Source: a virus. Taken from it: a DNA stretch of 64,000 nucleotides. A model generated the notes under the pieces. That model saw only the letters and a program-made list of their open reading frames with translations. It was not told where the DNA came from and searched no databases. The stretch is taken from positions 96,001-160,000 of the IMG/VR virus record IMGVR_UViG_3300023202_000142; one strand, 5' to 3'. Positions 1-64,000 of this stretch are shown here, piece after piece. The translations under genes and the position numbers were made by a program. Within the stretch, counting starts at the first letter, position 1, and each line of letters starts with the position of its first letter.

Positions 1-1
1 C

Positions 2-901
2 GTGGCTACCCACAGCAAGATGCGCAAGAGGGCGGCTAAGAGTGTGAGGTCGAAGGGTTCCCGTATGAAGACTGCGTTGGGTACTGGGTTGCCCGATGCG
101 GCTGTTGGTGTTGATCGTGTTCAGCAGTCGATCCTTGGGGAGGATGTCGAGATCAAGCGTGATGCACTGGACGAGTCTGTGCTCGATGAGTTCCGGTCGG
201 AGCCCCATCCTTATTTGCGGGACCGCGGCTTCTCGTTGGCCGCCTGGGATGCCTGGGGTCTAATGTGGGAAGAGAACAGGTCTGGAGACCGGATTGTGTT
301 TCCGATCCGGGATGCTGACGGCCGTCTTCTCGCGTATTCGCGCCGCGTCACCTGGGACAAGCCGGTGTGTCAGTGGTGTGGCGCCACGAGTGGTGTCAGG
401 TTCGGCTCAATGCGCAAAAAGGGGGACCCGAAGTCGAAGGGCGGATGCCCCAGATGTCGGAATCGGTGGATTTGGCCGAAGTACCAGCATTCCAAGGGGT
501 TCAAGAGGAATCTGCTTCTGTATGGCGAGCACATGATCAACCGAGACCTGCGGAAAGGGGTCGTTGTCGAGGGCAATCTCGATCCGATTCGTCTGTGGCA
601 GTTCGGTGTCCAGAATGCTGTTGCGACACTAGGGGCCAGCCCAGGGCTTGGTGGCCCAGATAGCGCAAATGGGAGGCCGGCGGAGCAGCTCTATCGCCTG
701 GGCACGATCTTCGATGACATTTTGGTCATCGCAGACGGCGACAAAGCGGGTCGATCGATGGGCCGCATCATCCAAGACTATTTTCATGGTTGGCCGGTCA
801 GTGTTCGCGTTGAGGTGTGCCCTGACGGCCGCGACCCCGGAGACATGGAACCGGACGATCTGCTAGACCTCATCGGACCCTTCGGGGTGCTGGTCGACTA
901 G
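2..901 (+). CDS. dnaG: DNA primase, DnaG/TOPRIM type (5' truncated by window edge)
   Basis: RIVFPIRDADGR and PKYQHS motifs, TOPRIM glutamate in VVVEGNLD, DxD in IADGDKAG; extra CQWC..CPRC insertion. Confidence 0.9.
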   Translation: MATHSKMRKRAAKSVRSKGSRMKTALGTGLPDAAVGVDRVQQSILGEDVEIKRDALDESVLDEFRSEPHPYLRDRGFSLAAWDAWGLMWEENRSGDRIVFPIRDADGRLLAYSRRVTWDKPVCQWCGATSGVRFGSMRKKGDPKSKGGCPRCRNRWIWPKYQHSKGFKRNLLLYGEHMINRDLRKGVVVEGNLDPIRLWQFGVQNAVATLGASPGLGGPDSANGRPAEQLYRLGTIFDDILVIADGDKAGRSMGRIIQDYFHGWPVSVRVEVCPDGRDPGDMEPDDLLDLIGPFGVLVD

Positions 902-914
902 CACAACGTCGCTG

Positions 915-944
915 TTGACGTCATCCGATGAAGTGTACTAAGTT
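915..944 (+). promoter_or_regulatory. Putative sigma70-type promoter upstream of SSB
   Basis: TTGACG at 915-920; weak -10 (CTAAGT at 17 bp or TAAGTT at 18 bp spacing); intergenic. Confidence 0.5.
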
Positions 945-948
945 CACA
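932..948. promoter_or_regulatory. Degenerate operator copy AGTGTA-CTAAG-TTCACA
   Basis: 3 mismatches to TGTGCA-N5-TGCACA; GTG begins 12 nt after the -35 hexamer, the same offset as at the HTH promoter. Confidence 0.45.
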
Positions 949-1026
949 TTTCTAACCAACGAGGGCACGTAAATAGCGGTCAAAGAAGACCCAAATCAGA
1001 CGCCCTACGAAGCAAGGAGAAGCGAA

Positions 1027-1968
1027 ATGGCATCACGAAGATCTGGAGGACGGCGTTCGTCGCGTCGAGGTTCGAGTAAGGGTTCTGGCCGTAAGGGCAG
1101 GGGCTCGCGTCGATCGCGCAAGGATGACGCGCCTGAGCGCGATGAGGCTGCCGGAGGCGAGGAGAATCAGTGGTTCTCGCGCGGCGCTGACAGCCTGGAG
1201 AAAGAGAAGGAAGACAAGAAAGGGCAGTATCGCGGTGGCGGACCCAGGGAGTTCGACCCGCGGCGCATCTTTCGCTGGTTCATTCCGAACACCGAACTGG
1301 GGGAGCCCAAAGAGGTCCTGTTCCTCGAATCGGACTGTCTCAACGCCTGGATGCATCATTTCAAGAATGATGGGAGGTGGGGCAACTGGGAGACGTGTCC
1401 GCGGCTGACGGGCATGAAGGATGAGCACGGGGATCCGGTGAGCTGTCCGCTGTGCGACAAGGACGACAACGTCTCGACGTCGCTGCTGGGTCACTACACG
1501 ATCCTCGATGTCACGGGGTGGGACGGCGGCGACGGTCATCGCATGGGCCTGAAGATCCTTCCGGCGAAGGAAGAACTGGTCAACAAGCTCGCCCGTCGTC
1601 GTGACAAGTTCCTCGATGACGGCCATGACGGTCTGTTCGGCGCGCTGTTTACCGTGGTTCGAGACACCAAAGACTCGGACAACTGCGGCAACGACTGGGC
1701 GTATGAGGAGCACGTCGACGTCGAGCGATTCCTCGAAGACAACTTCGAGGCGATCGCGACTGGCCTGGACTGGTTCCCCGAGGGCTGGTTTTGGGAGGGC
1801 GAGGGAGATGATCGCGAGTACTGGCTCGGTCCGTTCAAGTGGATGGATATCGTCGCTCCGCGCGACCCTGCGGTGATCGCAGACATCATCGGTGCGAACT
1901 ACGATGGTGCCGAGTTTGATCCCGATGATCTCGACGTCGGCGCCGACGACGACGACCCGGGCTACTGA
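1027..1968 (+). CDS. Single-stranded DNA-binding protein, T4 gp32-like
   Basis: H..C..CPLC zinc site (WMHHF..TCP..CPLCD), basic R/S/G N-terminus, acidic C-terminal tail, AAGGAG RBS, replication context. Confidence 0.75.
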   Translation: MASRRSGGRRSSRRGSSKGSGRKGRGSRRSRKDDAPERDEAAGGEENQWFSRGADSLEKEKEDKKGQYRGGGPREFDPRRIFRWFIPNTELGEPKEVLFLESDCLNAWMHHFKNDGRWGNWETCPRLTGMKDEHGDPVSCPLCDKDDNVSTSLLGHYTILDVTGWDGGDGHRMGLKILPAKEELVNKLARRRDKFLDDGHDGLFGALFTVVRDTKDSDNCGNDWAYEEHVDVERFLEDNFEAIATGLDWFPEGWFWEGEGDDREYWLGPFKWMDIVAPRDPAVIADIIGANYDGAEFDPDDLDVGADDDDPGY

Positions 1969-2009
1969 GCCGATTCGGCGCGGTCGGCGTCATAGCCGGC
2001 CGCGCCCTT

Positions 2010-2090
2010 GCGGCACCCACTTCCGAGGAACCGGAAGATGCGGTCGACACGGCTTGTCGTGCTCTCCGCGGGTGCCGCTCCCCCTGGGAG
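2010..2090 (+). ncRNA. Candidate cis-regulatory RNA: three-way junction plus SD-occluding hairpin
   Basis: P1 GCGGCACCC/GGGTGCCGC (2010-2018/2070-2078), P2 CTTCCG/CGGAAG, P3 GCGG/CCGC with CGACA/TGTCG; CTCCC/GGGAG hairpin covers the RBS. Confidence 0.45.
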
Positions 2091-2095
2091 CAACC

Positions 2096-2656
2096 ATGGA
2101 CGTCAATCAGGCAGATGAGATGCTCGACATGTACCGTCGGGCGGTGGAGCAAAACGCCGGAAACGATCGGCTGAGGCCAGTCGCGGGCACGGTGCACGTG
2201 CAGCTCATGCCGGAGATTAATCGGCGTGGTGACCTCATTCTCCCGGGTAAGCCGAAGGCCCTGGGTAACCGGCGGATCTGGTGTCGGTATGGCACTGTGA
2301 TCAATGTTGGTGCGGATGTGCCGATGCTGGGGGTCGGTGATGTCGTATTCTTCTCAAACATGTTGGGCATCCGGTTCAGGGGCTACGGTAATCCGTTGAA
2401 GCTCAAGGATCGCGATGTCGCCCACAGTGACGATGAGATTCGTATCCTGAAGGTGAGCGAGGAGTACACCGAGGTCTGGGGGCGATACACGCCTCATCGC
2501 GTCGGGACAACGATCACCTTCGACAAGCCTGGCGATGGCGTCATGACCGCCGAGGTTGTTGACGAGAGCCCCGCCTATGGCGGCTATTTGAAGATTCGGG
2601 AGGGCGACCACGAGTCGTGGGTCCCATATAAGTGGCTGTGCGATGCTGAGGAATGA
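2096..2656 (+). CDS. groES: GroES/Cpn10-like co-chaperonin with C-terminal extension (start reassigned from 1892)
   Basis: LRPVAGTVHVQ..GDLILPG..GTVINVG..VGDVVFF fits the Cpn10 pattern; GGAG RBS before ATG 2096. Confidence 0.8.
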   Translation: MDVNQADEMLDMYRRAVEQNAGNDRLRPVAGTVHVQLMPEINRRGDLILPGKPKALGNRRIWCRYGTVINVGADVPMLGVGDVVFFSNMLGIRFRGYGNPLKLKDRDVAHSDDEIRILKVSEEYTEVWGRYTPHRVGTTITFDKPGDGVMTAEVVDESPAYGGYLKIREGDHESWVPYKWLCDAEE

Positions 2657-4184
2657 GGTGCGAATCGATGGTCGGGCCTGGGTTCCGCGGGCTGTGCTGA
2701 CCGACAGTCAGGTCAACGCGATTCGCCGAAGCACTACGGTGCGTCTGCGTCCCGGCCCGTATGACGAGGCTGGGGCGGTTATTAAGATGGCCGCCGAGGG
2801 CGATTTCGCGATTGGGCTCCCCAGGGGTTTCTATCACCGGACAGCTCGCGGTGGTCTGCCTGTGGAGTACGATGTTACCGAGACGAGACGAGTGCTGGTC
2901 CCGGCCGTTTTTCCCCGTGATGACATGCAGCGCGAGGGGGTCGACACGTTGTCGAAGTACCTCTTGAGCGAGCGCGTGCGCGAGGGGATGTTGTTGGCCG
3001 CGACCGGCACCGGCAAGACAGTCATGGGGCTTCTGATTGCCGCGAAGATGGGCATGACGACTTTGATTGTCGTGCACACCACGATGCTACTCAACCAGTG
3101 GGTGGAGCGTATCAAGACGGAGCCCGGGGTGTTCCCCGATGCTGATGTCGGAATCTTCCGCGGTGATGACGAGGAGTTCGGCGGCGACTACGACATCGTT
3201 ATCGCGATGGTGCAGACGCTGGCGAACCGTTCCGCCGACCACCCCATCTTCGACTGGCCAGGTTTCATCATCGTTGATGAGTGCCACCGCCTCGGCGCCC
3301 CGACGTGGAATGAGGTTGCACACTACTTCAAGGCGGCGAAGCGTTTGGGGCTAACCGCGACACCGCGGCGAAGTGATGGCGGTGAACAGCTTTTTTTCGA
3401 CACCCTCGGGGATATCGTGTGGGAAGCGAAGGCCCCGATGATGGTGCCTCGCGTGCGCAAGGTGAAGACGGCGTTCCGGTTCAAGAAGGACTCCTATCCG
3501 TTGCACGTCGAGACGACGATCATGGTCCGGGATAGCGCACGCAATGCGTTGATCGTGCAGGAGATAGCGCTCGCAAGGAAGAGCTATCGGCATATCCTGG
3601 TCCTGGTGACCCGCACGGAGCACGCTCTGCGCTTGAAGCGGCTGATTAATGCTCAGGTGTCGGATGCCAGCGTGGGTGTCTGTGTCGGCTCCTGGTACGC
3701 CGATGAGGATGACGCGTTTGAGTACTGCGAGAGCGCGAGAGACTACCAGGATAAGTTCAAGACTGACGAGGGTAAGTACTCAGTCGCGCACAACGAGGAC
3801 AAGGACCGCTGGGAGACAGGGGATCTGATCGATGACGACATCCACAAGGTGTCTTGGAAGGACAAGGACCGTGGCAAGATCAAGAAGGTGAAGCCCCGGC
3901 GCCGCCGTCTCTCCGAGGAGGCGATCAAGGAAGCCGTGCAGTGTGACATCGTGATCGCGACTGAAAAGATGGTGAAGGAAGGGTTTGATGTGCCGAGCCT
4001 GGACACTCTTTTCATCACCATGCCGACGTGGGACCCGGTGCAGTCGACCGGCCGAATTCTTCGGCTTCATGAGGAGAAGCAGGAGCCGATCGTCACCCAC
4101 TTCGTCGACGATAATGTCAAAAAGTATGTTCGGGCATGGCACTCATCACGTAAGCACTACCAGGACCTCGGGTCGGACATATGA
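2643..4184 (+). CDS. Superfamily 2 DNA helicase (UvsW-like); start may be GTG 2658
   Basis: AATGTGKT, DECH, LGLTATP, EGFDVPSLD and QSTGRILR motifs. Confidence 0.92.
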   Translation: MLRNEVRIDGRAWVPRAVLTDSQVNAIRRSTTVRLRPGPYDEAGAVIKMAAEGDFAIGLPRGFYHRTARGGLPVEYDVTETRRVLVPAVFPRDDMQREGVDTLSKYLLSERVREGMLLAATGTGKTVMGLLIAAKMGMTTLIVVHTTMLLNQWVERIKTEPGVFPDADVGIFRGDDEEFGGDYDIVIAMVQTLANRSADHPIFDWPGFIIVDECHRLGAPTWNEVAHYFKAAKRLGLTATPRRSDGGEQLFFDTLGDIVWEAKAPMMVPRVRKVKTAFRFKKDSYPLHVETTIMVRDSARNALIVQEIALARKSYRHILVLVTRTEHALRLKRLINAQVSDASVGVCVGSWYADEDDAFEYCESARDYQDKFKTDEGKYSVAHNEDKDRWETGDLIDDDIHKVSWKDKDRGKIKKVKPRRRRLSEEAIKEAVQCDIVIATEKMVKEGFDVPSLDTLFITMPTWDPVQSTGRILRLHEEKQEPIVTHFVDDNVKKYVRAWHSSRKHYQDLGSDI

Positions 4185-5614
4185 GCAAGACGCCAACGCG
4201 CCAGGAGCGGCTCCGCGCCGTGCAGAAGAACACCCAGAAGGCGATGGGTAAGCATCACCTTGTCTTTGCGGATGCCGGGTACGTGAAACGGCCGATGATC
4301 CCCATCAACTGCATTCAAATGGACGCGGCAATGGGCGGCGGGTTCCAGGCCGGAGGTTTTCACCTGTTGTGGGGCTGGGAGGCCGGTGGCAAGACCACGA
4401 CGGCGCTCAAGGCGCTGTCGAACGCCCAGAAGATGTGTGCGAAGTGCACGACGTTCATTCAGCCGTCGTTGCTTGTTGAGCCGATCGATGAGCCCGACGA
4501 GTGGTTATCGAAGCGGTGGCAGTGCCAGTCCTGCTTCGCGCCGTACCATGAGGACGAGCGACCGATTTCGTCGTTGTATGACTGGACCAAGGAGGAGGGA
4601 GGAGACACCAAGGGGATCGACAAGGCCCATGTCATCTGTGTTGAGTGTGGTGTTCACGGGTCCAAGGATGACGTCTTCGGCAAGCTGGGTGAGAAGGATA
4701 ATTGGGACCGCATTGAAGGTGATGCGAATTGCGAGTGCGGTGCCAACGAGCCGTCGATCGGCCTGTTTGTCGATTTCGAGGGCCGCCTCGACCTGGAGTG
4801 GGCGCAGGCTCTCGGCGTCGATTCGAGCAGGATGCTGCTGGAGGAACCGGAGTACGGCGAGGCGGGCGTTGACGTCATCAGGGAGTGTATCGGTCAGGGG
4901 GTCGTCGACTTCGTTGTGATTGACTCGATCAGTCATATCACGGCGTCAGCAGAGATTGATGCGACCTCGGAGGACGCCGTTGTCGGCACCTCGGCTCGAC
5001 TGGTCAATCGGTTCTTGCGTCAACTCCCTGGTCTACAGCACCGGGCCAGGAACGACTGGGGTGTGCGTCCGACGGTGATCGGCATCAACCAGGTGCGACA
5101 CAAGATCGGAACGTTCGGTGGCCACACGACGTTCGGTGGCGAAGGTCAGAAGTTCTCGGCCTCGTCGACCGTGAAGTTCACGTCTAGCAATGCTGAGCGG
5201 GATCGGGTCCAGGTAGGCCGCAAGACGCGCAAAGAGTATCTGGGTTTGGCGAAGATGACGACGATCAAGGCGCGGACGGAGAAATCGTCGGTGCGCGCGG
5301 TGAGGTCGTTGGATTTCGAAATGTACCTTGTCACCGCCGACCACGATGGTCTCAGGAAGGGTGAGTTCGATGACTACTCGTTGACCTATAACTGGGGTCG
5401 CAGCTCCGGCATTATCGAGAAGAGGTCGTCGGGAGATCCCGGGTATCGCAAGGGTCTTCCGTGGAGTGTAAGGGGGTGGCCTCAGACGTTCCGTACCGCT
5501 GAGGACCTGCAGGACGAGATGCACCGTAACCCGTTCTTCAAGATGCACATCCACCGCCATGTGATCCAGCTTGTGCATGAGGACTGGACGGTACTCAAGG
5601 AGAAGCTGGAGTGA
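4181..5614 (+). CDS. recA: RecA/UvsX recombinase with ~108-aa Cys-rich insertion
   Basis: GWEAGGKTT Walker A, FVDFE, VVIDSI Walker B, INQVRHKIG, GGEGQKFSAS. Confidence 0.93.
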   Translation: MSKTPTRQERLRAVQKNTQKAMGKHHLVFADAGYVKRPMIPINCIQMDAAMGGGFQAGGFHLLWGWEAGGKTTTALKALSNAQKMCAKCTTFIQPSLLVEPIDEPDEWLSKRWQCQSCFAPYHEDERPISSLYDWTKEEGGDTKGIDKAHVICVECGVHGSKDDVFGKLGEKDNWDRIEGDANCECGANEPSIGLFVDFEGRLDLEWAQALGVDSSRMLLEEPEYGEAGVDVIRECIGQGVVDFVVIDSISHITASAEIDATSEDAVVGTSARLVNRFLRQLPGLQHRARNDWGVRPTVIGINQVRHKIGTFGGHTTFGGEGQKFSASSTVKFTSSNAERDRVQVGRKTRKEYLGLAKMTTIKARTEKSSVRAVRSLDFEMYLVTADHDGLRKGEFDDYSLTYNWGRSSGIIEKRSSGDPGYRKGLPWSVRGWPQTFRTAEDLQDEMHRNPFFKMHIHRHVIQLVHEDWTVLKEKLE

Positions 5615-6078
5615 GCGGCGACGACGACAGCAAGTTCTTGCCCGAGGGTCGCCGTGTCTTTGGTTCATTCATCAAGGGTGCCGACAAGAAGTCTCAGAAG
5701 CGAAAGCGCAAACGGTCGATCAGGCAGGAGGATCGCATTGCCGAGGAGATCGGGGGTCGTCGCGTTCCTGGCTCCGGCAACAAGGCGTCGGGAATGCAGG
5801 TTGGTGGCGGTGCCCACGGAACCCGGGGCTCCAGCGGGGACGTGAACTCCAGGGACTTCAAGGTCGAGGCGAAGTACACCGACAAGAAGAGCTACCGTAT
5901 CGATGAGAAGACGGTCCTGAAAGCGTTTTTCGAGGCCGAAACGGAGGGCAAGGATTGGTTGCTCCAGGTGGATATCCATGGGTTCGACTCAGTCGGCCCC
6001 AGCCGCTTCGCCATTCTGGACTGGGACGTGTTTGTTGAGCTGTTGTCGAGGGCAAGAGGGGATGATGAGTCCAGTTAG
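5611..6078 (+). CDS. PD-(D/E)xK endonuclease, Holliday junction resolvase (Hjc-like)
   Basis: EDRIA..GGRRVPGSG followed by GDV..FKVEAK catalytic pattern. Confidence 0.7.
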   Translation: MSGDDDSKFLPEGRRVFGSFIKGADKKSQKRKRKRSIRQEDRIAEEIGGRRVPGSGNKASGMQVGGGAHGTRGSSGDVNSRDFKVEAKYTDKKSYRIDEKTVLKAFFEAETEGKDWLLQVDIHGFDSVGPSRFAILDWDVFVELLSRARGDDESS

Positions 6079-6664
6079 ATACCAGTGTCCAGGCTGTGGC
6101 GCCGGTGCGTTCATTTCGGTGTCGGTAGGCGGGGAGACCTTTCCGCTGAGTCCTGGTGAGCGAATTGATTGCCATAACTGTGACCGATCGTACCGGGCGG
6201 TTGCGTCAACCCCTGCCGGCTTATGGGCGGCACTGCCTGACCAGAGTCGTCGTGCGGTTCGCCGGCAGTGGGCTCAGCTCAAGAGCTGGTCGCGCGTAAA
6301 GCGCGACGGTGACGTCCCCACCGCGACCATTAATGGCATTGTCCTGGACGCCTTGAACGAACTGAAGCGCATCAAGGGGATACAGCGGCCGGTCGATACG
6401 TTGCTGTACTATGCGACTGTAGTGAAGCCGTCGGACGGCCTCTCGGACCTGCTTGACACTGTCATTTGCACACTGATGGAGCAGAGCGCTGTCTTGGAGC
6501 TGTATCGTGATCTGCGGCATTACGAGTGCGACGGTCCACCGCAGACTCTGTTTGAGGAGTCGCGCGGCCTTGTGGATCGCAGGTCCCGTCAGCGCTGGGC
6601 GCATGAAAAGATGGTCGAGTTCGGCTTCCTGAGAGCAAAGCCAAGGGGTCGTCGTGGCCGTTGA
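6062..6664 (+). CDS. Hypothetical protein with N-terminal zinc ribbon
   Basis: CPGC and CHNC pairs; start overlaps upstream gene. Confidence 0.65.
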   Translation: MMSPVRYQCPGCGAGAFISVSVGGETFPLSPGERIDCHNCDRSYRAVASTPAGLWAALPDQSRRAVRRQWAQLKSWSRVKRDGDVPTATINGIVLDALNELKRIKGIQRPVDTLLYYATVVKPSDGLSDLLDTVICTLMEQSAVLELYRDLRHYECDGPPQTLFEESRGLVDRRSRQRWAHEKMVEFGFLRAKPRGRRGR

Positions 6665-7595
6665 CTGGGGTCTCGCTGAAGCACAGTTGCCGTTGTCGTC
6701 TTTCGTTCTGAGGAGGGGGTCACGGTACAAGGATGTTCTGCCGCGTCAGATCGGTGATGCGTTTCGGGGCTCGTCGTTGCGCGACATCTGTCCTCGCCAG
6801 GAGGTGCTTTGCAATATTCATCAGGTCTTTCGGCAGGATGAGATCGAGCCGGATCTTGCCTACATCTTCGCGGTAGGGAACGGCATTCACGAGGCGATTC
6901 AGCAGTCGCTTCTCAAGGACATCATTGTCGGCGCCTGGAGGTGCAGGGGTTGCGGCGCGGTGTATGGGTCGATGGAGGAATTGATCCCGATGCCCGAGCG
7001 GTGTGTCGGCAGGTTGTACGATCACAGGACTGAGGAGTTGACGCAGTGCCCCAACCACAACTTCTCCGAGGATGTCATTACCGATTGGCATCTCCCTGGC
7101 TTCAAATACAAAGAGATCGACCTGCATCACGAGGATCCTCTCGTTTACAGCCACCCTGATGGAGTGTTGTGGAGGGGCAAGGGTTTGCCGCCACAGGGCC
7201 TGACATTCGACAATCCGCTCCTGGAGCTGCTAGAGATCAAATCCGCTTCGTGGGTGGCGATGCTCTACGGGTACGGGCACGGAAAAATAGCGAAAGCGCC
7301 TGTCCCTTATCACGTCGACCAGGCGATGCTCTACATGTGGATCCTTGGGATCAAGCGTGGTCGCCTGCTGTATGTGCGTAAAGAGGGCCGCGGGATTCGG
7401 TCGAGTTTCATTGAGCATACGATTGATCTCGACGATGACCATGTCAGGGACAACATCCTGACGATCCCGCAGACCATCGATGAGGGTATCGAGAGTCGAG
7501 ACCCGACTCGCGCGCAGCGGATCTGCAACAACAAGTCTTGTGCGCGCGCTCGCGCGTGCCCGGTTCGCAAGGAATGCTGGAGTACCGATGAGTGA
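6654..7595 (+). CDS. Cas4-like PD-(D/E)xK exonuclease (solo, phage type)
   Basis: N-terminal ICPR cysteine, HPDG and EIKS catalytic motifs, QAMLYM, C-terminal C..C..CPVRKEC cluster. Confidence 0.85.
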   Translation: MAVDWGLAEAQLPLSSFVLRRGSRYKDVLPRQIGDAFRGSSLRDICPRQEVLCNIHQVFRQDEIEPDLAYIFAVGNGIHEAIQQSLLKDIIVGAWRCRGCGAVYGSMEELIPMPERCVGRLYDHRTEELTQCPNHNFSEDVITDWHLPGFKYKEIDLHHEDPLVYSHPDGVLWRGKGLPPQGLTFDNPLLELLEIKSASWVAMLYGYGHGKIAKAPVPYHVDQAMLYMWILGIKRGRLLYVRKEGRGIRSSFIEHTIDLDDDHVRDNILTIPQTIDEGIESRDPTRAQRICNNKSCARARACPVRKECWSTDE

Positions 7596-8145
7596 GATGG
7601 ACGGTATCCTCTCGAAGGTCGTTTCGAAGATGGACGACTACAAAGAGACTCGACGCTCTGATGTTCCGAAGCTGTTCTTCGGCATTGACCCGGGCTGGAC
7701 AGGCGGCTTTGCAGCCGTCGATCAGTGGGGTCAGTTTGTTCATGCGTTCAGCTTCAAAAAGATGACCGAGACAGACGTCGTTAAGGACATCTGGGCGTGG
7801 TTGGGCCCGAAGCTCGAAGAGGAGTACAGGCCCACGTTTTGCGTTGTGGAGAAGGTGCACGCTATGCCCAAGCAGGGTGTCAGTTCGACCTTCAAGTTCG
7901 GCTGGCAGTTTGGCTTGGTGCGCTCGGCGGTCATCCTGAGTGAGGTCGCCTGGGATGAGGTCCGGCCGGCGAAGTGGCAGAAGAAACTGAAGTGTAGGAC
8001 CGGGGGAGACAAAGGGGTCGCGTTAGCCAGGGCGCAACAGCTCTGGCCTGATGTCGACATGAACAAGACAGGCTACAAGGCGTTCTACGATGCGTTGCTT
8101 CTCGCTGATTACGGGCGGCGCCTGCATCTGGGACTGGAATTCTAA
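7588..8145 (+). CDS. ruvC: RuvC-like Holliday junction resolvase
   Basis: GIDPG, VVEKV, GVSSTFKFG and DALLLADY motifs. Confidence 0.85.
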   Translation: MSEMDGILSKVVSKMDDYKETRRSDVPKLFFGIDPGWTGGFAAVDQWGQFVHAFSFKKMTETDVVKDIWAWLGPKLEEEYRPTFCVVEKVHAMPKQGVSSTFKFGWQFGLVRSAVILSEVAWDEVRPAKWQKKLKCRTGGDKGVALARAQQLWPDVDMNKTGYKAFYDALLLADYGRRLHLGLEF

Positions 8146-8147
8146 CG

Positions 8148-9293
8148 ATGGAGGAGAGGATGGCGGAAGCACGAACGAAGGTAGAGAGCCCGGAGATCGA
8201 CGAGGCGGAAGCGGCGATGGCGAAGTCCGCCGAGGCTGCGTCGGCCCTTGCAGACACGACGAAAGAGCGCGAGGAGGAGGCGCGCTTGCGGTTGCAGCAC
8301 ATCCGCGACATCGCGGAGCGTGAGACCGAGATTTTCGTTGAGCTGGCGGAGGAACTCTACGAGATCAACAAGAAGGCGCTGTTTCATCACATGGTAAACC
8401 CGTCGACCGGCGATAAGTACTCGTCGTTCAAGGAGTTCGCCCTGGAGGAGACCTGGTTTGGCTCGGAGAGGACGGCGTCCTACCTCATGGCGATCTGGGA
8501 CTACTATGTCGTCCAGGAGGGTGAGGGCGACCGCGCCTTCCTCGATTCCATCAAGCACCTGGGGTGGTCGAAGCTCCGCGAGATGATCGGGTTCCTCGAT
8601 ACGGAGAACCTCGAAGAGGTCATGCAGGTCGTCGATGGTCCCGAGGGCCAGATGTCCAAGCGCGACATCGTCGCGATGGTGAAAGAACAGCGTGCGGCGA
8701 AGGAACCTGGATCCAAAAAGCAGGGCGGCGATGACGATCCCGGGAAATCGAAGAGCCCCAGTGACGCAGACCGCGACAAGCTCAAGCAGGTGAAATTCCG
8801 GCTCTATGAGCACCAGAAGTCGAACCTGGACATCGCCATCGAGAAGGCGAAGAACATCCGCGAGACGGATAGTGATGCTGAGGCCCTCGACATCATCTCT
8901 CTGGAGTTCATCTCTCTGCACGCCGCCGATGACAAGGAGTCGATGGTCGACATCATGTCGGCGATGGAGGCGTCCCTGGGCGGCAAGCTCGTGCTATTCA
9001 AGCGTGACGGCGCTCACTACGTCGGCAAAGGCGAGGATGGCGGTGATAAGCCGTCTGAGCGCGCTGAGGCCCTGTTTGAGGTCATCGAGGATCAGATGGG
9101 CGTCACGATCTCCGTCATCCAGGACGGTGAACTGGTGTATGCGCCTGGGCTCAACGAGGACGACTCTCAGATCTCGCAGTTGTCCAACACGCTGTCGGCG
9201 ATGGAGGAGGCCGCCGATGTCAAGCTGATCGCCTACAAGGATGGCGAGTTTCTCTACGGCGCCGACACTCTTCGGTCGTTGGCCGAGAAGTGA
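8148..9293 (+). CDS. Hypothetical DNA-binding protein (DUF3102-like N-terminal part, three C-terminal repeats)
   Basis: YSSFKEF..SERTASYLM..LGWSKL pattern; start may be 8160. Confidence 0.6.
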   Translation: MEERMAEARTKVESPEIDEAEAAMAKSAEAASALADTTKEREEEARLRLQHIRDIAERETEIFVELAEELYEINKKALFHHMVNPSTGDKYSSFKEFALEETWFGSERTASYLMAIWDYYVVQEGEGDRAFLDSIKHLGWSKLREMIGFLDTENLEEVMQVVDGPEGQMSKRDIVAMVKEQRAAKEPGSKKQGGDDDPGKSKSPSDADRDKLKQVKFRLYEHQKSNLDIAIEKAKNIRETDSDAEALDIISLEFISLHAADDKESMVDIMSAMEASLGGKLVLFKRDGAHYVGKGEDGGDKPSERAEALFEVIEDQMGVTISVIQDGELVYAPGLNEDDSQISQLSNTLSAMEEAADVKLIAYKDGEFLYGADTLRSLAEK

Positions 9294-9679
9294 AGAAGCC
9301 CCCGATTACGATGCGGTGGCTGGGGCACGCCTTTTACGCCACCGTCCGTTCCGGCTCCCCTCCCCCGTGGATTAGGTTAGGGGAGGGTGTTAACGTGTTG
9401 GTGGATCTTCGTGACTGGCCGGGTAATATCGGGCTGTGTTTCAAACCTGATGATGGTCTGCCAGTTGAGGAGTTCGAGGCCCTTACCGAGGCTCTGATGG
9501 ATCGATGGGCCCCGATCGAGGAGTGGGTGATTGACCCGGGACAGAATACGAAGCCGAACTGGATTATTCGTCGGCTTGAGGTCTCGTGCATGCGCCCGCG
9601 CCCGCGAAGGAACTTGATGCAGGGCCACTGGATCGTCACGAACCCTTGGCTGAACGGTACCTATGCCCGGGAAACGTAA
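9290..9679 (+). CDS. Hypothetical protein
   Basis: GTGA overlap with upstream stop and overlap with downstream gene. Confidence 0.5.
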   Translation: MKKPPITMRWLGHAFYATVRSGSPPPWIRLGEGVNVLVDLRDWPGNIGLCFKPDDGLPVEEFEALTEALMDRWAPIEEWVIDPGQNTKPNWIIRRLEVSCMRPRPRRNLMQGHWIVTNPWLNGTYARET

Positions 9680-10340
9680 GAGCAGGCGGGATCGCAAGAA
9701 GTTTGCGAAGTTACAGTCTTTGCAGTGCTTCCCGGACGTCTACAAGCTTCTCTGTGATGGCTACCCGGTCTCCCAGGTGGCGTCATACATTCAGAACGAA
9801 CACGGGGAATACACGGGCATTCAGCAGAAGACGCTGCAGCACATGCTGACCGACTTCAAGCGCGAGATGATCCCCGATGACCACAAAGTAACTTTCCCGG
9901 AAGCCTCGAAGGTTCGCGATCGACAGGAGGCGGCCAAGGGTGTTGATCTCGTTGAAGAGATGAAGGCGTTGTACTACGTCCAGTTGTCTCGGGTGCAGAT
10001 CGCGACGCGCGTCGAGGAAGAAAACGGTCATCTCATTGAGGGTGCTGGTCGTGAGGTCAAGGTCGCCTCTGACTTGTTGATGCGTCTCAGCAAGCTCATC
10101 GATCGCGCAGAAGAGAAGAATGAGGACGGCCCCTATAAGGACCTGGAGGACGGCGCTCGTGCTTCGATGGCAGCAGAAGAGGCCACGGGTATCGATGCGG
10201 CGTTTCTGCAGGACCCCATGAAGCGCCAGCAGTTCCTGGAGCTGTTTCAGAAGCTACAGTCTGCCGAGACCGAGGTCGTGCTGGACCTCAGCGACGATGA
10301 GCCCGAGGAACTGCCGGAACCCGTGGAGGCCGTGTCGTGA
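9663..10340 (+). CDS. Putative terminase small subunit
   Basis: Directly upstream of and overlapping terL; HTH-like N-terminus then helical region. Confidence 0.55.
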   Translation: MPGKRKSRRDRKKFAKLQSLQCFPDVYKLLCDGYPVSQVASYIQNEHGEYTGIQQKTLQHMLTDFKREMIPDDHKVTFPEASKVRDRQEAAKGVDLVEEMKALYYVQLSRVQIATRVEEENGHLIEGAGREVKVASDLLMRLSKLIDRAEEKNEDGPYKDLEDGARASMAAEEATGIDAAFLQDPMKRQQFLELFQKLQSAETEVVLDLSDDEPEELPEPVEAVS

Positions 10341-12394
10341 TCAAGATTGAGGGCGGCAGGGCCAGGTCTGTCAGGACCCCAGAGGAGGAACTGAACCTGC
10401 TTCGACAGAAGTGGGGCGCGTTCTCCGAGGAAGAGCAGCGGTTCATCATGGAGCTGATGAATCGGAGCGACAGCGATGCTGAGCGAATTCTCGCCGAGAT
10501 CAAATCGGCGCACTACCACCGCGAACCGGTGGACATCGATACTTTTCTGGACGATGAGTACTACTCTGGCCCAGGCGGGTCATCAGTTTACCCCAAGCTG
10601 CGCGAGGAGCTGCGCGAGATTTTTCGCGGCGACTACTCTGAGGTGATTCTCAGCGGTGGCATCGGCTGGGGCAAGAGCTATACGGCCACCTACGGCCTGA
10701 TGTATTCGATCTACCGCACCACTTGCTTGCGCGACCCCCAGTCTAGCTTCGGCCTCGCCCCGGGCACGATCATCTGGTTTGCGTTCCTGTCGATGTATCG
10801 AAAGCATGCCGGGGAGACGATCTTCGAGGACATTCGTACCAAGATCGAAGCGTCCCCCTATTTCTACGAACTGATGGATGACACAAAGGGGTCTGGATTC
10901 TCCAAGTATCAGGCAACGATCTCGAAGAACCTCAAGCTGATCTGTGAGTCCTCGACTGCGAACAAGGTCATCGGCCTTAACGTGTTCGGCGGCATGCTGG
11001 ACGAGGTCAACTTTGGCGAATCCGCCCGTGTCGCCAAGGATGCTGTGACGCTCAACACCGCCGGCAAAACCCCACCCACGAAGGTCGAGAAGGTCTACCG
11101 ATCGATCATCGCCCGCATCAACTCTCGCTTCATGCGCAATGGCTCGGTGCCCGGTGTGTTGTTCGTCGTCAGCTCGAAGAACAACGAGACCGACTTTACT
11201 CAGAAGCGCATCCAGGAGGCCCTGAATGATCCCAGCGTCTACGTCATGGATTTCCCGGAGTGGGAGACGAAGCCGCCCGAGAAATACAGCGGCGAGAAGT
11301 TTCGTGTGTTCTTTGGCGGCAAGACCATGAGGTCACGGGTGCTCAAGGGGGGCGAGGACCCACCGGAGGTCACTGACGATCTGCAGCGAATTGTCGAGGT
11401 CCCAGTCGAGCACAAGGAACAGTTTGTTGAGGGCGACATTGAGGTCGCCTTGCGTGATATTGCCGGTATCGCGGTTCCTCGCGTAATGCCGTTCATTCAG
11501 CGGACCGACGTCATCCACGGAATGTACTATGACCGGAAAGATCCGCTGCCTCTGAAATCCCTGCAGTGGGTCTCGGGCCGACAGGAGCCGTTCCGCTGGG
11601 ATGTGTTGTGTGAGTGCGGCAAGCCCAGGAAGCTTGGCGATCAGGTTGAAATCAACTGGGTGCCCAGGATCAACCCAGATGCACCACGTCACATCCACAT
11701 CGACCCATCAAAGAATGGCGACGCCACCGGGTTCGCGATGGGTCACATCGAGAAGATGGTCGAGGTCACTCAGCGCGACACGCATACTGGGGAACTCTAC
11801 AAGGAGCTGATGCCCCTGATCTATGTCGACATCGCCCTACAGGTGCTCCCGCCGGATGAGGGTGAGATTGAGATGGAGCTGTTGCGTAAACTGGTCTACT
11901 CGCTGACCGGTCATGGGTTCCCGGTGCACTACATTTCCACCGACCAGAATCAGACGGTGGACATGATCCAGCAGTTCGAGAAGAAAGGCTACCAGGCTGA
12001 GGTGCGCTCCCTGGACCGTAAGCCGACGGGCTACAAGCACCTCAAAAACGCGTTGTATCAACGCCGACTCCGGTGCTACAACTACCACCCGCTGAACGAG
12101 GAATTGGAGAACCTTCAATGGGATTCGGCTAAGGACAAGGTCGACCACCCGACTACACTGGCCGATGGCCGTGCAGGCTCGAAGGATGTGGCTGATTCGG
12201 TGGCCGGGGTTGTCTGGTCCTTGACTGACATGCAAACTGGCGCCCCACCCGTGGTGAAGCCTGACGAGGCGAGATCGAAGCCCGATCACCCCCTGGAGCA
12301 CTGGATGGACGTCGGACAAAATCCCAACGCGAGAGAGTCCGACGCCGGTCCACTTTTCGGTGACACGCCGTTCCTCTTTGGTGGGGGCGATTGA
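10337..12394 (+). CDS. terL: Terminase large subunit
   Basis: LSGGIGWGKS Walker A, GGMLDEVNF Walker B, HIHIDPS and DVADSVAG nuclease acidic motifs. Confidence 0.95.
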   Translation: MIKIEGGRARSVRTPEEELNLLRQKWGAFSEEEQRFIMELMNRSDSDAERILAEIKSAHYHREPVDIDTFLDDEYYSGPGGSSVYPKLREELREIFRGDYSEVILSGGIGWGKSYTATYGLMYSIYRTTCLRDPQSSFGLAPGTIIWFAFLSMYRKHAGETIFEDIRTKIEASPYFYELMDDTKGSGFSKYQATISKNLKLICESSTANKVIGLNVFGGMLDEVNFGESARVAKDAVTLNTAGKTPPTKVEKVYRSIIARINSRFMRNGSVPGVLFVVSSKNNETDFTQKRIQEALNDPSVYVMDFPEWETKPPEKYSGEKFRVFFGGKTMRSRVLKGGEDPPEVTDDLQRIVEVPVEHKEQFVEGDIEVALRDIAGIAVPRVMPFIQRTDVIHGMYYDRKDPLPLKSLQWVSGRQEPFRWDVLCECGKPRKLGDQVEINWVPRINPDAPRHIHIDPSKNGDATGFAMGHIEKMVEVTQRDTHTGELYKELMPLIYVDIALQVLPPDEGEIEMELLRKLVYSLTGHGFPVHYISTDQNQTVDMIQQFEKKGYQAEVRSLDRKPTGYKHLKNALYQRRLRCYNYHPLNEELENLQWDSAKDKVDHPTTLADGRAGSKDVADSVAGVVWSLTDMQTGAPPVVKPDEARSKPDHPLEHWMDVGQNPNARESDAGPLFGDTPFLFGGGD

Positions 12395-14139
12395 TGGCTC
12401 CGAATCGCATCGCAGATGTTTGGCGCACTGTTCGCAATTTCTTCGCTCCTCAGCGCGATCAGATTCGCCGTATCGAGCAGGAGCGCTTTCCTGGCTCCTA
12501 CCCCCAGCAGTATGTCTATGCCTCTCGGGGCAAGTACTACGATTACTATCAGCAGTATGGCCAACAGGTCACTCACGACCTGCATCAGCGATTCTTGGAC
12601 TACGAGGACATGGACGACTACCCCGAGGTAGCGTCTGCGTTCGATAGCTACGCTGACGATGCCACGCAGCCTCAGATCTGGAAGGGGCGTAAGCGGATCT
12701 GGGTCGAGGGCACCAACGACAACGTTGTGAACGACTTGAACTTCGTGCTGCACAAGCAGCTCGGAGTCAACGACTTCCTCTGGGAGCAGACGCGGTATCT
12801 GGTCAAGTACGGGAACAACTATGAGCGCAGCTTCGTCAACGAGAACGGACTGGTTGCGACCGAACCCCTGCCGGCCGCTCTGACTCGTCGCGTGCACGAC
12901 CAGTACGGCAGCCTTGTTGGGTTCCTGTTGAGTCGCACCGGAGATTTCTCGATCAGCCCAACCCAGTTCCGGCACCTGTTGCAGCGTAACCGTGAAGAGG
13001 TCGCGGCCGGGAAGACACGCACCTATTACAGCTTCATCCACAGCACTGATGTCTTTGCGTTCGAGGACTGGGAGGTGACGCACTTCCGCCTGGTCGGCAA
13101 GGATCGCATCTCGGAGTACGGCTACAGCGTCGCTGAGCCTGCCAGGTGGGTGTTTCGCCGGCTGATCATGATGGAGGACTCTGCGCTGATCCATAAGCTG
13201 ACACGGGCGCCATCGCGTTTGGTGTTCTATGTCGAGACCGGGAACCTTCCGCCCCGCCAGGCTCTCCAGCATGTCCAGAAGGTCAGGGATTGGTACCAGC
13301 GCAAGAGGATCGTTAACCCGAAGACGGGTAAGCTGGACATGAGCTTCAACCCGCTGTCGATCGACGAGGATATCTTCATCCCGATGCACCGAGAGCGGGG
13401 TGAGTCGGTCCGTGTCGACTCGGTTATGGGCCCGGGCTACCAGCCCATGGATGATGTGGACTACTTCCGCAAGAAGATGGGCAAGGCGCTGAAGATTCCG
13501 AATTTCGGTCGTGATGATGATGTTCAGACCCGCCCGCTCTCGCAGGATGACATCCGGTTCGCGAGCGCGGTGATGCGTGTTCAGTCCGCGATCAAGGCCG
13601 GCTGGAAGAGAATGCTGTCGGTGCACCTTGTGGCAACTGGTCGCAGCCCCTCAGACACTGAGTGGGATGTTCACATGCCAATGCCCTCGGCGATTCTGGA
13701 GTTGGCCCGTATGGAGGTCCTCAGCGCCAAGAGTGACATTCTCTCCAGGATGCAGGAAAACATTTCGGTGCGGTGGATGCTTACCGAGCTATTCGGGTTC
13801 AGCGAGGACGAGGCTGTCAACCTCATGGTAATGCGTCAGGAAGAGCTGGACATGATGGCTGTGGCGGAGTTCGAGCGAGAGATGTTGCGTCAGAAGGCGT
13901 TTGAGTCCGAGGATGTCGATGAGGACAGGGTGCTCAAAGAGGTCCAGCAAAAGGTCTGGGCAAAGGTACGCGCGGGCGCATACGGAATGAGCCCGCGTAC
14001 GTACGAGGGCGGTCGTGACGACATGGATGCCGAGAAGTTTATCCATGAACTGCGCTCCAGGGATGCTGAGCTATTCGATCGGCTCGACATGCTTCGGGAG
14101 GGCCTCACCGTTGTCTCCAGGAAGCAGGACTTTGCCTGA
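12394..14139 (+). CDS. Portal protein, T4 gp20-like
   Basis: DDYPEVASAFDSYADDAT, MEDSALIHKLTRAPSRLVFYVETGNLP, EDIFIP, DDVDYFRKK. Confidence 0.95.
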   Translation: MAPNRIADVWRTVRNFFAPQRDQIRRIEQERFPGSYPQQYVYASRGKYYDYYQQYGQQVTHDLHQRFLDYEDMDDYPEVASAFDSYADDATQPQIWKGRKRIWVEGTNDNVVNDLNFVLHKQLGVNDFLWEQTRYLVKYGNNYERSFVNENGLVATEPLPAALTRRVHDQYGSLVGFLLSRTGDFSISPTQFRHLLQRNREEVAAGKTRTYYSFIHSTDVFAFEDWEVTHFRLVGKDRISEYGYSVAEPARWVFRRLIMMEDSALIHKLTRAPSRLVFYVETGNLPPRQALQHVQKVRDWYQRKRIVNPKTGKLDMSFNPLSIDEDIFIPMHRERGESVRVDSVMGPGYQPMDDVDYFRKKMGKALKIPNFGRDDDVQTRPLSQDDIRFASAVMRVQSAIKAGWKRMLSVHLVATGRSPSDTEWDVHMPMPSAILELARMEVLSAKSDILSRMQENISVRWMLTELFGFSEDEAVNLMVMRQEELDMMAVAEFEREMLRQKAFESEDVDEDRVLKEVQQKVWAKVRAGAYGMSPRTYEGGRDDMDAEKFIHELRSRDAELFDRLDMLREGLTVVSRKQDFA

Positions 14140-14154
14140 TAGCACCCGGGTGCA

Positions 14155-14526
14155 GTGGCGGCTTTCGACACATATTCGACCCATTCGACCTACGATCCGA
14201 CCCCGCCATCACGTGAGGTTGTGGTGGTTCGGGTCGTTGTTCAGGGGTCTGGATCGAACTTCCCGGACCCTCGCCTGCAGGAAACGGAGCGTCAACTCCG
14301 TGACCTCGCCAAGAAATTTGAAGCGGCCAAGGCGTTTGCGTCTTTTCTTGGCAGATTCCGTTGTGGGCCGCAGCCTGTCCGGCCGACACGCCAATACCCT
14401 CAGCTCCGCTTGCGGCGTGAGCCAGAGCAACCACGTGCACCGCCTTTAGTTTCGCCGGGGCGACCCGGCAGAAAGGGGTTGATTCGGCGCTCGATCGAGG
14501 ACAAACTGGCCCCCAACCTCTCATAG
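14155..14526 (+). CDS. Possible hypothetical protein (could instead be a structured non-coding interval)
   Basis: Fills the gap but has a GTG start with no clear RBS; region is hairpin-rich. Confidence 0.3.
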   Translation: MAAFDTYSTHSTYDPTPPSREVVVVRVVVQGSGSNFPDPRLQETERQLRDLAKKFEAAKAFASFLGRFRCGPQPVRPTRQYPQLRLRREPEQPRAPPLVSPGRPGRKGLIRRSIEDKLAPNLS

Positions 14527-14578
14527 CATGGGGCGTGCTGTGGGAGCAGACGGGCGCAACGCGGTGCGGAGTCAAGGA

Positions 14579-15940
14579 ATGGACAACCAGGAAGCTCTGG
14601 AGAATGCTCGGAGGTACTACAGTGTGATGGAGCGCCACGGTGCTTCCATCGTCACAGGTGAGTACCGCGACCCCCTTCTCGAAGGTGATGACGAGGAAGA
14701 GGAAGACGAGGAAGAGGAAGAGGAAGACGAGGACGAGGACGAGGACGAAGAGTCCGGTGAGGATGATGGCGATTCCCAGGAGGAATCGCTTTGGGCCTCT
14801 GGCGACCCGTTGTTTGAGGCAGAGGAGTGCGACTGTCCCCAGGGTGAACGTTGCATGTGCGACGAGGATCTCGACGAGGATCTTCTCGATGAACGTCGCC
14901 AGCGCCGTCGTCAGCAGAAGAAGGGCAACAAGATTCAGACGGTCGTCACCAAGCGCACCAAGGCGCTTGCAAAGGCCAAGAGCCGTCGTCGTTACCGCCG
15001 CCGCCGACGCAAGATCAAGCGCTCAAGGAAGCGCAAGGAGAAGCGCGGTACATATCGGCGCGACCGTTCTCGCGTAGCAAAGAGAGGTCGTGCGCGGGGG
15101 ACCCGGCGGTCGATGTCTGACAAGTTCATGGATGCCGTTGAGGCGTATCCCAAGCTGTTCAAAGCCAAGGAAGAGGTCGAGCGGGTCGCTGACGAGGTGC
15201 TTGCCGCCGAGGGAGTGTTCTACGACATCGATGAGTTCGATGAGTTCGTCGAGTCGATGATGTTTGAACTCCAGGAGGCCGGTCTGCTGCACGAGGCGGC
15301 AGAGTTGCCCGGTGTTCGGTTCGGTGGCACGACGTCGATTGCTGACACCACAGGTCCGGTTGGTCCTGAGAGGGATATGACATCCCCGAGGAGCACGGTT
15401 GTATTCGGCAAGCCTCTGATGCCGTACCTCGACAACCTGGGGTATGCGGCTGAGGCAGCGGCCAAGCTCAGTGAAATGGCGCCTACCGAGGAAGAATCGA
15501 ACAAGCTGCGGGAGTTCGCGGAGTTCTGCGAGTCTTATCTCGACCAGGTCGAGATGTCCGGCAGGGTTGACGAGGAGCGTCTCAAGGCGATGTGCCTGGA
15601 GGCATCGAGTATCGTTGCGACGGCCTTCCGTGAGTTCCGGGATCAGGGAGCGCTTGGCGAGTCGCTGGGCGTGACTGAGGCAGACGCAGGTGACAACTAC
15701 AACCTTTCGTTGTCGAAGGTGGAGCGTCTTCTCAAGAAGTATGGGGGCGAGAAGGTCCGATCGCTGGGTAAGCCTGACTCTTGGCGCGTCCCTGGGGCTC
15801 GATCGGGTGTGCTTGTCTGGCATTCCAACTGGAAGGACGGGCATGCAGAGAGGGTTGAGATCTCCGGCGTGGCCTCGGTCTATCCGTGGGAGAGGAGCCC
15901 CCTGCGCGACCTGGAGAAGGAACTCAAGAAGCTGCAATGA
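14579..15940 (+). CDS. Prohead core-like protein with acidic and basic tracts (T4 gp67/gp68 position)
   Basis: AAGGA RBS before ATG 14579; poly-D/E tract, R/K tract; between portal and protease. Confidence 0.7.
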   Translation: MDNQEALENARRYYSVMERHGASIVTGEYRDPLLEGDDEEEEDEEEEEEDEDEDEDEESGEDDGDSQEESLWASGDPLFEAEECDCPQGERCMCDEDLDEDLLDERRQRRRQQKKGNKIQTVVTKRTKALAKAKSRRRYRRRRRKIKRSRKRKEKRGTYRRDRSRVAKRGRARGTRRSMSDKFMDAVEAYPKLFKAKEEVERVADEVLAAEGVFYDIDEFDEFVESMMFELQEAGLLHEAAELPGVRFGGTTSIADTTGPVGPERDMTSPRSTVVFGKPLMPYLDNLGYAAEAAAKLSEMAPTEEESNKLREFAEFCESYLDQVEMSGRVDEERLKAMCLEASSIVATAFREFRDQGALGESLGVTEADAGDNYNLSLSKVERLLKKYGGEKVRSLGKPDSWRVPGARSGVLVWHSNWKDGHAERVEISGVASVYPWERSPLRDLEKELKKLQ

Positions 15941-16236
15941 GCGAGGTGGTCGCCAGAATTGATGCGTTTCTGTCGGAGGAGGGGTCCCGCAAGGAGAAGC
16001 GCAATCGCAAAATCAAGAAAACCGGTGACATCTCTGATGAGAAGGACGGCGGAAGGCGCAAGCGCAGGACGGCCTATACCAGTGGCAGACAGGAGGTCAG
16101 CCACGGTAAGAAGCGAAAGAAGCGAGTTGATTTGAGAACTGACCTGAAGAAAGCTCTGGGCATTCGGCAGAAGACCAAGAGCAGTTCCCTGAGCGGCACG
16201 GGTCATCAGTCGAAACATCGCTGGAAAAAGTACTGA
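15937..16236 (+). CDS. Small basic protein, putative internal head protein
   Basis: ATGA overlap, K/R rich, N-terminal RIDAFLSE motif. Confidence 0.65.
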   Translation: MSEVVARIDAFLSEEGSRKEKRNRKIKKTGDISDEKDGGRRKRRTAYTSGRQEVSHGKKRKKRVDLRTDLKKALGIRQKTKSSSLSGTGHQSKHRWKKY

Positions 16237-17942
16237 TGAAACAGATTCTGGAAGACGTATTCGGTCCCGTTCAACTCTCTATCGTCGAGAGCACGGATGG
16301 TCGTCTGGTTGCTCGCGGTGAGTTTGGGTTTTGCGGAAGACCGACCGCGAACGGACGTGTCTATCCCCGCAAGCTGATCGAGCGTGAAATCGGAAGGCTT
16401 CGTCCCAAGATGGAGAATTCGGCGATGTACGGTGAGCTGGATCACCCCGAGTCCGGCAAGACGTCGCTCAAGAGGGTCAGCCATCTGATCAGCAATCTGA
16501 CCATCGAGTCGAACGGCCGAGTCGTTGGGGAGATGAGTGTCCTGGATCACCCCGACATTCCGAACGGCCGCTTGCTCAAGGGGCTTGTCGAGTGCGGTGT
16601 GAAGCTGGGCGTCAGTTCCCGTGGCATCGGATCGGTCAAGAAACAGAAGGACGGCAACTACCTGGTCCAGGAGGATTTTCGCCTGCTGACCTACGATGTT
16701 GTCGCTGACCCCGCCTGGTCGGATGCGGTTCCGGCATTCACTCGCGAGGAAAACGAGTACCATCACGAAGCAGAGGGCTACATGACTCTGGAAGAACTGC
16801 AGCAGAAGTATCCCGACATCATGGAAGCCGCTCGCAGGAAGGCGGTCGAGGCCACCAAGGCTGAGTTCGGTGAGCGCATCGAGCAGATCGAGCGGAACAC
16901 GGAGGCGAAGATGGCCGAGGCGATTGAGAGATTCCGCTCCGAGTCGGGTGACGAGGGGCCGCTCCCCGAGGACGCCGATCTTCTGACGCAGCGCGTCAGG
17001 ATGCAGGAGGGCGCGATTCAGCAGAAGGACCGCCGGATTCGTGAACTGAAGGCCGACCTTCGCAACGCGCAGATCTCAGAAGCGCTCCGTGACGCCCTTC
17101 ACGGTGTGCCAGAGCAGCACCGGGCCGGCTTCGTCGGTTTGCTGGGTGAGTCGTCACTCTACCCGACGATCGAGGCGTTCAACGATCGTCTCGGCGTTGT
17201 GGTCGACGAGTTCAAGTCCACGGGTCGCTATCACGCCGTCAATGTCGAGGAAAGCGCGTCGCTGCAGGCGAGCCTCGATGAGGCTAAGGAAATCATGCAG
17301 GCGGCCCGTCAGGAGATCATCGAGCTTCACGAGCAGGTTGCTCGTCGCGATGATCTGCTTGCTGAGGCGCGCCAGGACACCAAGGAGGCGCAGCGGCGAG
17401 CTTATCGCTCTGAGACGCTGCTCGAAGAGGCTCAGGAGAGCATTCAGGACCTCCAGGAGCAGGTCAGCCTTGCTGGTGACTCGTCACAGGAGTCGTTGCA
17501 GGAGTCGCTGCTGGAGGCTGAGTCCCTTCAGGAGGACCTCGAAGAGAAGGACATCGAACTCTACAAGTACGAGAGTGTCATCGGCCTCCCGAACCCCAAT
17601 GAGATGCTGGGGCGCCTCTCGGGCGCGCAGACTCGCGAGGACGTCGATGCGGTTCTCGGCGAGTCCGGTGAGGCTCGTCGACCGGTGGAACCGGATGTCC
17701 CGGCCTCGTCGAACGGGAGCATGGACTACATTTTCGAGGACGATACACGAGACAAGATTTTCCGGGTGGCGAACGAAGAGTTCTCGCCAGTGATCCCGGA
17801 ATCGACGCTGTCGGCACCGTCAGACATCATTGTGGAAGGCGTTACCACGCCCAATAGGAGCAGGTCCCGTGGAGGGGACTCTGGTTTCCGTCTTCCCGGT
17901 CTGTCGCCCGCGCAGTTGGAAGGGCAAGTTCGAGGGGAGTAA
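16236..17942 (+). CDS. Prohead protease (T4 gp21-like) fused to coiled-coil scaffold region
   Basis: NGRVYP, GELDHP, GVSSRG, TYDVVADPA, then ~350 aa acidic helical region. Confidence 0.92.
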   Translation: MKQILEDVFGPVQLSIVESTDGRLVARGEFGFCGRPTANGRVYPRKLIEREIGRLRPKMENSAMYGELDHPESGKTSLKRVSHLISNLTIESNGRVVGEMSVLDHPDIPNGRLLKGLVECGVKLGVSSRGIGSVKKQKDGNYLVQEDFRLLTYDVVADPAWSDAVPAFTREENEYHHEAEGYMTLEELQQKYPDIMEAARRKAVEATKAEFGERIEQIERNTEAKMAEAIERFRSESGDEGPLPEDADLLTQRVRMQEGAIQQKDRRIRELKADLRNAQISEALRDALHGVPEQHRAGFVGLLGESSLYPTIEAFNDRLGVVVDEFKSTGRYHAVNVEESASLQASLDEAKEIMQAARQEIIELHEQVARRDDLLAEARQDTKEAQRRAYRSETLLEEAQESIQDLQEQVSLAGDSSQESLQESLLEAESLQEDLEEKDIELYKYESVIGLPNPNEMLGRLSGAQTREDVDAVLGESGEARRPVEPDVPASSNGSMDYIFEDDTRDKIFRVANEEFSPVIPESTLSAPSDIIVEGVTTPNRSRSRGGDSGFRLPGLSPAQLEGQVRGE

Positions 17943-17990
17943 CCAGTCAGTTGCGGCACTGGCTACAACAATCGAACCAAGGAGTTACAC

Positions 17991-19511
17991 GTGAATAACG
18001 TGATGCACGAGGCGAGAGGCGTCGACCCGGGTGGTCGCAACCTCCAGGACCTCGGATATATCCAACAGCTCACTGAGAAGTGGAGTCCGTATCTGGGCAT
18101 GATCCCGGAATCAAATTCGGCGTTCGACACGCGCAGGGCCTCGATGGCCATGCTGCTGGAGAACACCTGGAACGACATCCTGTCGACGGCAGGTCGTCGG
18201 TCCGCACAGCACCTCAACGAGGCTGACGCCTCGGTGACCGGCGCCATCGCGGACTACACCCAGACCATCTTCCCCGTCCTGATGAGGGTCTTCCCGAACC
18301 TCATCGCGCATGAGCTGGTAAGCATCCAGCCCATGGCGGGTCCCGTCGGTGCCGTGTTCTACTTCGAGTACAAGCACGCGACGCAGAAGGGTCGGGTCCA
18401 GGTCAACGACAACCTCATCGAGACGTTCGATGAGCACTACAGCTCGGAGTTCATCGACAACGAGCTGGTCGCGAACGGAAACGGGACCGATTTCGGTGGC
18501 GGTGGTGCCGCCCTGTCGGCGACGCTGACGTTCACGCCGGTTCTGCCGCTGAACACCAACGTCAGTGATCCGCAGATTCGCGTGCGAATCGTGGAGATCG
18601 ACAACACCGGCGCTGAGGTCCAGGAGGCCATCGACGACGGTGCCGGTGGGTTCACCGGGGATGTCAGTGCGGGGTCCATCGACTACACGACGGGCGCCAT
18701 CACGGGCTTCCTGTTCACGGCCGCTCCCGCAGCGACCAGTGAGGTCGCCGCGTTCTACTTCTACGACTCGGAGAACAACGAGCAGGTGCCCAGGGTCACT
18801 CTGGACATCCAGCTCAACGAGATTCGTGCGAAGACGCGCAAGCTGAACATCGAGTGGAGCGCAGAAGCTGCCGACGACCTCCGTGCCCTTCACGGCATCG
18901 AGGGCGAGGGTCAGCTTCTCGCTGGTGTTTCGAACGAAATCGGGCTGGAAATCGACCGCGAAATCCTTCGGGACATCGAGTCGAACGTCAGCATCACCGA
19001 CACGTTCAATCGCACCGGTGCCCCCAGCGGCATCAACGAGCTGGACTACCTGCGCACGCTGCTCACGAAAATCACGACCATCGGGTCGAAGATTCACAAG
19101 AACAGCAAGCGCGCGCCGGCCAACTGGCTGGTCACGTCGCCCGAGGTCGCCGCGCTCTTCGCGCAGTTCCAGGGCCACGGAGACTTCGTGCCGGCCGCCC
19201 CGACTGAGGAGCGCCCTTCGTCGTACGGCAACATCACGTCGGACTACGGCATCTTCCGGTACGGCAACCTGATGCAGCGCTACGCTGTCTACCAGGACCC
19301 GTTCATCACGGACTCCACGGTACTCATCGGCCTCAAGGGCCGTTCGTATCTGGATGCAGGCTACGTGTACGCTCCGTACATCCCCCTGCAGATGACACCA
19401 ACCTTCCTCGACCCCGCAGACCAGTCGTACAAGAAGGGTCTTCGGACGAGGTACGCGAAGAAGCTGCTTCGCTCGTCGTTCTACGGCAAGGTCACCGTCC
19501 AGAACCTGTGA
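17991..19511 (+). CDS. Major capsid protein, T4 gp23-like, with ~105-aa insertion
   Basis: VSIQPMAGPVGAVFYF, KTRKL..WS.EAADDL..HG, EIGLEIDREIL, GYVYAPYIPL, GLRTRYA. Confidence 0.97.
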   Translation: MNNVMHEARGVDPGGRNLQDLGYIQQLTEKWSPYLGMIPESNSAFDTRRASMAMLLENTWNDILSTAGRRSAQHLNEADASVTGAIADYTQTIFPVLMRVFPNLIAHELVSIQPMAGPVGAVFYFEYKHATQKGRVQVNDNLIETFDEHYSSEFIDNELVANGNGTDFGGGGAALSATLTFTPVLPLNTNVSDPQIRVRIVEIDNTGAEVQEAIDDGAGGFTGDVSAGSIDYTTGAITGFLFTAAPAATSEVAAFYFYDSENNEQVPRVTLDIQLNEIRAKTRKLNIEWSAEAADDLRALHGIEGEGQLLAGVSNEIGLEIDREILRDIESNVSITDTFNRTGAPSGINELDYLRTLLTKITTIGSKIHKNSKRAPANWLVTSPEVAALFAQFQGHGDFVPAAPTEERPSSYGNITSDYGIFRYGNLMQRYAVYQDPFITDSTVLIGLKGRSYLDAGYVYAPYIPLQMTPTFLDPADQSYKKGLRTRYAKKLLRSSFYGKVTVQNL

Positions 19512-19542
19512 GCCTGTTGCCCCGGGCGGGGCATTGATAATG

Positions 19543-19559
19543 TGTGCACGGATTGCACA
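19543..19559. promoter_or_regulatory. Perfect operator copy TGTGCA-CGGAT-TGCACA
   Basis: Intergenic palindrome; TG-A-TAATGT extended -10 at 19535-19543 on +, TTGACA at 19566-19561 on -. Confidence 0.65.
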
Positions 19560-19686
19560 TTGTCAAGCCCCGGGGGCCAGGTTTCACCCATAGTCTGCAA
19601 TCCGGCAGACGTACCGACTCAGACTCGTTGTTGCCTCTGGCGCCACGATGTCCGAGACTTGGGAGGGCTAACCGCCCTCCCTTTTT
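19549..19686 (+). ncRNA. Candidate small structured RNA downstream of the capsid gene
   Basis: 9-bp stem CGGATTGCA/TGCAATCCG, long hairpin 19618-19656, ends in an intrinsic terminator. Confidence 0.45.
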
Positions 19687-19690
19687 CTTT
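19661..19690 (+). terminator. Rho-independent terminator
   Basis: GGGAGGGC-TAACC-GCCCTCCC followed by TTTTTCTTT. Confidence 0.9.
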
Positions 19691-19702
19691 GCAGGAGCAC
19701 AC

Positions 19703-20284
19703 ATGAAGAACCGATTGCGTCTACGCCGTGACCAGTCGGGCCAGGTGTTTCTCGGCAGTTACGAGTACAACCAGCCCGAGCGCATCAGCCTGACCCAGGA
19801 CCAGCCCTTCGTCGATGAAGCGTTGCGGGCCAAGGGGTTCACGGCCGAGGAAATCGAAGAGCAGATGGAGGGGTACGAGATTTACGTCCCCCAGATCCTC
19901 GCCAGGGTGCCGCAGCCCGTTCCGGCTTCGGACCTCGCAGCCGAACTGCAGGCTGCGGTCTCTGACCCCGAGCCTGACCCTGAACCGGAGGACCTCGCGG
20001 AAGAGACCGAGGACCCGGCCGAAGAGGATGACGAGGACGACGAGGACGATGTGGCGCCAGAGGACATCGCGGATGACCCCGAGGAGCTTCAGGTCGACGA
20101 CTTCAATGATGTCCAGGTGCCGCCGGTGTCGGAGATCAAAGAGATGACGCGCGACGATCTCGCGGGGCTTGCCGAGCGGCTGGGGGTCGAGAATGAAATC
20201 GAGGGTACCGGTGCAAACGGGTACGTCACTGTGCCTGATCTCAGGCGTTTTCTGATTCCGTACGTCGCGGAACTTCGAGACTGA
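19703..20284 (+). CDS. Acidic-linker protein with small C-terminal helical module (start reassigned from 19544)
   Basis: AGGAG RBS; D/E/P linker; C-terminal DDLAGLAERLGV..EGTGANGYVTVPDL resembling E3-binding/HeH-type modules. Confidence 0.75.
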   Translation: MKNRLRLRRDQSGQVFLGSYEYNQPERISLTQDQPFVDEALRAKGFTAEEIEEQMEGYEIYVPQILARVPQPVPASDLAAELQAAVSDPEPDPEPEDLAEETEDPAEEDDEDDEDDVAPEDIADDPEELQVDDFNDVQVPPVSEIKEMTRDDLAGLAERLGVENEIEGTGANGYVTVPDLRRFLIPYVAELRD

Positions 20285-20292
20285 GGTAGCCC

Positions 20293-21357
20293 ATGGCCTT
20301 GGTATTTCAGGCTCTGGAGCCCAGTTACGCCCTTACCGGCACGGCTCCGAAACATCAGATTCAGTTCTTGGACCCCAACACGGGGGCACCAACGAATCCG
20401 ACCAGTGTCGAATCGCTGGAGGTGTTGGACTCTTCTGGGAGTGTTCTGAGGACGTTCATTCCGCCCACCATCGTCAATCTCTCTACGGGGGTCTACGAGG
20501 TTCAGGACGTCGTGATTGACGATGCGGACGTTTTGCAGCTTCGGTGGACGTGGATTGAGGATGCTGCGCAGCGAAAGGCGATTTCGGCCTTCGAGGTCGT
20601 GTCGTCGACATCTAACACCACTCAGACTCAGATCAAGAATCACGTCATGGCCCAACTCGGCACTGGTGTCATGAACGTTGCGCTGCCTAGCGGCACGTTG
20701 GATTTCTGTCTGGTCCAGGCTCTGAACTGGTACGCGATGTGGCATGGTCAGCCCCAGCGAACCGAGATCAACTTGGTGGCAGACCAGGTTGAATACCCTG
20801 TGGCCGATGACTGCTACTATGTCTATGATGTCGCGTTTCAAGGGGATGTAACGCGGGTTGCTGATGCTCTTGGCGCTTTTGGGATCTACGGTTTCGCGCA
20901 GCTCGGAATGAGTTCGATCCCTGTTCAAGATCTCTTTGGCCCAGGCGGCGCCAACGGGTTTTACAGTAGTTTGGTTCAGTCCCTGCAGTACAGCGAGATG
21001 GGTCGTCGCGTTCTCAGTTCTCAGCCGAGCTGGGAGTGGTTTCCGAACCCCAGGCGAACGCTATGGGTGTTTCCGGCACCGAACAAGGCGAGCAAGGCTA
21101 TCGTCGACTATGTCAGCACTGAGGTGAATCTGACGTTCTTCGAGCCCCACGAATACCACTTCATTCAGCAGTACACGCTGGCTGAGGCAAAGGAAGCGCT
21201 GGCGAGGATCCGCGGCAAGTTCTCGGGCTACGCCACGGCTGAGGGCGAGCGCAACCTCGACGCTGACCAACTCCTCAACGAGGCTCTGGAGTTGCGGATG
21301 ACGCTCAATGAGAAGATTACGCTCTACGCGCCCGCGGGCGGGGTAGTCTTCAGCTAG
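20293..21357 (+). CDS. Neck protein, T4 gp13-like
   Basis: IKNHVMAQLG..V.L..LDFCLVQAL and QQYTLAEAKEALARIRGKF..G..LDADQL patterns. Confidence 0.8.
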   Translation: MALVFQALEPSYALTGTAPKHQIQFLDPNTGAPTNPTSVESLEVLDSSGSVLRTFIPPTIVNLSTGVYEVQDVVIDDADVLQLRWTWIEDAAQRKAISAFEVVSSTSNTTQTQIKNHVMAQLGTGVMNVALPSGTLDFCLVQALNWYAMWHGQPQRTEINLVADQVEYPVADDCYYVYDVAFQGDVTRVADALGAFGIYGFAQLGMSSIPVQDLFGPGGANGFYSSLVQSLQYSEMGRRVLSSQPSWEWFPNPRRTLWVFPAPNKASKAIVDYVSTEVNLTFFEPHEYHFIQQYTLAEAKEALARIRGKFSGYATAEGERNLDADQLLNEALELRMTLNEKITLYAPAGGVVFS

Positions 21358-21365
21358 GAGGAAAG

Positions 21366-22013
21366 ATGCGGATTGTCGACTCAGCAGGCAACAGGTACTG
21401 GCTTTCGGTGGAGTCCCTTGAGGACGTCTGTGTGGGCACTCTAATGGAATCCTTTTGCGCGGCCGGCTATCCGGTATCAGACGTCAGAAAAGTGGTTCAC
21501 GAGGGCCGCGGTCGAGTTCTCATCGAGTTCTCCGGGGATGTTGATCTGTTTGAGGCCAAGAAGGCCATCGACAATGGTAAGTCGGCCGGGGATATCCCAG
21601 TCCAGGGCCACCACTATCGCCTCAAGGGCCAGATGGTGTTACGGACGACCTACGACACCCCGATCACGCTGCCCCAGAATACGGTTCTGAAGCACGCGGG
21701 CGACACGATGACTCAGAGCCAGTTCTGGGTGCAGAACGGCAAGCACAAGGACGTTACGGTCCGCATGAGTGGCGCTGAGTGGCATCTCCACAGTGGTCAG
21801 TTGATTGATCTTGGCGACGACCTCAGCCTTGGCAAGGGGTCGGGCAAGCCGAAAGTGCCGAACAAGTTGGAGCCGGTAACGAAGGGCGGGGCGGGCGCCC
21901 AGGGGCCTGCTCCTGGCCTGAAGCCGCCAAAGCAGAAAAAGCCCAAAAAGAAGGGGTTCCCCCCGTTTCCGAAACGGACCCCCTTGTCGGCCTACATGGG
22001 CAGTAAGAAATGA
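21366..22013 (+). CDS. Hypothetical virion-associated protein
   Basis: GAGG RBS, structural operon, basic P/K/G tail. Confidence 0.65.
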   Translation: MRIVDSAGNRYWLSVESLEDVCVGTLMESFCAAGYPVSDVRKVVHEGRGRVLIEFSGDVDLFEAKKAIDNGKSAGDIPVQGHHYRLKGQMVLRTTYDTPITLPQNTVLKHAGDTMTQSQFWVQNGKHKDVTVRMSGAEWHLHSGQLIDLGDDLSLGKGSGKPKVPNKLEPVTKGGAGAQGPAPGLKPPKQKKPKKKGFPPFPKRTPLSAYMGSKK

Positions 22014-22975
22014 CGAACCCGCTGACCAAACAGTTCACGAACCCCAAGCTGCTGTCGGGGTACCCCAAGGAGATCATCTATCAGTGGAATCTCGCGCGGG
22101 AGTACGTCTTCCATGTCGGTGCCGAGCCGCGTGATGGTTTGCTCCTGCAGGGGGCCCTGCCGGTGCCAGACATGCTCTCCAGCGGGAACGCGAACACTGG
22201 GCTAGGGGTCGGTGAGGCGATCGATCCCCCGACGAGCCTGGGGGTCAGAATCTGGCGTGGATGCCCCGGACAGGTCGACGACATCTATGGGGATCCGCTT
22301 CCAGAGGCTTCGGAGTTCAACGCGCCGCGTGTGACCATGGGTCTCGTCAAGTTCGATGAGCAGGGCGACAAGATGGTCGAACTGATGGAGTGGGGACACC
22401 AGTTCACGCGCGAGGCGCGTATCTCAATCCCGTTCATCCATCACATCGAGAACGAGATTCCGCCGCCCCAGGAGGGTGATCTCGTGGAGTTCTGGGCTCG
22501 GAGCTGGCATGAACTCGGAGTGTTCTACGATGTCGTGCATGTCGCCCGGAACGGGTTCATCAACGACACCTCCTATTTCGTGCAGTGGGTTTGCCGTCTG
22601 AGGCGCCGCGACGATTTCCTTCCTGAGCGACGACTGCTCGACTCAGGCGCCCCGGCAACCGAACCGACGACCTTGCCTCCGGTCGTTACGGATGATGATC
22701 CAGAGTTCGAGTCTGTCCACGCTCAAGACACCTTCGAGATTGTGGATGATACCGATTACACCTATCTGCTGACCCATGAGCCTATCATCGGCACGGAGGA
22801 TGTTTATCTCAACGGTGTTCACCTCGTCGCGGGTGCGGGGTTCGACCCCCAAGGGTCCCTGTTCGACGTCAGTGGGTACGTTATAAACGGCAAAGAGGTT
22901 ATCCTGAGCAGCAACACCGTGCTGTGTGTCGACGATATTTTGCACGTCGAATACGACTATCTGAGCCCGGTGTAA
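22010..22975 (+). CDS. Head completion/neck protein, T4 gp14-like, with C-terminal VYLNG module
   Basis: FTREARISI..PQEGDLVEF..FYDV pattern; follows gp13-like gene. Confidence 0.6.
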   Translation: MTNPLTKQFTNPKLLSGYPKEIIYQWNLAREYVFHVGAEPRDGLLLQGALPVPDMLSSGNANTGLGVGEAIDPPTSLGVRIWRGCPGQVDDIYGDPLPEASEFNAPRVTMGLVKFDEQGDKMVELMEWGHQFTREARISIPFIHHIENEIPPPQEGDLVEFWARSWHELGVFYDVVHVARNGFINDTSYFVQWVCRLRRRDDFLPERRLLDSGAPATEPTTLPPVVTDDDPEFESVHAQDTFEIVDDTDYTYLLTHEPIIGTEDVYLNGVHLVAGAGFDPQGSLFDVSGYVINGKEVILSSNTVLCVDDILHVEYDYLSPV

Positions 22976-22993
22976 CTCGTACCGGAGTAGGCA

Positions 22994-23437
22994 TTGGGCC
23001 GCGGAAAGGTCAGAGCTGAGACGCAGGTCGACAACCGCTCGTGCTCAAACCCTGGAGAGGGTCACTTCATCCAGGCCGACGGCACGATCACCATGTTCGC
23101 CGATCTCGATCTCGGCGGAAACAGGGTCATCAATGTCGATACTCCGGTCGATGGTGCCGATGCGGTCAACAAGGACTACGTCGACGATGCTATCGCGTCG
23201 ATCACGCTTCCAACGATCCCGACGGAGTCCATTGAGTACTTTGACGTGTCTGGTCTTGGTGACGACACCTATGTGCTCGCAGACACGCCGGACCCAGGCA
23301 CAGAACGGGTGTACTTGAATGGAGTTCTGCTGCGCCCCGGGGCTGCCAATGACTACACGATCGCTGGAGACACCGTGACGATGCAGCGGGTTGTGAAGGC
23401 CCAAGATGTTGTGGCGGTCGAATACGCATTCGGTTGA
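22994..23437 (+). CDS. Small virion structural protein
   Basis: TTG start with GGAG RBS; P..GADAVNKDYVD fibre motif and VYLNGVLL..DYT module. Confidence 0.65.
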   Translation: MGRGKVRAETQVDNRSCSNPGEGHFIQADGTITMFADLDLGGNRVINVDTPVDGADAVNKDYVDDAIASITLPTIPTESIEYFDVSGLGDDTYVLADTPDPGTERVYLNGVLLRPGAANDYTIAGDTVTMQRVVKAQDVVAVEYAFG

Positions 23438-23491
23438 TTTGGGGTCCGAACAACCTGATAATCGACCCAGGTCAACCTTGAGGAGCACATC

Positions 23492-25060
23492 ATGGCGGTC
23501 ACACTGGTACGGCAGGACACTCAGATTCGCAAAAGCGATCTGTATGATGATTCGATCACCCCGACAGAAGCCGCGTTCGAGACCAACGCTGCTAACATCG
23601 AGGATGATCTCAACAATATTCGTTCGCAGCTCCACAACCTCCTGGATGTGCAGGGGTCGGACTGGTGGGCTGACCTCGTCGCCCCTTCGGCCTTGGAAGC
23701 CGGTGCGCAGCGCGGCGTCAACGACCTGAACGACGCCCTCCATCTCGTCGAAAAGAAGCGCATCCTTCGCGATGTTCTGAACTTCACGGACATCACGGTC
23801 CCGAACGGGCAGAACTACGTGGTGCTGGGCGCGGGCGAGCTTCCGGCAAACACGACGGCGGCCGTTGGTGCTGTCACAACTCTTGGTACTGTCGTCGCAG
23901 AGCACGCCGGGACGTTCGGCACCCACGCGCTGGATGAAGTCAGTGGCCCGAACGCCGTGAGCCCGAAGAACCTTCTGGTCATTGTCGACGGTTCGACGCG
24001 AGACCAACTCCTCTCCAGTGGTCGAGAGGTCTTTGGTCTGCTCCAGTCCGAGGATGGTACTGACGGGCACACGATCACTGACGCGACGACGACTCGTGTT
24101 CAGATCAGCTTCGTTCGCATCAATGCGACTGGTGACGACCTCGAAGCGGTTCCGGTCGCCGACATCGAAGATGAGGTCATCAACTATTCGTCTCGTGAGC
24201 GAGTCCGTCTCGAAGACCTGAATGAGGCGGACTTCTTGAAGCCGGCCAAGGTTGACACCCCGCCGGGTGCTGGAACCGTTGATCGCCAGGCTGTCTACGA
24301 CCAGCAGGGCACTACGGCCGTTGACCTGACGACGAACGCAACCCTCGATCTGGAAGGCCCGGGGCTTACCTGGCTCATCCGAGATGATGCTGAGGCGAAC
24401 CTGTTCGGTGTCGTCGAGGGGTCGGCTGGCGGCACGAGCCAACTCAACATCTACTCGGCAGTTGACGAGTTCGACGTCGACGCGGCCGTCAATGATTTCG
24501 ATGCAGGCGTCTCGACGAACTCGGGCGGCACCCGTCCGATCGATGTCGGTGTCAATGACGGTGAGGTGGAGTCCACGTCAGGTGACCTGATGGTCCGCGC
24601 GGCTGCGGAGCTTCTGCTTGATGACGTCAACCAGACCGGCTCCACCTGGGCGCAGGACGGCATAAAGCTGTCGGAAAACACGACTGAGTGGGATGATTTC
24701 GAGGTGGCTTTCGGGGGGGAGGTCAGTCTTCTGAATGCCATCGTGCAGGCGAACGCTGGAAACACGACGCGTCAGATCGCCCGCGCGAAGGTCCAGAACG
24801 GCAATCACTCGTCAGGGACGAACATCACTGGCGCCGGCGGCACCCCCGAACTGACTGCGCAGCTCATTGATTACAGTTCGATGACGTTCGTGGATGATGT
24901 CGATGTCTACCTGAACGGCATCTTACTGTTCCCGGCGGCCGGCGCGACCGAGGATGTTTACCCCGGCGACACTCCGGCGGACGGCGACCTCAAATTCACG
25001 TTCTCGGTGAAAGGGAGCGGCGCCAACCCCGATGTGATCACGATGATCACCTGGGGGTAA
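23492..25060 (+). CDS. Virion structural protein (beta-rich, acidic)
   Basis: GAGGAG RBS, 522 aa, C-terminal VDVYLNGILL module. Confidence 0.75.
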   Translation: MAVTLVRQDTQIRKSDLYDDSITPTEAAFETNAANIEDDLNNIRSQLHNLLDVQGSDWWADLVAPSALEAGAQRGVNDLNDALHLVEKKRILRDVLNFTDITVPNGQNYVVLGAGELPANTTAAVGAVTTLGTVVAEHAGTFGTHALDEVSGPNAVSPKNLLVIVDGSTRDQLLSSGREVFGLLQSEDGTDGHTITDATTTRVQISFVRINATGDDLEAVPVADIEDEVINYSSRERVRLEDLNEADFLKPAKVDTPPGAGTVDRQAVYDQQGTTAVDLTTNATLDLEGPGLTWLIRDDAEANLFGVVEGSAGGTSQLNIYSAVDEFDVDAAVNDFDAGVSTNSGGTRPIDVGVNDGEVESTSGDLMVRAAAELLLDDVNQTGSTWAQDGIKLSENTTEWDDFEVAFGGEVSLLNAIVQANAGNTTRQIARAKVQNGNHSSGTNITGAGGTPELTAQLIDYSSMTFVDDVDVYLNGILLFPAAGATEDVYPGDTPADGDLKFTFSVKGSGANPDVITMITWG

Positions 25061-25083
25061 TCCCTGATTGATGGTTCGCCCCG

Positions 25084-25118
25084 AAGGGGTTAGCGTCAGT
25101 CTGGCGCTAACCCCTTTT
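25084..25118 (+). terminator. Rho-independent terminator
   Basis: 12-bp perfect stem AAGGGGTTAGCG/CGCTAACCCCTT ending in a T run. Confidence 0.8.
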
Positions 25119-25130
25119 GTAGAGGAGATC

Positions 25131-25805
25131 ATGGACGATAGCTTCAAGCATGATGTTGCCATTGGAGTGACATCCGAGCTGAGTCAAAACTTCAGCCAAC
25201 AGGCCGAGGCCGCCCAGGTGGAAGTTCACCAGGCCGAGGGTGCTGTGCAAGCCTGTGCGCTAGGTTCTCAGCGCATCCAGCAGCTTTCGGAACATCTGGA
25301 CGCCGAACAGGACGAGATGTCCCCAGAGCAGTACGAGGCTGCCAAGAGGTGGGTGTCGAGGTGCTATGGGACGTTGATCAGTCTTCAGAATCAGGTGGAG
25401 GTCAAGATTCATACTCTGTCCGGGAAGGCTCTGGGGCTTCGGCAGGCGGCCGAGCAGGTCGAGAAGGAATGCCGGAAACACGAGAGTCGAAAAATCGCGG
25501 TACAGAACAGTGACGAGGAGGACCCCGCGCGCGCTCGCGTGCTTGGGCGTGACCGAACGCCCGGAACGAGACCGGAGAACTCACTGGCCGATCGGAAACG
25601 ACAGGAGCATGAAGCTGGGCCTGATGTGGATGAGGCCGCGGAAGTTGAACCCGAAGAGCGCGTAGCGGAGGATGTGGGTGTGCCCAGCGATCTGGAGACC
25701 TTGCTGAAGCGGGAACTGATTACCCTCGCCAAGAGCATGGATATCCCGTTCTACGGCACGAAGAGGGAAATCATCGAGAGGATTGAGGATGCCAACACCG
25801 GATAG
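25131..25805 (+). CDS. Coiled-coil protein with C-terminal SAP-like motif (start reassigned from 25068)
   Basis: GAGGAG RBS; LETLLKRELITLAKSMDIPFYGTKREIIERI. Confidence 0.7.
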   Translation: MDDSFKHDVAIGVTSELSQNFSQQAEAAQVEVHQAEGAVQACALGSQRIQQLSEHLDAEQDEMSPEQYEAAKRWVSRCYGTLISLQNQVEVKIHTLSGKALGLRQAAEQVEKECRKHESRKIAVQNSDEEDPARARVLGRDRTPGTRPENSLADRKRQEHEAGPDVDEAAEVEPEERVAEDVGVPSDLETLLKRELITLAKSMDIPFYGTKREIIERIEDANTG

Positions 25806-26238
25806 GACACCGGGGGTCTCTCTGGAAGAGGGGCAGGTCTACGAGGACGAAGGGATCGATCCTTCCCAAGAGGGAGAGGTTCGGTACTCCGGTGGCCAGT
25901 TCAAGATGCAGGACTCGACTGGGATCTTCGATCCTCGTACCGGGGGTATCAGTGAAAGTCAGCATGAAGATCTTGACACCCTTGCTCACGACATTGTGGA
26001 GGACAGCTACGAGGAGCTGACCTACAGTGGCAGTAGGGTCACTAACTCTACTGTGTGGACTGATTCTGGGAAGACGACGAAGATTCGCGAGACTCAGATT
26101 TCTTACAGCGGCAACAAGATCACACAGACTATCGACATCCAGTATGATGCCGCCGGGGTCGAAGCCTACCGCCTGACTTCGGTGCTCACGTACTCGGGCA
26201 ACAAGATTCAGGACATTACTACTACGAGGACACCCTGA
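25789..26238 (+). CDS. Hypothetical structural protein
   Basis: Overlaps both neighbours; repeated LTYSG/ISYSG beta strands. Confidence 0.7.
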   Translation: MPTPDRTPGVSLEEGQVYEDEGIDPSQEGEVRYSGGQFKMQDSTGIFDPRTGGISESQHEDLDTLAHDIVEDSYEELTYSGSRVTNSTVWTDSGKTTKIRETQISYSGNKITQTIDIQYDAAGVEAYRLTSVLTYSGNKIQDITTTRTP

Positions 26239-27920
26239 TGCCGGTGATAGTGTCACAGGTCCTGATTGATGATTCGTCGGACAAAGTTATCTCCGGTGTC
26301 CAGATCTATGATCGTGACAATGGGGGTGTGTTATCAGTTCCTGCCGGATCTTCATTCCCCTCACCTGCGCAACCCGGTGAGCTGTTCTGGCGCACCGATC
26401 TTCAGACGCTCTATCGACGCAATGATGGTGACACTGCTTGGGACTCGGTGTCTGTTGATGACACGACCATAGATCATGGCCAGATCTCTGGCCTCGGTGA
26501 TGATGACCATCCGCAGTACCAAACAGACGTGCGAGCAGATACGTGGCTTGGTACCAAAGATACTGACGACCTCGCGGAGGGCTCGAATCTCTACTACACC
26601 GAGGGGCGTGTTTCTGCGAATTCCGATGTCGCAGCAAATACTTCACACCGGAGTACGACAGGTAACCCGCATTCCACCACCGCTGGAGATGTCGGAGCGG
26701 TTCCGACAAGTGAAAAGGGCGCCGCGAATGGGGTCGCGACGCTGGACGCCGGCGCGAAGGTGCCTGCCGCTCAGATTCCCGCTGTTGCGCTCCCCGAAGT
26801 CTACGTCGTCGCAGACGCCGCTGCGAGAACCGCGCTGAGCGTGCAGGAGGGTGACGAGGCAATCCAGCTTGATGACGGGTCGCACTGGATCTACGACGGC
26901 AGCTCGTGGTTCTTGCGCCCCGGCGTGGCGGTTCCCAATGATACGTTTAACGCGGTCGATACTGTGGGAGGCGTTTCGCTTGACGGTGGTTGGACTGATA
27001 TTCCGTTGACCGTTGTCAACCACGAGACATCGGGATCATTCACATTCAGCGCACCGTCTGCCGACATCACGGTCGAGAACCCCGGCGTCTATGTCATCGC
27101 GGCATACGGAAGCACTGAGAAGACAAGCGGTGGCGACCGTAGTGACTCTGAACTACGGCTGCTCGTCGACACGGGTGGAGGCTACAATGTCGTCTCGGGA
27201 GCGACAGTCCCGATGTACAACCGTAATGGCTCTGAGGGTGACAATAACGCGTCGGTTGTCGTTGCTCTTGATCTGTCTGCTTCGGCTCAGGTGAAGATCC
27301 AGATGCGGACCCTTGGAGGCTCGAATGTCCAGAGTCGGGCGGAAGGTTCGGGTATCACCATTACGTCGACACGGGGACAGAAGGGCGAGAAAGGTGATAC
27401 CGGCGCAGGCTCCAGTGTCAACGTCGAGGACGAGGGCGCAGCGATTGGCGGCGGGCCTCACGACACGCTGAACTTCACGGGCGATCTGGTCAGCGTCTCG
27501 GATGCTGGAAGCGGTCAGGCGGATGTCAGCATTGCGGCACCAGCGAAGGACGATCAACAGGTTTCGGCATCAAGCATCGTCACTGAGACTTCGACGACGG
27601 ATGTCGTGGTGCCGGGCATGTCGATCACGGTTTCGAACTCTGCTGACTATATGCTGTATTTCAGCGGGTTTGCCTCCACAGAGGCCGATGAAGTTCTGTA
27701 TGTCTCGCTCTACATCAATGGTGTGCAGATCGCCGATACTGAGCGTGGAATGAGCGCCCCCGGAGGCGGCCCCGTCAATGATGATGTGCAGGGCACGGTG
27801 GCGATCACATGTCTTAGCGTTGGGGCGACTGCGGGAGACGTAGTTGATGTCCGCTGGCGTGTGAGTGCTGGGAATACCGGTCAATTCGAAGGAAGAACTC
27901 TCACTGTGCTGGAGCGATGA
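26238..27920 (+). CDS. Fibre-like protein with collagen-type triplets and C1q/BclA-like domains
   Basis: GLGDDDHPQY, GAANGVATLD, GQKGEKGDTG, two beta-sandwich-like regions. Confidence 0.7.
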   Translation: MPVIVSQVLIDDSSDKVISGVQIYDRDNGGVLSVPAGSSFPSPAQPGELFWRTDLQTLYRRNDGDTAWDSVSVDDTTIDHGQISGLGDDDHPQYQTDVRADTWLGTKDTDDLAEGSNLYYTEGRVSANSDVAANTSHRSTTGNPHSTTAGDVGAVPTSEKGAANGVATLDAGAKVPAAQIPAVALPEVYVVADAAARTALSVQEGDEAIQLDDGSHWIYDGSSWFLRPGVAVPNDTFNAVDTVGGVSLDGGWTDIPLTVVNHETSGSFTFSAPSADITVENPGVYVIAAYGSTEKTSGGDRSDSELRLLVDTGGGYNVVSGATVPMYNRNGSEGDNNASVVVALDLSASAQVKIQMRTLGGSNVQSRAEGSGITITSTRGQKGEKGDTGAGSSVNVEDEGAAIGGGPHDTLNFTGDLVSVSDAGSGQADVSIAAPAKDDQQVSASSIVTETSTTDVVVPGMSITVSNSADYMLYFSGFASTEADEVLYVSLYINGVQIADTERGMSAPGGGPVNDDVQGTVAITCLSVGATAGDVVDVRWRVSAGNTGQFEGRTLTVLER

Positions 27921-29060
27921 ATGGCTGATACCCCTTACGTCTACTCGTTGGCGGGCGACTTCTCGAATGGGGTCAATGCCGGGCGTCTCGATGAGGAAGT
28001 TCGGGCCTCCGATATCGTCGTGGCCCTACGGGGTGTCTCTGTCGCTGGAGATGACGTCACGGTGACGTTCAAAGCGTCGCTTGACAGCTCTGATGAATCC
28101 ATTCTTGACGGTATTGTGGCTGCCCATGATGGCAGTCCTGATGAGCCTGTCCCGGCTCCGGTCGATATTCGCTCGATCACTGCTGACCCTACAGGCGCCT
28201 CGAAACTGGGCGTCAACGTGTTCCCCGCTGAGGGGAGTCGCACGAATTTTATTTCTCACCTCTGGACAGACCCTACGACGTGGTACCAGTCTTCGGTGCG
28301 CGTGGTGGATGAGGTCCCAACACCTCTTGACCCAGACGGCAAACAGTTTCAGCTCGCCAACTCTGATGTGATCGATTCCACTCATGGCAAGCTCTTCATG
28401 GAGGACTTCCTGCTGGATGGTGGCGGGCACTCCTACGCGGTGGAGGTTAAGGTTGACGGTACCCCTGTGCCGATGCAGGACATCGATACAGGAGAAGGCG
28501 ACTGGAGCATAGATTATGCCGCTGGCGTCCTGACGATGAACCCCAACGTACCGAGCGGGGCCACGCTGGAGGTCACGTACCATTACGCCACGGTCTCCAA
28601 GTTCATCATCAAGCCTGACCCCGGAAAAGTGCTGCGCATCAAGTCCGCAGAGGTCCAGTTCAGCCGTAATGTCAGTATGCGGGACACCGTTCAGTTCGAG
28701 TTTTTCGGCTATGCCGCTGCAATCGATCCTGATGGTTTCGCGAATGGAGACTACGGCCCTGATCCCCAGACTTTGATCTACGCAACGACACCGAGTCGCT
28801 ACAAGTCGATCCATAATTTTCTCTCGGAGTCGAATGGTGTCTATCCGATCCTTCCGGCCACATCGAACGATAGCCCCAACGAACACCGGGACATGCGGAA
28901 CGATGTTCTGACGTTCCCGTGGAATTATCAGGCGTCGATCCCTCTCTACTCCTCTGCCGGGATGCAGATTGTGGTCAGCCTGGTGGATGACAGGCCGCTT
29001 GGGGGGGAGTTCGCGACCGCGACGTTTTACTGCTACTCGGAGGATGACCCAAATGCCTGA
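27921..29060 (+). CDS. Hypothetical structural protein
   Basis: Abuts fibre gene; beta-rich 379 aa. Confidence 0.7.
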   Translation: MADTPYVYSLAGDFSNGVNAGRLDEEVRASDIVVALRGVSVAGDDVTVTFKASLDSSDESILDGIVAAHDGSPDEPVPAPVDIRSITADPTGASKLGVNVFPAEGSRTNFISHLWTDPTTWYQSSVRVVDEVPTPLDPDGKQFQLANSDVIDSTHGKLFMEDFLLDGGGHSYAVEVKVDGTPVPMQDIDTGEGDWSIDYAAGVLTMNPNVPSGATLEVTYHYATVSKFIIKPDPGKVLRIKSAEVQFSRNVSMRDTVQFEFFGYAAAIDPDGFANGDYGPDPQTLIYATTPSRYKSIHNFLSESNGVYPILPATSNDSPNEHRDMRNDVLTFPWNYQASIPLYSSAGMQIVVSLVDDRPLGGEFATATFYCYSEDDPNA

Positions 29061-29448
29061 TGTTAACTGGAAAAAGGTCTCGTATGTCGTGATCGCTGTC
29101 TGGATCGTGGGGATCCTGGGGTACGATTTGATTCCAGCGCTCACCTCCGAGGATGGCGACACGATCTCGGAGGTTGCTCGGGATCTGGCGTGGGGCTGGC
29201 AGACGCTGCCGGCCTTCGTGATGTTCATGATGGCTCACCTGTTCTGGCATCGGAAGGGTGGTCGGTATTTCCAGTGGTCGTGGGTGTTCATCCCGGTTGT
29301 GCTGGCTGGGACTGTCTTGGCAGACATTTTTCTTGTCGGAGACCTCAACCCGTTGTGGGTTTGCTTGGTGTACTTCCCGCTGGGTCATCTGGTTTGGCCC
29401 CAGGACTCCGAGGAACGGCTGCACCCGGGTGCAGGGAACGAGTCATGA
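29053..29448 (+). CDS. Small integral membrane protein (about 4 TM segments, holin-like)
   Basis: Four hydrophobic stretches; overlaps neighbours. Confidence 0.65.
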   Translation: MPDVNWKKVSYVVIAVWIVGILGYDLIPALTSEDGDTISEVARDLAWGWQTLPAFVMFMMAHLFWHRKGGRYFQWSWVFIPVVLAGTVLADIFLVGDLNPLWVCLVYFPLGHLVWPQDSEERLHPGAGNES

Positions 29449-29807
29449 ATGCATCGGCACAGAAAGGCGCTGAACTGGTGCGTCTGGGGTACAATTTCAT
29501 TTGCGCATCATGCCCCCACATGCAGCGCTCTCATGATCGAGGAGAAGAGTCGTGCGGGCGCTTCTCTTGTGGCTTTCACAAGGGTCTGCCGGAGTACGCA
29601 GGGCCGGTCTCCAGAGATCTTTGGCCACACCTGTGCTGGATTTGTGGAGAAGGTGCTGAACTCGGGTTGCATTTTGTTCGGGTCGGCATGATCCTTGGAG
29701 CCTGTGATGAGCACCGAGACGTGCATCAGCAGTTCCTGGGTGAATCTGAGGCTGCAGGTGTGATAGAGATCACGGGTAGGACCAACGCTATCCATCAGGA
29801 GAAGTGA
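29445..29807 (+). CDS. Cys/His-rich hypothetical protein
   Basis: CASC, C..C, CWIC and CDEH; ATGA overlap. Confidence 0.6.
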   Translation: MNASAQKGAELVRLGYNFICASCPHMQRSHDRGEESCGRFSCGFHKGLPEYAGPVSRDLWPHLCWICGEGAELGLHFVRVGMILGACDEHRDVHQQFLGESEAAGVIEITGRTNAIHQEK

Positions 29808-30541
29808 TGAACCGAGAACTCCGATCAATCGAGCGCGCTGTGCGCTACATGGAGTCCGTCGACGACCTCAACCCGGCCCTTCCTTCACTGAAAACGGGTG
29901 TGACCCGTTTGCAGGAGGCGGCTGGCATGGGGGACATGGGGGAAATGGATCGTGCGATGAAGTACATGTCGCGCGCGATGTCCTCGATGAAGACCGAGAT
30001 GGACGGCATGGACAACGAGGACTACATGGACATGGAGCGCGCGATGAAGTCGATGTCGCGCGCGATGTCCTCGATGAAGGGCAACGCGCCCTCGCACGAC
30101 TACTCGACCGACGATGGCGAGTATGAGGCCGCGATGGGTGAGGGCATCGAGATCAACCCGGACTACGTCGACTCTCTCGAAGAGCACGTCGAGTACCTGG
30201 AGGGTCAACTCGACGAGCACCGTGAGACGCTTCGTCGCGTTACGGAGTGTTACGTGACTGCCAAGGGCCTTCTGGCCCAGCTTGCGCCGCAAGCTCGTGT
30301 TGCGGCCGTCATGGAGTCTCTGAAGGCGCAGGGCATCAGCCCGGCAAACTTCGAGTCGCTGACGATGTTCGAGTCGGAGTTCGATTCTGCGGTCGCGTCT
30401 GTCCTCTCCGAGGGCGGCCAGCCGGTCATCGAGTCGAACCAGGGCGGTCAGCCCACCGGTGATGGCGAGGGCGGTCCGATCTCCGAGAACAGTGACCTGT
30501 TCAAGAACATCCAGTACCTCTCGGGATCCCTGTCGGGCTAA
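29807..30541 (+). CDS. Hypothetical protein with Met-rich duplication and coiled coil
   Basis: AGGAG RBS; MSRAMSSMK twice. Confidence 0.75.
   Translation: MNRELRSIERAVRYMESVDDLNPALPSLKTGVTRLQEAAGMGDMGEMDRAMKYMSRAMSSMKTEMDGMDNEDYMDMERAMKSMSRAMSSMKGNAPSHDYSTDDGEYEAAMGEGIEINPDYVDSLEEHVEYLEGQLDEHRETLRRVTECYVTAKGLLAQLAPQARVAAVMESLKAQGISPANFESLTMFESEFDSAVASVLSEGGQPVIESNQGGQPTGDGEGGPISENSDLFKNIQYLSGSLSG
29966..30079 (+). repeat. 27-bp exact direct repeat in coding sequence
   Basis: ATGTCGCGCGCGATGTCCTCGATGAAG at 29966-29992 and 30053-30079. Confidence 0.9.
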
Positions 30542-31258
30542 GTGGCCCGGCACCCGAAGAGCTGGAGGGAGGGTTGGGAGCGCATTGAGTGGGCTTCTGA
30601 CAACTTCGACCAGGTTCAGATCTACGTCGTTCAGCGGCTTGCCGCAGAGTTTGCCGAAGAACTCGGCGCTCAGGGCGAACTCTTGCACCTGATCAAGGTG
30701 AGCGACGGTCGCCATCAGTTTTTCGGTGTCAGTCTTGAGCCGAAGCCGTACCAGGAGGAGCTTGCCGCGATGTCGGACAAGCTCCTTCTTGCGTCTGGGT
30801 CTGACGAGGAGGCTCTGCATCGTCAGATGATGGCGGCGAACCCTTGGGTTTACGATAAGCTGCCCGCCGTGTTTGATTCGCCCGAGGAGGGGTATTTCTA
30901 TGTCAGGGACACGACGTCCGATGAGATGGAGGTCGTGGCGATCAGGAATGACGAGGAGATTCGGGATCTTGGTGCGGCGCCAGTGCCGGCATCTACTCGG
31001 ACGTGGTTTGTGGACGACATCCGGTTTAACATGCTCCGAGGCGAGTTCGGTCTGGGAGACAATGGCCAGCCGATGTGGCGTCCAGCTCTTCGGCGCTTGA
31101 TTCGAGATCGATTGCCGGCGATTCAGGAAGAGGTAATGACTGCGATGTTCGAGGCCAAGTTGACGTTGGATGCTCCGGCGTTCGAGACGAGGTCTCCCGA
31201 GTGGCTGAAGGCCAACGAGGAGTTCGCGGTTATGATGGTCCAGACCACGGCCGTATGA
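30542..31258 (+). CDS. Hypothetical protein
   Basis: GTG start abutting upstream stop; coding-like composition. Confidence 0.65.
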   Translation: MARHPKSWREGWERIEWASDNFDQVQIYVVQRLAAEFAEELGAQGELLHLIKVSDGRHQFFGVSLEPKPYQEELAAMSDKLLLASGSDEEALHRQMMAANPWVYDKLPAVFDSPEEGYFYVRDTTSDEMEVVAIRNDEEIRDLGAAPVPASTRTWFVDDIRFNMLRGEFGLGDNGQPMWRPALRRLIRDRLPAIQEEVMTAMFEAKLTLDAPAFETRSPEWLKANEEFAVMMVQTTAV

Positions 31259-31262
31259 GGCG

Positions 31263-31694
31263 ATGATGCGAGATCACATGCTGGAAACCGCAGGCGTAGG
31301 CGTCGAGAACCCCGTTTTCGACGTCCAGGCCGTCAACAAGTACCTGCGACGGCTCAACGCGTATCTCGATGGCTCGCTGATGGGCCGCAACGATGCGTTC
31401 GACGTTCAGCGTACGACTGATGCTCCAGGCGAGCAGGCGTTCGAGGAGTACGTCGGGAAGGCTATTGAGTCCATGCTGTCTGACTACAGCATGGACGAGG
31501 ATGATGCGGTTGAAGTTTTGGCCGACGTCGTCAGCGAGGCTGAGGCGATGGGGCTTCTGCCCCCATACCCTGACGCCGTAGATACGGTCCCTGACCAAAT
31601 GTATTCCGACTGGGTCGCAGCGGCCCAGTCGATCAGCCTCGGCGCGATGATGCGCAAGTACGCAGAGGACGGTTCGATCAACGGGATCAGGTAA
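31263..31694 (+). CDS. Hypothetical acidic protein
   Basis: GAGG RBS, operon packing. Confidence 0.65.
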   Translation: MMRDHMLETAGVGVENPVFDVQAVNKYLRRLNAYLDGSLMGRNDAFDVQRTTDAPGEQAFEEYVGKAIESMLSDYSMDEDDAVEVLADVVSEAEAMGLLPPYPDAVDTVPDQMYSDWVAAAQSISLGAMMRKYAEDGSINGIR

Positions 31695-31698
31695 CAGC

Positions 31699-32505
31699 TT
31701 GGAAGCTGCGGAAGAACAGAAGGGGTATTTGGATATCGCGCATTTCGATCGCGCGATTCTGGAGTGTCTTGGCGCGGACTTCATCCCCTCCGCCGGGGGT
31801 GATGCTGTTGGGCCGAACTATAGCCCAGACCCAGACCTCGGTTTCGGGATCGAAACGCCTGATGGTGACCAGGCCCGTGATCCGAGCGATGACCCGAACT
31901 GCAAGTTCAAGGCCCCGCGACGCCAGGCAGATGTTCCGGGCGTGACCGGGTCGGGCGTTGATGGTCGTGTTCCGGTCATTATGAATACGCCGGAGGAGTC
32001 CTACAACCGCTACCTGGTGCCAGGCATCAGGGTTCATCGTTCCTCAATAGATTTCGACCCCACCCGACACCACTCGCATCTCACGGGGCACAAGTATCGG
32101 ATCCCGTCAAACAATGGTGATCGCGTTGAGTTGAAGGACGGGCGGGTGGGCTGGACGGCGTACAAGCAGCGCGAGCATGCTGACCCGTACATCTTCACGT
32201 ACGATATCGAGGTTCGCGCGCGCCGCGCCCTGGAGGCGCAGACACTCCGCAGGTATGTCTCGAAAAGGCTTCGTCACCAGACGTTCGTTCCGGTGTACGA
32301 TTCTCTGGGGGACGTCAGCTACTTCAACATTTTCAGGGACGCGATCATGGAGACGTCCCAGTACATCGATACGCTGAATCGGTTCTACGGCTACATGATG
32401 ACCTACCGCCTCCAGGCGGAGATTGACGACTACGATGAGGTCGAGGTGATCGCGCTGACCAGTGAGCCGCAACTCAACATCAGGCAGATCACGGAGGAAA
32501 CATGA
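31699..32505 (+). CDS. Putative tail completion/terminator protein (T4 gp15-like position and pattern)
   Basis: PYIFTYDIEVRARR..AQTL..; upstream of sheath; TTG start. Confidence 0.5.
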   Translation: MEAAEEQKGYLDIAHFDRAILECLGADFIPSAGGDAVGPNYSPDPDLGFGIETPDGDQARDPSDDPNCKFKAPRRQADVPGVTGSGVDGRVPVIMNTPEESYNRYLVPGIRVHRSSIDFDPTRHHSHLTGHKYRIPSNNGDRVELKDGRVGWTAYKQREHADPYIFTYDIEVRARRALEAQTLRRYVSKRLRHQTFVPVYDSLGDVSYFNIFRDAIMETSQYIDTLNRFYGYMMTYRLQAEIDDYDEVEVIALTSEPQLNIRQITEET

Positions 32506-33008
32506 AGGTCGAACGATGGGTGGTCGTGAGTGGCAAGCCCGAACTGGTCACTCTCAAGGATGGTCGGGTGGTGTCGTTGCCGAAGGGCAGTGACCCGGTC
32601 GAACTCCAGAGGGACTCCAAGTTCAAACGGCTGGTTGCCGCAAGAAAGCTGCAGTCGGTCATGGTCGATGTGCCTGAACCTGAAGAGGCTGAGGAGACCG
32701 AGCCGGAGGAGGAGGAGCCAGAGGAGCCTGACGAGGAGACCGACCCCGAGCCAGAGGAGCCGGACGAGGAGGCCGACCCCGAGCCAGAGGAGCCGGGCGA
32801 GGAGGCCGAGGCAGAAGGGGTCCCCCTGGGGGACACTGGCCTTCGGTCCTCACTCGTTGCTGCACTTGTTGACGCGGGGTTCGGGACGCTCGATCGACTC
32901 AGCGAGAAAGTGCAGTCAGATGGGCTCTCCAGCCTGCTGGAAGTCCACGGAGTCGGTGAAGGATCTCTCGACGACATCGAGACTCTTCTCGACAATGAAT
33001 CGAACTAG
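32502..33008 (+). CDS. Acidic-linker protein with C-terminal helix-hairpin-helix module
   Basis: LVDAGFGTLDRL..LLEVHGVGEGSLDDI matches HhH/alpha-CTD-like pattern. Confidence 0.75.
   Translation: MKVERWVVVSGKPELVTLKDGRVVSLPKGSDPVELQRDSKFKRLVAARKLQSVMVDVPEPEEAEETEPEEEEPEEPDEETDPEPEEPDEEADPEPEEPGEEAEAEGVPLGDTGLRSSLVAALVDAGFGTLDRLSEKVQSDGLSSLLEVHGVGEGSLDDIETLLDNESN
32715..32809 (+). repeat. 33-bp tandem repeat, about 3 copies (EPEEPDEE.DP)
   Basis: GAGCCAGAGGAGCC-GACGAGGAG-CCGACCCC units at 32715, 32748, 32781. Confidence 0.9.
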
Positions 33009-33072
33009 ATTCTGGTTCTGATTCGTCGTATCACTAGAGGCGATCAGGCCAGAGCGCAGACAGGAGCTAGCC

Positions 33073-35712
33073 GTGCCACAGTTGAGTTATCCCGGCGTCT
33101 ATCGTGAAGAGGTCGAGACCCAGACGCAGGTCGTGCAGGGAGTCACGACCGCGAATCTCGCTCTCACCGCGTTCTTCAAGAAGGGTCCGGTCGAGGAGCC
33201 GATCCTCGTCACCTCGTTGAGTGAGGCGTTTCGTGTCTTTGGGGACTTCACCGAGAAGTCCCTGGGGCCGACAACGCTCGCCAACTACTTCGCGAACGGC
33301 GGGCAGAACGCATACATCAACCGCGTCGTCGGTGATGGGGCGGACCAGTCTCAAGCGGCCTTCCTCAAAGAGGTTCTTGCTGAAGCCACTGGCGAGTTCA
33401 CTGCTGGGTCTGGCGGTACGGACAGCCTCGATTTCTCGGTCGCCGAGGAAAACCTTTCGCCGGGGTCGGTTCGGTTGTTCCTCAACCACACTGAAGCGAT
33501 TACGGGCGAGGCGCAGGGGACCACGGACACTACGACGGGACCATTCACAGGGACTCTGGACAACGTCCCGGTGGAGCCCAGTGGCGTGACCATCGACTTC
33601 TTGCTCTCCGGGGCGACCCCGGCTTCTGTCTTCGATGATGGTTCTGGGAACCTGACTGGTGATGGAACAGGGACGATCGACTACACCACCGGCGACTACT
33701 CGTTCACTGCGAGTGGTGCTACCGAGAATGCGACACCGATCACTGCGGACTACAACTCCGCAGTGGCTGGGGCTCTCCAGAGCGAGATCGCAGGTACACA
33801 GCGAGACAATCAGAGGGTGTATCACGGGTCTCTCGACGAGAGATGGCCTGTCTACTATTCGATCGAGTTCTCCTGGACTGACCAGGGATCTACGTCTCGG
33901 ACTGCCACGGTCGGCTCCCTGGGCAGCATCACTGGCGATGCGACTGGAGATGTCGATCTGGAGACTGGAGAATTCTACCTCGATGTCGGTGCCAATGCCG
34001 TAGAGGTGGATGGGCTCATCACGGTGACCTACTTTGCGTTCGACCCGCTGGAGGCGGTTGACGATGGCGCAGGGGCTCTCACGGGGGATCTCGTGACGGC
34101 TGGCACCGTGGACTACGAGACCGGCGCGATCACAGCGACCAGCATCGCTTTCGATACCGCAGGCTTGCTGTACTGGATCGACTACGACGCTGAGATTCAC
34201 CCCACACAGGCGAAGAATCCCGGCGAGTCCGGTGACGATCTCCAACTGGAGATCGCGGTCAACGAGAACTTTCTCGACAAGACTACAGGTCTGTACTCGC
34301 AGTACACGGTCACGCTGTTCGAGACCGATGCCGAGGGCAACCAGCAGACGCGTGAGACCTTCACCTTCATCGTGCTCGATGACCTCACGGACGCCAAGCA
34401 TATCGCCCAGGTCGTCAACGATCCGTTCCTTGGGTCGGACCTTGTCGAAATGCTCTCGCCGCTGTCGGATGAGATCCCGACGGCCATCCAGGGTGGCACG
34501 AAAAGCAGCCTTCTCGTCGACACTGGAACGGGTTCGGCGGACGCAATCACAACGGTCCTTCCTCTCGGCGGCGGCGAACTTGCGCCAGGCACGCTCGAAA
34601 TCACGTACACGAGCGGTGGTGACACCAAGACGATCACCGACGATTCTCAGGGGTCCCTGACGGGCGATGTCAACACTGGCGTCGCGGCCGGTGTCGACTA
34701 CGAGACCGGGCTTCTGCAGTTCACGCCCTCGGACGCACCGGACAATGCGACGACGGTTGATGCTGCGTACACGTTCACACCGTCGTCGCTCACGGTGGCA
34801 GCAGACTACACAGGCGGGTCCGACGGTGCCGCGATCACACGCTCGGAGGTCACCGACATCGCTTTGAGTGCGACGGAGCAGGGCATCTACGCCTTCAACA
34901 AGGTCGATGAAATTCTCATCATGGTGACGCCGGATTTCGCTGGCGACCCCATTGCTGAGGAAGCCCAGCTCACCTACGTCGAGTCGAGCAAGCGTCAGGA
35001 TTCTATGGTCCTGCTTGCTCCGCCCGAAGGCGCGAGCGTTTCGCAGGCCATCACGTACAAGCGCGATGTCCTTGCGAGCCTGTCGAATCGCGGTGCGATG
35101 TACCACCCCTGGATCAACATCGAAGATCCGATCACAGGGAACACCGTCGCCGTGCCTCCGCACGGGCACGTCTCGGGCGTGTGGGCGCGCACGGACCGGA
35201 ATCGTAGTGTCGGCAAATCGCCGGCAGGTATCCGGGACGGCTCGATCCGCAACATGCTCGGGTTCAAGGACGGCAACCTCAAGGAAGAGGATGTGGGTCG
35301 CCTCACCTCGGCTCATGTCAACGCACTATGGCAGCCCCCGAACCAGCCACGTGCGGTCTGGGGTGTCAGGACGCTCGAAGTGGACGGGGAGTACCGCTAC
35401 ATCGTCAAGCGCCGCACCATCGATTTCACGTCGGTGAGCGTCGCCAGGTCGCTGTGGTGGGCGGTCTTCGAAAACATCGGGCCGTCACTCTTCGTTCCGG
35501 TCGGCCAGCAGATCCGAAACTTCCTGCGACGCCAGTTCCGCAAGGGTATCTATGCTGGCGACACGGAGCGCGAGGCGTTCTTCGTTACCGTCGATCGGTC
35601 GAACAACCCGCCAGAGACGATCCAGGCCGGTCAGCTCATCGTCGACTACGGCGTCGCGACCAACACTCCTGGCGAGTTCATCCGTCTTCGTCATCGACAG
35701 ATCACCGTCTGA
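33073..35712 (+). CDS. Tail sheath protein with four inserted beta modules
   Basis: YPGVYREE, YFANGG..YINRV, PPHGHVSGVWARTD..KSPAG, WGVRTL, YIVKRR, PGEFI. Confidence 0.95.
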   Translation: MPQLSYPGVYREEVETQTQVVQGVTTANLALTAFFKKGPVEEPILVTSLSEAFRVFGDFTEKSLGPTTLANYFANGGQNAYINRVVGDGADQSQAAFLKEVLAEATGEFTAGSGGTDSLDFSVAEENLSPGSVRLFLNHTEAITGEAQGTTDTTTGPFTGTLDNVPVEPSGVTIDFLLSGATPASVFDDGSGNLTGDGTGTIDYTTGDYSFTASGATENATPITADYNSAVAGALQSEIAGTQRDNQRVYHGSLDERWPVYYSIEFSWTDQGSTSRTATVGSLGSITGDATGDVDLETGEFYLDVGANAVEVDGLITVTYFAFDPLEAVDDGAGALTGDLVTAGTVDYETGAITATSIAFDTAGLLYWIDYDAEIHPTQAKNPGESGDDLQLEIAVNENFLDKTTGLYSQYTVTLFETDAEGNQQTRETFTFIVLDDLTDAKHIAQVVNDPFLGSDLVEMLSPLSDEIPTAIQGGTKSSLLVDTGTGSADAITTVLPLGGGELAPGTLEITYTSGGDTKTITDDSQGSLTGDVNTGVAAGVDYETGLLQFTPSDAPDNATTVDAAYTFTPSSLTVAADYTGGSDGAAITRSEVTDIALSATEQGIYAFNKVDEILIMVTPDFAGDPIAEEAQLTYVESSKRQDSMVLLAPPEGASVSQAITYKRDVLASLSNRGAMYHPWINIEDPITGNTVAVPPHGHVSGVWARTDRNRSVGKSPAGIRDGSIRNMLGFKDGNLKEEDVGRLTSAHVNALWQPPNQPRAVWGVRTLEVDGEYRYIVKRRTIDFTSVSVARSLWWAVFENIGPSLFVPVGQQIRNFLRRQFRKGIYAGDTEREAFFVTVDRSNNPPETIQAGQLIVDYGVATNTPGEFIRLRHRQITV

Positions 35713-35720
35713 GGTAGCTG

Positions 35721-36611
35721 ATGGATCTCACTGAAGGTATTCTGGGGCTTAGTAAGGGCGAGGTCGCTCGTCTGAAACGGGAGCGGCCCCAGACGGGCAT
35801 TTCCGTCGTGGACACGAAGGAAGTGCTCTGGAATCAGGTTGCTCGTGGTGCGGACACCAAGGCGCTGATGGTTTCCATCAAGGAACTGCTTCGGAAAGGC
35901 GTTTCGTCCCACAGCATCGATATGATTCTTCGGACAGCCAAGAAGGGGAAGCCGTTTCCGAAGCGTTTGGCCCACAAAGAGGATCTCGACGACCTCATCG
36001 GGGGCCTCGAAGAGGCGATGGCGCTTCCGCTCAAGGGCCGCACGACGGATATGCGTCAGGGCATCGCGGATGATAGCCCGGTGTCTTCGGCCGCCCCTGG
36101 CGGCTGGCTTGTCGCCTTTCCGCGAGACATGTATCCGATGTCACAGTCGTTCATGGGTCCGGTGGCGGTTGCACTGGCTGGTCACCAGCAGATGTCAGAG
36201 GATGAGTACAAGGGCTTCCTTCGGATGCTGCATGGCCGGACCTATCCCAGACAGCATTCGGCGCCGGCTATTGCTGTTGAGCCGGGCTACATGCTCGACA
36301 TGAGGCGACTGACTCGTGGTGGTGATTACCATCCTGCGATGCGGACACTGTCGCCGGCCTCGGTGCGGACCATGGAAGATCTTGTCGTGCTCACCGACGG
36401 GATCTTGAACAGTCCGTTGGCACACTCGGGGTTGTCTGAGTATGAGTCCTCGGGCAAGATTATGGCTGTAAGTGAGGCGATCAACGGGATGTTGTCGATC
36501 GCAAAAGGACTGGTGGAACCCCACAGCATCAGTCGGACCTTCGGCGACATCGTGAACCGGGTCGCCTGGCCGTTCAGTGGCGGAACCGTGGGCACGCAGA
36601 GAACCCTGTAG
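35721..36611 (+). CDS. Hypothetical protein between sheath and tube genes
   Basis: GAGG RBS, 296 aa, fills gap. Confidence 0.65.
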   Translation: MDLTEGILGLSKGEVARLKRERPQTGISVVDTKEVLWNQVARGADTKALMVSIKELLRKGVSSHSIDMILRTAKKGKPFPKRLAHKEDLDDLIGGLEEAMALPLKGRTTDMRQGIADDSPVSSAAPGGWLVAFPRDMYPMSQSFMGPVAVALAGHQQMSEDEYKGFLRMLHGRTYPRQHSAPAIAVEPGYMLDMRRLTRGGDYHPAMRTLSPASVRTMEDLVVLTDGILNSPLAHSGLSEYESSGKIMAVSEAINGMLSIAKGLVEPHSISRTFGDIVNRVAWPFSGGTVGTQRTL

Positions 36612-36620
36612 GAGAACGAA

Positions 36621-37232
36621 ATGGCACGCGCTGCGAGCGAAGATTACCTGCAAAACTTCCGGTTCCACGTCACCGCCTCATTGGGTGGTGCGGTCGGCAA
36701 TGCTGACGATGGCTTTGATCCCCTTCGGTTCGAGGCCGGCAGTGGTGGTGGTAGCGGTGAGGCGAGCGTTGCTGGCTTCCAGTCGGTGAGTTACCCCGAG
36801 GTCAGCGTCAACCCTGCGGAGTACCGAGACGGGATCAACGTCTTCACCAAGAAACAGCCGGGTATCCCGACATTCACTGACATCACGATGATGCGTGGTG
36901 TTGTGCGTCGCGACACCAGGTTCTTCGACTGGATCATCCGCTACTTCGAGGGCTACCAGTACCGCGCTGACCTCACGATTGCTCAGTGGGACCAGGTCGC
37001 GCATCCCGCGAAGCCCGATGGCTCTGGCACCGATGAGCTGACCGGATTCGATTCGACGCTCGCGCGTACCGTCGAGGTGTTCGAGGCGTTCCCACTCACG
37101 GTGAAGCCGGCGGCCGACCTCGATGCGAATGCTGACGACATCAGCCTTGCTGAGGTCACGGTTGCCTACGAGAGGTTCACCATCAACGAGGTGGGCGACC
37201 TTCCGGTCCCGCAGGTACCGGATCCTCAGTGA
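36621..37232 (+). CDS. Tail tube protein 1 (T4 gp19/Afp1-like)
   Basis: QNFRFHV, GFQSVS, EYRDG..KQPG..TFTDITMMRGV..FFDWI. Confidence 0.9.
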   Translation: MARAASEDYLQNFRFHVTASLGGAVGNADDGFDPLRFEAGSGGGSGEASVAGFQSVSYPEVSVNPAEYRDGINVFTKKQPGIPTFTDITMMRGVVRRDTRFFDWIIRYFEGYQYRADLTIAQWDQVAHPAKPDGSGTDELTGFDSTLARTVEVFEAFPLTVKPAADLDANADDISLAEVTVAYERFTINEVGDLPVPQVPDPQ

Positions 37233-37246
37233 TCTGAGGAGGCACG

Positions 37247-37897
37247 GTGGCCCGGCCGCTGACTGATAACTATTTTCAGAATTTCAGGTTCCACGTCCTT
37301 GACGTGACGCTTTCGCGGGGGGCTCTTGATCTCCCGCTTCTTGCTCTGAGCCCCCAGCTCGGCTTTCAAACGGTCTCGGCTCCGACGATCAACGTCGAGG
37401 TGACGCAGATCCGTCCTGGCAACTCCCCGTTTCCTGTGAGTGTCGCCAAGGAGGCGTCGATCTCCAACGTGACGTTGACGCGCGGTGTTCTGACAGGTGA
37501 CCAGGAGTTCTATTCGTGGATTCGCCAGGCGATCTATGGTCGTGGCGCGTTTCGTCGAACTCTTCTGTTGGTGCAGATGCATCGTATGCTGAGAGGCGAT
37601 GACGGTACGCTAGCGCGCTTTGGGGACCTCGGGGCCATAGTGGCCACATCCCTGGGTCTCGGCGCCGCAGGGGCCATTGGCGACGGTGTGGCAACCGTCG
37701 CGGATGCGGCTGGTCTCGACGTCGACCTCTATGCGAGGATTTGGACGTTGTGGGACGCCATCCCGGTCCGATACCAGCCTGCCGGAACGTTCGATGCCAA
37801 CGACGAGGGCATTACGCTGCAGGAGCTGGAACTCGATGTTGAGTTCGTGTCGGAGATCAACCCGGGACCGTTCCCGATTTCGAGAGGTTGGACATGA
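37247..37897 (+). CDS. Tail tube protein 2 (paralog)
   Basis: QNFRFHV, GFQTVS, NVTLTRGV..FYSWI, WTLWDAIP..Y. Confidence 0.88.
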   Translation: MARPLTDNYFQNFRFHVLDVTLSRGALDLPLLALSPQLGFQTVSAPTINVEVTQIRPGNSPFPVSVAKEASISNVTLTRGVLTGDQEFYSWIRQAIYGRGAFRRTLLLVQMHRMLRGDDGTLARFGDLGAIVATSLGLGAAGAIGDGVATVADAAGLDVDLYARIWTLWDAIPVRYQPAGTFDANDEGITLQELELDVEFVSEINPGPFPISRGWT

Positions 37898-38247
37898 TGA
37901 CGATTCAGCGGTTTTTGCGACTCGTTGAGGACGAGGGCTTCGAGATCGAAACGCGTGCTGTCGGTGATGGCTGTCGCACCAGGGTCGGTGACGCGGTTCT
38001 TTACTACGGTGACGATGGTTTTCGGTTTGCGATTCGCGAGGGGCGGCGCATCACGTCCCTGGAGCGCGTTGTGGAGGGCCTTGGGTTCTCCGAGCGCGGG
38101 TTGCTGACGGAGGCCGTAGCAACGACTACGGCCAACGTGGCAGCCTACCAGGTTCCTCTTGGGACTCGTGTCGACGACTTCATCAACCGTTACGGCGACG
38201 AGGGAGACGATGATGGGCCTGCCCATCTGATGAAGCGGAAGTTCTGA
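37894..38247 (+). CDS. Hypothetical protein
   Basis: ATGA overlap with tube 2 stop. Confidence 0.6.
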   Translation: MMTIQRFLRLVEDEGFEIETRAVGDGCRTRVGDAVLYYGDDGFRFAIREGRRITSLERVVEGLGFSERGLLTEAVATTTANVAAYQVPLGTRVDDFINRYGDEGDDDGPAHLMKRKF

Positions 38248-38261
38248 GCACGAATTGCACA
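38245..38261. promoter_or_regulatory. Operator copy TGAGCA-CGAAT-TGCACA
   Basis: 1 mismatch to consensus; ends 5 nt upstream of TTGACA. Confidence 0.6.
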
Positions 38262-38266
38262 GTGCG

Positions 38267-38295
38267 TTGACAGTCGATTGCGGCGGTGAAATACT
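38267..38295 (+). promoter_or_regulatory. Sigma70-type promoter upstream of the tail chaperone gene
   Basis: TTGACA-17 bp-AATACT with TGn extension. Confidence 0.7.
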
Positions 38296-38321
38296 CGGCC
38301 AATCTCAACGAAGAGGGGCCC

Positions 38322-39443
38322 ATGTCCGAGTCCGCCAAAGCCAAAGCGCCACAGCCTGAAGTTCAGCAGGAGGCTGAGATCCGTCGTCGTGGTCCTGCAG
38401 AGGAGACGGCTCGACGAGAAGCGACTGACATGCTGGACGACGACCAGGTTCAGCAGATTCTCGAAAAACACATGCTGGGGGCGATCGATCGGTCGTCGAT
38501 TCAGGAGCGTGGTCGTGATGTTTTTGCGACCGTCGAGCTACCTGGCGGCGTTTTCGTCGGCGACCAGCTCGTCAAAGAGGTGGTGATTCGGGAGATGAGC
38601 GGCAAGCAGGACATGCTCCTCATGAACACCGAGGGCTCGACGGCGGAGTCCCTGCTGAAGATGGCGATCGGTTGTGTCGAGTCGATCGGGGATATCACTG
38701 AGCCCAGGGACGTTGCGAAGATTCTTCGCGGCCCGATGCTCATTGGCGATTTCAGCTACCTTCTCATGCGAATTCGGCAGCTAAGCGTAGGCGACAAGAT
38801 CGCCTTCACGGAGACCTGCCCGAAGTGCGAGGTCCAGGGCAGCTACGGGCTCTTCATTTCGAATCTCGACGTCTACGAACCCGTGGAGGCGGTGACACCG
38901 CAGGACCGTCGAGAGTCACTGGACATCGACAAGTGGGGAACAGGGAAGCCCTGGACGTTCAAGTGGCACTGGATGACGCAGGCTGACTCGGGATACCTGA
39001 ACCGGCTCGTCGACTATTACCGGGCCAAGGAAGAGGGTCGCACGCGCGGGCACAAGCAGGCGCGCAAGGTCAAGGGCGCGATGAGCATGATGGACCTCAT
39101 CAAGGCCGGCCTGGATCCGATGAGCGCAGCGATCATCGCTCGCCTGGATCGGGTTCTGGAGCCACCGCGGGACATCGATGGCAAGTTGGTGCGCGACGAG
39201 GTCGCGCTGGGGCGGTCGTCCAAGCCGAGGGACGGAGAACTGTCGCTCGATCAGTCCGTGAAGTACGTTCGGGAGCTGCCCACGGCGATTCGCATCTTCC
39301 TGTGGAACCAGCTCGACACGAACGAGCCGGGAGTCGACAACGAGGTCGAGTACCAGTGCGACAGTTGTGGTCACATCAACGAGTCTGTCATTCATCCGAC
39401 TGACCCAAATTTTTTCTTCCCTACGGAGGTCGACATCGACTAG
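38322..39443 (+). CDS. Tail assembly chaperone / baseplate hub protein (T4 gp26-like) (start reassigned from 38286)
   Basis: VVIREMSGKQD, GDFSYLLMRIRQLS, CPKC and CDSC; upstream of tape measure. Confidence 0.8.
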   Translation: MSESAKAKAPQPEVQQEAEIRRRGPAEETARREATDMLDDDQVQQILEKHMLGAIDRSSIQERGRDVFATVELPGGVFVGDQLVKEVVIREMSGKQDMLLMNTEGSTAESLLKMAIGCVESIGDITEPRDVAKILRGPMLIGDFSYLLMRIRQLSVGDKIAFTETCPKCEVQGSYGLFISNLDVYEPVEAVTPQDRRESLDIDKWGTGKPWTFKWHWMTQADSGYLNRLVDYYRAKEEGRTRGHKQARKVKGAMSMMDLIKAGLDPMSAAIIARLDRVLEPPRDIDGKLVRDEVALGRSSKPRDGELSLDQSVKYVRELPTAIRIFLWNQLDTNEPGVDNEVEYQCDSCGHINESVIHPTDPNFFFPTEVDID

Positions 39444-39628
39444 GCGCCATTCAGTCCGGTATCGACTTCCTCGTCGTCGAGGCCGGTATGGACTACGAGG
39501 CCGTGCTGGACCTGCCCACGTCGGTCCGCAACCGCTTGATCGAGCGCACGAAGGCGAGGATCGAGCGTGAGGTGGACCTCGAAGTACAGAAGCTGAAGGC
39601 TGTCAGGAAGTTTTTGACCGGCAAATGA
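39404..39628 (+). CDS. -1 frame extension of the chaperone (gp51/GT-like); not in the ORF track
   Basis: Frame opens after TGA 39401-39403: ..AIQSGIDFLVVEAGMDYEAVLDLPTSVRNRLIER..; internal ATG 39488 lacks a clear RBS. Confidence 0.65.
   Translation, partial: PKFFLPYGGRHRLGAIQSGIDFLVVEAGMDYEAVLDLPTSVRNRLIERTKARIEREVDLEVQKLKAVRKFLTGK
39407..39416 (+). other. Putative -1 programmed frameshift site
   Basis: A-AAT-TTT and T-TTT-TTC overlapping X-XXY-YYZ heptamers in the chaperone frame. Confidence 0.65.
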
Positions 39629-39638
39629 GAGAGGCCGC

Positions 39639-39986
39639 GTGTCTTACTACGTGTGGGATGTGCTCGATGACATGGTGTCTGGGCGTCCCTACCCTGTTGT
39701 TATCGTTCAGAACATTCACGTCGCCCCGATGGGTGACGGACTGCTGCGTCTTGTCTTGGTCGATCACCCCAGACATGGTGCAGCCTGGGATGCTGTCGAG
39801 GAGCACGGGCTCGGTGGAGAGGTTGCTTTGATCCTCGATTCGGCGCGATATTGCTACTACGCTGACCTGGGCGACGAGGAGGATGATACGGTCTACCTCG
39901 TGCCCATTGAGGATGCGAACGAATCGGGCCTGCCGGACAACCACAGACTCATGGAAACGGCGGTGCACCTCCTGATGCGATGGTAA
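39639..39986 (+). CDS. Hypothetical protein
   Basis: GAGG RBS, GTG start, fills gap before tape measure. Confidence 0.55.
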   Translation: MSYYVWDVLDDMVSGRPYPVVIVQNIHVAPMGDGLLRLVLVDHPRHGAAWDAVEEHGLGGEVALILDSARYCYYADLGDEEDDTVYLVPIEDANESGLPDNHRLMETAVHLLMRW

Positions 39987-39990
39987 CGCC

Positions 39991-42900
39991 GTGGCCGATA
40001 AAAACTGGCTTAACCTGGGGGTAGCCTTTCCGGTCGTCGACAAGGGGGCCAAGAAGGCGATTGGCGCGATGAAGGGCAGCCTCGACAAGATCGGCGGCAG
40101 CCTCGACGACATCGGTTCGTCGAATGCGTTCGAGAAGCTGATGCAGTCGGTCGATGTCCGCAAGCTCGACAAGGTCGTCGAGAAGATGGACAGCCTGGCG
40201 GACGCTGCGGCGAGCAACATCAATCTGTCGTCGAGCCTGGACTCCCAGTACCTTTCCGCTTCGATCAGTGCCGAGAAGCTTGGGGCGACGACCAACGTTA
40301 GCGCCAAGAAGATCAAACAGGCGACGGGGTTCTTCGCTGACCTTCAGATGGACGTCAACGAGCTGCAGAAGGGGTTCGTCACCCTGGAGAAGGCGGGTCT
40401 CGACGTCTCGAAGCTCGGGTTCTCGAATTTCAAGGAGTTCGCCAAGTTCAGTGACGTTGTCGGTGTCAGCACTGAGTCGCTGGCGAATGAGTTGCACGGG
40501 CTGCGCAACAGCTATGGGTTCACCGACGACCAGCTCGCCGGTTTCCTCGACACCATGACGGCGACCTCCAAGGAGATGGGGATCTCTCGCGAGGTGTTCG
40601 GGAACATGTCGGCGATCACGCAGCAGCTCGATGATCACTTCGCTCGCCTCAACATGAATGTGACGCCTGAGCAGTTCACGCAGGCAGCTAAAGAGGCTGT
40701 GTTGCTCTCGGGTGCGCTGCACAAGACAGGCATCGCGTCGGGTGACGTCGTGCAGACTCAGCAGGGTCTGGCGCAGCAGTTGACTGAAGCGCGCTTCCAG
40801 ATGCGCCAACTGGCGACGGGTGCTGCTGGTGAGTTGCCGGACATGCTGACCAAGATGGGGGTCGCCTCACAGGACTTCGATGCCGCGATGACGGCGTTGA
40901 ACAGTTCTCCGCTCGACTTCATGACGTTCATGTCGGATCGCTTCAAGGACATGTCGGAGTCGCAGCGCGAGTTCTTCATCACCCACAGCGGTCTGTCCAA
41001 AGATCTGATGTGGTCGATGGCGAACTACCCGAAGGTGGCCGAGGAGGTTCAGCGGGTCGCCGACAAAACCCGCAACGCCGCGGGGGCGTCGCAGGAGATG
41101 TCGAAGGCGTATCGGGTCAACCGGACGATGCAGGAGAAGTTCAGCTTCGCAAACGAGAAGTTCGAGACCAGGCTGCTCAGGATGTCCTCGAAGATGGGCA
41201 TCGCGAACCAGATCTTGGACAACCAGCGCCTTGCACACAGTAAGCTTTACGAGACCCTGGAGGCTGGTGCGAAGAAAGACGGGGCCGTGGGCCTGATCAC
41301 GCAGGCGTTCCTGGCCTACAAGCAGGGCGGCCTTCAGGGCGCTGTGATTGCGATCGACAACTTCCTGTCGAACTCGAAATCACTGGACGCATTCCTGACG
41401 AAGCACTCCAAGAAGATCGAGAAACTCAAGGACGCGTTTGGGACGTTGGCCGAGAAGTTGGGGTTCGAGGGGTCTGGTGACGGTCTGGTGTCGACCCTGA
41501 AGGATCTCCGGTTCGAGCTGATGGGGATGGCTCCGATGGTTCTCGGCGTAGCAGCCGCGGTCAAGATGTCGGGTCTTGGCGGTGCGATGACATCGCTGTT
41601 CGCAGCGTTTGGTCCCGCAGGTCCGATTGCTCTCGCGGTGGGTGGGCTTGCAGCGATCGACAAGCACTGGGAAGGCGGCATCGAGGGGTTCACCAAGGAC
41701 GTTGTCGCCTTTGCGAAGGAGAACATCCCCAAGGCTGTTAAGAAGATCCAGGGCGAGTTGCCGACGATCATGAAAAAATCTGGCAACATCCTTGGCATCC
41801 TGGGTACCGCCCTGGTCGAGGGCCTCAACGCGACATCGGAGATGATGGATGAGGTCAACTGGGAAAAGATGGGGGCGATTGCCACTGAGAAGTTCGCGGA
41901 GTACTCGGTTAAGGCGTTTGATTTCGTAGCCGACGTTCTCCGGGTTGCGATCACTGGCGATGAGGTAAAGGGGGATTCCGAGCTTCAGAACGCACTCGGC
42001 AAGATCGGGCACAGCATCGGTGAGGCGATCATCGGAGGGATCAAGGGCGCGCTTGGTCGCATGGGTGACGAGATTGCCAGCGATACCTCGGTCACCGACA
42101 AGTTGTCGGGCGCCGGCAAGATCCTCGCCGGTTCGTTTGTTGGGGGAATTGGGCTTCGGGGGGTCGGCTCGATGATGCAAAAGGTTCCTGGTCTGAGAAC
42201 CGCTGGAAAGGGGGTCGGGCTTGCCGGAAGAGGTATGACGGCGGGGGCGACGGGTACAGCCAAGGTTGCCGCAAAAGGCGCTGTGCTGGCCGGCAAGGGC
42301 CTCATGCGGGGCGGTAAGGGCGCCTGGAACGTCGGGAAGGGGGTCAAGGACGTCGCTCAGATGGGCAAAACGTTTGAGGGGCTTTCTGGGGCGGCATCAA
42401 AGAAGGTCGGGTTTGGGGCAAGAATCGGCGCAGCGCTGAAAGGTCTTCCGGGGACGGCAGGGAAGGCGTTCAAGGGTATCGCCAAGGCCGCGGGCCCCTG
42501 GCTGAAGACGGTGGGTAAGATTCTGGGACCCCTGATCGTCTTCTACGAGTACATCAAGCAGGGTCCCGACATCGTCGAGGGCGCGTTTGGCACGATCAAG
42601 GCCGTAATCGAGGGCGATGTCAACGACGCCACGAAGTATGGTGAGAAGGCGTTCAAGGGGTTTGCGCGAGTGTTGGATGGTGTTCTCATCGGCATCCCTG
42701 GAAAGATTACCGACGCACTGATGCCGGACGGCCTGGTGTTTGATCTCGGCGAATTCTACCGGCACACGCTCGATGTCACTGAGGAGCACATCGAGGTCAT
42801 GGTCGATGAATGGTCGGCGTTCCCCGAGACGATGAAGGGGATGTTTGGCAACATTGGCATGGACATTAAGGGCATCTTCAGCGACGCCAGAGAGGCGGCC

Positions 42901-43425
42901 GGCGAGTTCTGGGAAGGCTTCATGAAGTCGGGGAGCACCGTGCTTGCGCTGATGGAGGTGAGCTTCGACGCGTTCAGTCACGTCATCATTCACGGGTTCC
43001 TTGGGAAGATGCTGCGAGCCGTGGAGGATTTCATCATCGGGCTGATCAAGCCGTGGCAGGAACTGGCGAACAAACCGATGTTCTCAAGGTTCGTGAAGGC
43101 GCTTCCGGGCGGCAAGATGCTGCAGACGATGGACCTGGAGTCGTTCCGGGTTACTGATGCTCTCGGGTTGACCGACGAGGCGGCCAGGAAGAGCCGTGAG
43201 GGCGTAGCGAAGAGCGCGAAGGTGGTAGCAGCCTCGGGCGCCCTTGCGACGCCTGGTGGCGGCGCTACGGGTGCCCTGCTTGAAGCTGTGCTCGGGGAGC
43301 CGATCGAGTCGCTGGCCAAGAAGTCGGACGAGCAGACCGAGGAGCTGAAGAAGGTGAACGAGAATCTCAAGGAGAGTCGACGGCGCTCGACGCCGCCGGC
43401 GATCAATCAACCCGCACTGGACTGA
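39991..43425 (+). CDS. Tape measure protein
   Basis: 1144 aa, helical A/G/K-rich, hydrophobic segments, after chaperone and before baseplate genes. Confidence 0.9.
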   Translation: MADKNWLNLGVAFPVVDKGAKKAIGAMKGSLDKIGGSLDDIGSSNAFEKLMQSVDVRKLDKVVEKMDSLADAAASNINLSSSLDSQYLSASISAEKLGATTNVSAKKIKQATGFFADLQMDVNELQKGFVTLEKAGLDVSKLGFSNFKEFAKFSDVVGVSTESLANELHGLRNSYGFTDDQLAGFLDTMTATSKEMGISREVFGNMSAITQQLDDHFARLNMNVTPEQFTQAAKEAVLLSGALHKTGIASGDVVQTQQGLAQQLTEARFQMRQLATGAAGELPDMLTKMGVASQDFDAAMTALNSSPLDFMTFMSDRFKDMSESQREFFITHSGLSKDLMWSMANYPKVAEEVQRVADKTRNAAGASQEMSKAYRVNRTMQEKFSFANEKFETRLLRMSSKMGIANQILDNQRLAHSKLYETLEAGAKKDGAVGLITQAFLAYKQGGLQGAVIAIDNFLSNSKSLDAFLTKHSKKIEKLKDAFGTLAEKLGFEGSGDGLVSTLKDLRFELMGMAPMVLGVAAAVKMSGLGGAMTSLFAAFGPAGPIALAVGGLAAIDKHWEGGIEGFTKDVVAFAKENIPKAVKKIQGELPTIMKKSGNILGILGTALVEGLNATSEMMDEVNWEKMGAIATEKFAEYSVKAFDFVADVLRVAITGDEVKGDSELQNALGKIGHSIGEAIIGGIKGALGRMGDEIASDTSVTDKLSGAGKILAGSFVGGIGLRGVGSMMQKVPGLRTAGKGVGLAGRGMTAGATGTAKVAAKGAVLAGKGLMRGGKGAWNVGKGVKDVAQMGKTFEGLSGAASKKVGFGARIGAALKGLPGTAGKAFKGIAKAAGPWLKTVGKILGPLIVFYEYIKQGPDIVEGAFGTIKAVIEGDVNDATKYGEKAFKGFARVLDGVLIGIPGKITDALMPDGLVFDLGEFYRHTLDVTEEHIEVMVDEWSAFPETMKGMFGNIGMDIKGIFSDAREAAGEFWEGFMKSGSTVLALMEVSFDAFSHVIIHGFLGKMLRAVEDFIIGLIKPWQELANKPMFSRFVKALPGGKMLQTMDLESFRVTDALGLTDEAARKSREGVAKSAKVVAASGALATPGGGATGALLEAVLGEPIESLAKKSDEQTEELKKVNENLKESRRRSTPPAINQPALD

Positions 43426-43433
43426 GGTAGGGC

Positions 43434-43778
43434 GTGGCAACGATTCAAGAGGAAGGCGTCTCCATTAAGCGCGGGTCGTGGTTGAAGAACCAGGCGCTGG
43501 ATCGCTACGATGGCCGCACGGTTGCCTGGGGTGGTTTCGAGCGGCTGCCCGACATCGAGGAGCGCGACGGCGACATCCTGTATCGCGTCCAGGGCGATGA
43601 GCGTCCCGAGCAGATCGCCCAGCGGTTCTACGGCAAGTACGAGATGTGGTGGATCATTGCCCTGGCGAACAACATTAGGATCCCAATTTCGGACATGTGG
43701 CCTGGACGTTTCCTTCGCATCCCGGACCCAAACGCCATGCTTCAGCAGGTCAGAGAGCAGGAGTTCCTGAGTGGCTAG
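43434..43778 (+). CDS. LysM-like baseplate protein (gp53/tail X-like)
   Basis: YRVQGDERPEQIAQRFYG..WWIIALANNI..PG..LRIP. Confidence 0.85.
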   Translation: MATIQEEGVSIKRGSWLKNQALDRYDGRTVAWGGFERLPDIEERDGDILYRVQGDERPEQIAQRFYGKYEMWWIIALANNIRIPISDMWPGRFLRIPDPNAMLQQVREQEFLSG

Positions 43779-45234
43779 CTTCAACTTCATGTCGCCGGTG
43801 ATGAAGTGTCGGCTGGAATCCAAGTCCGGGAAGGTGCTCGACTTCAAGAACTGGAGCAACAAGTACAACGTTGGCACATCGAGTGTCGATGTTCGTCGCG
43901 CCGGTGGCGGCACCCCCGTTCAGGGGTCGAACTATCCCTATGTCACCGCGTTGACCGTCACGACCACCGGGGAGGGGACAGACGCCGGTCGCGGCGCGAT
44001 CATGGCCAACACGATCGGCATCCAGATCGAGGCGCCTTACGAGCAATGGCTTGCTCTTGTCGAAGATCACTTGGATGTGTTTGTGGAGTCGACGGTTGCC
44101 AGGGTTCAGCTTGGTTACTCAGGTCGTGAGACCGGGTTCCTTTCTGAGGAGTTCGCAGCGAATCTGCAGGTCATCAATGTCGACATGTCGATGGATTTCG
44201 TGTCGATGACGCTGCAGGCCATAGGTAACACCTGGTACATGAGTCGGCGTGAGGGGAAGATCAACACCAACGGCCGAACGATCTTGCAGATACTTCGGGA
44301 GATCGCGGATAGTCACGCCGCCAAGCTGTTTTACCTGGATGATCGAGGGGAGCTACAGCCGATGCCGGCGACTCAACCGACCGTGGTTCGGCAGCTCGGT
44401 CGATCGTTGACCGAGGTTTTGGAGGGGTCGGACTACGATATCGTCAAACAGCTTGTGCATGATCACGCGAATTTGCATTTCTACATGATCGGCTCCAGGA
44501 TCGTGATCTACAGCGCCAAAGCGGCGGGTGCTCAGAAGTTTGTCTCAGCGTTTGAGTTCCGCGGTCAGGTCAACTTGTCGGAGGGCGTTTACCCCTGCTT
44601 GAACTTCCAAAACACGAACTCGCAGTCAACGATTCGGCGAGCTGCGGCCAAGATTGAGTCACAGAACCTGAACCTGGACACGAAGCAACGGCAGACATTT
44701 GAGGCCCTCAAGAAGGATTTGAACGTCGCGTTTCATCGCCCCTTTGGCGTTGCCGATGACATCCCCCCGGGGGCCGCATCTTCGGCTGACGCAATTGCTG
44801 GCGGCTCCTCGCAGGAGATCCCTGCTTCGTCAAAGCCATATCGCAAGGACCAGCGAGGCATCTATATGCCTCTGGCATCTAACGACCCGTCTGCGAAGGA
44901 GAAGGTTGTTAGTGTGAAGCAACAGGCTGAGGGGCTCAGCGGCGTGATTTCGACGTGGGAGACGTTAGGCAACCCGTTGATCCGGCCGGGCCAGGAGGCA
45001 GATGTTCGAGGCGTCAGCAGTCTCTTCAGTGGCAGGTATCATCTGTCGAAGGTTACCCACGTCGGGAACCTGTCGGGCTACACGACGCAGATCGAGGGCA
45101 AGACGTACGGTCGTTCCAAGGAGTTGGCTCCGGGAACCGTGGATACCCGGGGCCAGGCGCCACAGGCTGAAACTGCGACAGCTCGTGCTGTTGATGCTGC
45201 CATTGACACTCAGGTGAAGAAGGTTTCTTCGTGA
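43771..45234 (+). CDS. Baseplate hub protein (gp27/late control D-like)
   Basis: TILQILREIA, SDYDIVKQL, GNPLIRPG..V.GV..SGRY...VTH. Confidence 0.85.
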   Translation: MASFNFMSPVMKCRLESKSGKVLDFKNWSNKYNVGTSSVDVRRAGGGTPVQGSNYPYVTALTVTTTGEGTDAGRGAIMANTIGIQIEAPYEQWLALVEDHLDVFVESTVARVQLGYSGRETGFLSEEFAANLQVINVDMSMDFVSMTLQAIGNTWYMSRREGKINTNGRTILQILREIADSHAAKLFYLDDRGELQPMPATQPTVVRQLGRSLTEVLEGSDYDIVKQLVHDHANLHFYMIGSRIVIYSAKAAGAQKFVSAFEFRGQVNLSEGVYPCLNFQNTNSQSTIRRAAAKIESQNLNLDTKQRQTFEALKKDLNVAFHRPFGVADDIPPGAASSADAIAGGSSQEIPASSKPYRKDQRGIYMPLASNDPSAKEKVVSVKQQAEGLSGVISTWETLGNPLIRPGQEADVRGVSSLFSGRYHLSKVTHVGNLSGYTTQIEGKTYGRSKELAPGTVDTRGQAPQAETATARAVDAAIDTQVKKVSS

Positions 45235-46079
45235 TTCATCAACTCGTTAACGCAATTCGTCAGCGGGGCCTGGAGTACTTTGGCCGATGGTATGGTTGGT
45301 ACCCCGGCGAGGTCGTCGACAACGAGGATCCACAGCGTCAGGACCGCGTGCGCGTGCGGGTGGACGCGCTGGGGCTTCCAGACGGGCAGGATGTGCTGCC
45401 GAACTGGGCGTATCCACAGACTGGACCGTGGACCCCCGGGCCCGATAAAGGCTCGTCGAATGTCCCCAGGGTCGGTGACAATGTCTGGGTCTGTTTCGAG
45501 AACGGCAACACATCGACACCGCGGTATGCGCCTTCTGGCTGGTATGCCAGCGGAGAAAAGCCGGCCGAGTTCGAGACGGTCGAGGATCGTGGCTGGAAGA
45601 CCCATGCGGGTCATGTCGTGCGGTTTCGGGACCTCGACGGGGATGAGTCGATTCTGTTTCGGCACGCCAATGGCGGTCAGGTCGAACTGGAGTCCGATAA
45701 CTCCATCGTGATTAAGACGGTGGCCGGGGACATCATCGATATCGACCCACAAGGGAGTGTGTTGGTGCAGCATCGTGCGGGCACCAAGGTAGAGATGCAG
45801 ACCACGAGTATCGATATTCAGGCCAGCGTGAGGGCCACGATCAAGGCGGCCAGGGTCGTCGCTGAGGCTTCGCAGACCGAACTGTCAGCTCCTGGCGCGA
45901 CTCATCCTGTGGTGAAGGGGGATCTGCTTTTTGGCTGGCTTCAGCAGCTTCATTCCTGGGCCGTCGGACATGTTCATCTTTCGGCTGCACCGACGATGCC
46001 GACAAGCAACTCTCAGCCTCCAGGGTTGCCTCTGCCGCCGCCTCCGGCGATGCTGTCCACGAAGACGAGGACGGGATAA
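45231..46079 (+). CDS. Baseplate spike (gp5 OB-fold/gpV-like)
   Basis: GEVVDNEDP..RVRVRV, PRVGDNVWVCFENG, C-terminal H.H metal motif. Confidence 0.9.
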   Translation: MIHQLVNAIRQRGLEYFGRWYGWYPGEVVDNEDPQRQDRVRVRVDALGLPDGQDVLPNWAYPQTGPWTPGPDKGSSNVPRVGDNVWVCFENGNTSTPRYAPSGWYASGEKPAEFETVEDRGWKTHAGHVVRFRDLDGDESILFRHANGGQVELESDNSIVIKTVAGDIIDIDPQGSVLVQHRAGTKVEMQTTSIDIQASVRATIKAARVVAEASQTELSAPGATHPVVKGDLLFGWLQQLHSWAVGHVHLSAAPTMPTSNSQPPGLPLPPPPAMLSTKTRTG

Positions 46080-46082
46080 AGC

Positions 46083-46469
46083 ATGCCGAATCGAGGGATC
46101 CGATACCCCTTCAACCTGTTTGGGGGAGCGCCAGACGAGGCGAAGGATGGCGAGCTTGTTGCAAGTGCGCTCACCCAGTTGTTCAGTCAGGAGAAGCGTG
46201 AGCGGGTCTACAACGACCTGAACGGGATCAACCTTACCGAGTATGTGTTTGATAACCAGAATGACGTCCTGAAGGCCAACGTGCGTCGCGACATTGTGCT
46301 CGCGGTTTCGCGGTTCGAGCGTCGCGTGTCGATCGAGCGGGTCAATGTGCGGTTTGTCAACGTTGCTGGAACCAAGCCGACCTTGGATCTGGAGTTGGTG
46401 TGGCGGTATCAGGGCAGGGCCTACTCGGTAGCCCGTGCCGTTGGAGTGACTCAGCCTGAGAGTGCGTGA
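46083..46469 (+). CDS. Baseplate wedge protein, gp25-like
   Basis: LFSQEKRERV, I..AVSRFERRV. Confidence 0.85.
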   Translation: MPNRGIRYPFNLFGGAPDEAKDGELVASALTQLFSQEKRERVYNDLNGINLTEYVFDNQNDVLKANVRRDIVLAVSRFERRVSIERVNVRFVNVAGTKPTLDLELVWRYQGRAYSVARAVGVTQPESA

Positions 46470-48565
46470 TGACGAGAAGACTTTTTGCCGGCAAGGATTT
46501 CACGACCGCAGTTGCTGAGGTTAAGTCTCGGTTAACGCGTAAGTTCCCCGAGATTCAGCTCGATTTCACGAACGACCTCACAGCACTGATCGTTGAGGTC
46601 ATCGCGTACTTCTCTGAGAACGTTAACTTTTTCCAGGACCTCCAGGGCGCTGAGACCTATTCGGAGACCGCTCAGCAGGCCAGGTCGGTTCAGCGCATCT
46701 CCGGGTTTTCCGCGTACAACCCACCGGGGGCTGTTCCGGCGTCTGGTGAGGTCTCAGTTTCGTTGCAGGACGTCCTGGTCAATACGGTCCAGATCCAGGA
46801 AGGCCAGGGCTTCACGGCGTCCAACGGGCTGTCCTACGAGGCTGCCGAGGAGGTGCTGTTCAGTCCTGGGGAGACGGGTCCGAAGACGGTGCCCCTTTCG
46901 CAGGTCGAAACTCGGTCGGTGACCTTCCGAAGTGACGGCACGCGGTTTCAGCGGTTCCAGCTCGATGTTCGCGAAGGCGAGTACCTGGCGTTCAGGTCTC
47001 TTGAGGTTCTCGTAGACAACGAGGAGTGGGCGGAGAGCGATGCGTTTCTGGACACCGACACAGATGTTTTTCGGGTCAGTTATATCGGGGATCCGATCGA
47101 ATTGGAGTTCGGCGACGGTGCCGTTGGAGCTGTTCCTCCAGATGGCGCGGAGATCGCAGTGACCTACCGGGTGACTGCCGGCATTGATGGGGCGATTCCT
47201 GAGCCGGGCAGGATCACTGCGGCATCCCCGGGGCTGGTGGCTGGTGGAGAGTCGGTGTCGATCACGATCGACGAGACGACCGGTGTGATGAGTGGCGGCC
47301 GTGAGCCCGAGAGCCCGGTGGTTGTGAAAACCAAAATTCCGCTTGCTGAGCACTCTGATGGGGCGGTGGTAACGCCGCCGGATTTCACGGGTCTCGTTAC
47401 GCGCTTCCGGGATCCGACCTTCGGTGCGATCGCTGCTGCCACTGCGGTCGTCGCTACGGCTATCGAGAATGACCTGTTTTCGGTGCAGTCGCTGGGCAGG
47501 ATGCGCGGGCTGTTTTTCGACGCCGAGGATGTCGTCGATGAGCAGGCTGCGCTGATCCGTCAGGTTCGGACCGATGTCGATGACGCGCTCGACATCATCA
47601 GCGATCTCGCTGCAACGATCCTGGGGCTGTCTGAGGCTGGCGGTGACATCCGGGCGGAGATGGACGATATCCGAGGTCAGCGCGACGGCGCTCAGACATC
47701 GGTGAATAGCGCGAGCAGCGAGATTGACTCGATCCAATCTCTGATTGACGGCATCGGGACCGGGCCTGACGCCCTTACAGACCCAACCAGGGGCACGCTG
47801 ACGACGTCGCTGGCCCTGATCGAATCTCAGCTCGCGGCCATCAAGAGTCAGCTAGCAGCCATCGAGACGTCGACTGAGAACGTCGACGAGTCATCGGAGG
47901 ACGTTGAGACCAATGCGACATCTGTTCAGACGCAGGTCACGATGGCGAAAGGGGAGACGGCAAACATCGAGACGGCGGTTGTGGCGCTGGAGACTGACCT
48001 GGTCGACCCGTGGACCGATGCGATCGACGAGGTCGCCGCGATGGAGGCGCACCTTGATGAGATTTTCGCAGACGACTGTGGTCCCAACCTGGTGTCCGTG
48101 CCCATCCTGGTGCGTGACTCCGATGGATTTTTTGCGGCGCCTTCAGTCGGTTTGATTCGTGCGCTGGAGAGCTATCTTCAGTCCAGGACTGAGCCCTCCG
48201 CTGTGTTTCGCGTGCTTGATGGATCTCTGTTTCTGGTGGCGCCGACGATTCAGATTGTGTTCGAGCCGCTGGCGGGTGAGGTGCCCAGCAAGATCAAGGC
48301 GGCCTACGAGGCAGTGGAGTTGGCGTTCATTAAGACGTTGGATTTCGGTGCGGCGTTGAACCTGGACGACCTGTATGATCAGGCTCGCTCGGTTGGCAGG
48401 GTTGTCTCGGTGAACATCGAGATCACGGATTTCACGGCGAGCAACAATTCGCCGGCCTTCATCGATGCGGAGGGCAACCTGGTCGTTGGTGAGCGAGAAA
48501 TCGTCAATGAGCCGGTGATCGTCTACTTCCGCAAGTTCTCTAACGGCAGCAAGGAGCTGATCTGA
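46466..48565 (+). CDS. Baseplate wedge protein (gp6/J-like) with ~200-aa coiled-coil insertion
   Basis: KDFTTAV, LIVEVIAYFSE, ELEFGDG..G.VP, GGREPES, AVVTPPDF. Confidence 0.9.
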   Translation: MMTRRLFAGKDFTTAVAEVKSRLTRKFPEIQLDFTNDLTALIVEVIAYFSENVNFFQDLQGAETYSETAQQARSVQRISGFSAYNPPGAVPASGEVSVSLQDVLVNTVQIQEGQGFTASNGLSYEAAEEVLFSPGETGPKTVPLSQVETRSVTFRSDGTRFQRFQLDVREGEYLAFRSLEVLVDNEEWAESDAFLDTDTDVFRVSYIGDPIELEFGDGAVGAVPPDGAEIAVTYRVTAGIDGAIPEPGRITAASPGLVAGGESVSITIDETTGVMSGGREPESPVVVKTKIPLAEHSDGAVVTPPDFTGLVTRFRDPTFGAIAAATAVVATAIENDLFSVQSLGRMRGLFFDAEDVVDEQAALIRQVRTDVDDALDIISDLAATILGLSEAGGDIRAEMDDIRGQRDGAQTSVNSASSEIDSIQSLIDGIGTGPDALTDPTRGTLTTSLALIESQLAAIKSQLAAIETSTENVDESSEDVETNATSVQTQVTMAKGETANIETAVVALETDLVDPWTDAIDEVAAMEAHLDEIFADDCGPNLVSVPILVRDSDGFFAAPSVGLIRALESYLQSRTEPSAVFRVLDGSLFLVAPTIQIVFEPLAGEVPSKIKAAYEAVELAFIKTLDFGAALNLDDLYDQARSVGRVVSVNIEITDFTASNNSPAFIDAEGNLVVGEREIVNEPVIVYFRKFSNGSKELI

Positions 48566-49428
48566 TGGCGGCCACGGAAAAACTCCAGCACCCGATTCCA
48601 GAGCAGAACCGACTGGAGTGGTACGATCAGTTCCTTGCGCTGACTGCCAGTCTCGACGAGGCCGATTTCAGTTCCAGGGATGACCGCAACGTGGTCATCT
48701 TCGGCGGGGGCACCTTCACGTTCTCGGAGAGCGGCCGGGTGAACTGGACGCAGGCCGTAACGTTCAGGCACGGTTCTTCCGGGTACAACGGAATCCTTCC
48801 GCTGGACGACGATACCGGAATCACCATGGAGGACGGCGACTGGGTCTACGTTGACCTGGTCAGGGGCCCTGCTGGCGAATACCCGTTGACGCCATACAAG
48901 ACGTCTGGCGCACTGCCGGCAACCAACAAGGCGTACGCGTTCATGGCTCGCCTTGGCGATGTCCTGTGGATTCGTCATCTCGGGTTTGTACTTCTTGGTG
49001 GTGCGATCTCGACGACGTCGACGGTAATCAATTCGGGGGAGAAGCTGATTAGCGTGGTCCCTTTCGTTCAGAAGGGCGTGCAAGGGAGTGACCTGCAACT
49101 CCTCGGCAGGTTTCGGCTCAGTACCGATGACTATGAGATCGCGAACGCAACGATGAGCTTGAACCTCCGGGTTGAGGTCCAGGTATCGGAGGACGAACTG
49201 ACAGGAGACGTAGAGTTCTACGATGCGACGTCTGGGGATGTTCTGAAGGCGTCGACGACGGTGACGTCGGAGCAACCTGTCCAGTTCGAGGCTACGTTCG
49301 TTGCGGAGGGTGGCGGTGACAGGGTGTACGAACTTCGAGCGGGACTGGACCCCGAGGAGGGCCCGTATGACCCGGATCAGGAGATCATCGTCTGGCACGC
49401 GGCCGTAGAGGTCATCAACACGTTCTAG
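48565..49428 (+). CDS. Hypothetical baseplate/tail structural protein
   Basis: Overlapping start, beta-rich. Confidence 0.7.
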   Translation: MAATEKLQHPIPEQNRLEWYDQFLALTASLDEADFSSRDDRNVVIFGGGTFTFSESGRVNWTQAVTFRHGSSGYNGILPLDDDTGITMEDGDWVYVDLVRGPAGEYPLTPYKTSGALPATNKAYAFMARLGDVLWIRHLGFVLLGGAISTTSTVINSGEKLISVVPFVQKGVQGSDLQLLGRFRLSTDDYEIANATMSLNLRVEVQVSEDELTGDVEFYDATSGDVLKASTTVTSEQPVQFEATFVAEGGGDRVYELRAGLDPEEGPYDPDQEIIVWHAAVEVINTF

Positions 49429-49436
49429 GAGCTATC

Positions 49437-50138
49437 GTGGCTAGCACATCGATTGTCCCGTTCTTGATTCAGCAAGAGGTCGAGGGCGGCAACCAGTTCA
49501 CCGGGGCGACGCCTGCCACCGGCCCCGAGATCGAAGGCGTGGTTTTCCGGTACAAGAACCGGAATGAGGGTGGCGCCTTTTGTTTCACGAATCGTCGATT
49601 CATGTCGGTGCGCCGCATCATGGTCGACTTCAAGGATGCGCAGACCTGGAAGATCGAGGTCGAGCACACCGACACAGTTCAGACGCGGACTTTGCTTTTC
49701 GAGGGGCAGTCTCAGGTGGTGACGTTCGAGGTCACCGGCGGTACCGATGGTCTCTACACTATCACGATCGATGGCGTGAACTATCAGCACAGCGCGTCGG
49801 GTCAAACCGCCACCCAGATTTCGGATGCCCTCCTGGCGCTGATTGACGTGGACCTTTCGGCTGACGAAGGCCGATTCGTATCGGTCTCTGGAGCAATCAT
49901 TACGCTCGTTTCGGTTGAGGGCTCGTCGTTCGGTGTGGCTTCGACTGGAGACCCGATTACAGCGACAGAGACGCAGACGAGTGATGGGGAGGACTCGAAG
50001 CAGCGGTTCGACGCTGTGAATCTCGACCTTGCCCCGGGCGAGAACATCCTGGTTACGACGACAGGTGCAACTGAACTGTTGCTCGCCGAGGTGCTCGCGT
50101 TTCCGACCCGGCAGCTTCTAGCAAACACAGGAGGATGA
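49437..50138 (+). CDS. Hypothetical structural protein
   Basis: AGGAG RBS, GTG start. Confidence 0.65.
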   Translation: MASTSIVPFLIQQEVEGGNQFTGATPATGPEIEGVVFRYKNRNEGGAFCFTNRRFMSVRRIMVDFKDAQTWKIEVEHTDTVQTRTLLFEGQSQVVTFEVTGGTDGLYTITIDGVNYQHSASGQTATQISDALLALIDVDLSADEGRFVSVSGAIITLVSVEGSSFGVASTGDPITATETQTSDGEDSKQRFDAVNLDLAPGENILVTTTGATELLLAEVLAFPTRQLLANTGG

Positions 50139-50139
50139 G

Positions 50140-50556
50140 ATGTCCCAGTGGGGCCGAATCAAATTGAACATGGCGGCCGGCAACGATTTCACCAACGCGG
50201 AGTCGGATGTGGAGCCCGAGGAGGATCAGGGCGAGCTACGTACCTATTTGGGTATGACGCAGGGCGGGATTTTCGACCTCAGCTTCATTCAGGCGTCCGT
50301 GCTGGAGATCAAGCGCTTGGTCATCGAGGCTGGAGACGCTGCTACCTGGGAACTTCAGCTCGAAGTGACGCGCGAGGGTGGTACAGAGATTCGCACTCTG
50401 GTGCAGAATACGGATTTCAGTGGGTCGCCCAACCAGCAGGTCTGGTACCCCACTGAGGCGATTGTTGTTGATCAGGCGCATGGCGACAAGCTGGTCCTCA
50501 TTACAACAGCAGCGTCTGAGCTGATGTTGGCTGACCTTCTTGTGTCGAGCTGGTAG
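50140..50556 (+). CDS. Hypothetical structural protein
   Basis: GGAGG RBS; resembles the N-terminal half of the preceding protein in layout. Confidence 0.6.
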   Translation: MSQWGRIKLNMAAGNDFTNAESDVEPEEDQGELRTYLGMTQGGIFDLSFIQASVLEIKRLVIEAGDAATWELQLEVTREGGTEIRTLVQNTDFSGSPNQQVWYPTEAIVVDQAHGDKLVLITTAASELMLADLLVSSW

Positions 50557-50569
50557 TTCAGGAGTCTAG

Positions 50570-53371
50570 GTGGCTGAGTACGGTTTCGGCTACGGGCCCT
50601 TCGGGGCGGGGCCTTTCGGGCGCGCGCATACGTCAAAGGATGCGTTGTGGCGTCGCTCGATCCCTCTGCGTGAGAAGCAGGATGACGCCGAGAATGACAA
50701 CCATCTGGAGCGGTATCTCGAAGTAGCGGCTGAGGCACTGGATCGTATCCTGGAGACCGCCTGGGGGTTTCCCGAGCAGATCGACCCTGTAACTGCCCGA
50801 TCTGGTCAGGAGTACTCAGAAAGCTTGACGCTCATCGACATTGAAGATCTCGGAGCCGGTGTGGTGCGTGTGACGGTCGACCCGTCACAGACCGAGATCG
50901 TCGAGATCATGTTCGGGGCTTCGACGGATCCTGATACCGATAACCTCAGACAGGACGGCTGGGTCGCCTCGGTTGATGGTTTTGACATCTTCCAGATCTC
51001 CAGGGTCAGGGCCTACGATGAGGAGTCCGACCCCGTAGGTGCGGCAACATTGGATGTCGTGACGAATCGCGAGATCACGTCGCCGCTGGAGGTCAGGCCG
51101 CCGGACATCCTGTTTCGGCTGGCGTCGAACTTCGCTCCGACTGTCGATCGCGCTGACCCGCCGGATTACTCTCGGCGCGCCCTGTATCGGCACCGGCTGA
51201 TCCGCGACCTCAAGGTCTCGACGCGTCTTTTCGAGTTGCTTGGTGCGATCTATGGCTTCGACGTCGAGGTCAGCGGCCTCTATTGCATCTCGGAAGCCTG
51301 GTACAACGCGCTGCTCGAAACGGATCCGTTGAATGCGTTTGAGCTGCCAGAGGGGTCTGGCAAGTACTTCACTGACATTCCGCTCTTCGGCCACCTCTAC
51401 GACCAGGTGCCTGCCGATGTCATTCCGGCTGATCTGCAGACGGACGCAGATTTTGCCATTGAGATTGGCCCTGCGGTAGAGGTCTCCGAGAACCGCTGGT
51501 GCTTCCAGGTAACCCCCGATGAACTAGATCGGGTGTTGGCACTGGGCTTCTGGCAGATCGTCGATGCTGATGGCGTCGCGCATTATATCGAGGAGGTCAA
51601 CCTATCGGAGCCGGTGACGGCCGAAGATACCGGGGTCGTGTCGACTGGGAGCAGGGGCCCGTACTCGCTTGTGGCTGACCGACCGCCGATGAGCGCGGGA
51701 TCGCTGGTCGTGACGTGGACCGACAAGGATCTAGTCACGAGGACAGCGACAGACGACGGAGTTGGCGCGCTGACGGGGGATGGGACGGGCACCGTCGACT
51801 ACACGACCGGCGATATCGAGATCACCACAGACGAGTTCACGGACGGTGGTACGCCGTCTGACTGGATTCCATCTGACAGCCCGATTGCGGGGCTTCCCTG
51901 GAATGACGCCTATGTGGTGGAGCCGGCCTCGACCGCCAACCCCAAGGGCGGCTCTGGCGCCTTTGACCCCGATGAGCCGTTTGTCGGGTGGATGGCTGGT
52001 GATGATGGGTATTTGGCTTTCACGGTGGATGGCGGCCAGACATGGGAAACCGACCCGGACTTTCCCTTCACCGAGGACGAACTGAACGGCGTCGACGGCG
52101 ATTTCGACACCACGGCGGGGTCAGACGTCACAGTCTGGGTTGTTGGCGAAGACAGGCTCAGCCAGGCCCTCCCTGGGGGCGTCTGGTATTGGTCTTATGA
52201 CAATGAGGTGTGGACGGAGGTTACGCATTCGGTTCCTTCTGGTTGGCGTGATGTCGCGGCCTTCGACGGGAGTAGCGGGGTTCTGTCGATTCTCGCCGTT
52301 GGGTACGGCGGTGAGATGGCGTATTACGACGGCACCACGATGTTGGCTACGGGGGCAGGAACCACAGCTAATGACCTCAATGCCGCGTCCATGGAGGACT
52401 CCGCGGCGCACCAGACGTTTGTTGTTGGTGACTCTGGCACCCTTCTGGAGGTCACCGCATGGGGTACTGTGGGGGACTTCGCAACGGCGACATGGACGGA
52501 CCAGTCGTCGGCGCTAGGCGGTGGTATCGCTGATGACCTTCGTGACATCTCGTTTCTGACGACTGATGCGGCAAAGGGCATCCTTGTCGGCGACAATAGT
52601 CAGGTCTGGATTACAACGGACAACGGCGCGACCTGGTCTTCGGTTGCAACGGGGTTTTCGAAGGATTGGGTCGCGTGCTTCTGGCAGGGCGCGACGGCCG
52701 GTGATTTCATTGTTCTTGCTGCAGATGACGGTACAGTCATTGTGTCCGTCGACCAGGGTTCGAGTTGGTCGACCTCAGACATTCCCGTGTTTGGGGACAC
52801 CCTGATCGGGGGCGCCGTTAAGGACATTGTCAATGGCACCGCGCACCCCTACGGCGTTCTGGTCGGGTCCAATGGGACGACCTGGTATTACGCCGAGGAT
52901 GGCAGGATCCCGGTGGCTGATTCTGGGAGTCCCTTTCTGCTCGACTACACGATCGACGAGGTCTGTGTCATCTCCGATGGGGCTCCTGTTGCGGGGTCGG
53001 GTTTCCTGCGGGCTCAGGCCCAGTTCTTATGCAACAGGGATTATCGGCCCGCGGCGGTGTATCGCATTGTCGCTGAGCCCGATGAGGTGCTCACCGAACC
53101 TGGCGCCGTTGTTACGAACCTCGTTGACCGCATCGAGGAGAAGCTGCGACTCTATGTGCCGATTCACATCCGGCTTACCGAGTTCGTCGTGTTCCAGGTC
53201 GCGACAGTGGATCTGTTCGGAGACAGTTTCTCGCTCAGCGGTGAGGATTTCATCCTGGATGAGGCCGAGGCGGATGCGATTGGTGGAACTAGATTTGATA
53301 CGACGCCGGCAGATGTTGAGCCGCTGGACGAAGGCGCATTCTTCCTCGAAGGTACGTTGACGATTACGTAG
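50570..53371 (+). CDS. Baseplate wedge protein (gp7/tail I-like) carrying an Asp-box beta-propeller
   Basis: LERYL..L..I..F..IDP..RLASNF pattern; TVDGGQTW, TTDNGATW, SVDQGSSW. Confidence 0.75.
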   Translation: MAEYGFGYGPFGAGPFGRAHTSKDALWRRSIPLREKQDDAENDNHLERYLEVAAEALDRILETAWGFPEQIDPVTARSGQEYSESLTLIDIEDLGAGVVRVTVDPSQTEIVEIMFGASTDPDTDNLRQDGWVASVDGFDIFQISRVRAYDEESDPVGAATLDVVTNREITSPLEVRPPDILFRLASNFAPTVDRADPPDYSRRALYRHRLIRDLKVSTRLFELLGAIYGFDVEVSGLYCISEAWYNALLETDPLNAFELPEGSGKYFTDIPLFGHLYDQVPADVIPADLQTDADFAIEIGPAVEVSENRWCFQVTPDELDRVLALGFWQIVDADGVAHYIEEVNLSEPVTAEDTGVVSTGSRGPYSLVADRPPMSAGSLVVTWTDKDLVTRTATDDGVGALTGDGTGTVDYTTGDIEITTDEFTDGGTPSDWIPSDSPIAGLPWNDAYVVEPASTANPKGGSGAFDPDEPFVGWMAGDDGYLAFTVDGGQTWETDPDFPFTEDELNGVDGDFDTTAGSDVTVWVVGEDRLSQALPGGVWYWSYDNEVWTEVTHSVPSGWRDVAAFDGSSGVLSILAVGYGGEMAYYDGTTMLATGAGTTANDLNAASMEDSAAHQTFVVGDSGTLLEVTAWGTVGDFATATWTDQSSALGGGIADDLRDISFLTTDAAKGILVGDNSQVWITTDNGATWSSVATGFSKDWVACFWQGATAGDFIVLAADDGTVIVSVDQGSSWSTSDIPVFGDTLIGGAVKDIVNGTAHPYGVLVGSNGTTWYYAEDGRIPVADSGSPFLLDYTIDEVCVISDGAPVAGSGFLRAQAQFLCNRDYRPAAVYRIVAEPDEVLTEPGAVVTNLVDRIEEKLRLYVPIHIRLTEFVVFQVATVDLFGDSFSLSGEDFILDEAEADAIGGTRFDTTPADVEPLDEGAFFLEGTLTIT

Positions 53372-53423
53372 GCCGGTGATTCTGCACAGGCGCTGTGCTA
53401 CAAAATGACGCGAAGGAGCATGG

Positions 53424-53939
53424 ATGGCACTGCGAGCTGCACTGACAGATCTGGGTAGAGAGTACCTGGCGCGTTTCATGGCGACGTATGACGACATCGC
53501 CGTCAATGATGGGTATCGCATCTTCCACTCCGTGAAGTGGGGTGAGGGTGGATTTCAGACAGTCTCAGGCATCGATGTTCCGAAGGATCCGAACCTGTTC
53601 GTGGCCAACACGGATCTGGAGATCATTGAGAACCCCGGGCTGTACACGCCGTATGACTATGCTTCCGGCCTCATTCCGATCGATCTGACGACGGAGGTGA
53701 TCTACACGGGCGGCGCGAACCAGAAGTTCAGGATCATTGCTCATCTCGATTCGTCAGAAGAAAATGACGATGGCTTCGGATCGAACCCGAGGTTCTTTGA
53801 GATCGGAATCTTCGATAACGCGCTCGCAACTGGTGTGGATGTCGCGGATCACATGATCGTGTACTGCACCTTCGATGGCTTTCTGAAAACGAACACTCGC
53901 ACGATCGATGTCGCCATCGACGTGCCTATGGCTCCATGA
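53424..53939 (+). CDS. Tail-collar/fibre attachment protein (P2 gpH N-terminal-like)
   Basis: LTDLGREYLA, VKWGEGG, FFEIGIFD..MIVYCTF. Confidence 0.65.
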   Translation: MALRAALTDLGREYLARFMATYDDIAVNDGYRIFHSVKWGEGGFQTVSGIDVPKDPNLFVANTDLEIIENPGLYTPYDYASGLIPIDLTTEVIYTGGANQKFRIIAHLDSSEENDDGFGSNPRFFEIGIFDNALATGVDVADHMIVYCTFDGFLKTNTRTIDVAIDVPMAP

Positions 53940-53946
53940 GGGACTC

Positions 53947-56850
53947 ATGACGATTCACGTAACGTCGGCGATCGACATCACCAAGGTGAAGACCAGGTGG
54001 GAGGAGCCTTATGTCTCTGAGGCGATCGACAAGATGATGTCGGTGCTCGGAAAAGGGGTTCACCATGGTTTCAGAATGACGTCGGACGGCGGCCAGATCG
54101 TCCGTCTGAGCCATGACACCGAGTACGGAGACTCCCTTGCCCTGATCCTCGACGAGAACCTCGGGCAGGCGTTTGAGTACCGCGAAGACACCGAGGCGAC
54201 CCTGGACCTCACACCTGTTAGCGCGGGTACTCGCGCCTGGGTGTTCTTGTTCGTTGACTACAGCGTTGGTGTCGCGACAACCGCGGAGGTCAGGGTCGCT
54301 GATGCTGCGGAGCTGGCAAACCCCTGGGTCAACCAGGCCCTGCCCCTCGGGACCGTTCGAAAGCCGTCGGCGGGCGCAATTGGTGACGGCGATATCGATC
54401 ATGGTTCCGGTGAATGGCTCGGTCTCGCCGGTGGGGATTCTTCACGCTGGGTTTCGGTTCATCAAAATGTCTATTTCGAGAAGGGCTTGGCCGGCTTTGA
54501 GTTGGGCGGAGCTGGTGTGTCCAGCTATCCGTTCGCTCAGGCGGACTATGTCACGATGGTGGGCGTCGGTGACTCTTATAAGGGTGATCGTGCCGCCAGG
54601 CTTGGGGATACTTCTGGTGCCCAGCCTTCGCCGGACACCGGCGAGCTAAGGATTGAGCTTCCACAGCTCCTGGAAAATGACATCGTATTCTGGCGGTTCA
54701 GAGCCAAGGCCGCTTCGGTCACCAATGGGGGCATCCTCCGAGTAGCGCTGGGCGCTTACTTCGACGAGACGATTCTTGACGCTGATCTCGGCTCCTATGA
54801 GCAGTTCGGGTATGCCGTCGAGATTACGTCGGATGCGGATGATCAGTCGCTGGACATCATCGCGGACCTCACCGCGGGCGTGACGGCGACCGGGCATTTC
54901 GACATCGATGAGGTCGAGGTCTACATTTTCCGGCCCACGGGGACTGTGGCTGCTGGCAACATGGACGTCGCAGGGCGATTCCTGATGGCTGATGCCGGCG
55001 GGTTCACCGCTCGTCTTGGGGCAGACTTCGGTTCCTGGAACCTCTCAGACGCCAACGCGTCCTTCGATATCACGGATGCCGCTGATGGCGGCCGGTTCGC
55101 CGATATTCCGGTCGGAACCACGTTGTCGCTTGTCGCTGGACTGAATCACGCGCTGCGCGGAGGTGGGGCCGCTATGGACCTCATGCATCCTAAAGCGGTG
55201 TTTGAGGGTGGCGAGGTCACCGATGGGACCAGTGGCGGTGCGAACGTCGATGTCTCGGCTCTCAAGGTTCGGACCGCTGCGTTGAGCCCCACCGTGGCTG
55301 GCGCTGTTGATCGCTACTACGAGCAGGATGCTGTAGTAGATCTTGCTCTCCCGGTCACATCTGGTGTCGAGGAGTTCTTCGTCACCTGGGACCCGAACGC
55401 AGAAGACTTCGTGGCCTACTTGACGTCTGATGTGACGTTCAGCTCCAACGAGGATGTTGTGATCCTCGCATATGTCGAGCACGACGGTGGTACGGGGCTA
55501 AATACTCGAATCATCGAGATGCAGGACTTCATCACCGATCTGGAGCGCAAGACGCCCATCACCGTGGGCGCAAGTGCCAACGCTCGCTTCTCTTCGTTGG
55601 AGGGCGCGCTTCGGATGGCCGATCAGTCGGGCTTCACCGGTACGAAAGAGATCGTAGTCACCGGGACGACAACCCTCGGGACGTCTTCAGGGATTGAGAA
55701 CGCACAGGCAACGATTCCAGTGCCGGACGGCATCGTGGTTCGGGGCGCCGGGGATGCGCGCGTCTCGGTATCCAGGACCTGGTATGACCCGACAGTCTCC
55801 CCGAAGGTCATTTTCGACCTTCCCGATGGTGGCGATGTCGTGTTCCGAGACCTTCTTTTCACGGTCGGGAATGGCACCGAGGGCGACATCGTCCTGTTCT
55901 CCAGCGCTGGTAACCCCAGGAAGGTGACGATCGCGAATGTTGAGGTCGAGATGACGGGCTCACAAGCTCTGTGGCGTGTCATCGACTGTGTGCCCACGCG
56001 GGCCCTCACGGTCCGGGACTGTTATTTCCAGTGCCGGTCTAGCACTGTAGGCACTCAGGCTTCCGATGCCGATGCTGCGTGCATCTGGATCGAAAACACT
56101 GCTCCGAACGCAGAGCTTGCGATCCTCATCGACGGCTGCTCGTTCGGTGGTGACGATCTCGGTGACGGCTTCACGTCGAGCGCCCAGGCGCTTCACATCG
56201 TCAGTGACACCTTGGGCGCCGATAACGTGACCACGATTCACATCACGAACACTCGTTTTCTGGAGGCCGATCTTCCGGTGGATCTCGACGGCCGGGTGAT
56301 CATGGACAACGTGTTCTCGTTGGTTCCGATTCATATCGATGCGGACAGCCAGGACATCTCTGTGGGGAACGTCGTGATGGATCTCTCGGAGTACGAGGGC
56401 CGCGCTGCTGCCCCGTCGTCAGAAGCTTTCAAGATCAGCTTCGCGAATCGAGGCACTGTGGCGAACGTGTCAATCAACGCGCCCAACTCTCCGGTGTCCT
56501 GGCAGGGGCTGGACCTCCCTTCATCCAGTGGATTAACGATCTCGAACATCAGCATCAAGCACGCGGACGGTGATGCGGTAGAGGTGTTCGGCTCGGAGAA
56601 CGTTGTGAGGGGCCTGAACTGTGAGAGCACCGGTGCAGATGCAGGTCGCAGCGGGCTTTCCGGCACTGCATCGCGGCTCGTAGCGGTCGGTGGGTATTTC
56701 GATGGGTATGCCGCTGATGCGGCGATCGACGCTTCGAACTTCACTGATTCCGTGATCTCCGAGATGGTGTTTCAGCAGGGTGGCGGAACGCCGCCCTACA
56801 TCTCATCTATCGGGGCCAACCAGACCGGCAACACCTACGAAGTGGCATAA
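53947..56850 (+). CDS. Tail fibre/tailspike with carbohydrate-binding-like region and C-terminal parallel beta-helix (start reassigned from 53908)
   Basis: Repeating V.I.N/V.F.D strands in the last ~400 aa; follows collar gene. Confidence 0.75.
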   Translation: MTIHVTSAIDITKVKTRWEEPYVSEAIDKMMSVLGKGVHHGFRMTSDGGQIVRLSHDTEYGDSLALILDENLGQAFEYREDTEATLDLTPVSAGTRAWVFLFVDYSVGVATTAEVRVADAAELANPWVNQALPLGTVRKPSAGAIGDGDIDHGSGEWLGLAGGDSSRWVSVHQNVYFEKGLAGFELGGAGVSSYPFAQADYVTMVGVGDSYKGDRAARLGDTSGAQPSPDTGELRIELPQLLENDIVFWRFRAKAASVTNGGILRVALGAYFDETILDADLGSYEQFGYAVEITSDADDQSLDIIADLTAGVTATGHFDIDEVEVYIFRPTGTVAAGNMDVAGRFLMADAGGFTARLGADFGSWNLSDANASFDITDAADGGRFADIPVGTTLSLVAGLNHALRGGGAAMDLMHPKAVFEGGEVTDGTSGGANVDVSALKVRTAALSPTVAGAVDRYYEQDAVVDLALPVTSGVEEFFVTWDPNAEDFVAYLTSDVTFSSNEDVVILAYVEHDGGTGLNTRIIEMQDFITDLERKTPITVGASANARFSSLEGALRMADQSGFTGTKEIVVTGTTTLGTSSGIENAQATIPVPDGIVVRGAGDARVSVSRTWYDPTVSPKVIFDLPDGGDVVFRDLLFTVGNGTEGDIVLFSSAGNPRKVTIANVEVEMTGSQALWRVIDCVPTRALTVRDCYFQCRSSTVGTQASDADAACIWIENTAPNAELAILIDGCSFGGDDLGDGFTSSAQALHIVSDTLGADNVTTIHITNTRFLEADLPVDLDGRVIMDNVFSLVPIHIDADSQDISVGNVVMDLSEYEGRAAAPSSEAFKISFANRGTVANVSINAPNSPVSWQGLDLPSSSGLTISNISIKHADGDAVEVFGSENVVRGLNCESTGADAGRSGLSGTASRLVAVGGYFDGYAADAAIDASNFTDSVISEMVFQQGGGTPPYISSIGANQTGNTYEVA

Positions 56851-56853
56851 CGG

Positions 56854-57693
56854 ATGGCAGATTTCCTCCAGTTCGCGACCGCGCCACCAGGCACGGACAA
56901 CGATCTGGCGAGGATGTTTCTCATCCCGCTGGACCCGAACTCCGGCGAGCGCCTTGTTGGTCCGCTCGGCGGTGTCCCCGGGATTCAGCCCGAGGATCTT
57001 CCGACGATCCAGTTGCAGTACTGGCCAGAGACCGTCACGTACACCCGTGGCGAGATCGGCTGGCAGCAGCGCAATGTGCCAGGGCTGTCCCATTCGCTGT
57101 ACCAGTGGACCGGGAACGGCTCACCGTCGTTGCAGTTCGAGTCCGTGTTCACGTCTGACCACGACCCAGCTTACACGCCGCTGGAGTCCGTGCTGCCGGA
57201 CACCGATCAGGGAACGATTCGAGACCTTGATCTCAATGAGGTGTCTGCCTGGTTCACTGCTGCCACAAACCCGCTGTATGCCGATGGCCCGACTGCAGAC
57301 ATCCCAGTGAACCCCCCGCCCGTGATCCAACTGGTGCCGGAATCGAGGGCGCCCAACGTTTCTGAGTTGGCAGGGGTTCAGTCACTGAATCTGGGTCCCG
57401 CGGTGACATCGTCGGCAACCCGAAACGCGAGGTCAGACTTTCCGATCGATGCGGGCCTCGGGTCAGCAAGTGAGATTGGCACTACCTTCTCGCAGATTGA
57501 TCGAGATTTCTTCGGCATTATCAAGGACTACTCGGTTGTCTATGAGAAGTGGTGGCCGAGCGGCGCGCCGCGGATCATTCGTTGCAACATCACCCTCCAC
57601 GAAGTGATTCAGCTTGGTGGCGAGATCTTGCCTCATGGGCGTGATCGCAACATCAAGGTTTTCAAGACCTATCGCCTGATCGGTAACTCTTAG
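56854..57693 (+). CDS. Tube initiator / CIS-tube-like baseplate protein (gp48/gp54-like)
   Basis: LQYWPETVTY, QWTGNG..LQFESVF, IIKDYSV.Y..W..G.PR....ITLHEV. Confidence 0.75.
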   Translation: MADFLQFATAPPGTDNDLARMFLIPLDPNSGERLVGPLGGVPGIQPEDLPTIQLQYWPETVTYTRGEIGWQQRNVPGLSHSLYQWTGNGSPSLQFESVFTSDHDPAYTPLESVLPDTDQGTIRDLDLNEVSAWFTAATNPLYADGPTADIPVNPPPVIQLVPESRAPNVSELAGVQSLNLGPAVTSSATRNARSDFPIDAGLGSASEIGTTFSQIDRDFFGIIKDYSVVYEKWWPSGAPRIIRCNITLHEVIQLGGEILPHGRDRNIKVFKTYRLIGNS

Positions 57694-57755
57694 GCACCAT
57701 TCGTGGGGGTTACCGCGTTGTCTGGCTCTGCGATTGGCCTGACAATGGGGGGACA

Positions 57756-58205
57756 ATGTACCTCGCTGTAGTAGACATATCGACATTGACGCAATTGTTC
57801 GCGGAGCAGGGGCCCCTTGCGATTGTCGCGGTCATCCTGACGTTTCTCGTGACGAAGTTCGTTGACTTCGTTATCGACAGGCGCTCGAAGGCTGTAGATC
57901 AGAACCTTATCGAGGGCACAACGATTCGTGCCGAGTTGCGCGAGGAGGTGGTGCAGCTCAAGCAGGACATCAAAGAACTGTCTGAGGAGGTCGACATTTG
58001 GCGGGAGAAGTATCTTGAGGTCCGGGATGACCTGGGGGTCACGAAGGTCACGCTGCACGCTGCGAGCGAAGAGTCGAGGATGTTGCGTCAAAAGTTGGTC
58101 GAGGTCGTCGAGGTCACGGAGGGCCAGGGCATTCACCTCGGCGTTTCTATTCGGCCGCTCATTGATTCAATCGAAGGCTCTATTGTGGATGGATCTGACA
58201 GTTGA
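57756..58205 (+). CDS. Putative holin or lysis accessory (one TM helix plus coiled coil)
   Basis: GPLAIVAVILTFLVTKFV then heptad region; upstream of endolysin. Confidence 0.55.
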   Translation: MYLAVVDISTLTQLFAEQGPLAIVAVILTFLVTKFVDFVIDRRSKAVDQNLIEGTTIRAELREEVVQLKQDIKELSEEVDIWREKYLEVRDDLGVTKVTLHAASEESRMLRQKLVEVVEVTEGQGIHLGVSIRPLIDSIEGSIVDGSDS

Positions 58206-58230
58206 CAGTGCTGATCGATGTGCACATAAT
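58202..58230 (+). promoter_or_regulatory. Near-consensus sigma70 promoter for HTH gene and endolysin
   Basis: TTGACA-17 bp-CATAAT. Confidence 0.85.
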
Positions 58231-58235
58231 GCACC
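58219..58235. promoter_or_regulatory. Operator copy TGTGCA-CATAA-TGCACC overlapping the -10
   Basis: 1 mismatch to consensus. Confidence 0.65.
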
Positions 58236-58283
58236 AATCCGCAAGCCCCGGCGGAATTCTATACGACGCAGGAGAGTGTTCGA

Positions 58284-58559
58284 ATGAACTTTCACGGTAT
58301 TGAGGAAGACCCGCTGCCGCCGAAGACTGTGTGGGCGGTCCGTAAGGCGATGGGTCTTTCGCAGGAAGCCTTCGGTGAAGAGGTCGGAGTGACGCGACGC
58401 ACCGTCATTTCGTGGGAAAAGGATCCACCGGACAACAAGTACGCCCGTGCGTGCACGGGGCCGGCAAGGATTCTGATCCAGAACCACGCCGCCAAGATCA
58501 AGGACATCGATCCCGAAATGCAATCGCTCCTGCAGGAGCATGGGCTCCTTGCCGCCTGA
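58284..58559 (+). CDS. XRE/Cro-family helix-turn-helix regulator
   Basis: VRKAMGLSQEAFGEEVGVTRRTVISWE; AGGAG RBS. Confidence 0.9.
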   Translation: MNFHGIEEDPLPPKTVWAVRKAMGLSQEAFGEEVGVTRRTVISWEKDPPDNKYARACTGPARILIQNHAAKIKDIDPEMQSLLQEHGLLAA

Positions 58560-59694
58560 TCAGCCAGACATGGGACCACTCACCCCGCGGGAGGTCTTGA
58601 AGGGCTTTCTGAGGGCGCTGAAGCAGTCCTGGGGGCTATTACTTACACCGGACAAGCGTCCAGGGAAGGTTGACGTGTCTCAAGACGAGGTTCTTGAAGC
58701 TGTCGGTTGGAATCGCGCCAGACACAGCCGGCGCGACACCATGCAGATCCAGAAGGCTCTTGATGTTGGCGTTGACGGGTTCTGGGGGGAGGAGACCGTT
58801 ACTGCGGTGATGCAGTGGCAGTTCGATCACGACCTCAAGGTCGACGGGAAGGTCGGCTCCGAGACACTTCGGGCGCTGCAGGATGAACTGAACCCTGAGA
58901 AGGAATGGCGGGAACTCGATGACATCGAGATCGATCTAATCATTGGTCGAACCGTTGAGGTCGAGGCGGGCTATCAGGGCGACCCCTACGCGGCCATGAA
59001 CCTCGATGCCGAATATGAGGGTTGGTTTGACCGGCCGAAACGGGATGCCGAAGGCCGTCGTCTCCGGCCCGCTGAACGGGCTGAGCAGCCAGACCATCGC
59101 CCGCACAAGGCTTCGAGGTATGGTCCGCATGGTGGAATCCACATTGGGTTGAGTTGGGGCATCGTCCAGTTCACGCAGGACGGTGGCTCCCTGGGCCTCG
59201 TACTGAAGCGCGCGAACGAGATTTCCTCGAAGGATGTCACGTCGGTGTTTTGGCCCGATGAGACTGAACTGATTGACGTCTTGAATCGCTCCGGGGCCTC
59301 TGGCCTGAAGACGCTTGAGCGCCGGGGACCCAGAGTCCAGAAGGTCGGCGGCGAAGACCTCTGGAAGGATCCATGGCCCGCGAGATGGGAGGCGGCCTCA
59401 AGGCTGGAGACGTTTCGTCGTGCTCAGCGAGACGTCGCGAGGGCGTCCTACTTTGAGCCGGCCCTGGACATCGTGCGTGATTACGGCTTCACCGGCCAGG
59501 GGGCGCTTGCGGTTGCGTTCGACATGTCAGTGCAATATGGCCCCGCTGGTGCCAGGAAGTACTTTCGTCGAGCTGGTGAGGGTGCGAGCATCGAGAACGT
59601 GATCGCGCAGATCGGAAACGAAAGACTCCGTGCGCGTCGTCTGGAGGTGCTGGCGCACTCCGATGTCTGGGTACATTACGAGGATCTTGCATGA
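58540..59694 (+). CDS. Modular endolysin: peptidoglycan-binding domain plus lysozyme-fold (GH46-like) domain; start may be 58570
   Basis: IQKAL..VDGFWGEET..LKVDGKVGSETL; FRRAQ..YFEPAL..FDMSVQYG. Confidence 0.82.
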   Translation: MGSLPPDQPDMGPLTPREVLKGFLRALKQSWGLLLTPDKRPGKVDVSQDEVLEAVGWNRARHSRRDTMQIQKALDVGVDGFWGEETVTAVMQWQFDHDLKVDGKVGSETLRALQDELNPEKEWRELDDIEIDLIIGRTVEVEAGYQGDPYAAMNLDAEYEGWFDRPKRDAEGRRLRPAERAEQPDHRPHKASRYGPHGGIHIGLSWGIVQFTQDGGSLGLVLKRANEISSKDVTSVFWPDETELIDVLNRSGASGLKTLERRGPRVQKVGGEDLWKDPWPARWEAASRLETFRRAQRDVARASYFEPALDIVRDYGFTGQGALAVAFDMSVQYGPAGARKYFRRAGEGASIENVIAQIGNERLRARRLEVLAHSDVWVHYEDLA

Positions 59695-59903
59695 AGAGCG
59701 ATGCGGCTGATTGGTTGATGCAGCGGACCCGTGAACTGGTTTGCGACCACGCTCGTGAGCAACTGGAGTCGGATCAGGTCCACCTTGCGGGTCTCGGGAT
59801 GGAGAACCCCCTTCTGGACAGAATGCTGGAACTTGACGATGTCGAGATGCTGCGTGAACTGGCAGCGGTTTCTGCATCGCCGCCGATCGAGGAGGAAGAG
59901 TGA
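59691..59903 (+). CDS. Small hypothetical protein
   Basis: ATGA overlap, GAGG RBS. Confidence 0.55.
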   Translation: MKSDAADWLMQRTRELVCDHAREQLESDQVHLAGLGMENPLLDRMLELDDVEMLRELAAVSASPPIEEEE

Positions 59904-60148
59904 GCCTAATCGATCGAATCGATGCGATGCTGGAAGCGAATCCCTATCATGATCGTGGCGGTGAGTTCGTTAGTAAGGCCAAGGTCCGCGCTGGTACATA
60001 TTCACTCGGACGTAAGCGACACATCGTAAGACGCGACGGCGACAAGCTGAAGAAAGCTGTGGCTGATACTGGGTGTGGGCGCGATGCTCGACGCGATGAC
60101 GGCGATGTCAGGTGTTGGGACAACGAGGTCAAGGACGATACCGAATGA
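59900..60148 (+). CDS. Small basic protein, putative internal head protein
   Basis: GAGGAGG RBS; RIDAMLE N-terminus, NPYHDRGGEFVS motif. Confidence 0.6.
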   Translation: MSLIDRIDAMLEANPYHDRGGEFVSKAKVRAGTYSLGRKRHIVRRDGDKLKKAVADTGCGRDARRDDGDVRCWDNEVKDDTE

Positions 60149-60366
60149 TCTACGCTGTGGGAGCTATCTGTTTCATCGTGGGGGTGCTTGCATCATGGTT
60201 GGCGCTCAGGGCTCGTTACGACGCCGACAGGGCAACTGTGTGGGTCGAACCCGCAGAAGAGGGGGTCGTGTTTCGATCTTTCGATGCTGACGCCGTAGAG
60301 CGCATCAAGCAGGCTCTTGACGGCGAGCGGTCCTACACCGTCATGCGTGTCACCCGGCCTGAGTGA
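60145..60366 (+). CDS. Small protein with N-terminal TM helix
   Basis: MIYAVGAICFIVGVLASWLAL; ATGA overlap. Confidence 0.6.
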   Translation: MIYAVGAICFIVGVLASWLALRARYDADRATVWVEPAEEGVVFRSFDADAVERIKQALDGERSYTVMRVTRPE

Positions 60367-60413
60367 TTGCATCGTTGGCTGAGTTGGACGAGACTACGCC
60401 GTAGGAGGAATTT

Positions 60414-60638
60414 GTGGCGATCTTTGTTCATCGAGCCTACGACCCGGCCGGGGAAGAGTACGTGTATTGGCGTGCCGAAGAGCTAGACCTGGACGGCACC
60501 TTCTATGCGGGTGCGCCAAGCTTCAACACCCTTGAGAATCCCGTCCTTATCCGTCGAATCCTCTCTGGGGTTGAGAATTCCTATGTGTACGAGCCTGTAA
60601 CGCCAGGCACCTTGGTCGACCTCGAAGAGGTCTCCTGA
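60414..60638 (+). CDS. Small hypothetical protein
   Basis: AGGAGG RBS, GTG start. Confidence 0.65.
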   Translation: MAIFVHRAYDPAGEEYVYWRAEELDLDGTFYAGAPSFNTLENPVLIRRILSGVENSYVYEPVTPGTLVDLEEVS

Positions 60639-62671
60639 TGGCGGAACTGTTCATCATGCGTGGCTGGCACCCGCAGAGCGGCAGTTTCGCGCACTGGGTG
60701 ACGGAGGGGATCTATGACACCGCCGGCCTGTTTTATACAGGACCTCCGAGGTTCTCGGAGCTGGTCGACATCACGTTGGCCGACGTTATACCGATCGAAG
60801 AGGAATCGATCCTGTTCGCCTTCCGGGACACCCAGGACCGAGACGAGGACACGACTAACCACGAGGCGTTCACCCAGGCATCGGAACTAGACCGTCCTGA
60901 TGCTGTTGAGGCCAATGGTCCTGTAGCTGTCCAGGACACGCTGGAGCCCACACAGGACACTACAGCCGATGCTGGGTATGTCGTGGACTCAAGGGACCGC
61001 GTTGACCCCGTGGTCACCATCATCTCCTCGACGGGGTGGCCTCTCTGGGACCTTCACGAACTGATGTATGATTCCGCACCGTATGCGGGTCGGATCGACC
61101 AGCGTCTTCTGGCCCCTTCAGTTGGCGGAACACCAGGGGTTAGCGACACCGACGACGTCCGCGAAGTCCTCAACGACACGAATGCGGGCAACTCGCTTCA
61201 ACAGTCGTTAGCCGACCCGCCGACCTTTGATCTTGCGAATCGCGGACTGATTTTCGACTCCGGCGCCACGAATCGGTGGCTGGAAATCCCGACACCGGAC
61301 GTTTTCCTGGCCCCCACCGAGACGGCCCGGTTCTCGATCGCGTTCGGGTTCAATGGCGTCGGGCTATCGCAGGCGGTGTTCATTGACACCGGCGAGAACG
61401 ATGGTCGCAGCTTTGTGTTGCGGTACAACGGCTTTGCCAGCGACGTGATCTTCACAGCATATGACAGTTCGATGAGCCCGCTCTACAGCCTCTCCGCGTT
61501 CGTGGCGTCGGTGACCGGTGAACATGTGATCGTCGTGACGTCCGACGGTGAAGTGGCCGAACTGTACTACGACAACATGGAGACCCCGATCGCCACCACC
61601 GGCACTGCCGGAGTTCCGCTTTCGACCGAAGCTGGAGGTCATCATGGGCTTGTCACTGTCGGTCGATATGAGGACGGCAGTGGTGGTCGGTGGGATGGGT
61701 TTTTCCAGGGCATGATCCTGGACGAGTTCATCTGGCCACGAAACATGCGCGAGCGAGCCAAAGGCTATCTGCAGGAGTACGTGAAGGACCCCGAAGACCT
61801 GGGGCACCCGGACCTCGTGGACCTCCTGTACGTCAACGGAAATATTGGGTCTGGGTTTGTTACCCCCGCGAAAGCATCGACCACAGCGGAAGCCACTTCA
61901 GAGGCTCAGACGCGCTATGAGCCTGACACATTCGTCGCCGAATACGATGCCACTGATCTGTCCAGTCTCGCTCTGAACGACAACGGGACTGGCGGAGTTC
62001 CTTCTCTTGGTGGAACCGTAGGCCGTTGGCTCGACCAGGGTGGCGACTCTACGGCGGATGGCCGACAGGCGACAGCGGCAGATCGGCCGATTCGGTCGCT
62101 CATCCATGGCCGTCCTTCGGTCGAGTTCGTTTCGGATGACTGGCTTGACTGCCAGAACCTCGGATGGCTTTCCGGGGTCGATGCATCGGTTGTGATGTCG
62201 GTGGTTACGCTCACGACAGAAGATGGCGACACCCAGACCGTCTACCAGGCCGAGACGGATGCAGGTAGCTCTTGGATACTTCTCGACAAGTATCTTCCCG
62301 GCGGTGTCCCTAACTGGAGGGCAGGTGGTCGCAGAGTCTCTGGTGATTCATTCGGCTCGGTGGCGAAGGCTCTTGTCGGAGAATCCGGTGAGGGTTATGC
62401 AGTCTCATTGATCGGGATCAATGATTACGCTTCGCCCGCGCAGTCCTTTAGGGTCAATGGGGTTGAGTCAACGGCGTCCCCGACGTGGAGTGCCGGCACC
62501 GCAGAAGCTGTTAGTTCTGACGGGATCACCATTGGAGCTGCTGGTGGTGTCGATGGATGGACTGGCCACATCGAGCGCCTCGTTGTGTTGGACTCGGTTC
62601 CAGATGATCAGGAGATCCGTCTGTTCGAGACGTCGAAAGAGGTCTTTCATTCCGATGAGCACGGGGTCTAG
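60638..62671 (+). CDS. Virion protein with two LamG/concanavalin A-like domains
   Basis: GEHVIVVTSDG..LYYD, VTVGR..WDGFFQG; second domain FRVNG..ITIGA..WTGHIERLVV. Confidence 0.75.
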   Translation: MAELFIMRGWHPQSGSFAHWVTEGIYDTAGLFYTGPPRFSELVDITLADVIPIEEESILFAFRDTQDRDEDTTNHEAFTQASELDRPDAVEANGPVAVQDTLEPTQDTTADAGYVVDSRDRVDPVVTIISSTGWPLWDLHELMYDSAPYAGRIDQRLLAPSVGGTPGVSDTDDVREVLNDTNAGNSLQQSLADPPTFDLANRGLIFDSGATNRWLEIPTPDVFLAPTETARFSIAFGFNGVGLSQAVFIDTGENDGRSFVLRYNGFASDVIFTAYDSSMSPLYSLSAFVASVTGEHVIVVTSDGEVAELYYDNMETPIATTGTAGVPLSTEAGGHHGLVTVGRYEDGSGGRWDGFFQGMILDEFIWPRNMRERAKGYLQEYVKDPEDLGHPDLVDLLYVNGNIGSGFVTPAKASTTAEATSEAQTRYEPDTFVAEYDATDLSSLALNDNGTGGVPSLGGTVGRWLDQGGDSTADGRQATAADRPIRSLIHGRPSVEFVSDDWLDCQNLGWLSGVDASVVMSVVTLTTEDGDTQTVYQAETDAGSSWILLDKYLPGGVPNWRAGGRRVSGDSFGSVAKALVGESGEGYAVSLIGINDYASPAQSFRVNGVESTASPTWSAGTAEAVSSDGITIGAAGGVDGWTGHIERLVVLDSVPDDQEIRLFETSKEVFHSDEHGV

Positions 62672-62674
62672 GCA

Positions 62675-63496
62675 ATGGGCGGCATCTCTCAGTACCTCGC
62701 GCAGGAGGCCCTTGACCACATCGTGGGCGGCGCGGTTTACACGGCTCCAGGCACTTTGTACCTGGCCCTCTTCAATGTTGGCCACGGAACTACCCCGCTA
62801 ACTGAGGCGGACCTGACTGGGAACGAGGTGACGGTAGCCGGCTACTCTCGTCAGACGATCACGTTCGCGACCGCAACCCTGCTGGAACCAGAAGGCGCGA
62901 TCAGCAGGTCTGATTCTGCACCAACGTTCACCGCTGACCCCGCGCTCTCCGAGTCTACGGACGCCTGGGGGCTATTCGATGCATCGAGTGGAGGCAATCT
63001 CCTGTTCTGGGGCGAGATCGGACAGGTCAATGCCATTGTGGATGACACCGGGTTCACGATTCCTTCAGGGGACCTGGGCTGCAGAATCTCGGGCACCGTC
63101 TCGAATTACGCTGCCGCTGCTTTCATGGACCTGGTGCTCACCGGAACGGCATTTGCCTCACCGTCGACGTTTGTCGCGTTGTCGGATGTCGCAGCGTTCA
63201 CTCTTCTCGAATCTGATGCTGTCGCGAACGAACTGTCGTCGCCGGGGTACGCTCGGGTCAGTGTCAGTTTCGCGGCAGCAGTTACCGATGGCGTGGGCGC
63301 CCGAAGCGATCAGAACGCTGATGCCGATTTCCCGATCGCGGAGGACCTGTGGCCCTCGGCCAACGCGTTTCTGGTTTTCGATGCTGTCAGTTCTGGTAAC
63401 TTGTTGTGGTTCGGTCGAATGAGTCCGACATCACCGTTGGCCGGGCAGCAGCTCCGGCTGCCGTCTGGGTATTTGCGATTGAAGTTGGGTGCCTGA
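62675..63496 (+). CDS. Structural protein made of two tandem copies of one domain
   Basis: SQYLAQEALD..LYLALF..GYSRQ..GGNLLFWG repeated as SNYAAAAFMD..FVALS..GYARV..SGNLLWFG. Confidence 0.75.
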   Translation: MGGISQYLAQEALDHIVGGAVYTAPGTLYLALFNVGHGTTPLTEADLTGNEVTVAGYSRQTITFATATLLEPEGAISRSDSAPTFTADPALSESTDAWGLFDASSGGNLLFWGEIGQVNAIVDDTGFTIPSGDLGCRISGTVSNYAAAAFMDLVLTGTAFASPSTFVALSDVAAFTLLESDAVANELSSPGYARVSVSFAAAVTDGVGARSDQNADADFPIAEDLWPSANAFLVFDAVSSGNLLWFGRMSPTSPLAGQQLRLPSGYLRLKLGA

Positions 63497-64000
63497 TGCC
63501 AAACCTTAGCATTGACGGCGGGTTCTACTCCTATCTCGTGACACATTTATCGCGTGATAACGGAGAGCCGGGCTACGAGCCCGATCTTCCGGCGATGGAT
63601 GCTTACATGATCGACCAGCGTGACCGCTGGAAGTATGTCCTGGAGAATCAAAACGCCGGTCAGGATTGGTCGGTCGGCCGAGTCTTCAGGTGGGAGGGGG
63701 CCACGGATTACTACGCTTACGGCTTCGTTGTCAGTCTTCTGGATGGTGCCGGGGCTGCCACGGACCACGAGTTTCTGGTGGTGTACGGCGGCCCGGACAT
63801 CGGTACTGGCGCCCGTCGCGCCGCCCCGGAGGACGTCTTCAGTGATGACGTCAGTGACTATTTCAGGGTCTCTGGAGGTATTAATTCTGAGGGGTTCATT
63901 GGGTATCACTACAACTACGCGGCGCTTTCTGACACCTACGACGTAGGCGCAGGCGCTGATGTCGATCCTCCCAGCACGAACCCTCACACGGACCCGGCAG
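63496..64000 (+). CDS. Hypothetical protein, 3' truncated by window edge
   Basis: ATG overlapping upstream TGA; frame open to the window end (MPNLSIDGGFYSYLV..). Confidence 0.65.
   Translation, partial: MPNLSIDGGFYSYLVTHLSRDNGEPGYEPDLPAMDAYMIDQRDRWKYVLENQNAGQDWSVGRVFRWEGATDYYAYGFVVSLLDGAGAATDHEFLVVYGGPDIGTGARRAAPEDVFSDDVSDYFRVSGGINSEGFIGYHYNYAALSDTYDVGAGADVDPPSTNPHTDPA

Follow-up and report, generated by a model that had tools for sequence, protein, structure and literature searches.

The window, that is, the whole 64-kb stretch of DNA analysed here, is part of a 185-kb record of a T4-like phage that is about 90% complete. Four sequences resembling the palindrome TGTGCA-N5-TGCACA, which the original prediction had read as operators of a four-operon regulon under one phage repressor, are all present, and each is adjoined by a TTGAC(A/G) hexamer. 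Among the downstream genes, HMM searches found a helicase, a UvsX-like recombinase and a T4 baseplate hub; they gave no backing to the names "SSB" and "tail chaperone/tape measure" that had been attached to two of the operons. The features of the window are the following (bits are PWM scores):

915 to 944, plus strand: predicted weak sigma-70-type promoter, TTGACG (915-920), 18 nt, TAAGTT (939-944); 8 of 12 matches, missed by a stricter consensus scan.
932 to 948, no strand assigned: site 1, degenerate pair GTGTAC-N3-GTTCAC, at about -19 to -3 and over the -10; 14.9 bits.
19518 to 19531, minus strand: GC-rich putative hairpin GCCCC-GCCC-GGGGC, read from the sequence, just downstream of the minus-strand promoter.
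19537 to 19566, minus strand: predicted class I promoter, TTGACA (19566-19561), 18 nt, CATTAT (19542-19537); 10 of 12 matches.
19543 to 19559, minus strand: site 2, TGTGCAA-TCC-GTGCACA, a perfect match to the pattern that fills the spacer, -29 to -13; 24.9 bits.
19661 to 19681, plus strand: predicted intrinsic terminator of the capsid-gene transcript.
38245 to 38261, no strand assigned: site 3, TGAGCAC-GAA-TTGCACA, one base off per box; 19.3 bits on the minus strand.
38267 to 38295, plus strand: predicted sigma-70-type promoter TTGACA-17-AATACT; 10 of 12 matches, no box in the spacer.
58202 to 58230, plus strand: predicted near-consensus promoter TTGACA-17-CATAAT ahead of the XRE gene; 11 of 12 matches.
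58219 to 58235, no strand assigned: site 4, perfect GTGCAC with ATGCAC 9 bp downstream, at -18 to -2 and over the -10; 17.3 bits.
58284 to 58559, plus strand: gene of a 91-aa XRE-type HTH protein; Pfam HTH_3 at 28.7 bits (cut-off 23) and PHROGs regulator families.

Site 1 belongs to the promoter that precedes gene 1027-1968 and the helicase/UvsX-like operon. Here and at site 4, the GTG begins 12 nt after the -35, as had been noted before. Site 4 covers the -10 CATAAT of the XRE gene's promoter, again as predicted, and an endolysin-like gene (58549-59694) comes after the XRE gene. Site 2 had been taken to drive a post-capsid transcript; its promoter, canonical in form, is instead on the minus strand and faces the major capsid gene (17991-19511), whose 3' end a transcript would meet in antisense. 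It lies between the capsid stop codon and the predicted terminator, and it is the only promoter-like site within 18800-19900. Its 17-mer plus CATTA is identical to a promoter cassette at genome position 52910, its PWM score ranks third in the genome scan, and the putative hairpin downstream is the counterpart of the leader hairpins that other cassettes of this genome have. Rfam gave no match in the window, the gap after the capsid gene included. Site 3, a weak site, overlaps the TGA stop codon of gene 37894-38247, a small reservation to the claim that all four copies are intergenic. It lies at about -57 to -41 of the next promoter, which precedes the T4-type baseplate hub gene (38322-39443); this position outside the core promoter does not support the four-site regulon.

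Matches to the reference pattern TGTGCA-N5-TGCACA were counted in the 64-kb window and in the 185-kb record. With up to three mismatches, the window holds 28 sites against 22.6 expected, which is no enrichment; site 1 has three mismatches and is thus not significant alone by this count. With at most one mismatch, there are three sites in the window against 0.11 expected, a number reached in none of 100 shuffles, and 31 in the record against one for the reversed control. Of these 31, 29 are intergenic, though intergenic DNA makes up only 9% of the genome. The PWM, trained on 28 sites that all lie outside the window, bore out the predicted intergenic enrichment genome-wide: 43 positions scored at least 16 bits (40 intergenic; 0.7 in simulated sequence) and 51 at least 14 bits (46 intergenic; 3.3 simulated). 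GTGCAC hexamers behave alike, with 56 of 82 in the genome intergenic and 12 pairs exactly 9 bp apart. Repetition far above chance, symmetry and intergenic concentration are what an operator should have, and they confirm that the palindrome is real: non-random, intergenic, promoter-overlapping and repressor-operator-like. The genome-wide total is about 45 sites. Most belong to small genes that lie outside the window, between 3 and 90 kb or between 168 and 183 kb of the genome; those in the window are four outliers, and a regulon of just four operons is not supported.

The unit of the motif is two GTGCAC boxes 9 bp apart, with T before the first and A after the second; the C that opens the spacer in all four original copies is indeed constant, and is the last base of a GTGCAC box. 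About 30 sites share one fixed layout, TTGACnn, box pair, TAnnnT, in which the pair usually fills the 18-bp spacer of TTGAC...TAnnnT predicted promoters. Both these promoters and the label "early" for the small-gene regions are predictions. Registers of -29 to -13, -19 to -2, -16 to 0 and -9 to +9 occur in various predicted promoters, always within the polymerase footprint (-35 to about +10), with site 3 as the sole exception. Such a variable register fits a separate binding protein rather than a sigma contact, and boxes over the -10 or the start site in other promoters fit a repressor operator. In 30 aligned promoters, the box positions hold 1.8-2.0 bits and the central three nucleotides 0.4-0.8 bits, and the two nucleotides after TTGAC vary among copies. 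What is conserved is sequence, not secondary structure, as arm changes are not compensated: left-arm positions 5-7 vary (C 60%, A 80%, C 53%), and their partners 11-13 are G/T/G at 97-100%. Perfect GTGCAC boxes occur in 29 spacer-type promoters, and 18 of these have just one, so that many phage sites would be weaker than the bacterial operator described below. Some phage promoters are leaderless (GTGCAC-ATG), like the bacterial cassette. These data establish the sites, their placement and their selective conservation.

Conservation of the motif, expected from the original prediction, did not appear in ten related IMG/VR records, which have 0-1 sites each and are distant, mostly at 46-58% capsid identity; the distant relatives lack the motif and the 58284 gene alike. 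Two complete relatives, which have only 41 of 283 genes in common with this phage and are too distant to be informative, showed no enriched palindrome of any kind. No close GenBank phage was found, nor any relatives of the proteins adjoining sites 1, 3 and 4. Against the closest relative, L028, the capsid gene aligns up to its stop codon at 83% nucleotide identity; the intergenic stretch with the site 2 module has no counterpart there, as the L028 gap holds only a terminator-like hairpin. The ThyX protein, tried as a clue to the host, had its best matches in Bdellovibrionales at 50-57% identity and was uninformative. No AsiA or MotA domain was detectable in the phage, and the late promoter TATAAATA occurs nowhere in its genome.

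The same promoter-operator occurs in bacteria, where it marks a two-gene toxin-antitoxin cassette found mainly in Acidobacteriota and Verrucomicrobiota. The cassette consists of an antitoxin, with an RHH-like N-terminus and a DUF433-like body, and a DUF5615/PIN-like toxin. Its DNA element reads TTGAC, 2-3 nt, (T)GTGCAC-N3-GTGCAC(A) and a -10, with the boxes filling the spacer. A DNA scan with a 19-base pattern found at least 120 metagenome contigs and 37 genome contigs; for the genome collection, with 596 Gb scanned on both strands for 19 fixed bases, we estimate about 4 hits by chance. A conserved gene of 125 aa begins 10-13 nt downstream of the palindrome in 110 of these 157 loci. When an independent search started from the protein instead, both boxes turned up in 44 of the 45 loci that could be evaluated, whereas no conservation was seen upstream of the -35. 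Of five bacterial genomes with the cassette, four have no more than 1-2 sites each, which suggests that it regulates itself locally. The cassette is also rare, with 48 loci in about 185,000 species genomes, so that a phage relying on it would find it in some hosts only.

The antitoxin has a weak Pfam DUF433 match and the toxin a weak DUF5615/PIN match (DUF5615 at 21.1 bits, cut-off 23.8). The AF2 model of the antitoxin starts strand-helix-helix, as an RHH protein would; Foldseek with this model returned no significant match, and a PDB sequence search nothing useful. Pairs of the COG2442/DUF433-PIN type have been predicted to be toxin-antitoxin systems in which the antitoxin binds DNA (PMC2701414), and type II toxin-antitoxin operons are reported to be typically autoregulated (PMC4963859). 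Our literature search found no description of a GTGCAC operator for an antitoxin, and no experimentally defined operator for the RHH-like/DUF433-like family.

At the sequence level, the phage operator is identical to that of the cassette, and the similarity is confined to the 24-bp promoter-operator. Nothing longer was found by blastn, nucleotide similarity to the pattern-bearing metagenome contigs ends at the motif, and there were no phage relatives among them. The phage has the two-box promoter of the cassette, and no antitoxin gene was found directly downstream of it. An antitoxin homolog was not found in the phage by tblastn-type protein search, by the family HMM against all six-frame ORFs or by hhalign with every phage protein of up to 260 aa; nor did the record match the Pfam families RHH_1 and DUF433.

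We propose that the box pair is an operator built into the host-type (sigma-70-like) promoters of the phage, where a bound protein would block RNA polymerase. The small-gene regions that hold most of the fixed-layout promoters would be early, and the four window sites are the few promoters of this kind within the block of replication and structural genes. That the pair serves a trans-acting repressor is, in our judgement, likely. As for the protein, the cassette shares the promoter-operator and type II systems typically autoregulate; thus, the antitoxin family is the most likely ligand, although we name it only tentatively, at a little under an even chance. On present sequence comparisons, this RHH-like/DUF433-like family would be the best-supported natural ligand of the exact operator, rather than an XRE protein. 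It would act in trans, supplied by the host or by the roughly 10% of the phage genome absent from the record, and would either silence the phage promoters or be titrated by the phage sites. Since the same promoter and site mark the cassette, phage early genes may answer to an antitoxin-type repressor. The explanation as a whole, antitoxin-family ligand included, falls just short of the balance of probability.

A bolder version, which we regard as somewhat unlikely, has about 45 phage promoters tied to an operator that belongs to a mobile toxin-antitoxin system of the host. There would be two possibilities. First, in the case of stress-released repression, a host antitoxin or toxin-antitoxin complex would hold the early genes until antitoxin is lost under stress, giving a host-state sensor or carrier-state switch that needs no phage repressor. 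Second, the sites could be a decoy: being many, they would soak up the antitoxin complex and disturb an abortive-infection response. As the similarity spans only 24 bp, it could also be that the phage inherited the DNA element and then evolved another binder.

Such a binder may be encoded by the phage itself. The original prediction had an XRE-type HTH dimer repress both distant operons and its own gene, with the 58284 protein in that role; the broader form of this idea, in which some XRE-type protein of the phage governs a genome-wide regulon and its own gene, is a contender that we consider somewhat unlikely and rate below the antitoxin family. There are five HTH genes in the genome (58284 of the window; 72244, 73992, 74296 and 78108 in genome coordinates), and a site overlies the predicted promoter of every one of them, as expected of autoregulated repressors: 58219 for 58284, 74261 for both 74296 and 73992, 73028 for a leaderless operon ending in the 72244 XRE gene, and 78387 for the minus-strand gene 78108 by our reading by eye. 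The 17-bp 7-3-7 palindrome has lambda-type operator geometry, and the 58284 protein, besides passing Pfam HTH_3, resembles small repressors of the RsaL and MqsA kind (its Atlas look-alikes are small HTH_92/RsaL-like and MqsA-like proteins). With the HTH protein at genome 78108-78533 it shares about 36% identity, and we read the two as paralogs. However, with all five genes carrying sites at or near their own promoters, none stands out, and sites are so dense across the region of four of them that one site per promoter is weak evidence. Conservation within the pair, moreover, is not mirror-symmetric, as the inner left triplet is weak and its mirror partner invariant; the only family found with the exact operator is that of the antitoxin; and no homolog of the 58284 protein, by which co-variation with the motif could be followed, was found in viral or genome collections. 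The four-operon form in addition passes over some 40 further sites and misreads the strand at 19543 and the position at 38245. Nothing ties the 58284 protein to the motif, and we consider it an improbable ligand.

It is about equally improbable that there is no trans-acting factor, the boxes being passive or promoter-intrinsic, spread by duplication and recombination in the manner of PeSL cassettes (discussed below) and persisting through shared ancestry or the tuning of promoter strength. The cassettes do resemble PeSLs, which are sigma-70 promoters with a stem-loop beside small orphan genes (PMC2839356); the site 2 stretch is missing from the closest relative, identical 17-mers recur (for example at genome 52917 and 115543), and the best conserved box is the one adjoining the -10. 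Neutral positions within the same cassettes have nevertheless diverged while the boxes have not. At least four registers relative to the -10 mean that no single polymerase contact explains the boxes, which are, furthermore, kept in 44 of 45 bacterial cassettes with differing flanks.

Early promoters of phage N4 are DNA hairpins recognised by the polymerase, and perfect copies here could form a cruciform arm of this kind (7-bp stem, 3-nt loop), but the uncompensated changes at positions 5-7 against fixed positions 11-13, the single perfect box in 18 of 29 spacer-type promoters, which cannot form the stem, and the flanking TTGAC and TAnnnT, which already fit host sigma-70-type recognition, make this reading highly implausible. 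A global host regulator with, for example, a LexA-type box was rejected because four of the five cassette genomes have only 1-2 sites. CRP sites have TGTG...CACA spaced 8 nt; the outer TGTG...CACA here is 9 nt apart, and a CRP-type site was set aside.

Neither operator control of phage promoters nor the repetition of early-promoter cassettes is new. In the literature that we found, two things are undescribed: that a T4-type phage has nearly all of its host-type promoters fitted with a palindromic operator of two boxes, and that this operator matches letter for letter that of a bacterial toxin-antitoxin cassette not encoded by the phage record. If the antitoxin binds, transcription would directly connect a module of defence or stress to the programme of a lytic-type phage. 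The DUF433 antitoxin class would then have its first operator, and there would be a clue to the host (Acidobacteriota or Verrucomicrobiota) of a phage lineage that is uncultured. Should a phage HTH protein be the binder, that would show how T4-like phages without AsiA and MotA retire early promoters.

Among known systems, the nearest in sequence is the bacterial cassette itself. The phage has the same element of TTGAC, box pair and -10, with the spacer filled; it differs in that its record has no antitoxin/DUF433 gene, that it has about 45 sites where a bacterial genome usually has 1-2, and that many of its sites keep only one perfect box. The nearest in arrangement are the PeSLs of T4-type phages (RB49/phi1, T4/PST, KVP40/nt-1), repeated sigma-70-type early promoters with a GC-rich stem-loop that adjoin small orphan genes in variable regions and differ by insertion or deletion between close relatives (PMC2839356, PMC4122927). 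Our phage likewise has a repeated promoter with a stem-loop beside small orphan genes, although in the window the full form is seen only at 19543, and presence/absence against L028 at the site 2 module is one case only. The PeSL stem-loop, however, is described as a terminator for upstream transcription, whereas the stem-loop of the present phage follows the promoter and is part of the leader, and a word search of the 2010 paper (PMC2839356) found none of "palindrom", "repressor" and "spacer".

A precedent for phage promoters that bear the operator of a host-encoded repressor is GIL01, in whose promoters the host LexA repressor has its operator, so that phage transcription follows the stress state of the host (PMC4551915). 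GIL01 is a small temperate tectivirus with a few SOS boxes in one promoter region, in contrast to the roughly 45 sites of a 185-kb T4-like phage, and LexA is a universal regulator, whereas the candidate here, a predicted ligand, is the antitoxin of a mobile toxin-antitoxin system. Many operators over promoters for a small DNA-binding protein, which here is a candidate, also recall the phages with dispersed operators, and the 17-bp 7-3-7 form is as in lambda. Operators of the Cro/cI type in lambda, 434 and P22 are palindromes of 14-18 bp, and the C1 repressor of P1 has many scattered operators; these phages are temperate and encode their repressor. Here, by contrast, the site has no repressor gene linked to it, and the core genes are those of a T4-type virus. 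Finally, T4, through sigma appropriation by AsiA and MotA (PMC2988021), retires its -35-dependent early promoters during infection. The task would be the same in the present phage, which has no AsiA/MotA domain, and operator-based shut-off would be another solution to it.

The phage record (185,324 bp, 59% G+C, about 90% complete), of which the window covers bases 96001-160000, carries the T4-type core genes for Gp23 capsid protein, baseplate hub, primase, helicase and a UvsX-like recombinase. The palindrome TGTGCA-N5-TGCACA had been proposed as the operator of a small regulon in the window, and its four sequences are indeed present. These sites and three further genome loci are as follows:

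Window 932-948: degenerate copy in the same register as that at 58219, in a weaker predicted promoter; precedes the replication/recombination operon.
Window 19543-19559: predicted canonical promoter TTGACA-18-CATTAT on the minus strand, 10 of 12 matches; the sole promoter-like site of its region.
Window 38245-38261: one mismatch per box; about 45-55 bp upstream of the start of the TTGACA-17-AATACT promoter of the baseplate hub gene.
Window 58219-58235: covers the -10 of the strongest predicted promoter in the window, TTGACA-17-CATAAT; precedes the XRE gene at 58284-58559.
Genome 89160 (L033:9160-9190): spacer-type promoter whose -10-proximal box is degenerate, GTGCAT (1 of 30 listed).
Genome 40017-40727 and 45211-45990 (L031:1-5990): two leaderless genes with the predicted -10 inside the palindrome; one such promoter is that at genome 40001.

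When three mismatches are allowed, the window holds 28 matches against 22.6 expected, and site 932 is thus not significant by this count; with at most one mismatch, the window has 3 where 0.11 would be expected, and the genome holds 31 sites against 1 for the reversed control. As anticipated, the sites are enriched between genes: 29 of the 31 are intergenic, in an incomplete genome of which about 9% is intergenic by our own crude gene caller, which also supplied the intergenic calls. A scoring matrix built from 28 sites, all outside the window, finds 43 positions of at least 16 bits genome-wide (40 intergenic; 0.7 in simulated sequence) and gives sites 932, 19543, 38245 and 58219 scores of 14.9, 24.9, 19.3 and 17.3 bits. 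The proposed operator appears real, but the regulon had been drawn too small. The hexamer GTGCAC itself occurs 82 times in the genome, 56 of them intergenic, and 12 pairs show the exact 9-bp spacing. As a separate observation, GAGCTC and CAGCTG are missing from the 185 kb, as is GTATAC apart from two copies, which may reflect restriction-site avoidance.

At about 30 sites the order of elements is the same: TTGAC, 2 nt, a 17-bp palindrome, TAnnnT. The palindrome thereby occupies the 18-bp spacer, and downstream of many of these sites the leader has a GC-rich hairpin and a ribosome-binding tag common to them. The promoter at genome 168189 carries two boxes. Box positions carry 1.8-2.0 bits and the central 3 nt 0.4-0.8 bits; the box adjacent to the -10 is nearly invariant, and the other retains GTG and varies thereafter. 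No change in one arm is matched by a compensating change in the opposite arm, which argues for selection on the sequence, not on a hairpin. In other predicted promoters, among them those of window sites 932 and 58219, the pair of GTGCAC boxes, 9 bp apart, lies over the -10 (-19 to -2); in leaderless genes reading GTGCAC-ATG it reaches from the -10 as far as the start site (-16 to 0), and elsewhere it covers the start site (-9 to +9). Since a fixed sequence shifts its position within the polymerase footprint, it behaves as an operator for a separate repressor, and the palindrome is probably bound by such a trans-acting protein. The two leaderless genes encode proteins of 236 and 259 aa with paired CxxC motifs at the start, which look like zinc ribbons from their sequence; neither matches a PHROG family.

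Other repeats were also seen. A further palindrome, the 12-bp GCACCCGGGTGC, has AG after it in most cases and is present in 11 genome copies, 7 of them intergenic, including window 14142-14153 and 29421-29432; one lies in a cassette leader, directly 5' of the ribosome-binding site. Another stretch of the phage record, L029:7784-8730, holds 14 intergenic copies of a repeat of about 35 nt (core CTGAG(C/T)ATCTAACCC(A/G)CTCAG, then CAGGGTGTGAAAC in most copies), with copy starts 54-95 bp apart and gaps of varying length; the arrangement resembles a phage-borne repeat array, CRISPR-like or of another kind.

In the window, TTGAC(A/G) adjoins each of the four sites and GTG begins 12 nt past the -35 at 932 and 58219, as the original prediction had described, and the only credible sigma-70-type promoters are those of the four sites. 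The T4 late promoter TATAAATA occurs nowhere in the genome, and TAAATA has three copies, one at window 970-975. The 17-mer of site 19543 is identical to that of the cassette at genome 52910. Its promoter lies between the capsid stop codon and the capsid terminator, directed antisense into the capsid gene; in the closest relative found, L028, the capsid gene is 83% identical in DNA, the alignment ends at the stop codon, and the gap holds only a terminator-like hairpin. A transcript of about 0.4 kb, antisense to the 3' end of the capsid gene, is possible. Two weak terminator-like hairpins occur 410-450 nt downstream of this promoter (window 19075-19566, minus strand), and the XRE gene contains a 16-nt GC-rich hairpin with one GTGCAC box (window 58444-58459, CCCGTGCACGCACGGG, minus strand).

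The same element, TTGAC-N3-GTGCAC-N3-GTGCACA, is found in at least 120 metagenome contig stretches and has 37 matches in species-representative genomes, where about 4 are estimated by chance. At 110 of 157 loci among the matches listed, a single conserved gene of 125 aa starts 10-13 nt downstream of it, followed at the one locus examined by a DUF5615/PIN-matching gene; the other listed matches fall mostly within long reading frames or at contig ends. Searching by the protein first gave 48 loci, chiefly in Acidobacteriota (many Vicinamibacterales) and Verrucomicrobiota; both boxes are present in 44 of the 45 with sufficient upstream sequence, and nothing is conserved upstream of the -35. Four of five cassette-bearing genomes hold only one or two sites, which ties the element to the cassette as opposed to a global regulon. 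The 125-aa protein matches DUF433 weakly, and its structure model opens strand-helix-helix, as expected of a ribbon-helix-helix domain; a fold search with this model gave no significant match. Pairs of the COG2442/DUF433-PIN type have been predicted to form toxin-antitoxin systems whose antitoxin binds DNA (PMC2701414), and autoregulation is the rule in such operons (PMC4963859). We infer that the box pair is the antitoxin's own operator; in our reading, two ribbon-helix-helix dimers could be accommodated on two palindromic hexamers with this 9-bp spacing.

Which protein binds in the phage is weighed as follows. We tentatively favor a member of the antitoxin family, made by the host or encoded in the missing 10% of the phage genome, at somewhat under even chances; no antitoxin relative is detectable in the record. 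Any of the phage's own HTH proteins is a less likely ligand: five are encoded, at window 58284 and at genome 72244, 73992, 74296 and 78108, with a site at or near each predicted promoter, yet none can be tied to the motif, and no relatives were found that would allow a co-variation test. The motif, expected to recur in related phages, is absent altogether from ten related records. The XRE protein of 58284 itself, named as regulator without evidence, is an improbable choice; it is about 36% identical to the HTH protein at genome 78108, and from their sequences we read the two as paralogs. In T4, AsiA and MotA retire early promoters; neither is detectable here, so some other shut-off is needed. 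The segment L032:12244-18533 switches strand frequently and encodes four HTH proteins, two ChaB-domain proteins, a serine resolvase of 224 aa and a CsrA-like protein of 77 aa; most of its promoters have a palindrome site. A T4-like phage does not usually have such content, which bears on a possible carrier-state switch.

Our literature search found no paper on a GTGCAC operator or on any DUF433-antitoxin operator. For phage use of a repressor supplied by the host, GIL01 with LexA is a precedent (PMC4551915). By word search, the 2010 paper on PeSL elements mentions no palindrome, spacer or repressor (PMC2839356). PeSL elements of T4-type phages, in which an early sigma-70 promoter and a stem-loop occur together next to orphan genes, are what the phage cassettes resemble (PMC2839356).

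Follow-up and report, generated by a model that had tools for sequence, protein, structure and literature searches.

A structured intercistronic RNA element beside the ribosome-binding site of a GroES-like gene in an uncultured phage: a candidate translational operator

Phages carry operators that are bound by their own proteins, as exemplified by the leader pseudoknot of T4 gene 32, the hairpin operator of T4 gp43 and the coat-protein hairpin of MS2. The element described here resembles these operators in being a compact RNA at a ribosome-binding site, in its association with a replication/recombination gene and in its single copy per genome. It differs from them in its three-way junction, in the lack of any sequence or Rfam kinship with them and in having a cognate protein that is a candidate only.

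The dual-site operators of the CsrA/RsmA proteins, such as those of E. coli glgC and P. fluorescens hcnA-RsmE, form another described system, in which one GGA is located upstream in a loop and a second GGA lies in the Shine-Dalgarno (SD) sequence, and in which the CsrA dimer bridges sites 10-63 nt apart, as in glgC (PMC7652899). The same disposition of the two GGA motifs, with a spacing within the bridging range and a csrA gene in the same genome, is observed at the present locus. It differs from the CsrA/RsmA operators in that its loop (AGGAAC, or AGGAAU in the closest relative) is carried on a 6-bp GC-rich stem, in that the hairpin is an arm of a closed three-way junction and in that no regulon-wide enrichment of such hairpins is seen; as a CsrA target it is putative. 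Further likenesses are found with the R sites of the T7 early mRNA (R0.3-R1.3), which are likewise intercistronic and placed just 5' of the next ribosome-binding site, have an asymmetric internal loop, and drift in sequence while the pairing is kept (PMC3867540); their stacked duplex of about two turns would be approached here if P1 and P3 were coaxial, although the P2 branch interrupts this helix. Substrates of RNase III span about 22 bp, or two helical turns; internal loops direct single-strand cuts, and the resulting 3' ends are determinants of stability (PMC3867540). The locus departs from the R sites in possessing a third arm with a conserved loop and a short upper helix, and cleavage here is putative. 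The comparisons reported below indicate that it represents a real, undescribed, structured mRNA element adjoining a ribosome-binding site, and it belongs to the broad class of cis-acting mRNA leader/intercistronic elements.

The window is the whole stretch of DNA that was analysed, 64,000 nucleotides in length, and was taken from an IMG/VR virus record of 185,324 bp, of which it covers bases 96001-160000. This record represents an uncultured phage with 59% GC and a CheckV completeness of about 90%, and its major capsid protein is only 25-34% identical to the gp23-type capsids of large myoviruses, T4-like ones included. Among the INPHARED phages, neither a DNA match to the element region nor a protein match to P0001, the product of the downstream gene, was found. 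The features considered are listed below, with the first fourteen numbered within the window and the last two located outside it.

2-901, + strand: Toprim primase-like open reading frame (from the ORF list)
915-944, + strand: candidate sigma-70-like promoter, TTGACG, 18-nt spacer, TAAGTT (read from the sequence)
1027-1968, + strand: upstream cistron encoding 313 aa (from the ORF list)
1969-2095, + strand: intergenic gap of 127 nt between the 313-aa gene and P0001
1977-1988/1995-2006, + strand: hairpin 1, 12 bp, GC-rich, loop GUCAUA (RNAfold and sequence)
2010-2078, + strand: three-way junction of 69 nt (RNAfold and sequence)
2010-2018/2070-2078, + strand: P1, the 9-bp junction helix
2020-2025/2032-2037, + strand: P2, a 6-bp junction arm with the loop AGGAAC (2026-2031)
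2040-2043/2066-2069, + strand: outer helix of P3, GCGG/CCGC, 4 bp (the junction arm extends over 2040-2069)
2045-2049/2055-2059, + strand: inner helix of P3, CGACA/TGTCG, 5 bp
2079-2095, + strand: C-rich linker UCCCCCU, SD sequence GGGAG (2086-2090) and 5-nt spacer (from the sequence)
2096-2656, + strand: downstream cistron P0001, 186 aa, start codon at 2096
2643-4184, + strand: SNF2/ResIII helicase gene, its start overlapping the stop of P0001 by 14 nt
4181-5614, + strand: RecA/UvsX-like gene, its start overlapping the stop of the helicase gene by 4 nt
G000:C1:77823-78056 (L256:1414-1647), - strand: intact CsrA of 77 aa (PF02599)
G000:C1:71203-71502, - strand: Cpn10/GroES gene of the early region, 107-aa open reading frame (PF00166, 39 bits)

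The gap is situated in a replication/recombination block, all genes of which are encoded on the + strand. The order of the P0001, helicase and RecA-like genes and their overlaps recur in relatives, and the latter two genes are probably coupled translationally to P0001 through the overlapping starts. The 313-aa protein encoded upstream has no Pfam match and a weak match to PHROG 17226, a family of unknown function; it is 61% identical to its orthologue in the closest relative of the phage, IMGVR_UViG_3300010430_005020 (hereafter L002), in which the protein P0002 is 69% identical to P0001. The promoter candidate at 915-944 lies 5' of the 313-aa gene, is followed by CACATTTC and was left unflagged by a consensus promoter scanner. 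A counterpart is present in L002 at about 1735-1765, 5' of the orthologue, with TTGACG, a 17-nt spacer and TAGGTT. Reading of the sequence and the scanner revealed neither a promoter nor a U-tract terminator in the gap (1969-2095). Since the promoter candidate is located upstream of the 313-aa gene and the gap contains neither kind of signal, the hairpin and the junction are most simply read as intercistronic structures inside a polycistronic mRNA.

The gap is best explained as a functional cis-acting intercistronic module of the + strand, in which a hairpin and a three-way junction precede a C-rich linker and the SD sequence. All the stems named in the earlier note were located where it had placed them, along with the start codon at 2096 and the absence of a U-tract. 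Hairpin 1 begins 8 nt past the stop codon of the 313-aa gene and has no U-tract behind it; its core, CGGTCGGC/GCCGGCCG at 1981-1988/1995-2002, is extended by flanking pairs to a total of 12 bp, including one U-G wobble (1984-1999). In the junction, a 6-nt internal loop is present on the 3' side of P3 between its two helices. With linkers of 1, 2 and 0 nt between the arms, P1 is probably stacked on P3, and P2 would protrude at the side.

The region 1969-2110 folds with a predicted energy of -76 kcal/mol, as against -58.8 +/- 4.1 kcal/mol in 200 dinucleotide shuffles, none of which was as good (RNAfold; z -4.15), and the junction by itself reaches -39.1 kcal/mol (z -3.68); the comparison with shuffled sequences that had been proposed for this gap thus came out in favour of a structure. 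The region ranks within the top 13 of the 120-nt windows of the 185-kb genome by structure after correction for GC. The element has 71% GC and is single-copy in the genome, with no repeats. The two strands of the junction fold alike (-39.1 and -39.5 kcal/mol); the + strand is favoured by the U-G pair at 1984-1999 in the window and by U-G pairs of L002 (P3; U2948 with a G), which would become A-C mismatches on the - strand. No Rfam 15 family matched in a cmscan search of window positions 1-6000 at E values up to 10, where only spurious matches to mir-598 and sR28, far below threshold, were returned. This agrees with the initial view, in which no known riboswitch or ribozyme core had been recognised. 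ARAGORN detected no tRNA- or tmRNA-like gene.

Comparison with L002 provides the main evidence for selection on the element. In L002 the corresponding gap measures 221 nt, and L002:2915-2984 within it shares this architecture. When a covariance model was made from nothing but the window sequence, it recovered L002:2913-3001 with 41 bits (E 1e-7); searches of the window, the 185-kb genome and distant relatives with this model brought no further copy. In the model-guided alignment of the window and L002, all the 24 base pairs are kept (24/24). Four pairs carry double-sided changes (two of them in P2 and a single one in each of P1 and P3), a further pair changes from C-G to U-G, and pairing falls to 30-52% when the 3' partners are slid out of register. 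Paired positions of the junction are identical at 37 of 48 sites and unpaired positions at 8 of 28, which is about neutral. The P2 loop is the exception among the unpaired parts, with five of its six positions identical and AGGAA kept (AGGAAC in the window and AGGAAU in L002). The CUCCCC tract ahead of the SD sequence is also kept in L002. The internal loop on the 3' side of P3 is 6 nt long in the window and 5 nt long in L002, its position being kept and its sequence not. The hairpin found at the equivalent place in L002 shows one double-sided change and one U-G/C-G change relative to hairpin 1. The P3 loop of L002 contains AGGA.

Four-fold synonymous sites in three flanking genes are only 36-40% identical between the two phages, which amounts to saturation. 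Since the base pairs are kept while these sites are saturated, the element is under selection, which has retained the fold, the P2 loop and the tail before the SD sequence rather than an unpaired pocket. The earlier proposal of a new cis-regulatory element is thus upheld to the extent of a real, selected, structured RNA outside Rfam beside the ribosome-binding site. The search for homologues and covariation, which it had suggested, was fruitful in part: one homologue with four double-sided changes was obtained, while the shuffle control for covariation was weak (39/500), with just two sequences and an alignment fitted to the structure. For this reason the argument from divergence is considered stronger than the count of covarying pairs.

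Among the matches listed, the element is found in two uncultured phages, that of the window and L002. A search of IMG/VR with the pattern GCGGCACC-N40-70-GGTGCCGCTCCCC yielded L002 and two chance matches in coding regions and nothing else, and a pattern independent of P1 yielded L002 and one chance match. Among the matches listed for a three-block pattern in metagenome contigs, and for a loop-plus-tail pattern in IMG/VR, were GC-rich chance matches, and no further copy was found among the matches listed in a BLAST of 254 fetched loci. Protein-based searches returned the one close relative and about 15 distant relatives of P0001 (24-47% identity), in which the gene order is kept and the element is missing at the same gene junction. 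The gaps of the distant relatives at this place are of various kinds: 13 nt and unstructured; 59 nt, in which no structure reaches significance; or 97 nt, containing both a hairpin and a canonical U-tract terminator. Since other gaps are carried at this boundary in the distant relatives, the three-way junction is, as judged from these sequences, an addition specific to this lineage, made where the gene boundary is plastic in evolution. An intrinsic terminator, with a 12-bp GC stem followed by UUUUUU, is observed at the same gene junction of a distant relative (L010:790-850, L012:1885-1945), and the SD sequence behind it sits in a GUCC-AGGA-GGAC hairpin.

The downstream gene had been described as groES, coding for a chaperonin cofactor. 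No match was obtained for P0001 in Pfam or PHROGs, and PF00166 (Cpn10) remained unmatched even at E values up to 10. A profile of the 16-member P0001 family, in turn, matches Cpn20, Cpn11 and GroES chains in the PDB (E 2e-5 to 0.01). In a Foldseek search with the AF2 model of P0001 (pLDDT 85), the top matches were all Cpn10, and VIA-align gave Z 9.1 with T4 gp31 (rmsd 3.3, 95 aa) and Z 8.1 with GroES. The predicted layout comprises an N-terminal helix, a gp31/GroES-fold domain at about residues 21-132 and a Tudor/KOW/SH3-like barrel at residues 133-186 (window 2497-2653), the barrel showing Z 6-7 to Tudor, Spt5/NusG KOW and Hfq-like chains, a common fold. P0001 is thus groES-like in its profile and its modelled fold, with a putative co-chaperonin role. 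The fold assignment of the earlier note holds; its plain reading as a chaperonin cofactor is weakened by the missing Cpn10 match, the extra C-terminal barrel, the setting in a replication/recombination operon and the presence of a canonical Cpn10 elsewhere in the genome, the phage thus carrying two GroES-fold genes. As a side observation, autoregulation of P0001 through its barrel, a fold that often binds nucleic acids, is conceivable.

The hairpin proposed to occlude the SD sequence, CTCCC-CCT-GGGAG at 2078-2090, exists and is able to pair, and its predicted hold on the SD sequence is marginal. P1 ends 7 nt before the SD sequence and 17 nt before the AUG. The full 6-bp SD hairpin GCUCCC/GGGAGC requires G2077 and C2078, which form the last pairs of P1, and the two structures therefore compete; once P1 is formed, the SD hairpin is restricted to 4 bp. 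Almost every predicted conformer pairs G2086 and G2087, two nearly isoenergetic local folds exist around the SD sequence, and the predicted occupancy of its GAG part varies from 0.28 to 0.82 depending on the flanks included. Averaged over six sequence contexts, the predicted SD pairing is 0.78, a value that places the gene 53rd among 213, the genome median being 0.66, and the SD region folded by itself shows no advantage over shuffles (z -0.44 and -0.18). When the 3' strand of P1 alone is present, the SD pairing in the window rises to 1.00, while the effect in L002 is small (0.77 vs 0.72). Between 20 and 45 C the predicted pairing declines from 0.96 to 0.82 in the window and from 0.85 to 0.71 in L002, and no fourU or ROSE motif is present. 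Passive occlusion of the SD sequence is possible according to these predictions and unremarkable.

The best guess for the element, a tentative one, is a translational operator bound by a protein. The rigid junction would hold the P2 loop with its AGGAA close to the SD sequence, and an RNA-binding repressor docked on the junction would block the entry of the 30S subunit. Repression would set the translation of the gp31-like gene and, through the overlapping starts, that of the helicase and RecA-like genes as well. The conservation of the helices and of the P2 loop suits a loop displayed on a scaffold, as far as the alignment indicates. The distant relatives of the P0001 gene, which appear to do without the element, speak against an operator. 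We infer the transcription through the gap, the binding of a protein and the direction of its effect.

The leading candidate for the bound protein is CsrA, and its identification as such is doubtful. The PF02599 match within the csrA gene of the phage (G000:C1:77910-78056, - strand) scores 71 bits (E 1.6e-20), and the conserved motifs MLxLTR and VRIGIxAPKE...REE are retained in the encoded protein. RegA, a translation repressor, is missing from the genome. A phage CsrA dimer might bridge the GGA of the P2 loop (2027-2029) and that of the SD sequence (2087-2089), which are separated by 57 nt both in the window and in L002, a spacing within the 10-63 nt bridging range. The P2 loop AGGAAC, on the other hand, is not ANGGAN, as there is no N between the A and the GGA, and it is without the ACA/GU flanks of the SELEX consensus RUACARGGAUGU; the P2 stem, GC-rich and, at 6 bp, longer than the 4 bp or fewer expected of such a site, is stronger than in typical CsrA hairpins. 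Hairpins with a GGA loop are not enriched in the leaders of the phage (8 of 213, a count that several control trinucleotides exceed) or genome-wide (149, as against 156 in the reversed-sequence control), and hence nothing points to a CsrA regulon other than csrA itself. A 69-nt junction would be superfluous for a simple CsrA site, and hairpin 1 would be left unexplained; to our knowledge, no closed three-way-junction hairpin has been described for CsrA targets. The complete proposal, in which the phage CsrA and a dual-GGA operator on a three-way-junction scaffold gate the coupled recombination cassette, is accordingly put forward as a rather unlikely one. In favour of CsrA, a GUC-ACGGAG-GAC hairpin with a hexaloop of the ANGGAN type can be drawn around the SD sequence of the csrA leader; some 17 nt upstream of it, a second hairpin, GAC-AUGGAAC-GUC, can be drawn as well. 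Both were read by eye, the RNAfold minimum free energy structure predicting neither, and the leader looks like one with CsrA autoregulation.

Were the element a regulator, a phage recombination operon would be headed by a cis-acting RNA not described before, in a lineage that lacks cultured relatives and has its own CsrA, and the element would offer a concrete target for the question of the role of phage CsrA. A CsrA operator of this kind, if true, would have an architecture new to the CsrA family and would show a virus timing its replication-recombination genes by means of CsrA. In any of the models, control at the ribosome-binding site could pass down the cassette via the overlapping starts. 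The two natural copies among the matches listed allow no family-level covariation statistics, and we infer the mechanism.

A processing or stability signal of the RNase III type is nearly as likely as an operator, and equally tentative. A cut would split the upstream cistron, with its protective 3' hairpins, from the message for the gp31-like protein, the helicase and the RecA-like protein, and would set their relative stability and translation. The intercistronic location in a probably polycistronic mRNA, the strong hairpin 1 ahead of the junction and the selection on pairing instead of unpaired bases are consistent with such a signal. The linker of 0 nt between P3 and P1 would allow coaxial helices with a total of 18 bp (window) or 21 bp (L002), near the 22 bp of an RNase III substrate, and the internal loop of P3 (5-6 nt, 3' side) has kept its position while its sequence drifted. 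Cleavage would also free the 3' strand of P1 and permit the full 6-bp SD hairpin, for which the predicted pairing in the window is complete (1.00); the small effect in L002 (0.77 vs 0.72) tells against this consequence. The P2 arm, moreover, breaks the helix and would have no role, yet it carries the sole conserved loop, and the upper helix has just 5-6 bp. The selection on helices and not on unpaired bases would also be expected of a passive structural spacer, a stable fold that uncouples the cistrons, stops 3' exonucleases and fixes the context of the ribosome-binding site with no trans factor or switch. Such a spacer would accord with the plasticity of the gene boundary in the relatives (gaps of 13, 59 or 97 nt) and with the restriction of the SD hairpin to 4 bp once P1 forms. 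It is considered improbable, as three arms, the AGGAA loop and the CUCCCC tail have been kept despite saturated neutral sites where a single hairpin would suffice.

A switch sensing a ligand or temperature and hiding the SD sequence in CUCCC-CCU-GGGAG, as had been entertained at the outset, has a slim chance of being correct. The C-rich tract and the SD sequence are conserved and able to pair, hardly any predicted conformer leaves G2086 or G2087 unpaired, and the two nearly isoenergetic local folds would suit switching. A riboswitch is nevertheless unlikely because selection keeps the fold with no conserved nucleotides of an unpaired core: the inter-arm linkers of 0-3 nt and the unconserved unpaired parts, except for the P2 loop, leave no evident pocket, and Rfam gave no match at E values up to 10. 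A thermometer seems unlikely because the fold is very stable, with the junction at about -39 kcal/mol and slight predicted melting between 20 and 45 C (SD pairing 0.96 to 0.82 in the window), and the SD hairpin itself (z -0.44, -0.18; SD pairing rank 53/213) is unexceptional. A signal acting on transcription, either a terminator or attenuator without a U-tract (hairpin 1) or a put-like antiterminator RNA (the junction), was allowed a small chance. The intrinsic terminator of L010/L012 at the same gene junction is a precedent for a transcription boundary here, and the junction is presumably similar in size to the HK022 put RNAs. The terminator reading is unlikely because the gap has no U-tract, while the phage uses textbook U-tract terminators elsewhere, as the earlier note had rightly argued in part; and an antiterminator would find no terminator downstream in the overlapping operon that needs read-through. 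The least probable reading is a feature at the DNA level or a selfish one (a cruciform, an origin or an insertion relic) with no RNA function. Both strands of the junction fold equally well and the element is a lineage-specific insertion relative to the distant phages, which would be in keeping with such a feature; against it, the U-G wobbles are A-C mismatches on the other strand, the element is single-copy without repeats and, at 71% GC, not AT-rich, and its conservation is strong against saturated neutral divergence.

Several specific assignments were rejected. An intrinsic terminator is not formed, as hairpin 1 is trailed by CCCUUGCGG and the junction by UCCCCCUGG, neither with a U-tract. 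A coding role for the gap is rejected: although its frame stays open in the window, an in-frame stop immediately precedes the ATG in L002, and the indels do not come in multiples of three. Stop-codon read-through with hairpin 1 as a SECIS-like structure is unlikely, the extension being 8 codons in the window and about 55 in L002, and so is a -1 frameshift, the CCCGGGC heptamer being unconserved and 16 nt from the hairpin. The junction linkers of 0-3 nt are too short for a hammerhead core, which Rfam likewise did not match. Read on the + strand, a structured region at 89.4-89.9 kb did not look like a CsrB-type sponge.

An early cassette occurs at about 25 sites of the genome (e.g. G000 52.4-54.1 kb, 67-76 kb on the - strand and 168-174 kb) and consists, in order, of TTGAC, a GTGCAC...GTGCAC operator-like palindrome ending in a CATATT-like -10, an ACCCC-loop hairpin and the ribosome-binding site GGAGGTAGC. 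No member of it is present in the gap. The leaders of the early cassette, with their ACCCC-loop GC hairpin, resemble the junction region in showing a C-rich tract just 5' of a G-rich SD sequence. They differ in their TTGAC/GTGCAC-operator promoter, simple hairpins and about 25 copies, whereas the junction has no such promoter, is single-copy and precedes GGGAGC instead of GGAGGTAGC. Two strong U-tract terminators are located at G000 59.25-59.31 kb and 61.14-61.20 kb (+ strand), and both are followed by the shared motif GGGTCTTTGA(C/A)AA(C/T)TGAAG, possibly representing another class of promoter.

Follow-up and report, generated by a model that had tools for sequence, protein, structure and literature searches.

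Immediately behind the major capsid gene of this uncultured T4-like phage lies an inverted, orphan copy of a promoter cassette that is present in 26 copies across the genome. The perfect dyad read as the operator of a sense small RNA in the first-pass annotation belongs to this copy, and we hold with modest confidence that the copy acts as an early promoter, likely giving an early RNA antisense to the 3' end of the capsid gene. The record is a 185,324-bp IMG/VR virus genome with a GC content of ~59%. The window, i.e., the whole stretch of 64,000 nt that was analyzed, covers its bases 96001-160000 and carries nearly all of its genes on the plus strand. Coordinates below are those of the window unless marked as genome coordinates.

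The candidate element occupies a 191-nt gap between two genes, in the gene order prohead protease, capsid, 193-aa gene, with an adaptor-like gene also downstream of the capsid gene. Across the capsid 3' end, the closest relative found, locus L027, is 83% identical at the DNA level and 94% at the protein level, and its homologue of the 193-aa gene has a start codon that aligns with the one here. The isolated-phage collection contains no DNA relative (best capsid protein identity 34%), and a metagenome scan with the capsid protein returned nothing above 50% identity. A whole-genome scan for the T4-type late promoter TATAAATA found none. The features of the gap and its flanking genes are the following:

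17991..19511, plus strand: major capsid gene, Gp23-type (PF07068 Gp23, 3.6e-63; phrog_138, 2.5e-61)
19509-19511, plus strand: stop codon TGA of the capsid gene
19515..19528, no strand: left copy of the direct repeat TGTTGCCyCkGGCG at the left insert junction, 12/14 identical to 19629-19642
19520..19533, no strand: GC hairpin GCCCCGGGCGGGGC, on the minus strand the would-be 5' end of the antisense RNA, retaining the leader-loop string CCCCGCC
19534..19566, minus strand: core of the putative orphan early promoter (family PWM score 49.2; 10/12 to sigma-70)
19566-19561, minus strand: -35 element TTGACA of this core
19559-19543, minus strand: dyad of this core
19542-19537, minus strand: -10 element CATTAT of this core
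near 19533-19530, minus strand: predicted start of the orphan promoter, reading leftwards
19534-19563, plus strand: TTGATA-18-CATTGT (8/12), under the promoter-scan threshold
19535..19543, plus strand: extended -10 TGATAATGT, the complement of the minus-strand -10 region
19567..19577, no strand: second flanking GC hairpin GCCCCGGGGGC
19593..19610, plus strand: hairpin GTCTGC-AATCCG-GCAGAC, a degenerate, opposite-oriented copy of the dyad, with TGCAATCCG common to both
19618..19656, plus strand: imperfect hairpin across the right insert junction, not kept in the same form in L027
19629..19642, no strand: right copy of the direct repeat, where homology to L027 resumes
19661..19690, plus strand: intrinsic terminator GGGAGGGC-TAACC-GCCCTCCC followed by TTTTTCTTT
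19693..20284, plus strand: downstream gene of 193 aa without a family match (Shine-Dalgarno AGGAG, ATG at 19703)

The individual elements from which a sense small RNA had been proposed are all present in the DNA. The extended -10 TGATAATGT lies at 19535-19543 and the operator at 19543-19559 reads as the perfect dyad TGTGCA-CGGAT-TGCACA, while CGGATTGCA (19549-19557) and TGCAATCCG (19596-19604) form a perfect 9-bp inverted repeat with which a hairpin competes by pairing GTCTGC (19593-19598) with GCAGAC (19605-19610). The long hairpin at 19618-19656 is seen in minimum-energy folds and the plus-strand intrinsic terminator has its stem at 19661-19681 and a T-run up to 19690. On the minus strand, TTGACA-18-CATTAT runs from 19566 to 19537 and agrees with the sigma-70 consensus at 10 of 12 positions. 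The proposed 135-nt RNA has no credible ORF, i.e., none of at least 30 aa except for implausible GTG frames.

A search of the genome against itself with the gap returned two further copies of its centre, and pattern and PWM scans then delineated a family of 26 copies, each with a PWM score of at least 28, between genome positions 3157 and 182338. Their consensus, cTTGAC-N3-GTGCAc-N3-GTGCACA-TAtTGt, places a GTGCAC dyad in the spacer of a sigma-70-type promoter, between its -35 and -10. Apart from the gap copy, 24 of 25 have either a gene (23) or a tRNA-Gln (one) directly downstream, and one weak copy has an ORF 248 nt downstream. A leader stem-loop followed by GGAGGTAGC-N1-5-ATG accompanies 21 of these 25 copies, and two have a different Shine-Dalgarno sequence plus ATG. 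The orientation from TTGAC to TATTGT equals the local gene direction at family copies throughout. The leader stems vary, yet still pair (GGGAGAG/CTCTCCC, GGGAAGG/CCTTCCC, GGGGCGG/CCGCCCC and others), whereas the loops retain ACCCC(G/A) and the Shine-Dalgarno context GGAGGTAGC is fixed. Late-gene Shine-Dalgarno contexts such as AGGAGCACA differ from this early context. Since the family copies serve small unknown genes, they are presumably early promoters. They also account for 12 of the 14 distinct sites in the genome that agree with the sigma-70 consensus at 10 or more of 12 positions.

The right half-site GTGCAC is kept in 24 of the 26 copies regardless of the left half-site, and no compensation between half-sites occurs. 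Because the half-sites are conserved in sequence and uncompensated, the dyad is more likely a putative protein-binding site than a hairpin. In exact-pattern scans of viral contigs the full motif was never hit, a shorter one had 21 isolated hits of the kind expected by chance, and the motif was not found in the contigs of L027 and L004. The family copy at genome 180707 had been considered as a second orphan and was rejected, as it drives a tRNA-Gln(CTG) located ~50 nt downstream behind a GC-rich leader (L003:1374-1447; genome 180546-180619, minus strand).

Two further sites carry elements of this kind. At genome 89160-89495, which lies 6.5 kb ahead of the window, a structured region of ~300 nt with a strong terminator at its end is preceded by a family-type promoter. 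This region contains GCTACCTCC, the complement of the shared Shine-Dalgarno sequence, and GGGGTA, the complement of the leader loop. The gap copy has no leader tag and is thus not a target of an RNA from 89.2-89.5 kb. At window positions 38245-38290, a degenerate dyad TGAGCAC-GAAT-TGCACA is followed by plus-strand TTGACA-17-AATACT (10/12), within the 38-nt gap before a baseplate-hub-like gene at 38286.

In the gap, the family signature is carried by the minus strand. The copy ranks eighth of 26 by PWM score and retains every high-information family position, and no plus-strand score there exceeds 18. The core TTGAC-N3-GTGcA-N4-GTGCACA-nAnT is found with family spacing on the minus strand at 19566-19534, and the family spacings, with 2 nt separating the -35 from the dyad and 4 nt separating the dyad from TGTCA/TATCA, fit the gap copy in minus orientation only. 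Its nearest paralogue, at genome 52910, is 94% identical over 31 nt. Outside the early blocks it is the sole minus-strand site that reaches 10/12. The -10 ends 26 nt past the capsid stop codon, which places the predicted start ~20 nt past the stop.

What follows this promoter in the other copies is gone. Instead of a leader stem-loop with an ACCCC(G/A) loop only TGCCCCGCC is left, folded as GCCCC-GCCC-GGGGC and missing the 5' arm of the leader. Beyond the -10 comes TGCCCCGCCCGGGGC, a remnant of the leader-loop string refolded into a small hairpin, followed by sequence complementary to the stop codon and coding region of the capsid gene. Downstream on the minus strand there is no Shine-Dalgarno sequence, ATG or tRNA, and no ORF of at least 30 aa within the first ~290 nt. 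With both the leader stem-loop and the Shine-Dalgarno sequence plus gene missing, the gap copy is, as judged from its sequence, an orphan promoter core and not a full cassette.

The full family signature being present on the minus strand only, leftward transcription is the most likely activity of this core. Transcription from about 19532 would yield an RNA that is not translated and that is complementary to the capsid gene at its 3' end. The orphan promoter would fire early in infection, together with the other family copies, and a factor binding the dyad could shut off the orphan and the other copies together. A convergent promoter immediately downstream of the capsid gene is the arrangement expected of a cis-antisense RNA of the oop type. 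In phage lambda, oop is a discrete 77-nt RNA that is transcribed from pO, has its own terminator and has a known effect on cII. The predicted RNA resembles oop in arising from a convergent promoter just past a gene, in being untranslated and in its complementarity to the 3' end of that gene. Unlike oop, it has no evident terminator on the minus strand, it would target a late structural gene and it is a prediction only. Downstream of the orphan promoter, the minus strand offers no convincing terminator: two weak 5-bp stems with short T-runs, at 19118-19103 and 19088-19075, lie within the capsid gene 415-460 nt away, so that a discrete antisense RNA cannot be defined; a hairpin at 19472-19455 is without a U-tract. 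Within 19075-19118, L027, where the promoter is missing, has both the stem CGACC/GGTCG and the run TGATTTTCG disrupted, although this may be chance.

The comparison with L027 shows how the copy is placed. Behind the stop codon, the alignment of the two sequences breaks off at TGTTG; it resumes with TGTTGCC at 19629 and carries on past the terminator region into the next gene. Between the TGTTGCCyCkGGCG direct repeats, a segment of ~110 nt (about 19520-19628) is specific to the window. At the same place, L027 has ~390 nt (L027:514-905) with a strong terminator and a Lys/Cys-rich gene of 105 aa, of which a homologue with 53% identity is located at genome 170480-170758, ~250 nt downstream of a weak family copy. 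Removal of either insert leaves a compact gap of ~80 nt, like that of more distant relatives. With two relatives bearing different inserts at the same junctions, the capsid/neck junction is, on these alignments, an insertion hot spot. For the right part of the insert (19567-19660), no paralogues were found beyond chance words. Scans of 16 related loci found no sigma-70-like minus-strand promoter behind the capsid gene in any of them, so the arrangement lacks conservation and may be a neutral scar of recent origin. A palindrome behind the capsid gene of L008, TCCCAAC-N-GTTGGGA, was considered as an analogous inverted cassette and rejected, as it is no commoner than the control.

On the plus strand, the conserved element is the terminator. 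It consists of an 8-bp stem with seven GC pairs and a loop of five, followed by TTTTTCTTT. An intrinsic terminator separates the capsid gene from the next gene in most of the related loci read, L027 included, and its position is kept. From its sequence and position, the structure at 19661-19690 is the terminator at which the capsid message stops, and it holds down read-through to the neck gene. The idea of an attenuator for the neck genes thus holds in this ordinary sense. Between the terminator and the 193-aa gene there is too little space for a separate promoter. By the same reading of the sequence, the plus-strand region is the 3' tail of the capsid message. A GC stem with a U-tract ahead of the next ribosome-binding site is the usual post-capsid terminator of tailed phages, and what is unusual compared to other phages is the ~110 nt of foreign sequence between the capsid stop and this terminator.

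The reading proposed at the outset, a sense RNA of ~135 nt that starts from TGATAATGT at 19549-19550, is controlled by the dyad, alternates between two folds and ends at the terminator, appears quite improbable to us. It has in its favor that a TGnTAnnnT element is present at the correct spacing, that a strong terminator lies downstream and no ORF intervenes, that its two folds lie within 2 kcal/mol of each other and that family-type promoters drive non-coding RNAs elsewhere (the tRNA-Gln; the RNA at 89.2-89.5 kb). Yet this promoter has no -35, and its -10 is the mirror of the minus-strand -10; TGnTAnnnT as such occurs 50 times in the 185-kb genome, and no family copy is organized in this way. 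The other plus-strand candidate besides TGnTAATGT without a -35, TTGATA-18-CATTGT at 8/12, likewise mirrors the minus-strand promoter. The folding evidence does not point to the plus strand either: the fold z-score of the gap against shuffles is -4.9 on the plus and -4.6 on the minus strand, and such near-equal values indicate that the signal stems from DNA palindromes and is not informative on the transcribed strand. Among 1000 shuffles of the gap that preserve dinucleotides, 28 contain a perfect inverted repeat of at least 9 bp (p about 0.03), and the fold containing the 9-bp stem lies 2 kcal/mol above the minimum free energy for an RNA starting at 19549 and 6 kcal/mol above it within the full 3'UTR. 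This stem is the promoter's own spacer paired with the degenerate second dyad at 19593-19610, which matches the spacer of the copy at genome 52910 at 17 of 18 aligned bases, plus one gap. An Rfam search of 19000-20200 with E up to 10 gave sub-threshold noise (best score 17.8 bits, gathering threshold 50). The 5' two-thirds of the proposed RNA (19520-19628) are absent from L027, the hairpin at 19618-19656 is not kept there and none of the other related loci read has a counterpart. The expectation that the structure would recur behind the capsid genes of relatives is thus borne out for the terminator and for nothing else, and with no -35, no Rfam family and a segment missing in L027, the headline claim finds no support. 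The divergent sense/antisense pair, put forward as another option, has real support in its minus-strand half, which is a full member of the 26-copy family on that strand alone.

The remaining explanations differ in what the promoter copy does. It might be a silent scar, left recently when cassettes were shuffled at an insertion hot spot, with any transcript from it inconsequential, in which case the plus strand would merely gain extra hairpins in the capsid 3'UTR and the terminator would do the regulatory work. We regard this as somewhat unlikely, though deserving serious consideration: the segment is missing in the closest relative, which has a different insert at the same junctions, no relative scanned has a comparable antisense promoter, the 94% identity to the paralogue suggests a recent origin, and leader tag, gene and minus-strand terminator are all lacking. 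However, all informative promoter positions are intact while the leader and the Shine-Dalgarno-ATG are gone, a pattern that selection for the promoter or operator would equally give, and it is improbable that a strong promoter converging on the most heavily transcribed late gene would be wholly without effect. The favored antisense reading has to face the same lack of conservation, as well as the suboptimal 18-nt spacer and the near-palindromic nature of the element, which gives the plus strand its own TTGATA-18-CATTGT (8/12) and TGnTAATGT. From this symmetry a two-way promoter may be conceived, in which one dyad repressor controls the antisense RNA and a sense RNA of ~120 nt running from near 19570 (TTGATA-18-CATTGT) to the terminator. 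The layout of -35, 18 nt and -10 is indeed present on both strands, a GC hairpin opens both predicted 5' ends (19520-19533, 19567-19577), and CATTGT serves as the -10 in working family copies, e.g., that of the tRNA-Gln promoter. Against it, the plus-strand match of 8/12 is under the scan threshold, the register from half-site to -10 is off that of the family by 2 nt and the arrangement is not conserved in relatives, so we give it as low a probability as the sense RNA proposed at the outset. Replication at T4 ori(34) and ori(uvsY) is primed by the R-loop of a promoter transcript, and a gene-less promoter within a late-gene block would fit the same role, its non-coding transcript forming an R-loop from which DNA replication is primed. 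This seems extremely improbable here, as the promoter is followed by a GC hairpin and then by coding sequence of 62% GC instead of an AT-rich unwinding stretch, and the cumulative GC skew, whose extremes lie at 26 kb and 184 kb, shows no inflection at 115.5 kb.

A candidate for the dyad-binding factor is encoded within the window. It is a 91-aa Xre-type HTH protein (58284-58559; PF01381, 28.7 bits) whose gene adjoins the endolysin gene. This gene has its own plus-strand promoter, TTGACA-17-CATAAT (11/12), 53 nt upstream (region 58202-58559), and a dyad TGTGCAC-ATAA-TGCAC overlies the -10 of that promoter. The HTH protein is thus a candidate autoregulated repressor for the GTGCAC dyads of the family. 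The site at 58206-58283 had also been considered as a dead minus-strand family copy, which was rejected in favor of the plus-strand promoter of the HTH gene. A wider, improbable proposal joins these elements into a repressor-controlled two-way promoter: an early antisense RNA would restrain the capsid gene, a sense RNA of ~120-140 nt would be ended by the capsid terminator and the dyad protein, possibly this HTH protein, would silence both, plus the other 25 copies. If this were true, one operator code would time the early genes and release the capsid gene.

The preferred reading, an inverted orphan of an early-promoter family, has its closest published parallel in the PeSL (promoter-early stem-loop) cassettes of the T4-type phages RB49/phi1, PST and nt-1. 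These consist of a sigma-70-like early promoter with a stem-loop mostly between the -35 and -10, and a role in insertions and deletions and in modular shuffling has been attributed to them (Arbiol et al. 2010, PMC2839356; Comeau et al. 2014, PMC4122927). Their published description also includes measured promoter and terminator activity (PMC2839356). The family described here is similar in that many copies combine a sigma-70-like promoter containing a dyad or stem-loop with a subsequent Shine-Dalgarno sequence and ATG, that copies cluster among small variable genes and that they mark insertion or replacement differences between close relatives, as with the inserts of the window and L027 at the TGTTG junctions. 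It differs from PeSLs in that the half-sites are conserved in sequence without compensation, resembling a protein-binding site rather than a terminator hairpin, and in that the majority of copies also carry a covarying leader stem-loop (loop ACCCC) and the fixed GGAGGTAGC. Moreover, the gap copy is inverted, gene-less and situated inside a conserved structural block, and there is no sequence similarity to published PeSLs. The element in the gap is best described as a PeSL-like orphan promoter, from which an early antisense RNA is probably made.

Antisense RNAs over late structural genes, mainly early ones, have been detected by RNA-seq in Pseudomonas phage PAK_P3, where their proposed role is to keep late genes from leaky expression; no link was made between their promoters and a repeated cassette (PMC4933390). 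In that virulent myovirus the RNA is observed, whereas here the promoter is defined by its sequence and the RNA is predicted.

In summary, the proposed novel riboregulator gives way to a simpler reading, in which a mobile promoter cassette landed backwards in the tail of the capsid message. The significance of this is modest unless a regulated antisense or two-way RNA exists. In phages with observed antisense RNAs over structural genes, the promoters are not linked to any repeated cassette. If the orphan promoter fires, the antisense RNA over a late structural gene would be traceable to a defined, repeated and probably repressor-controlled promoter in an uncultured T4-like phage.
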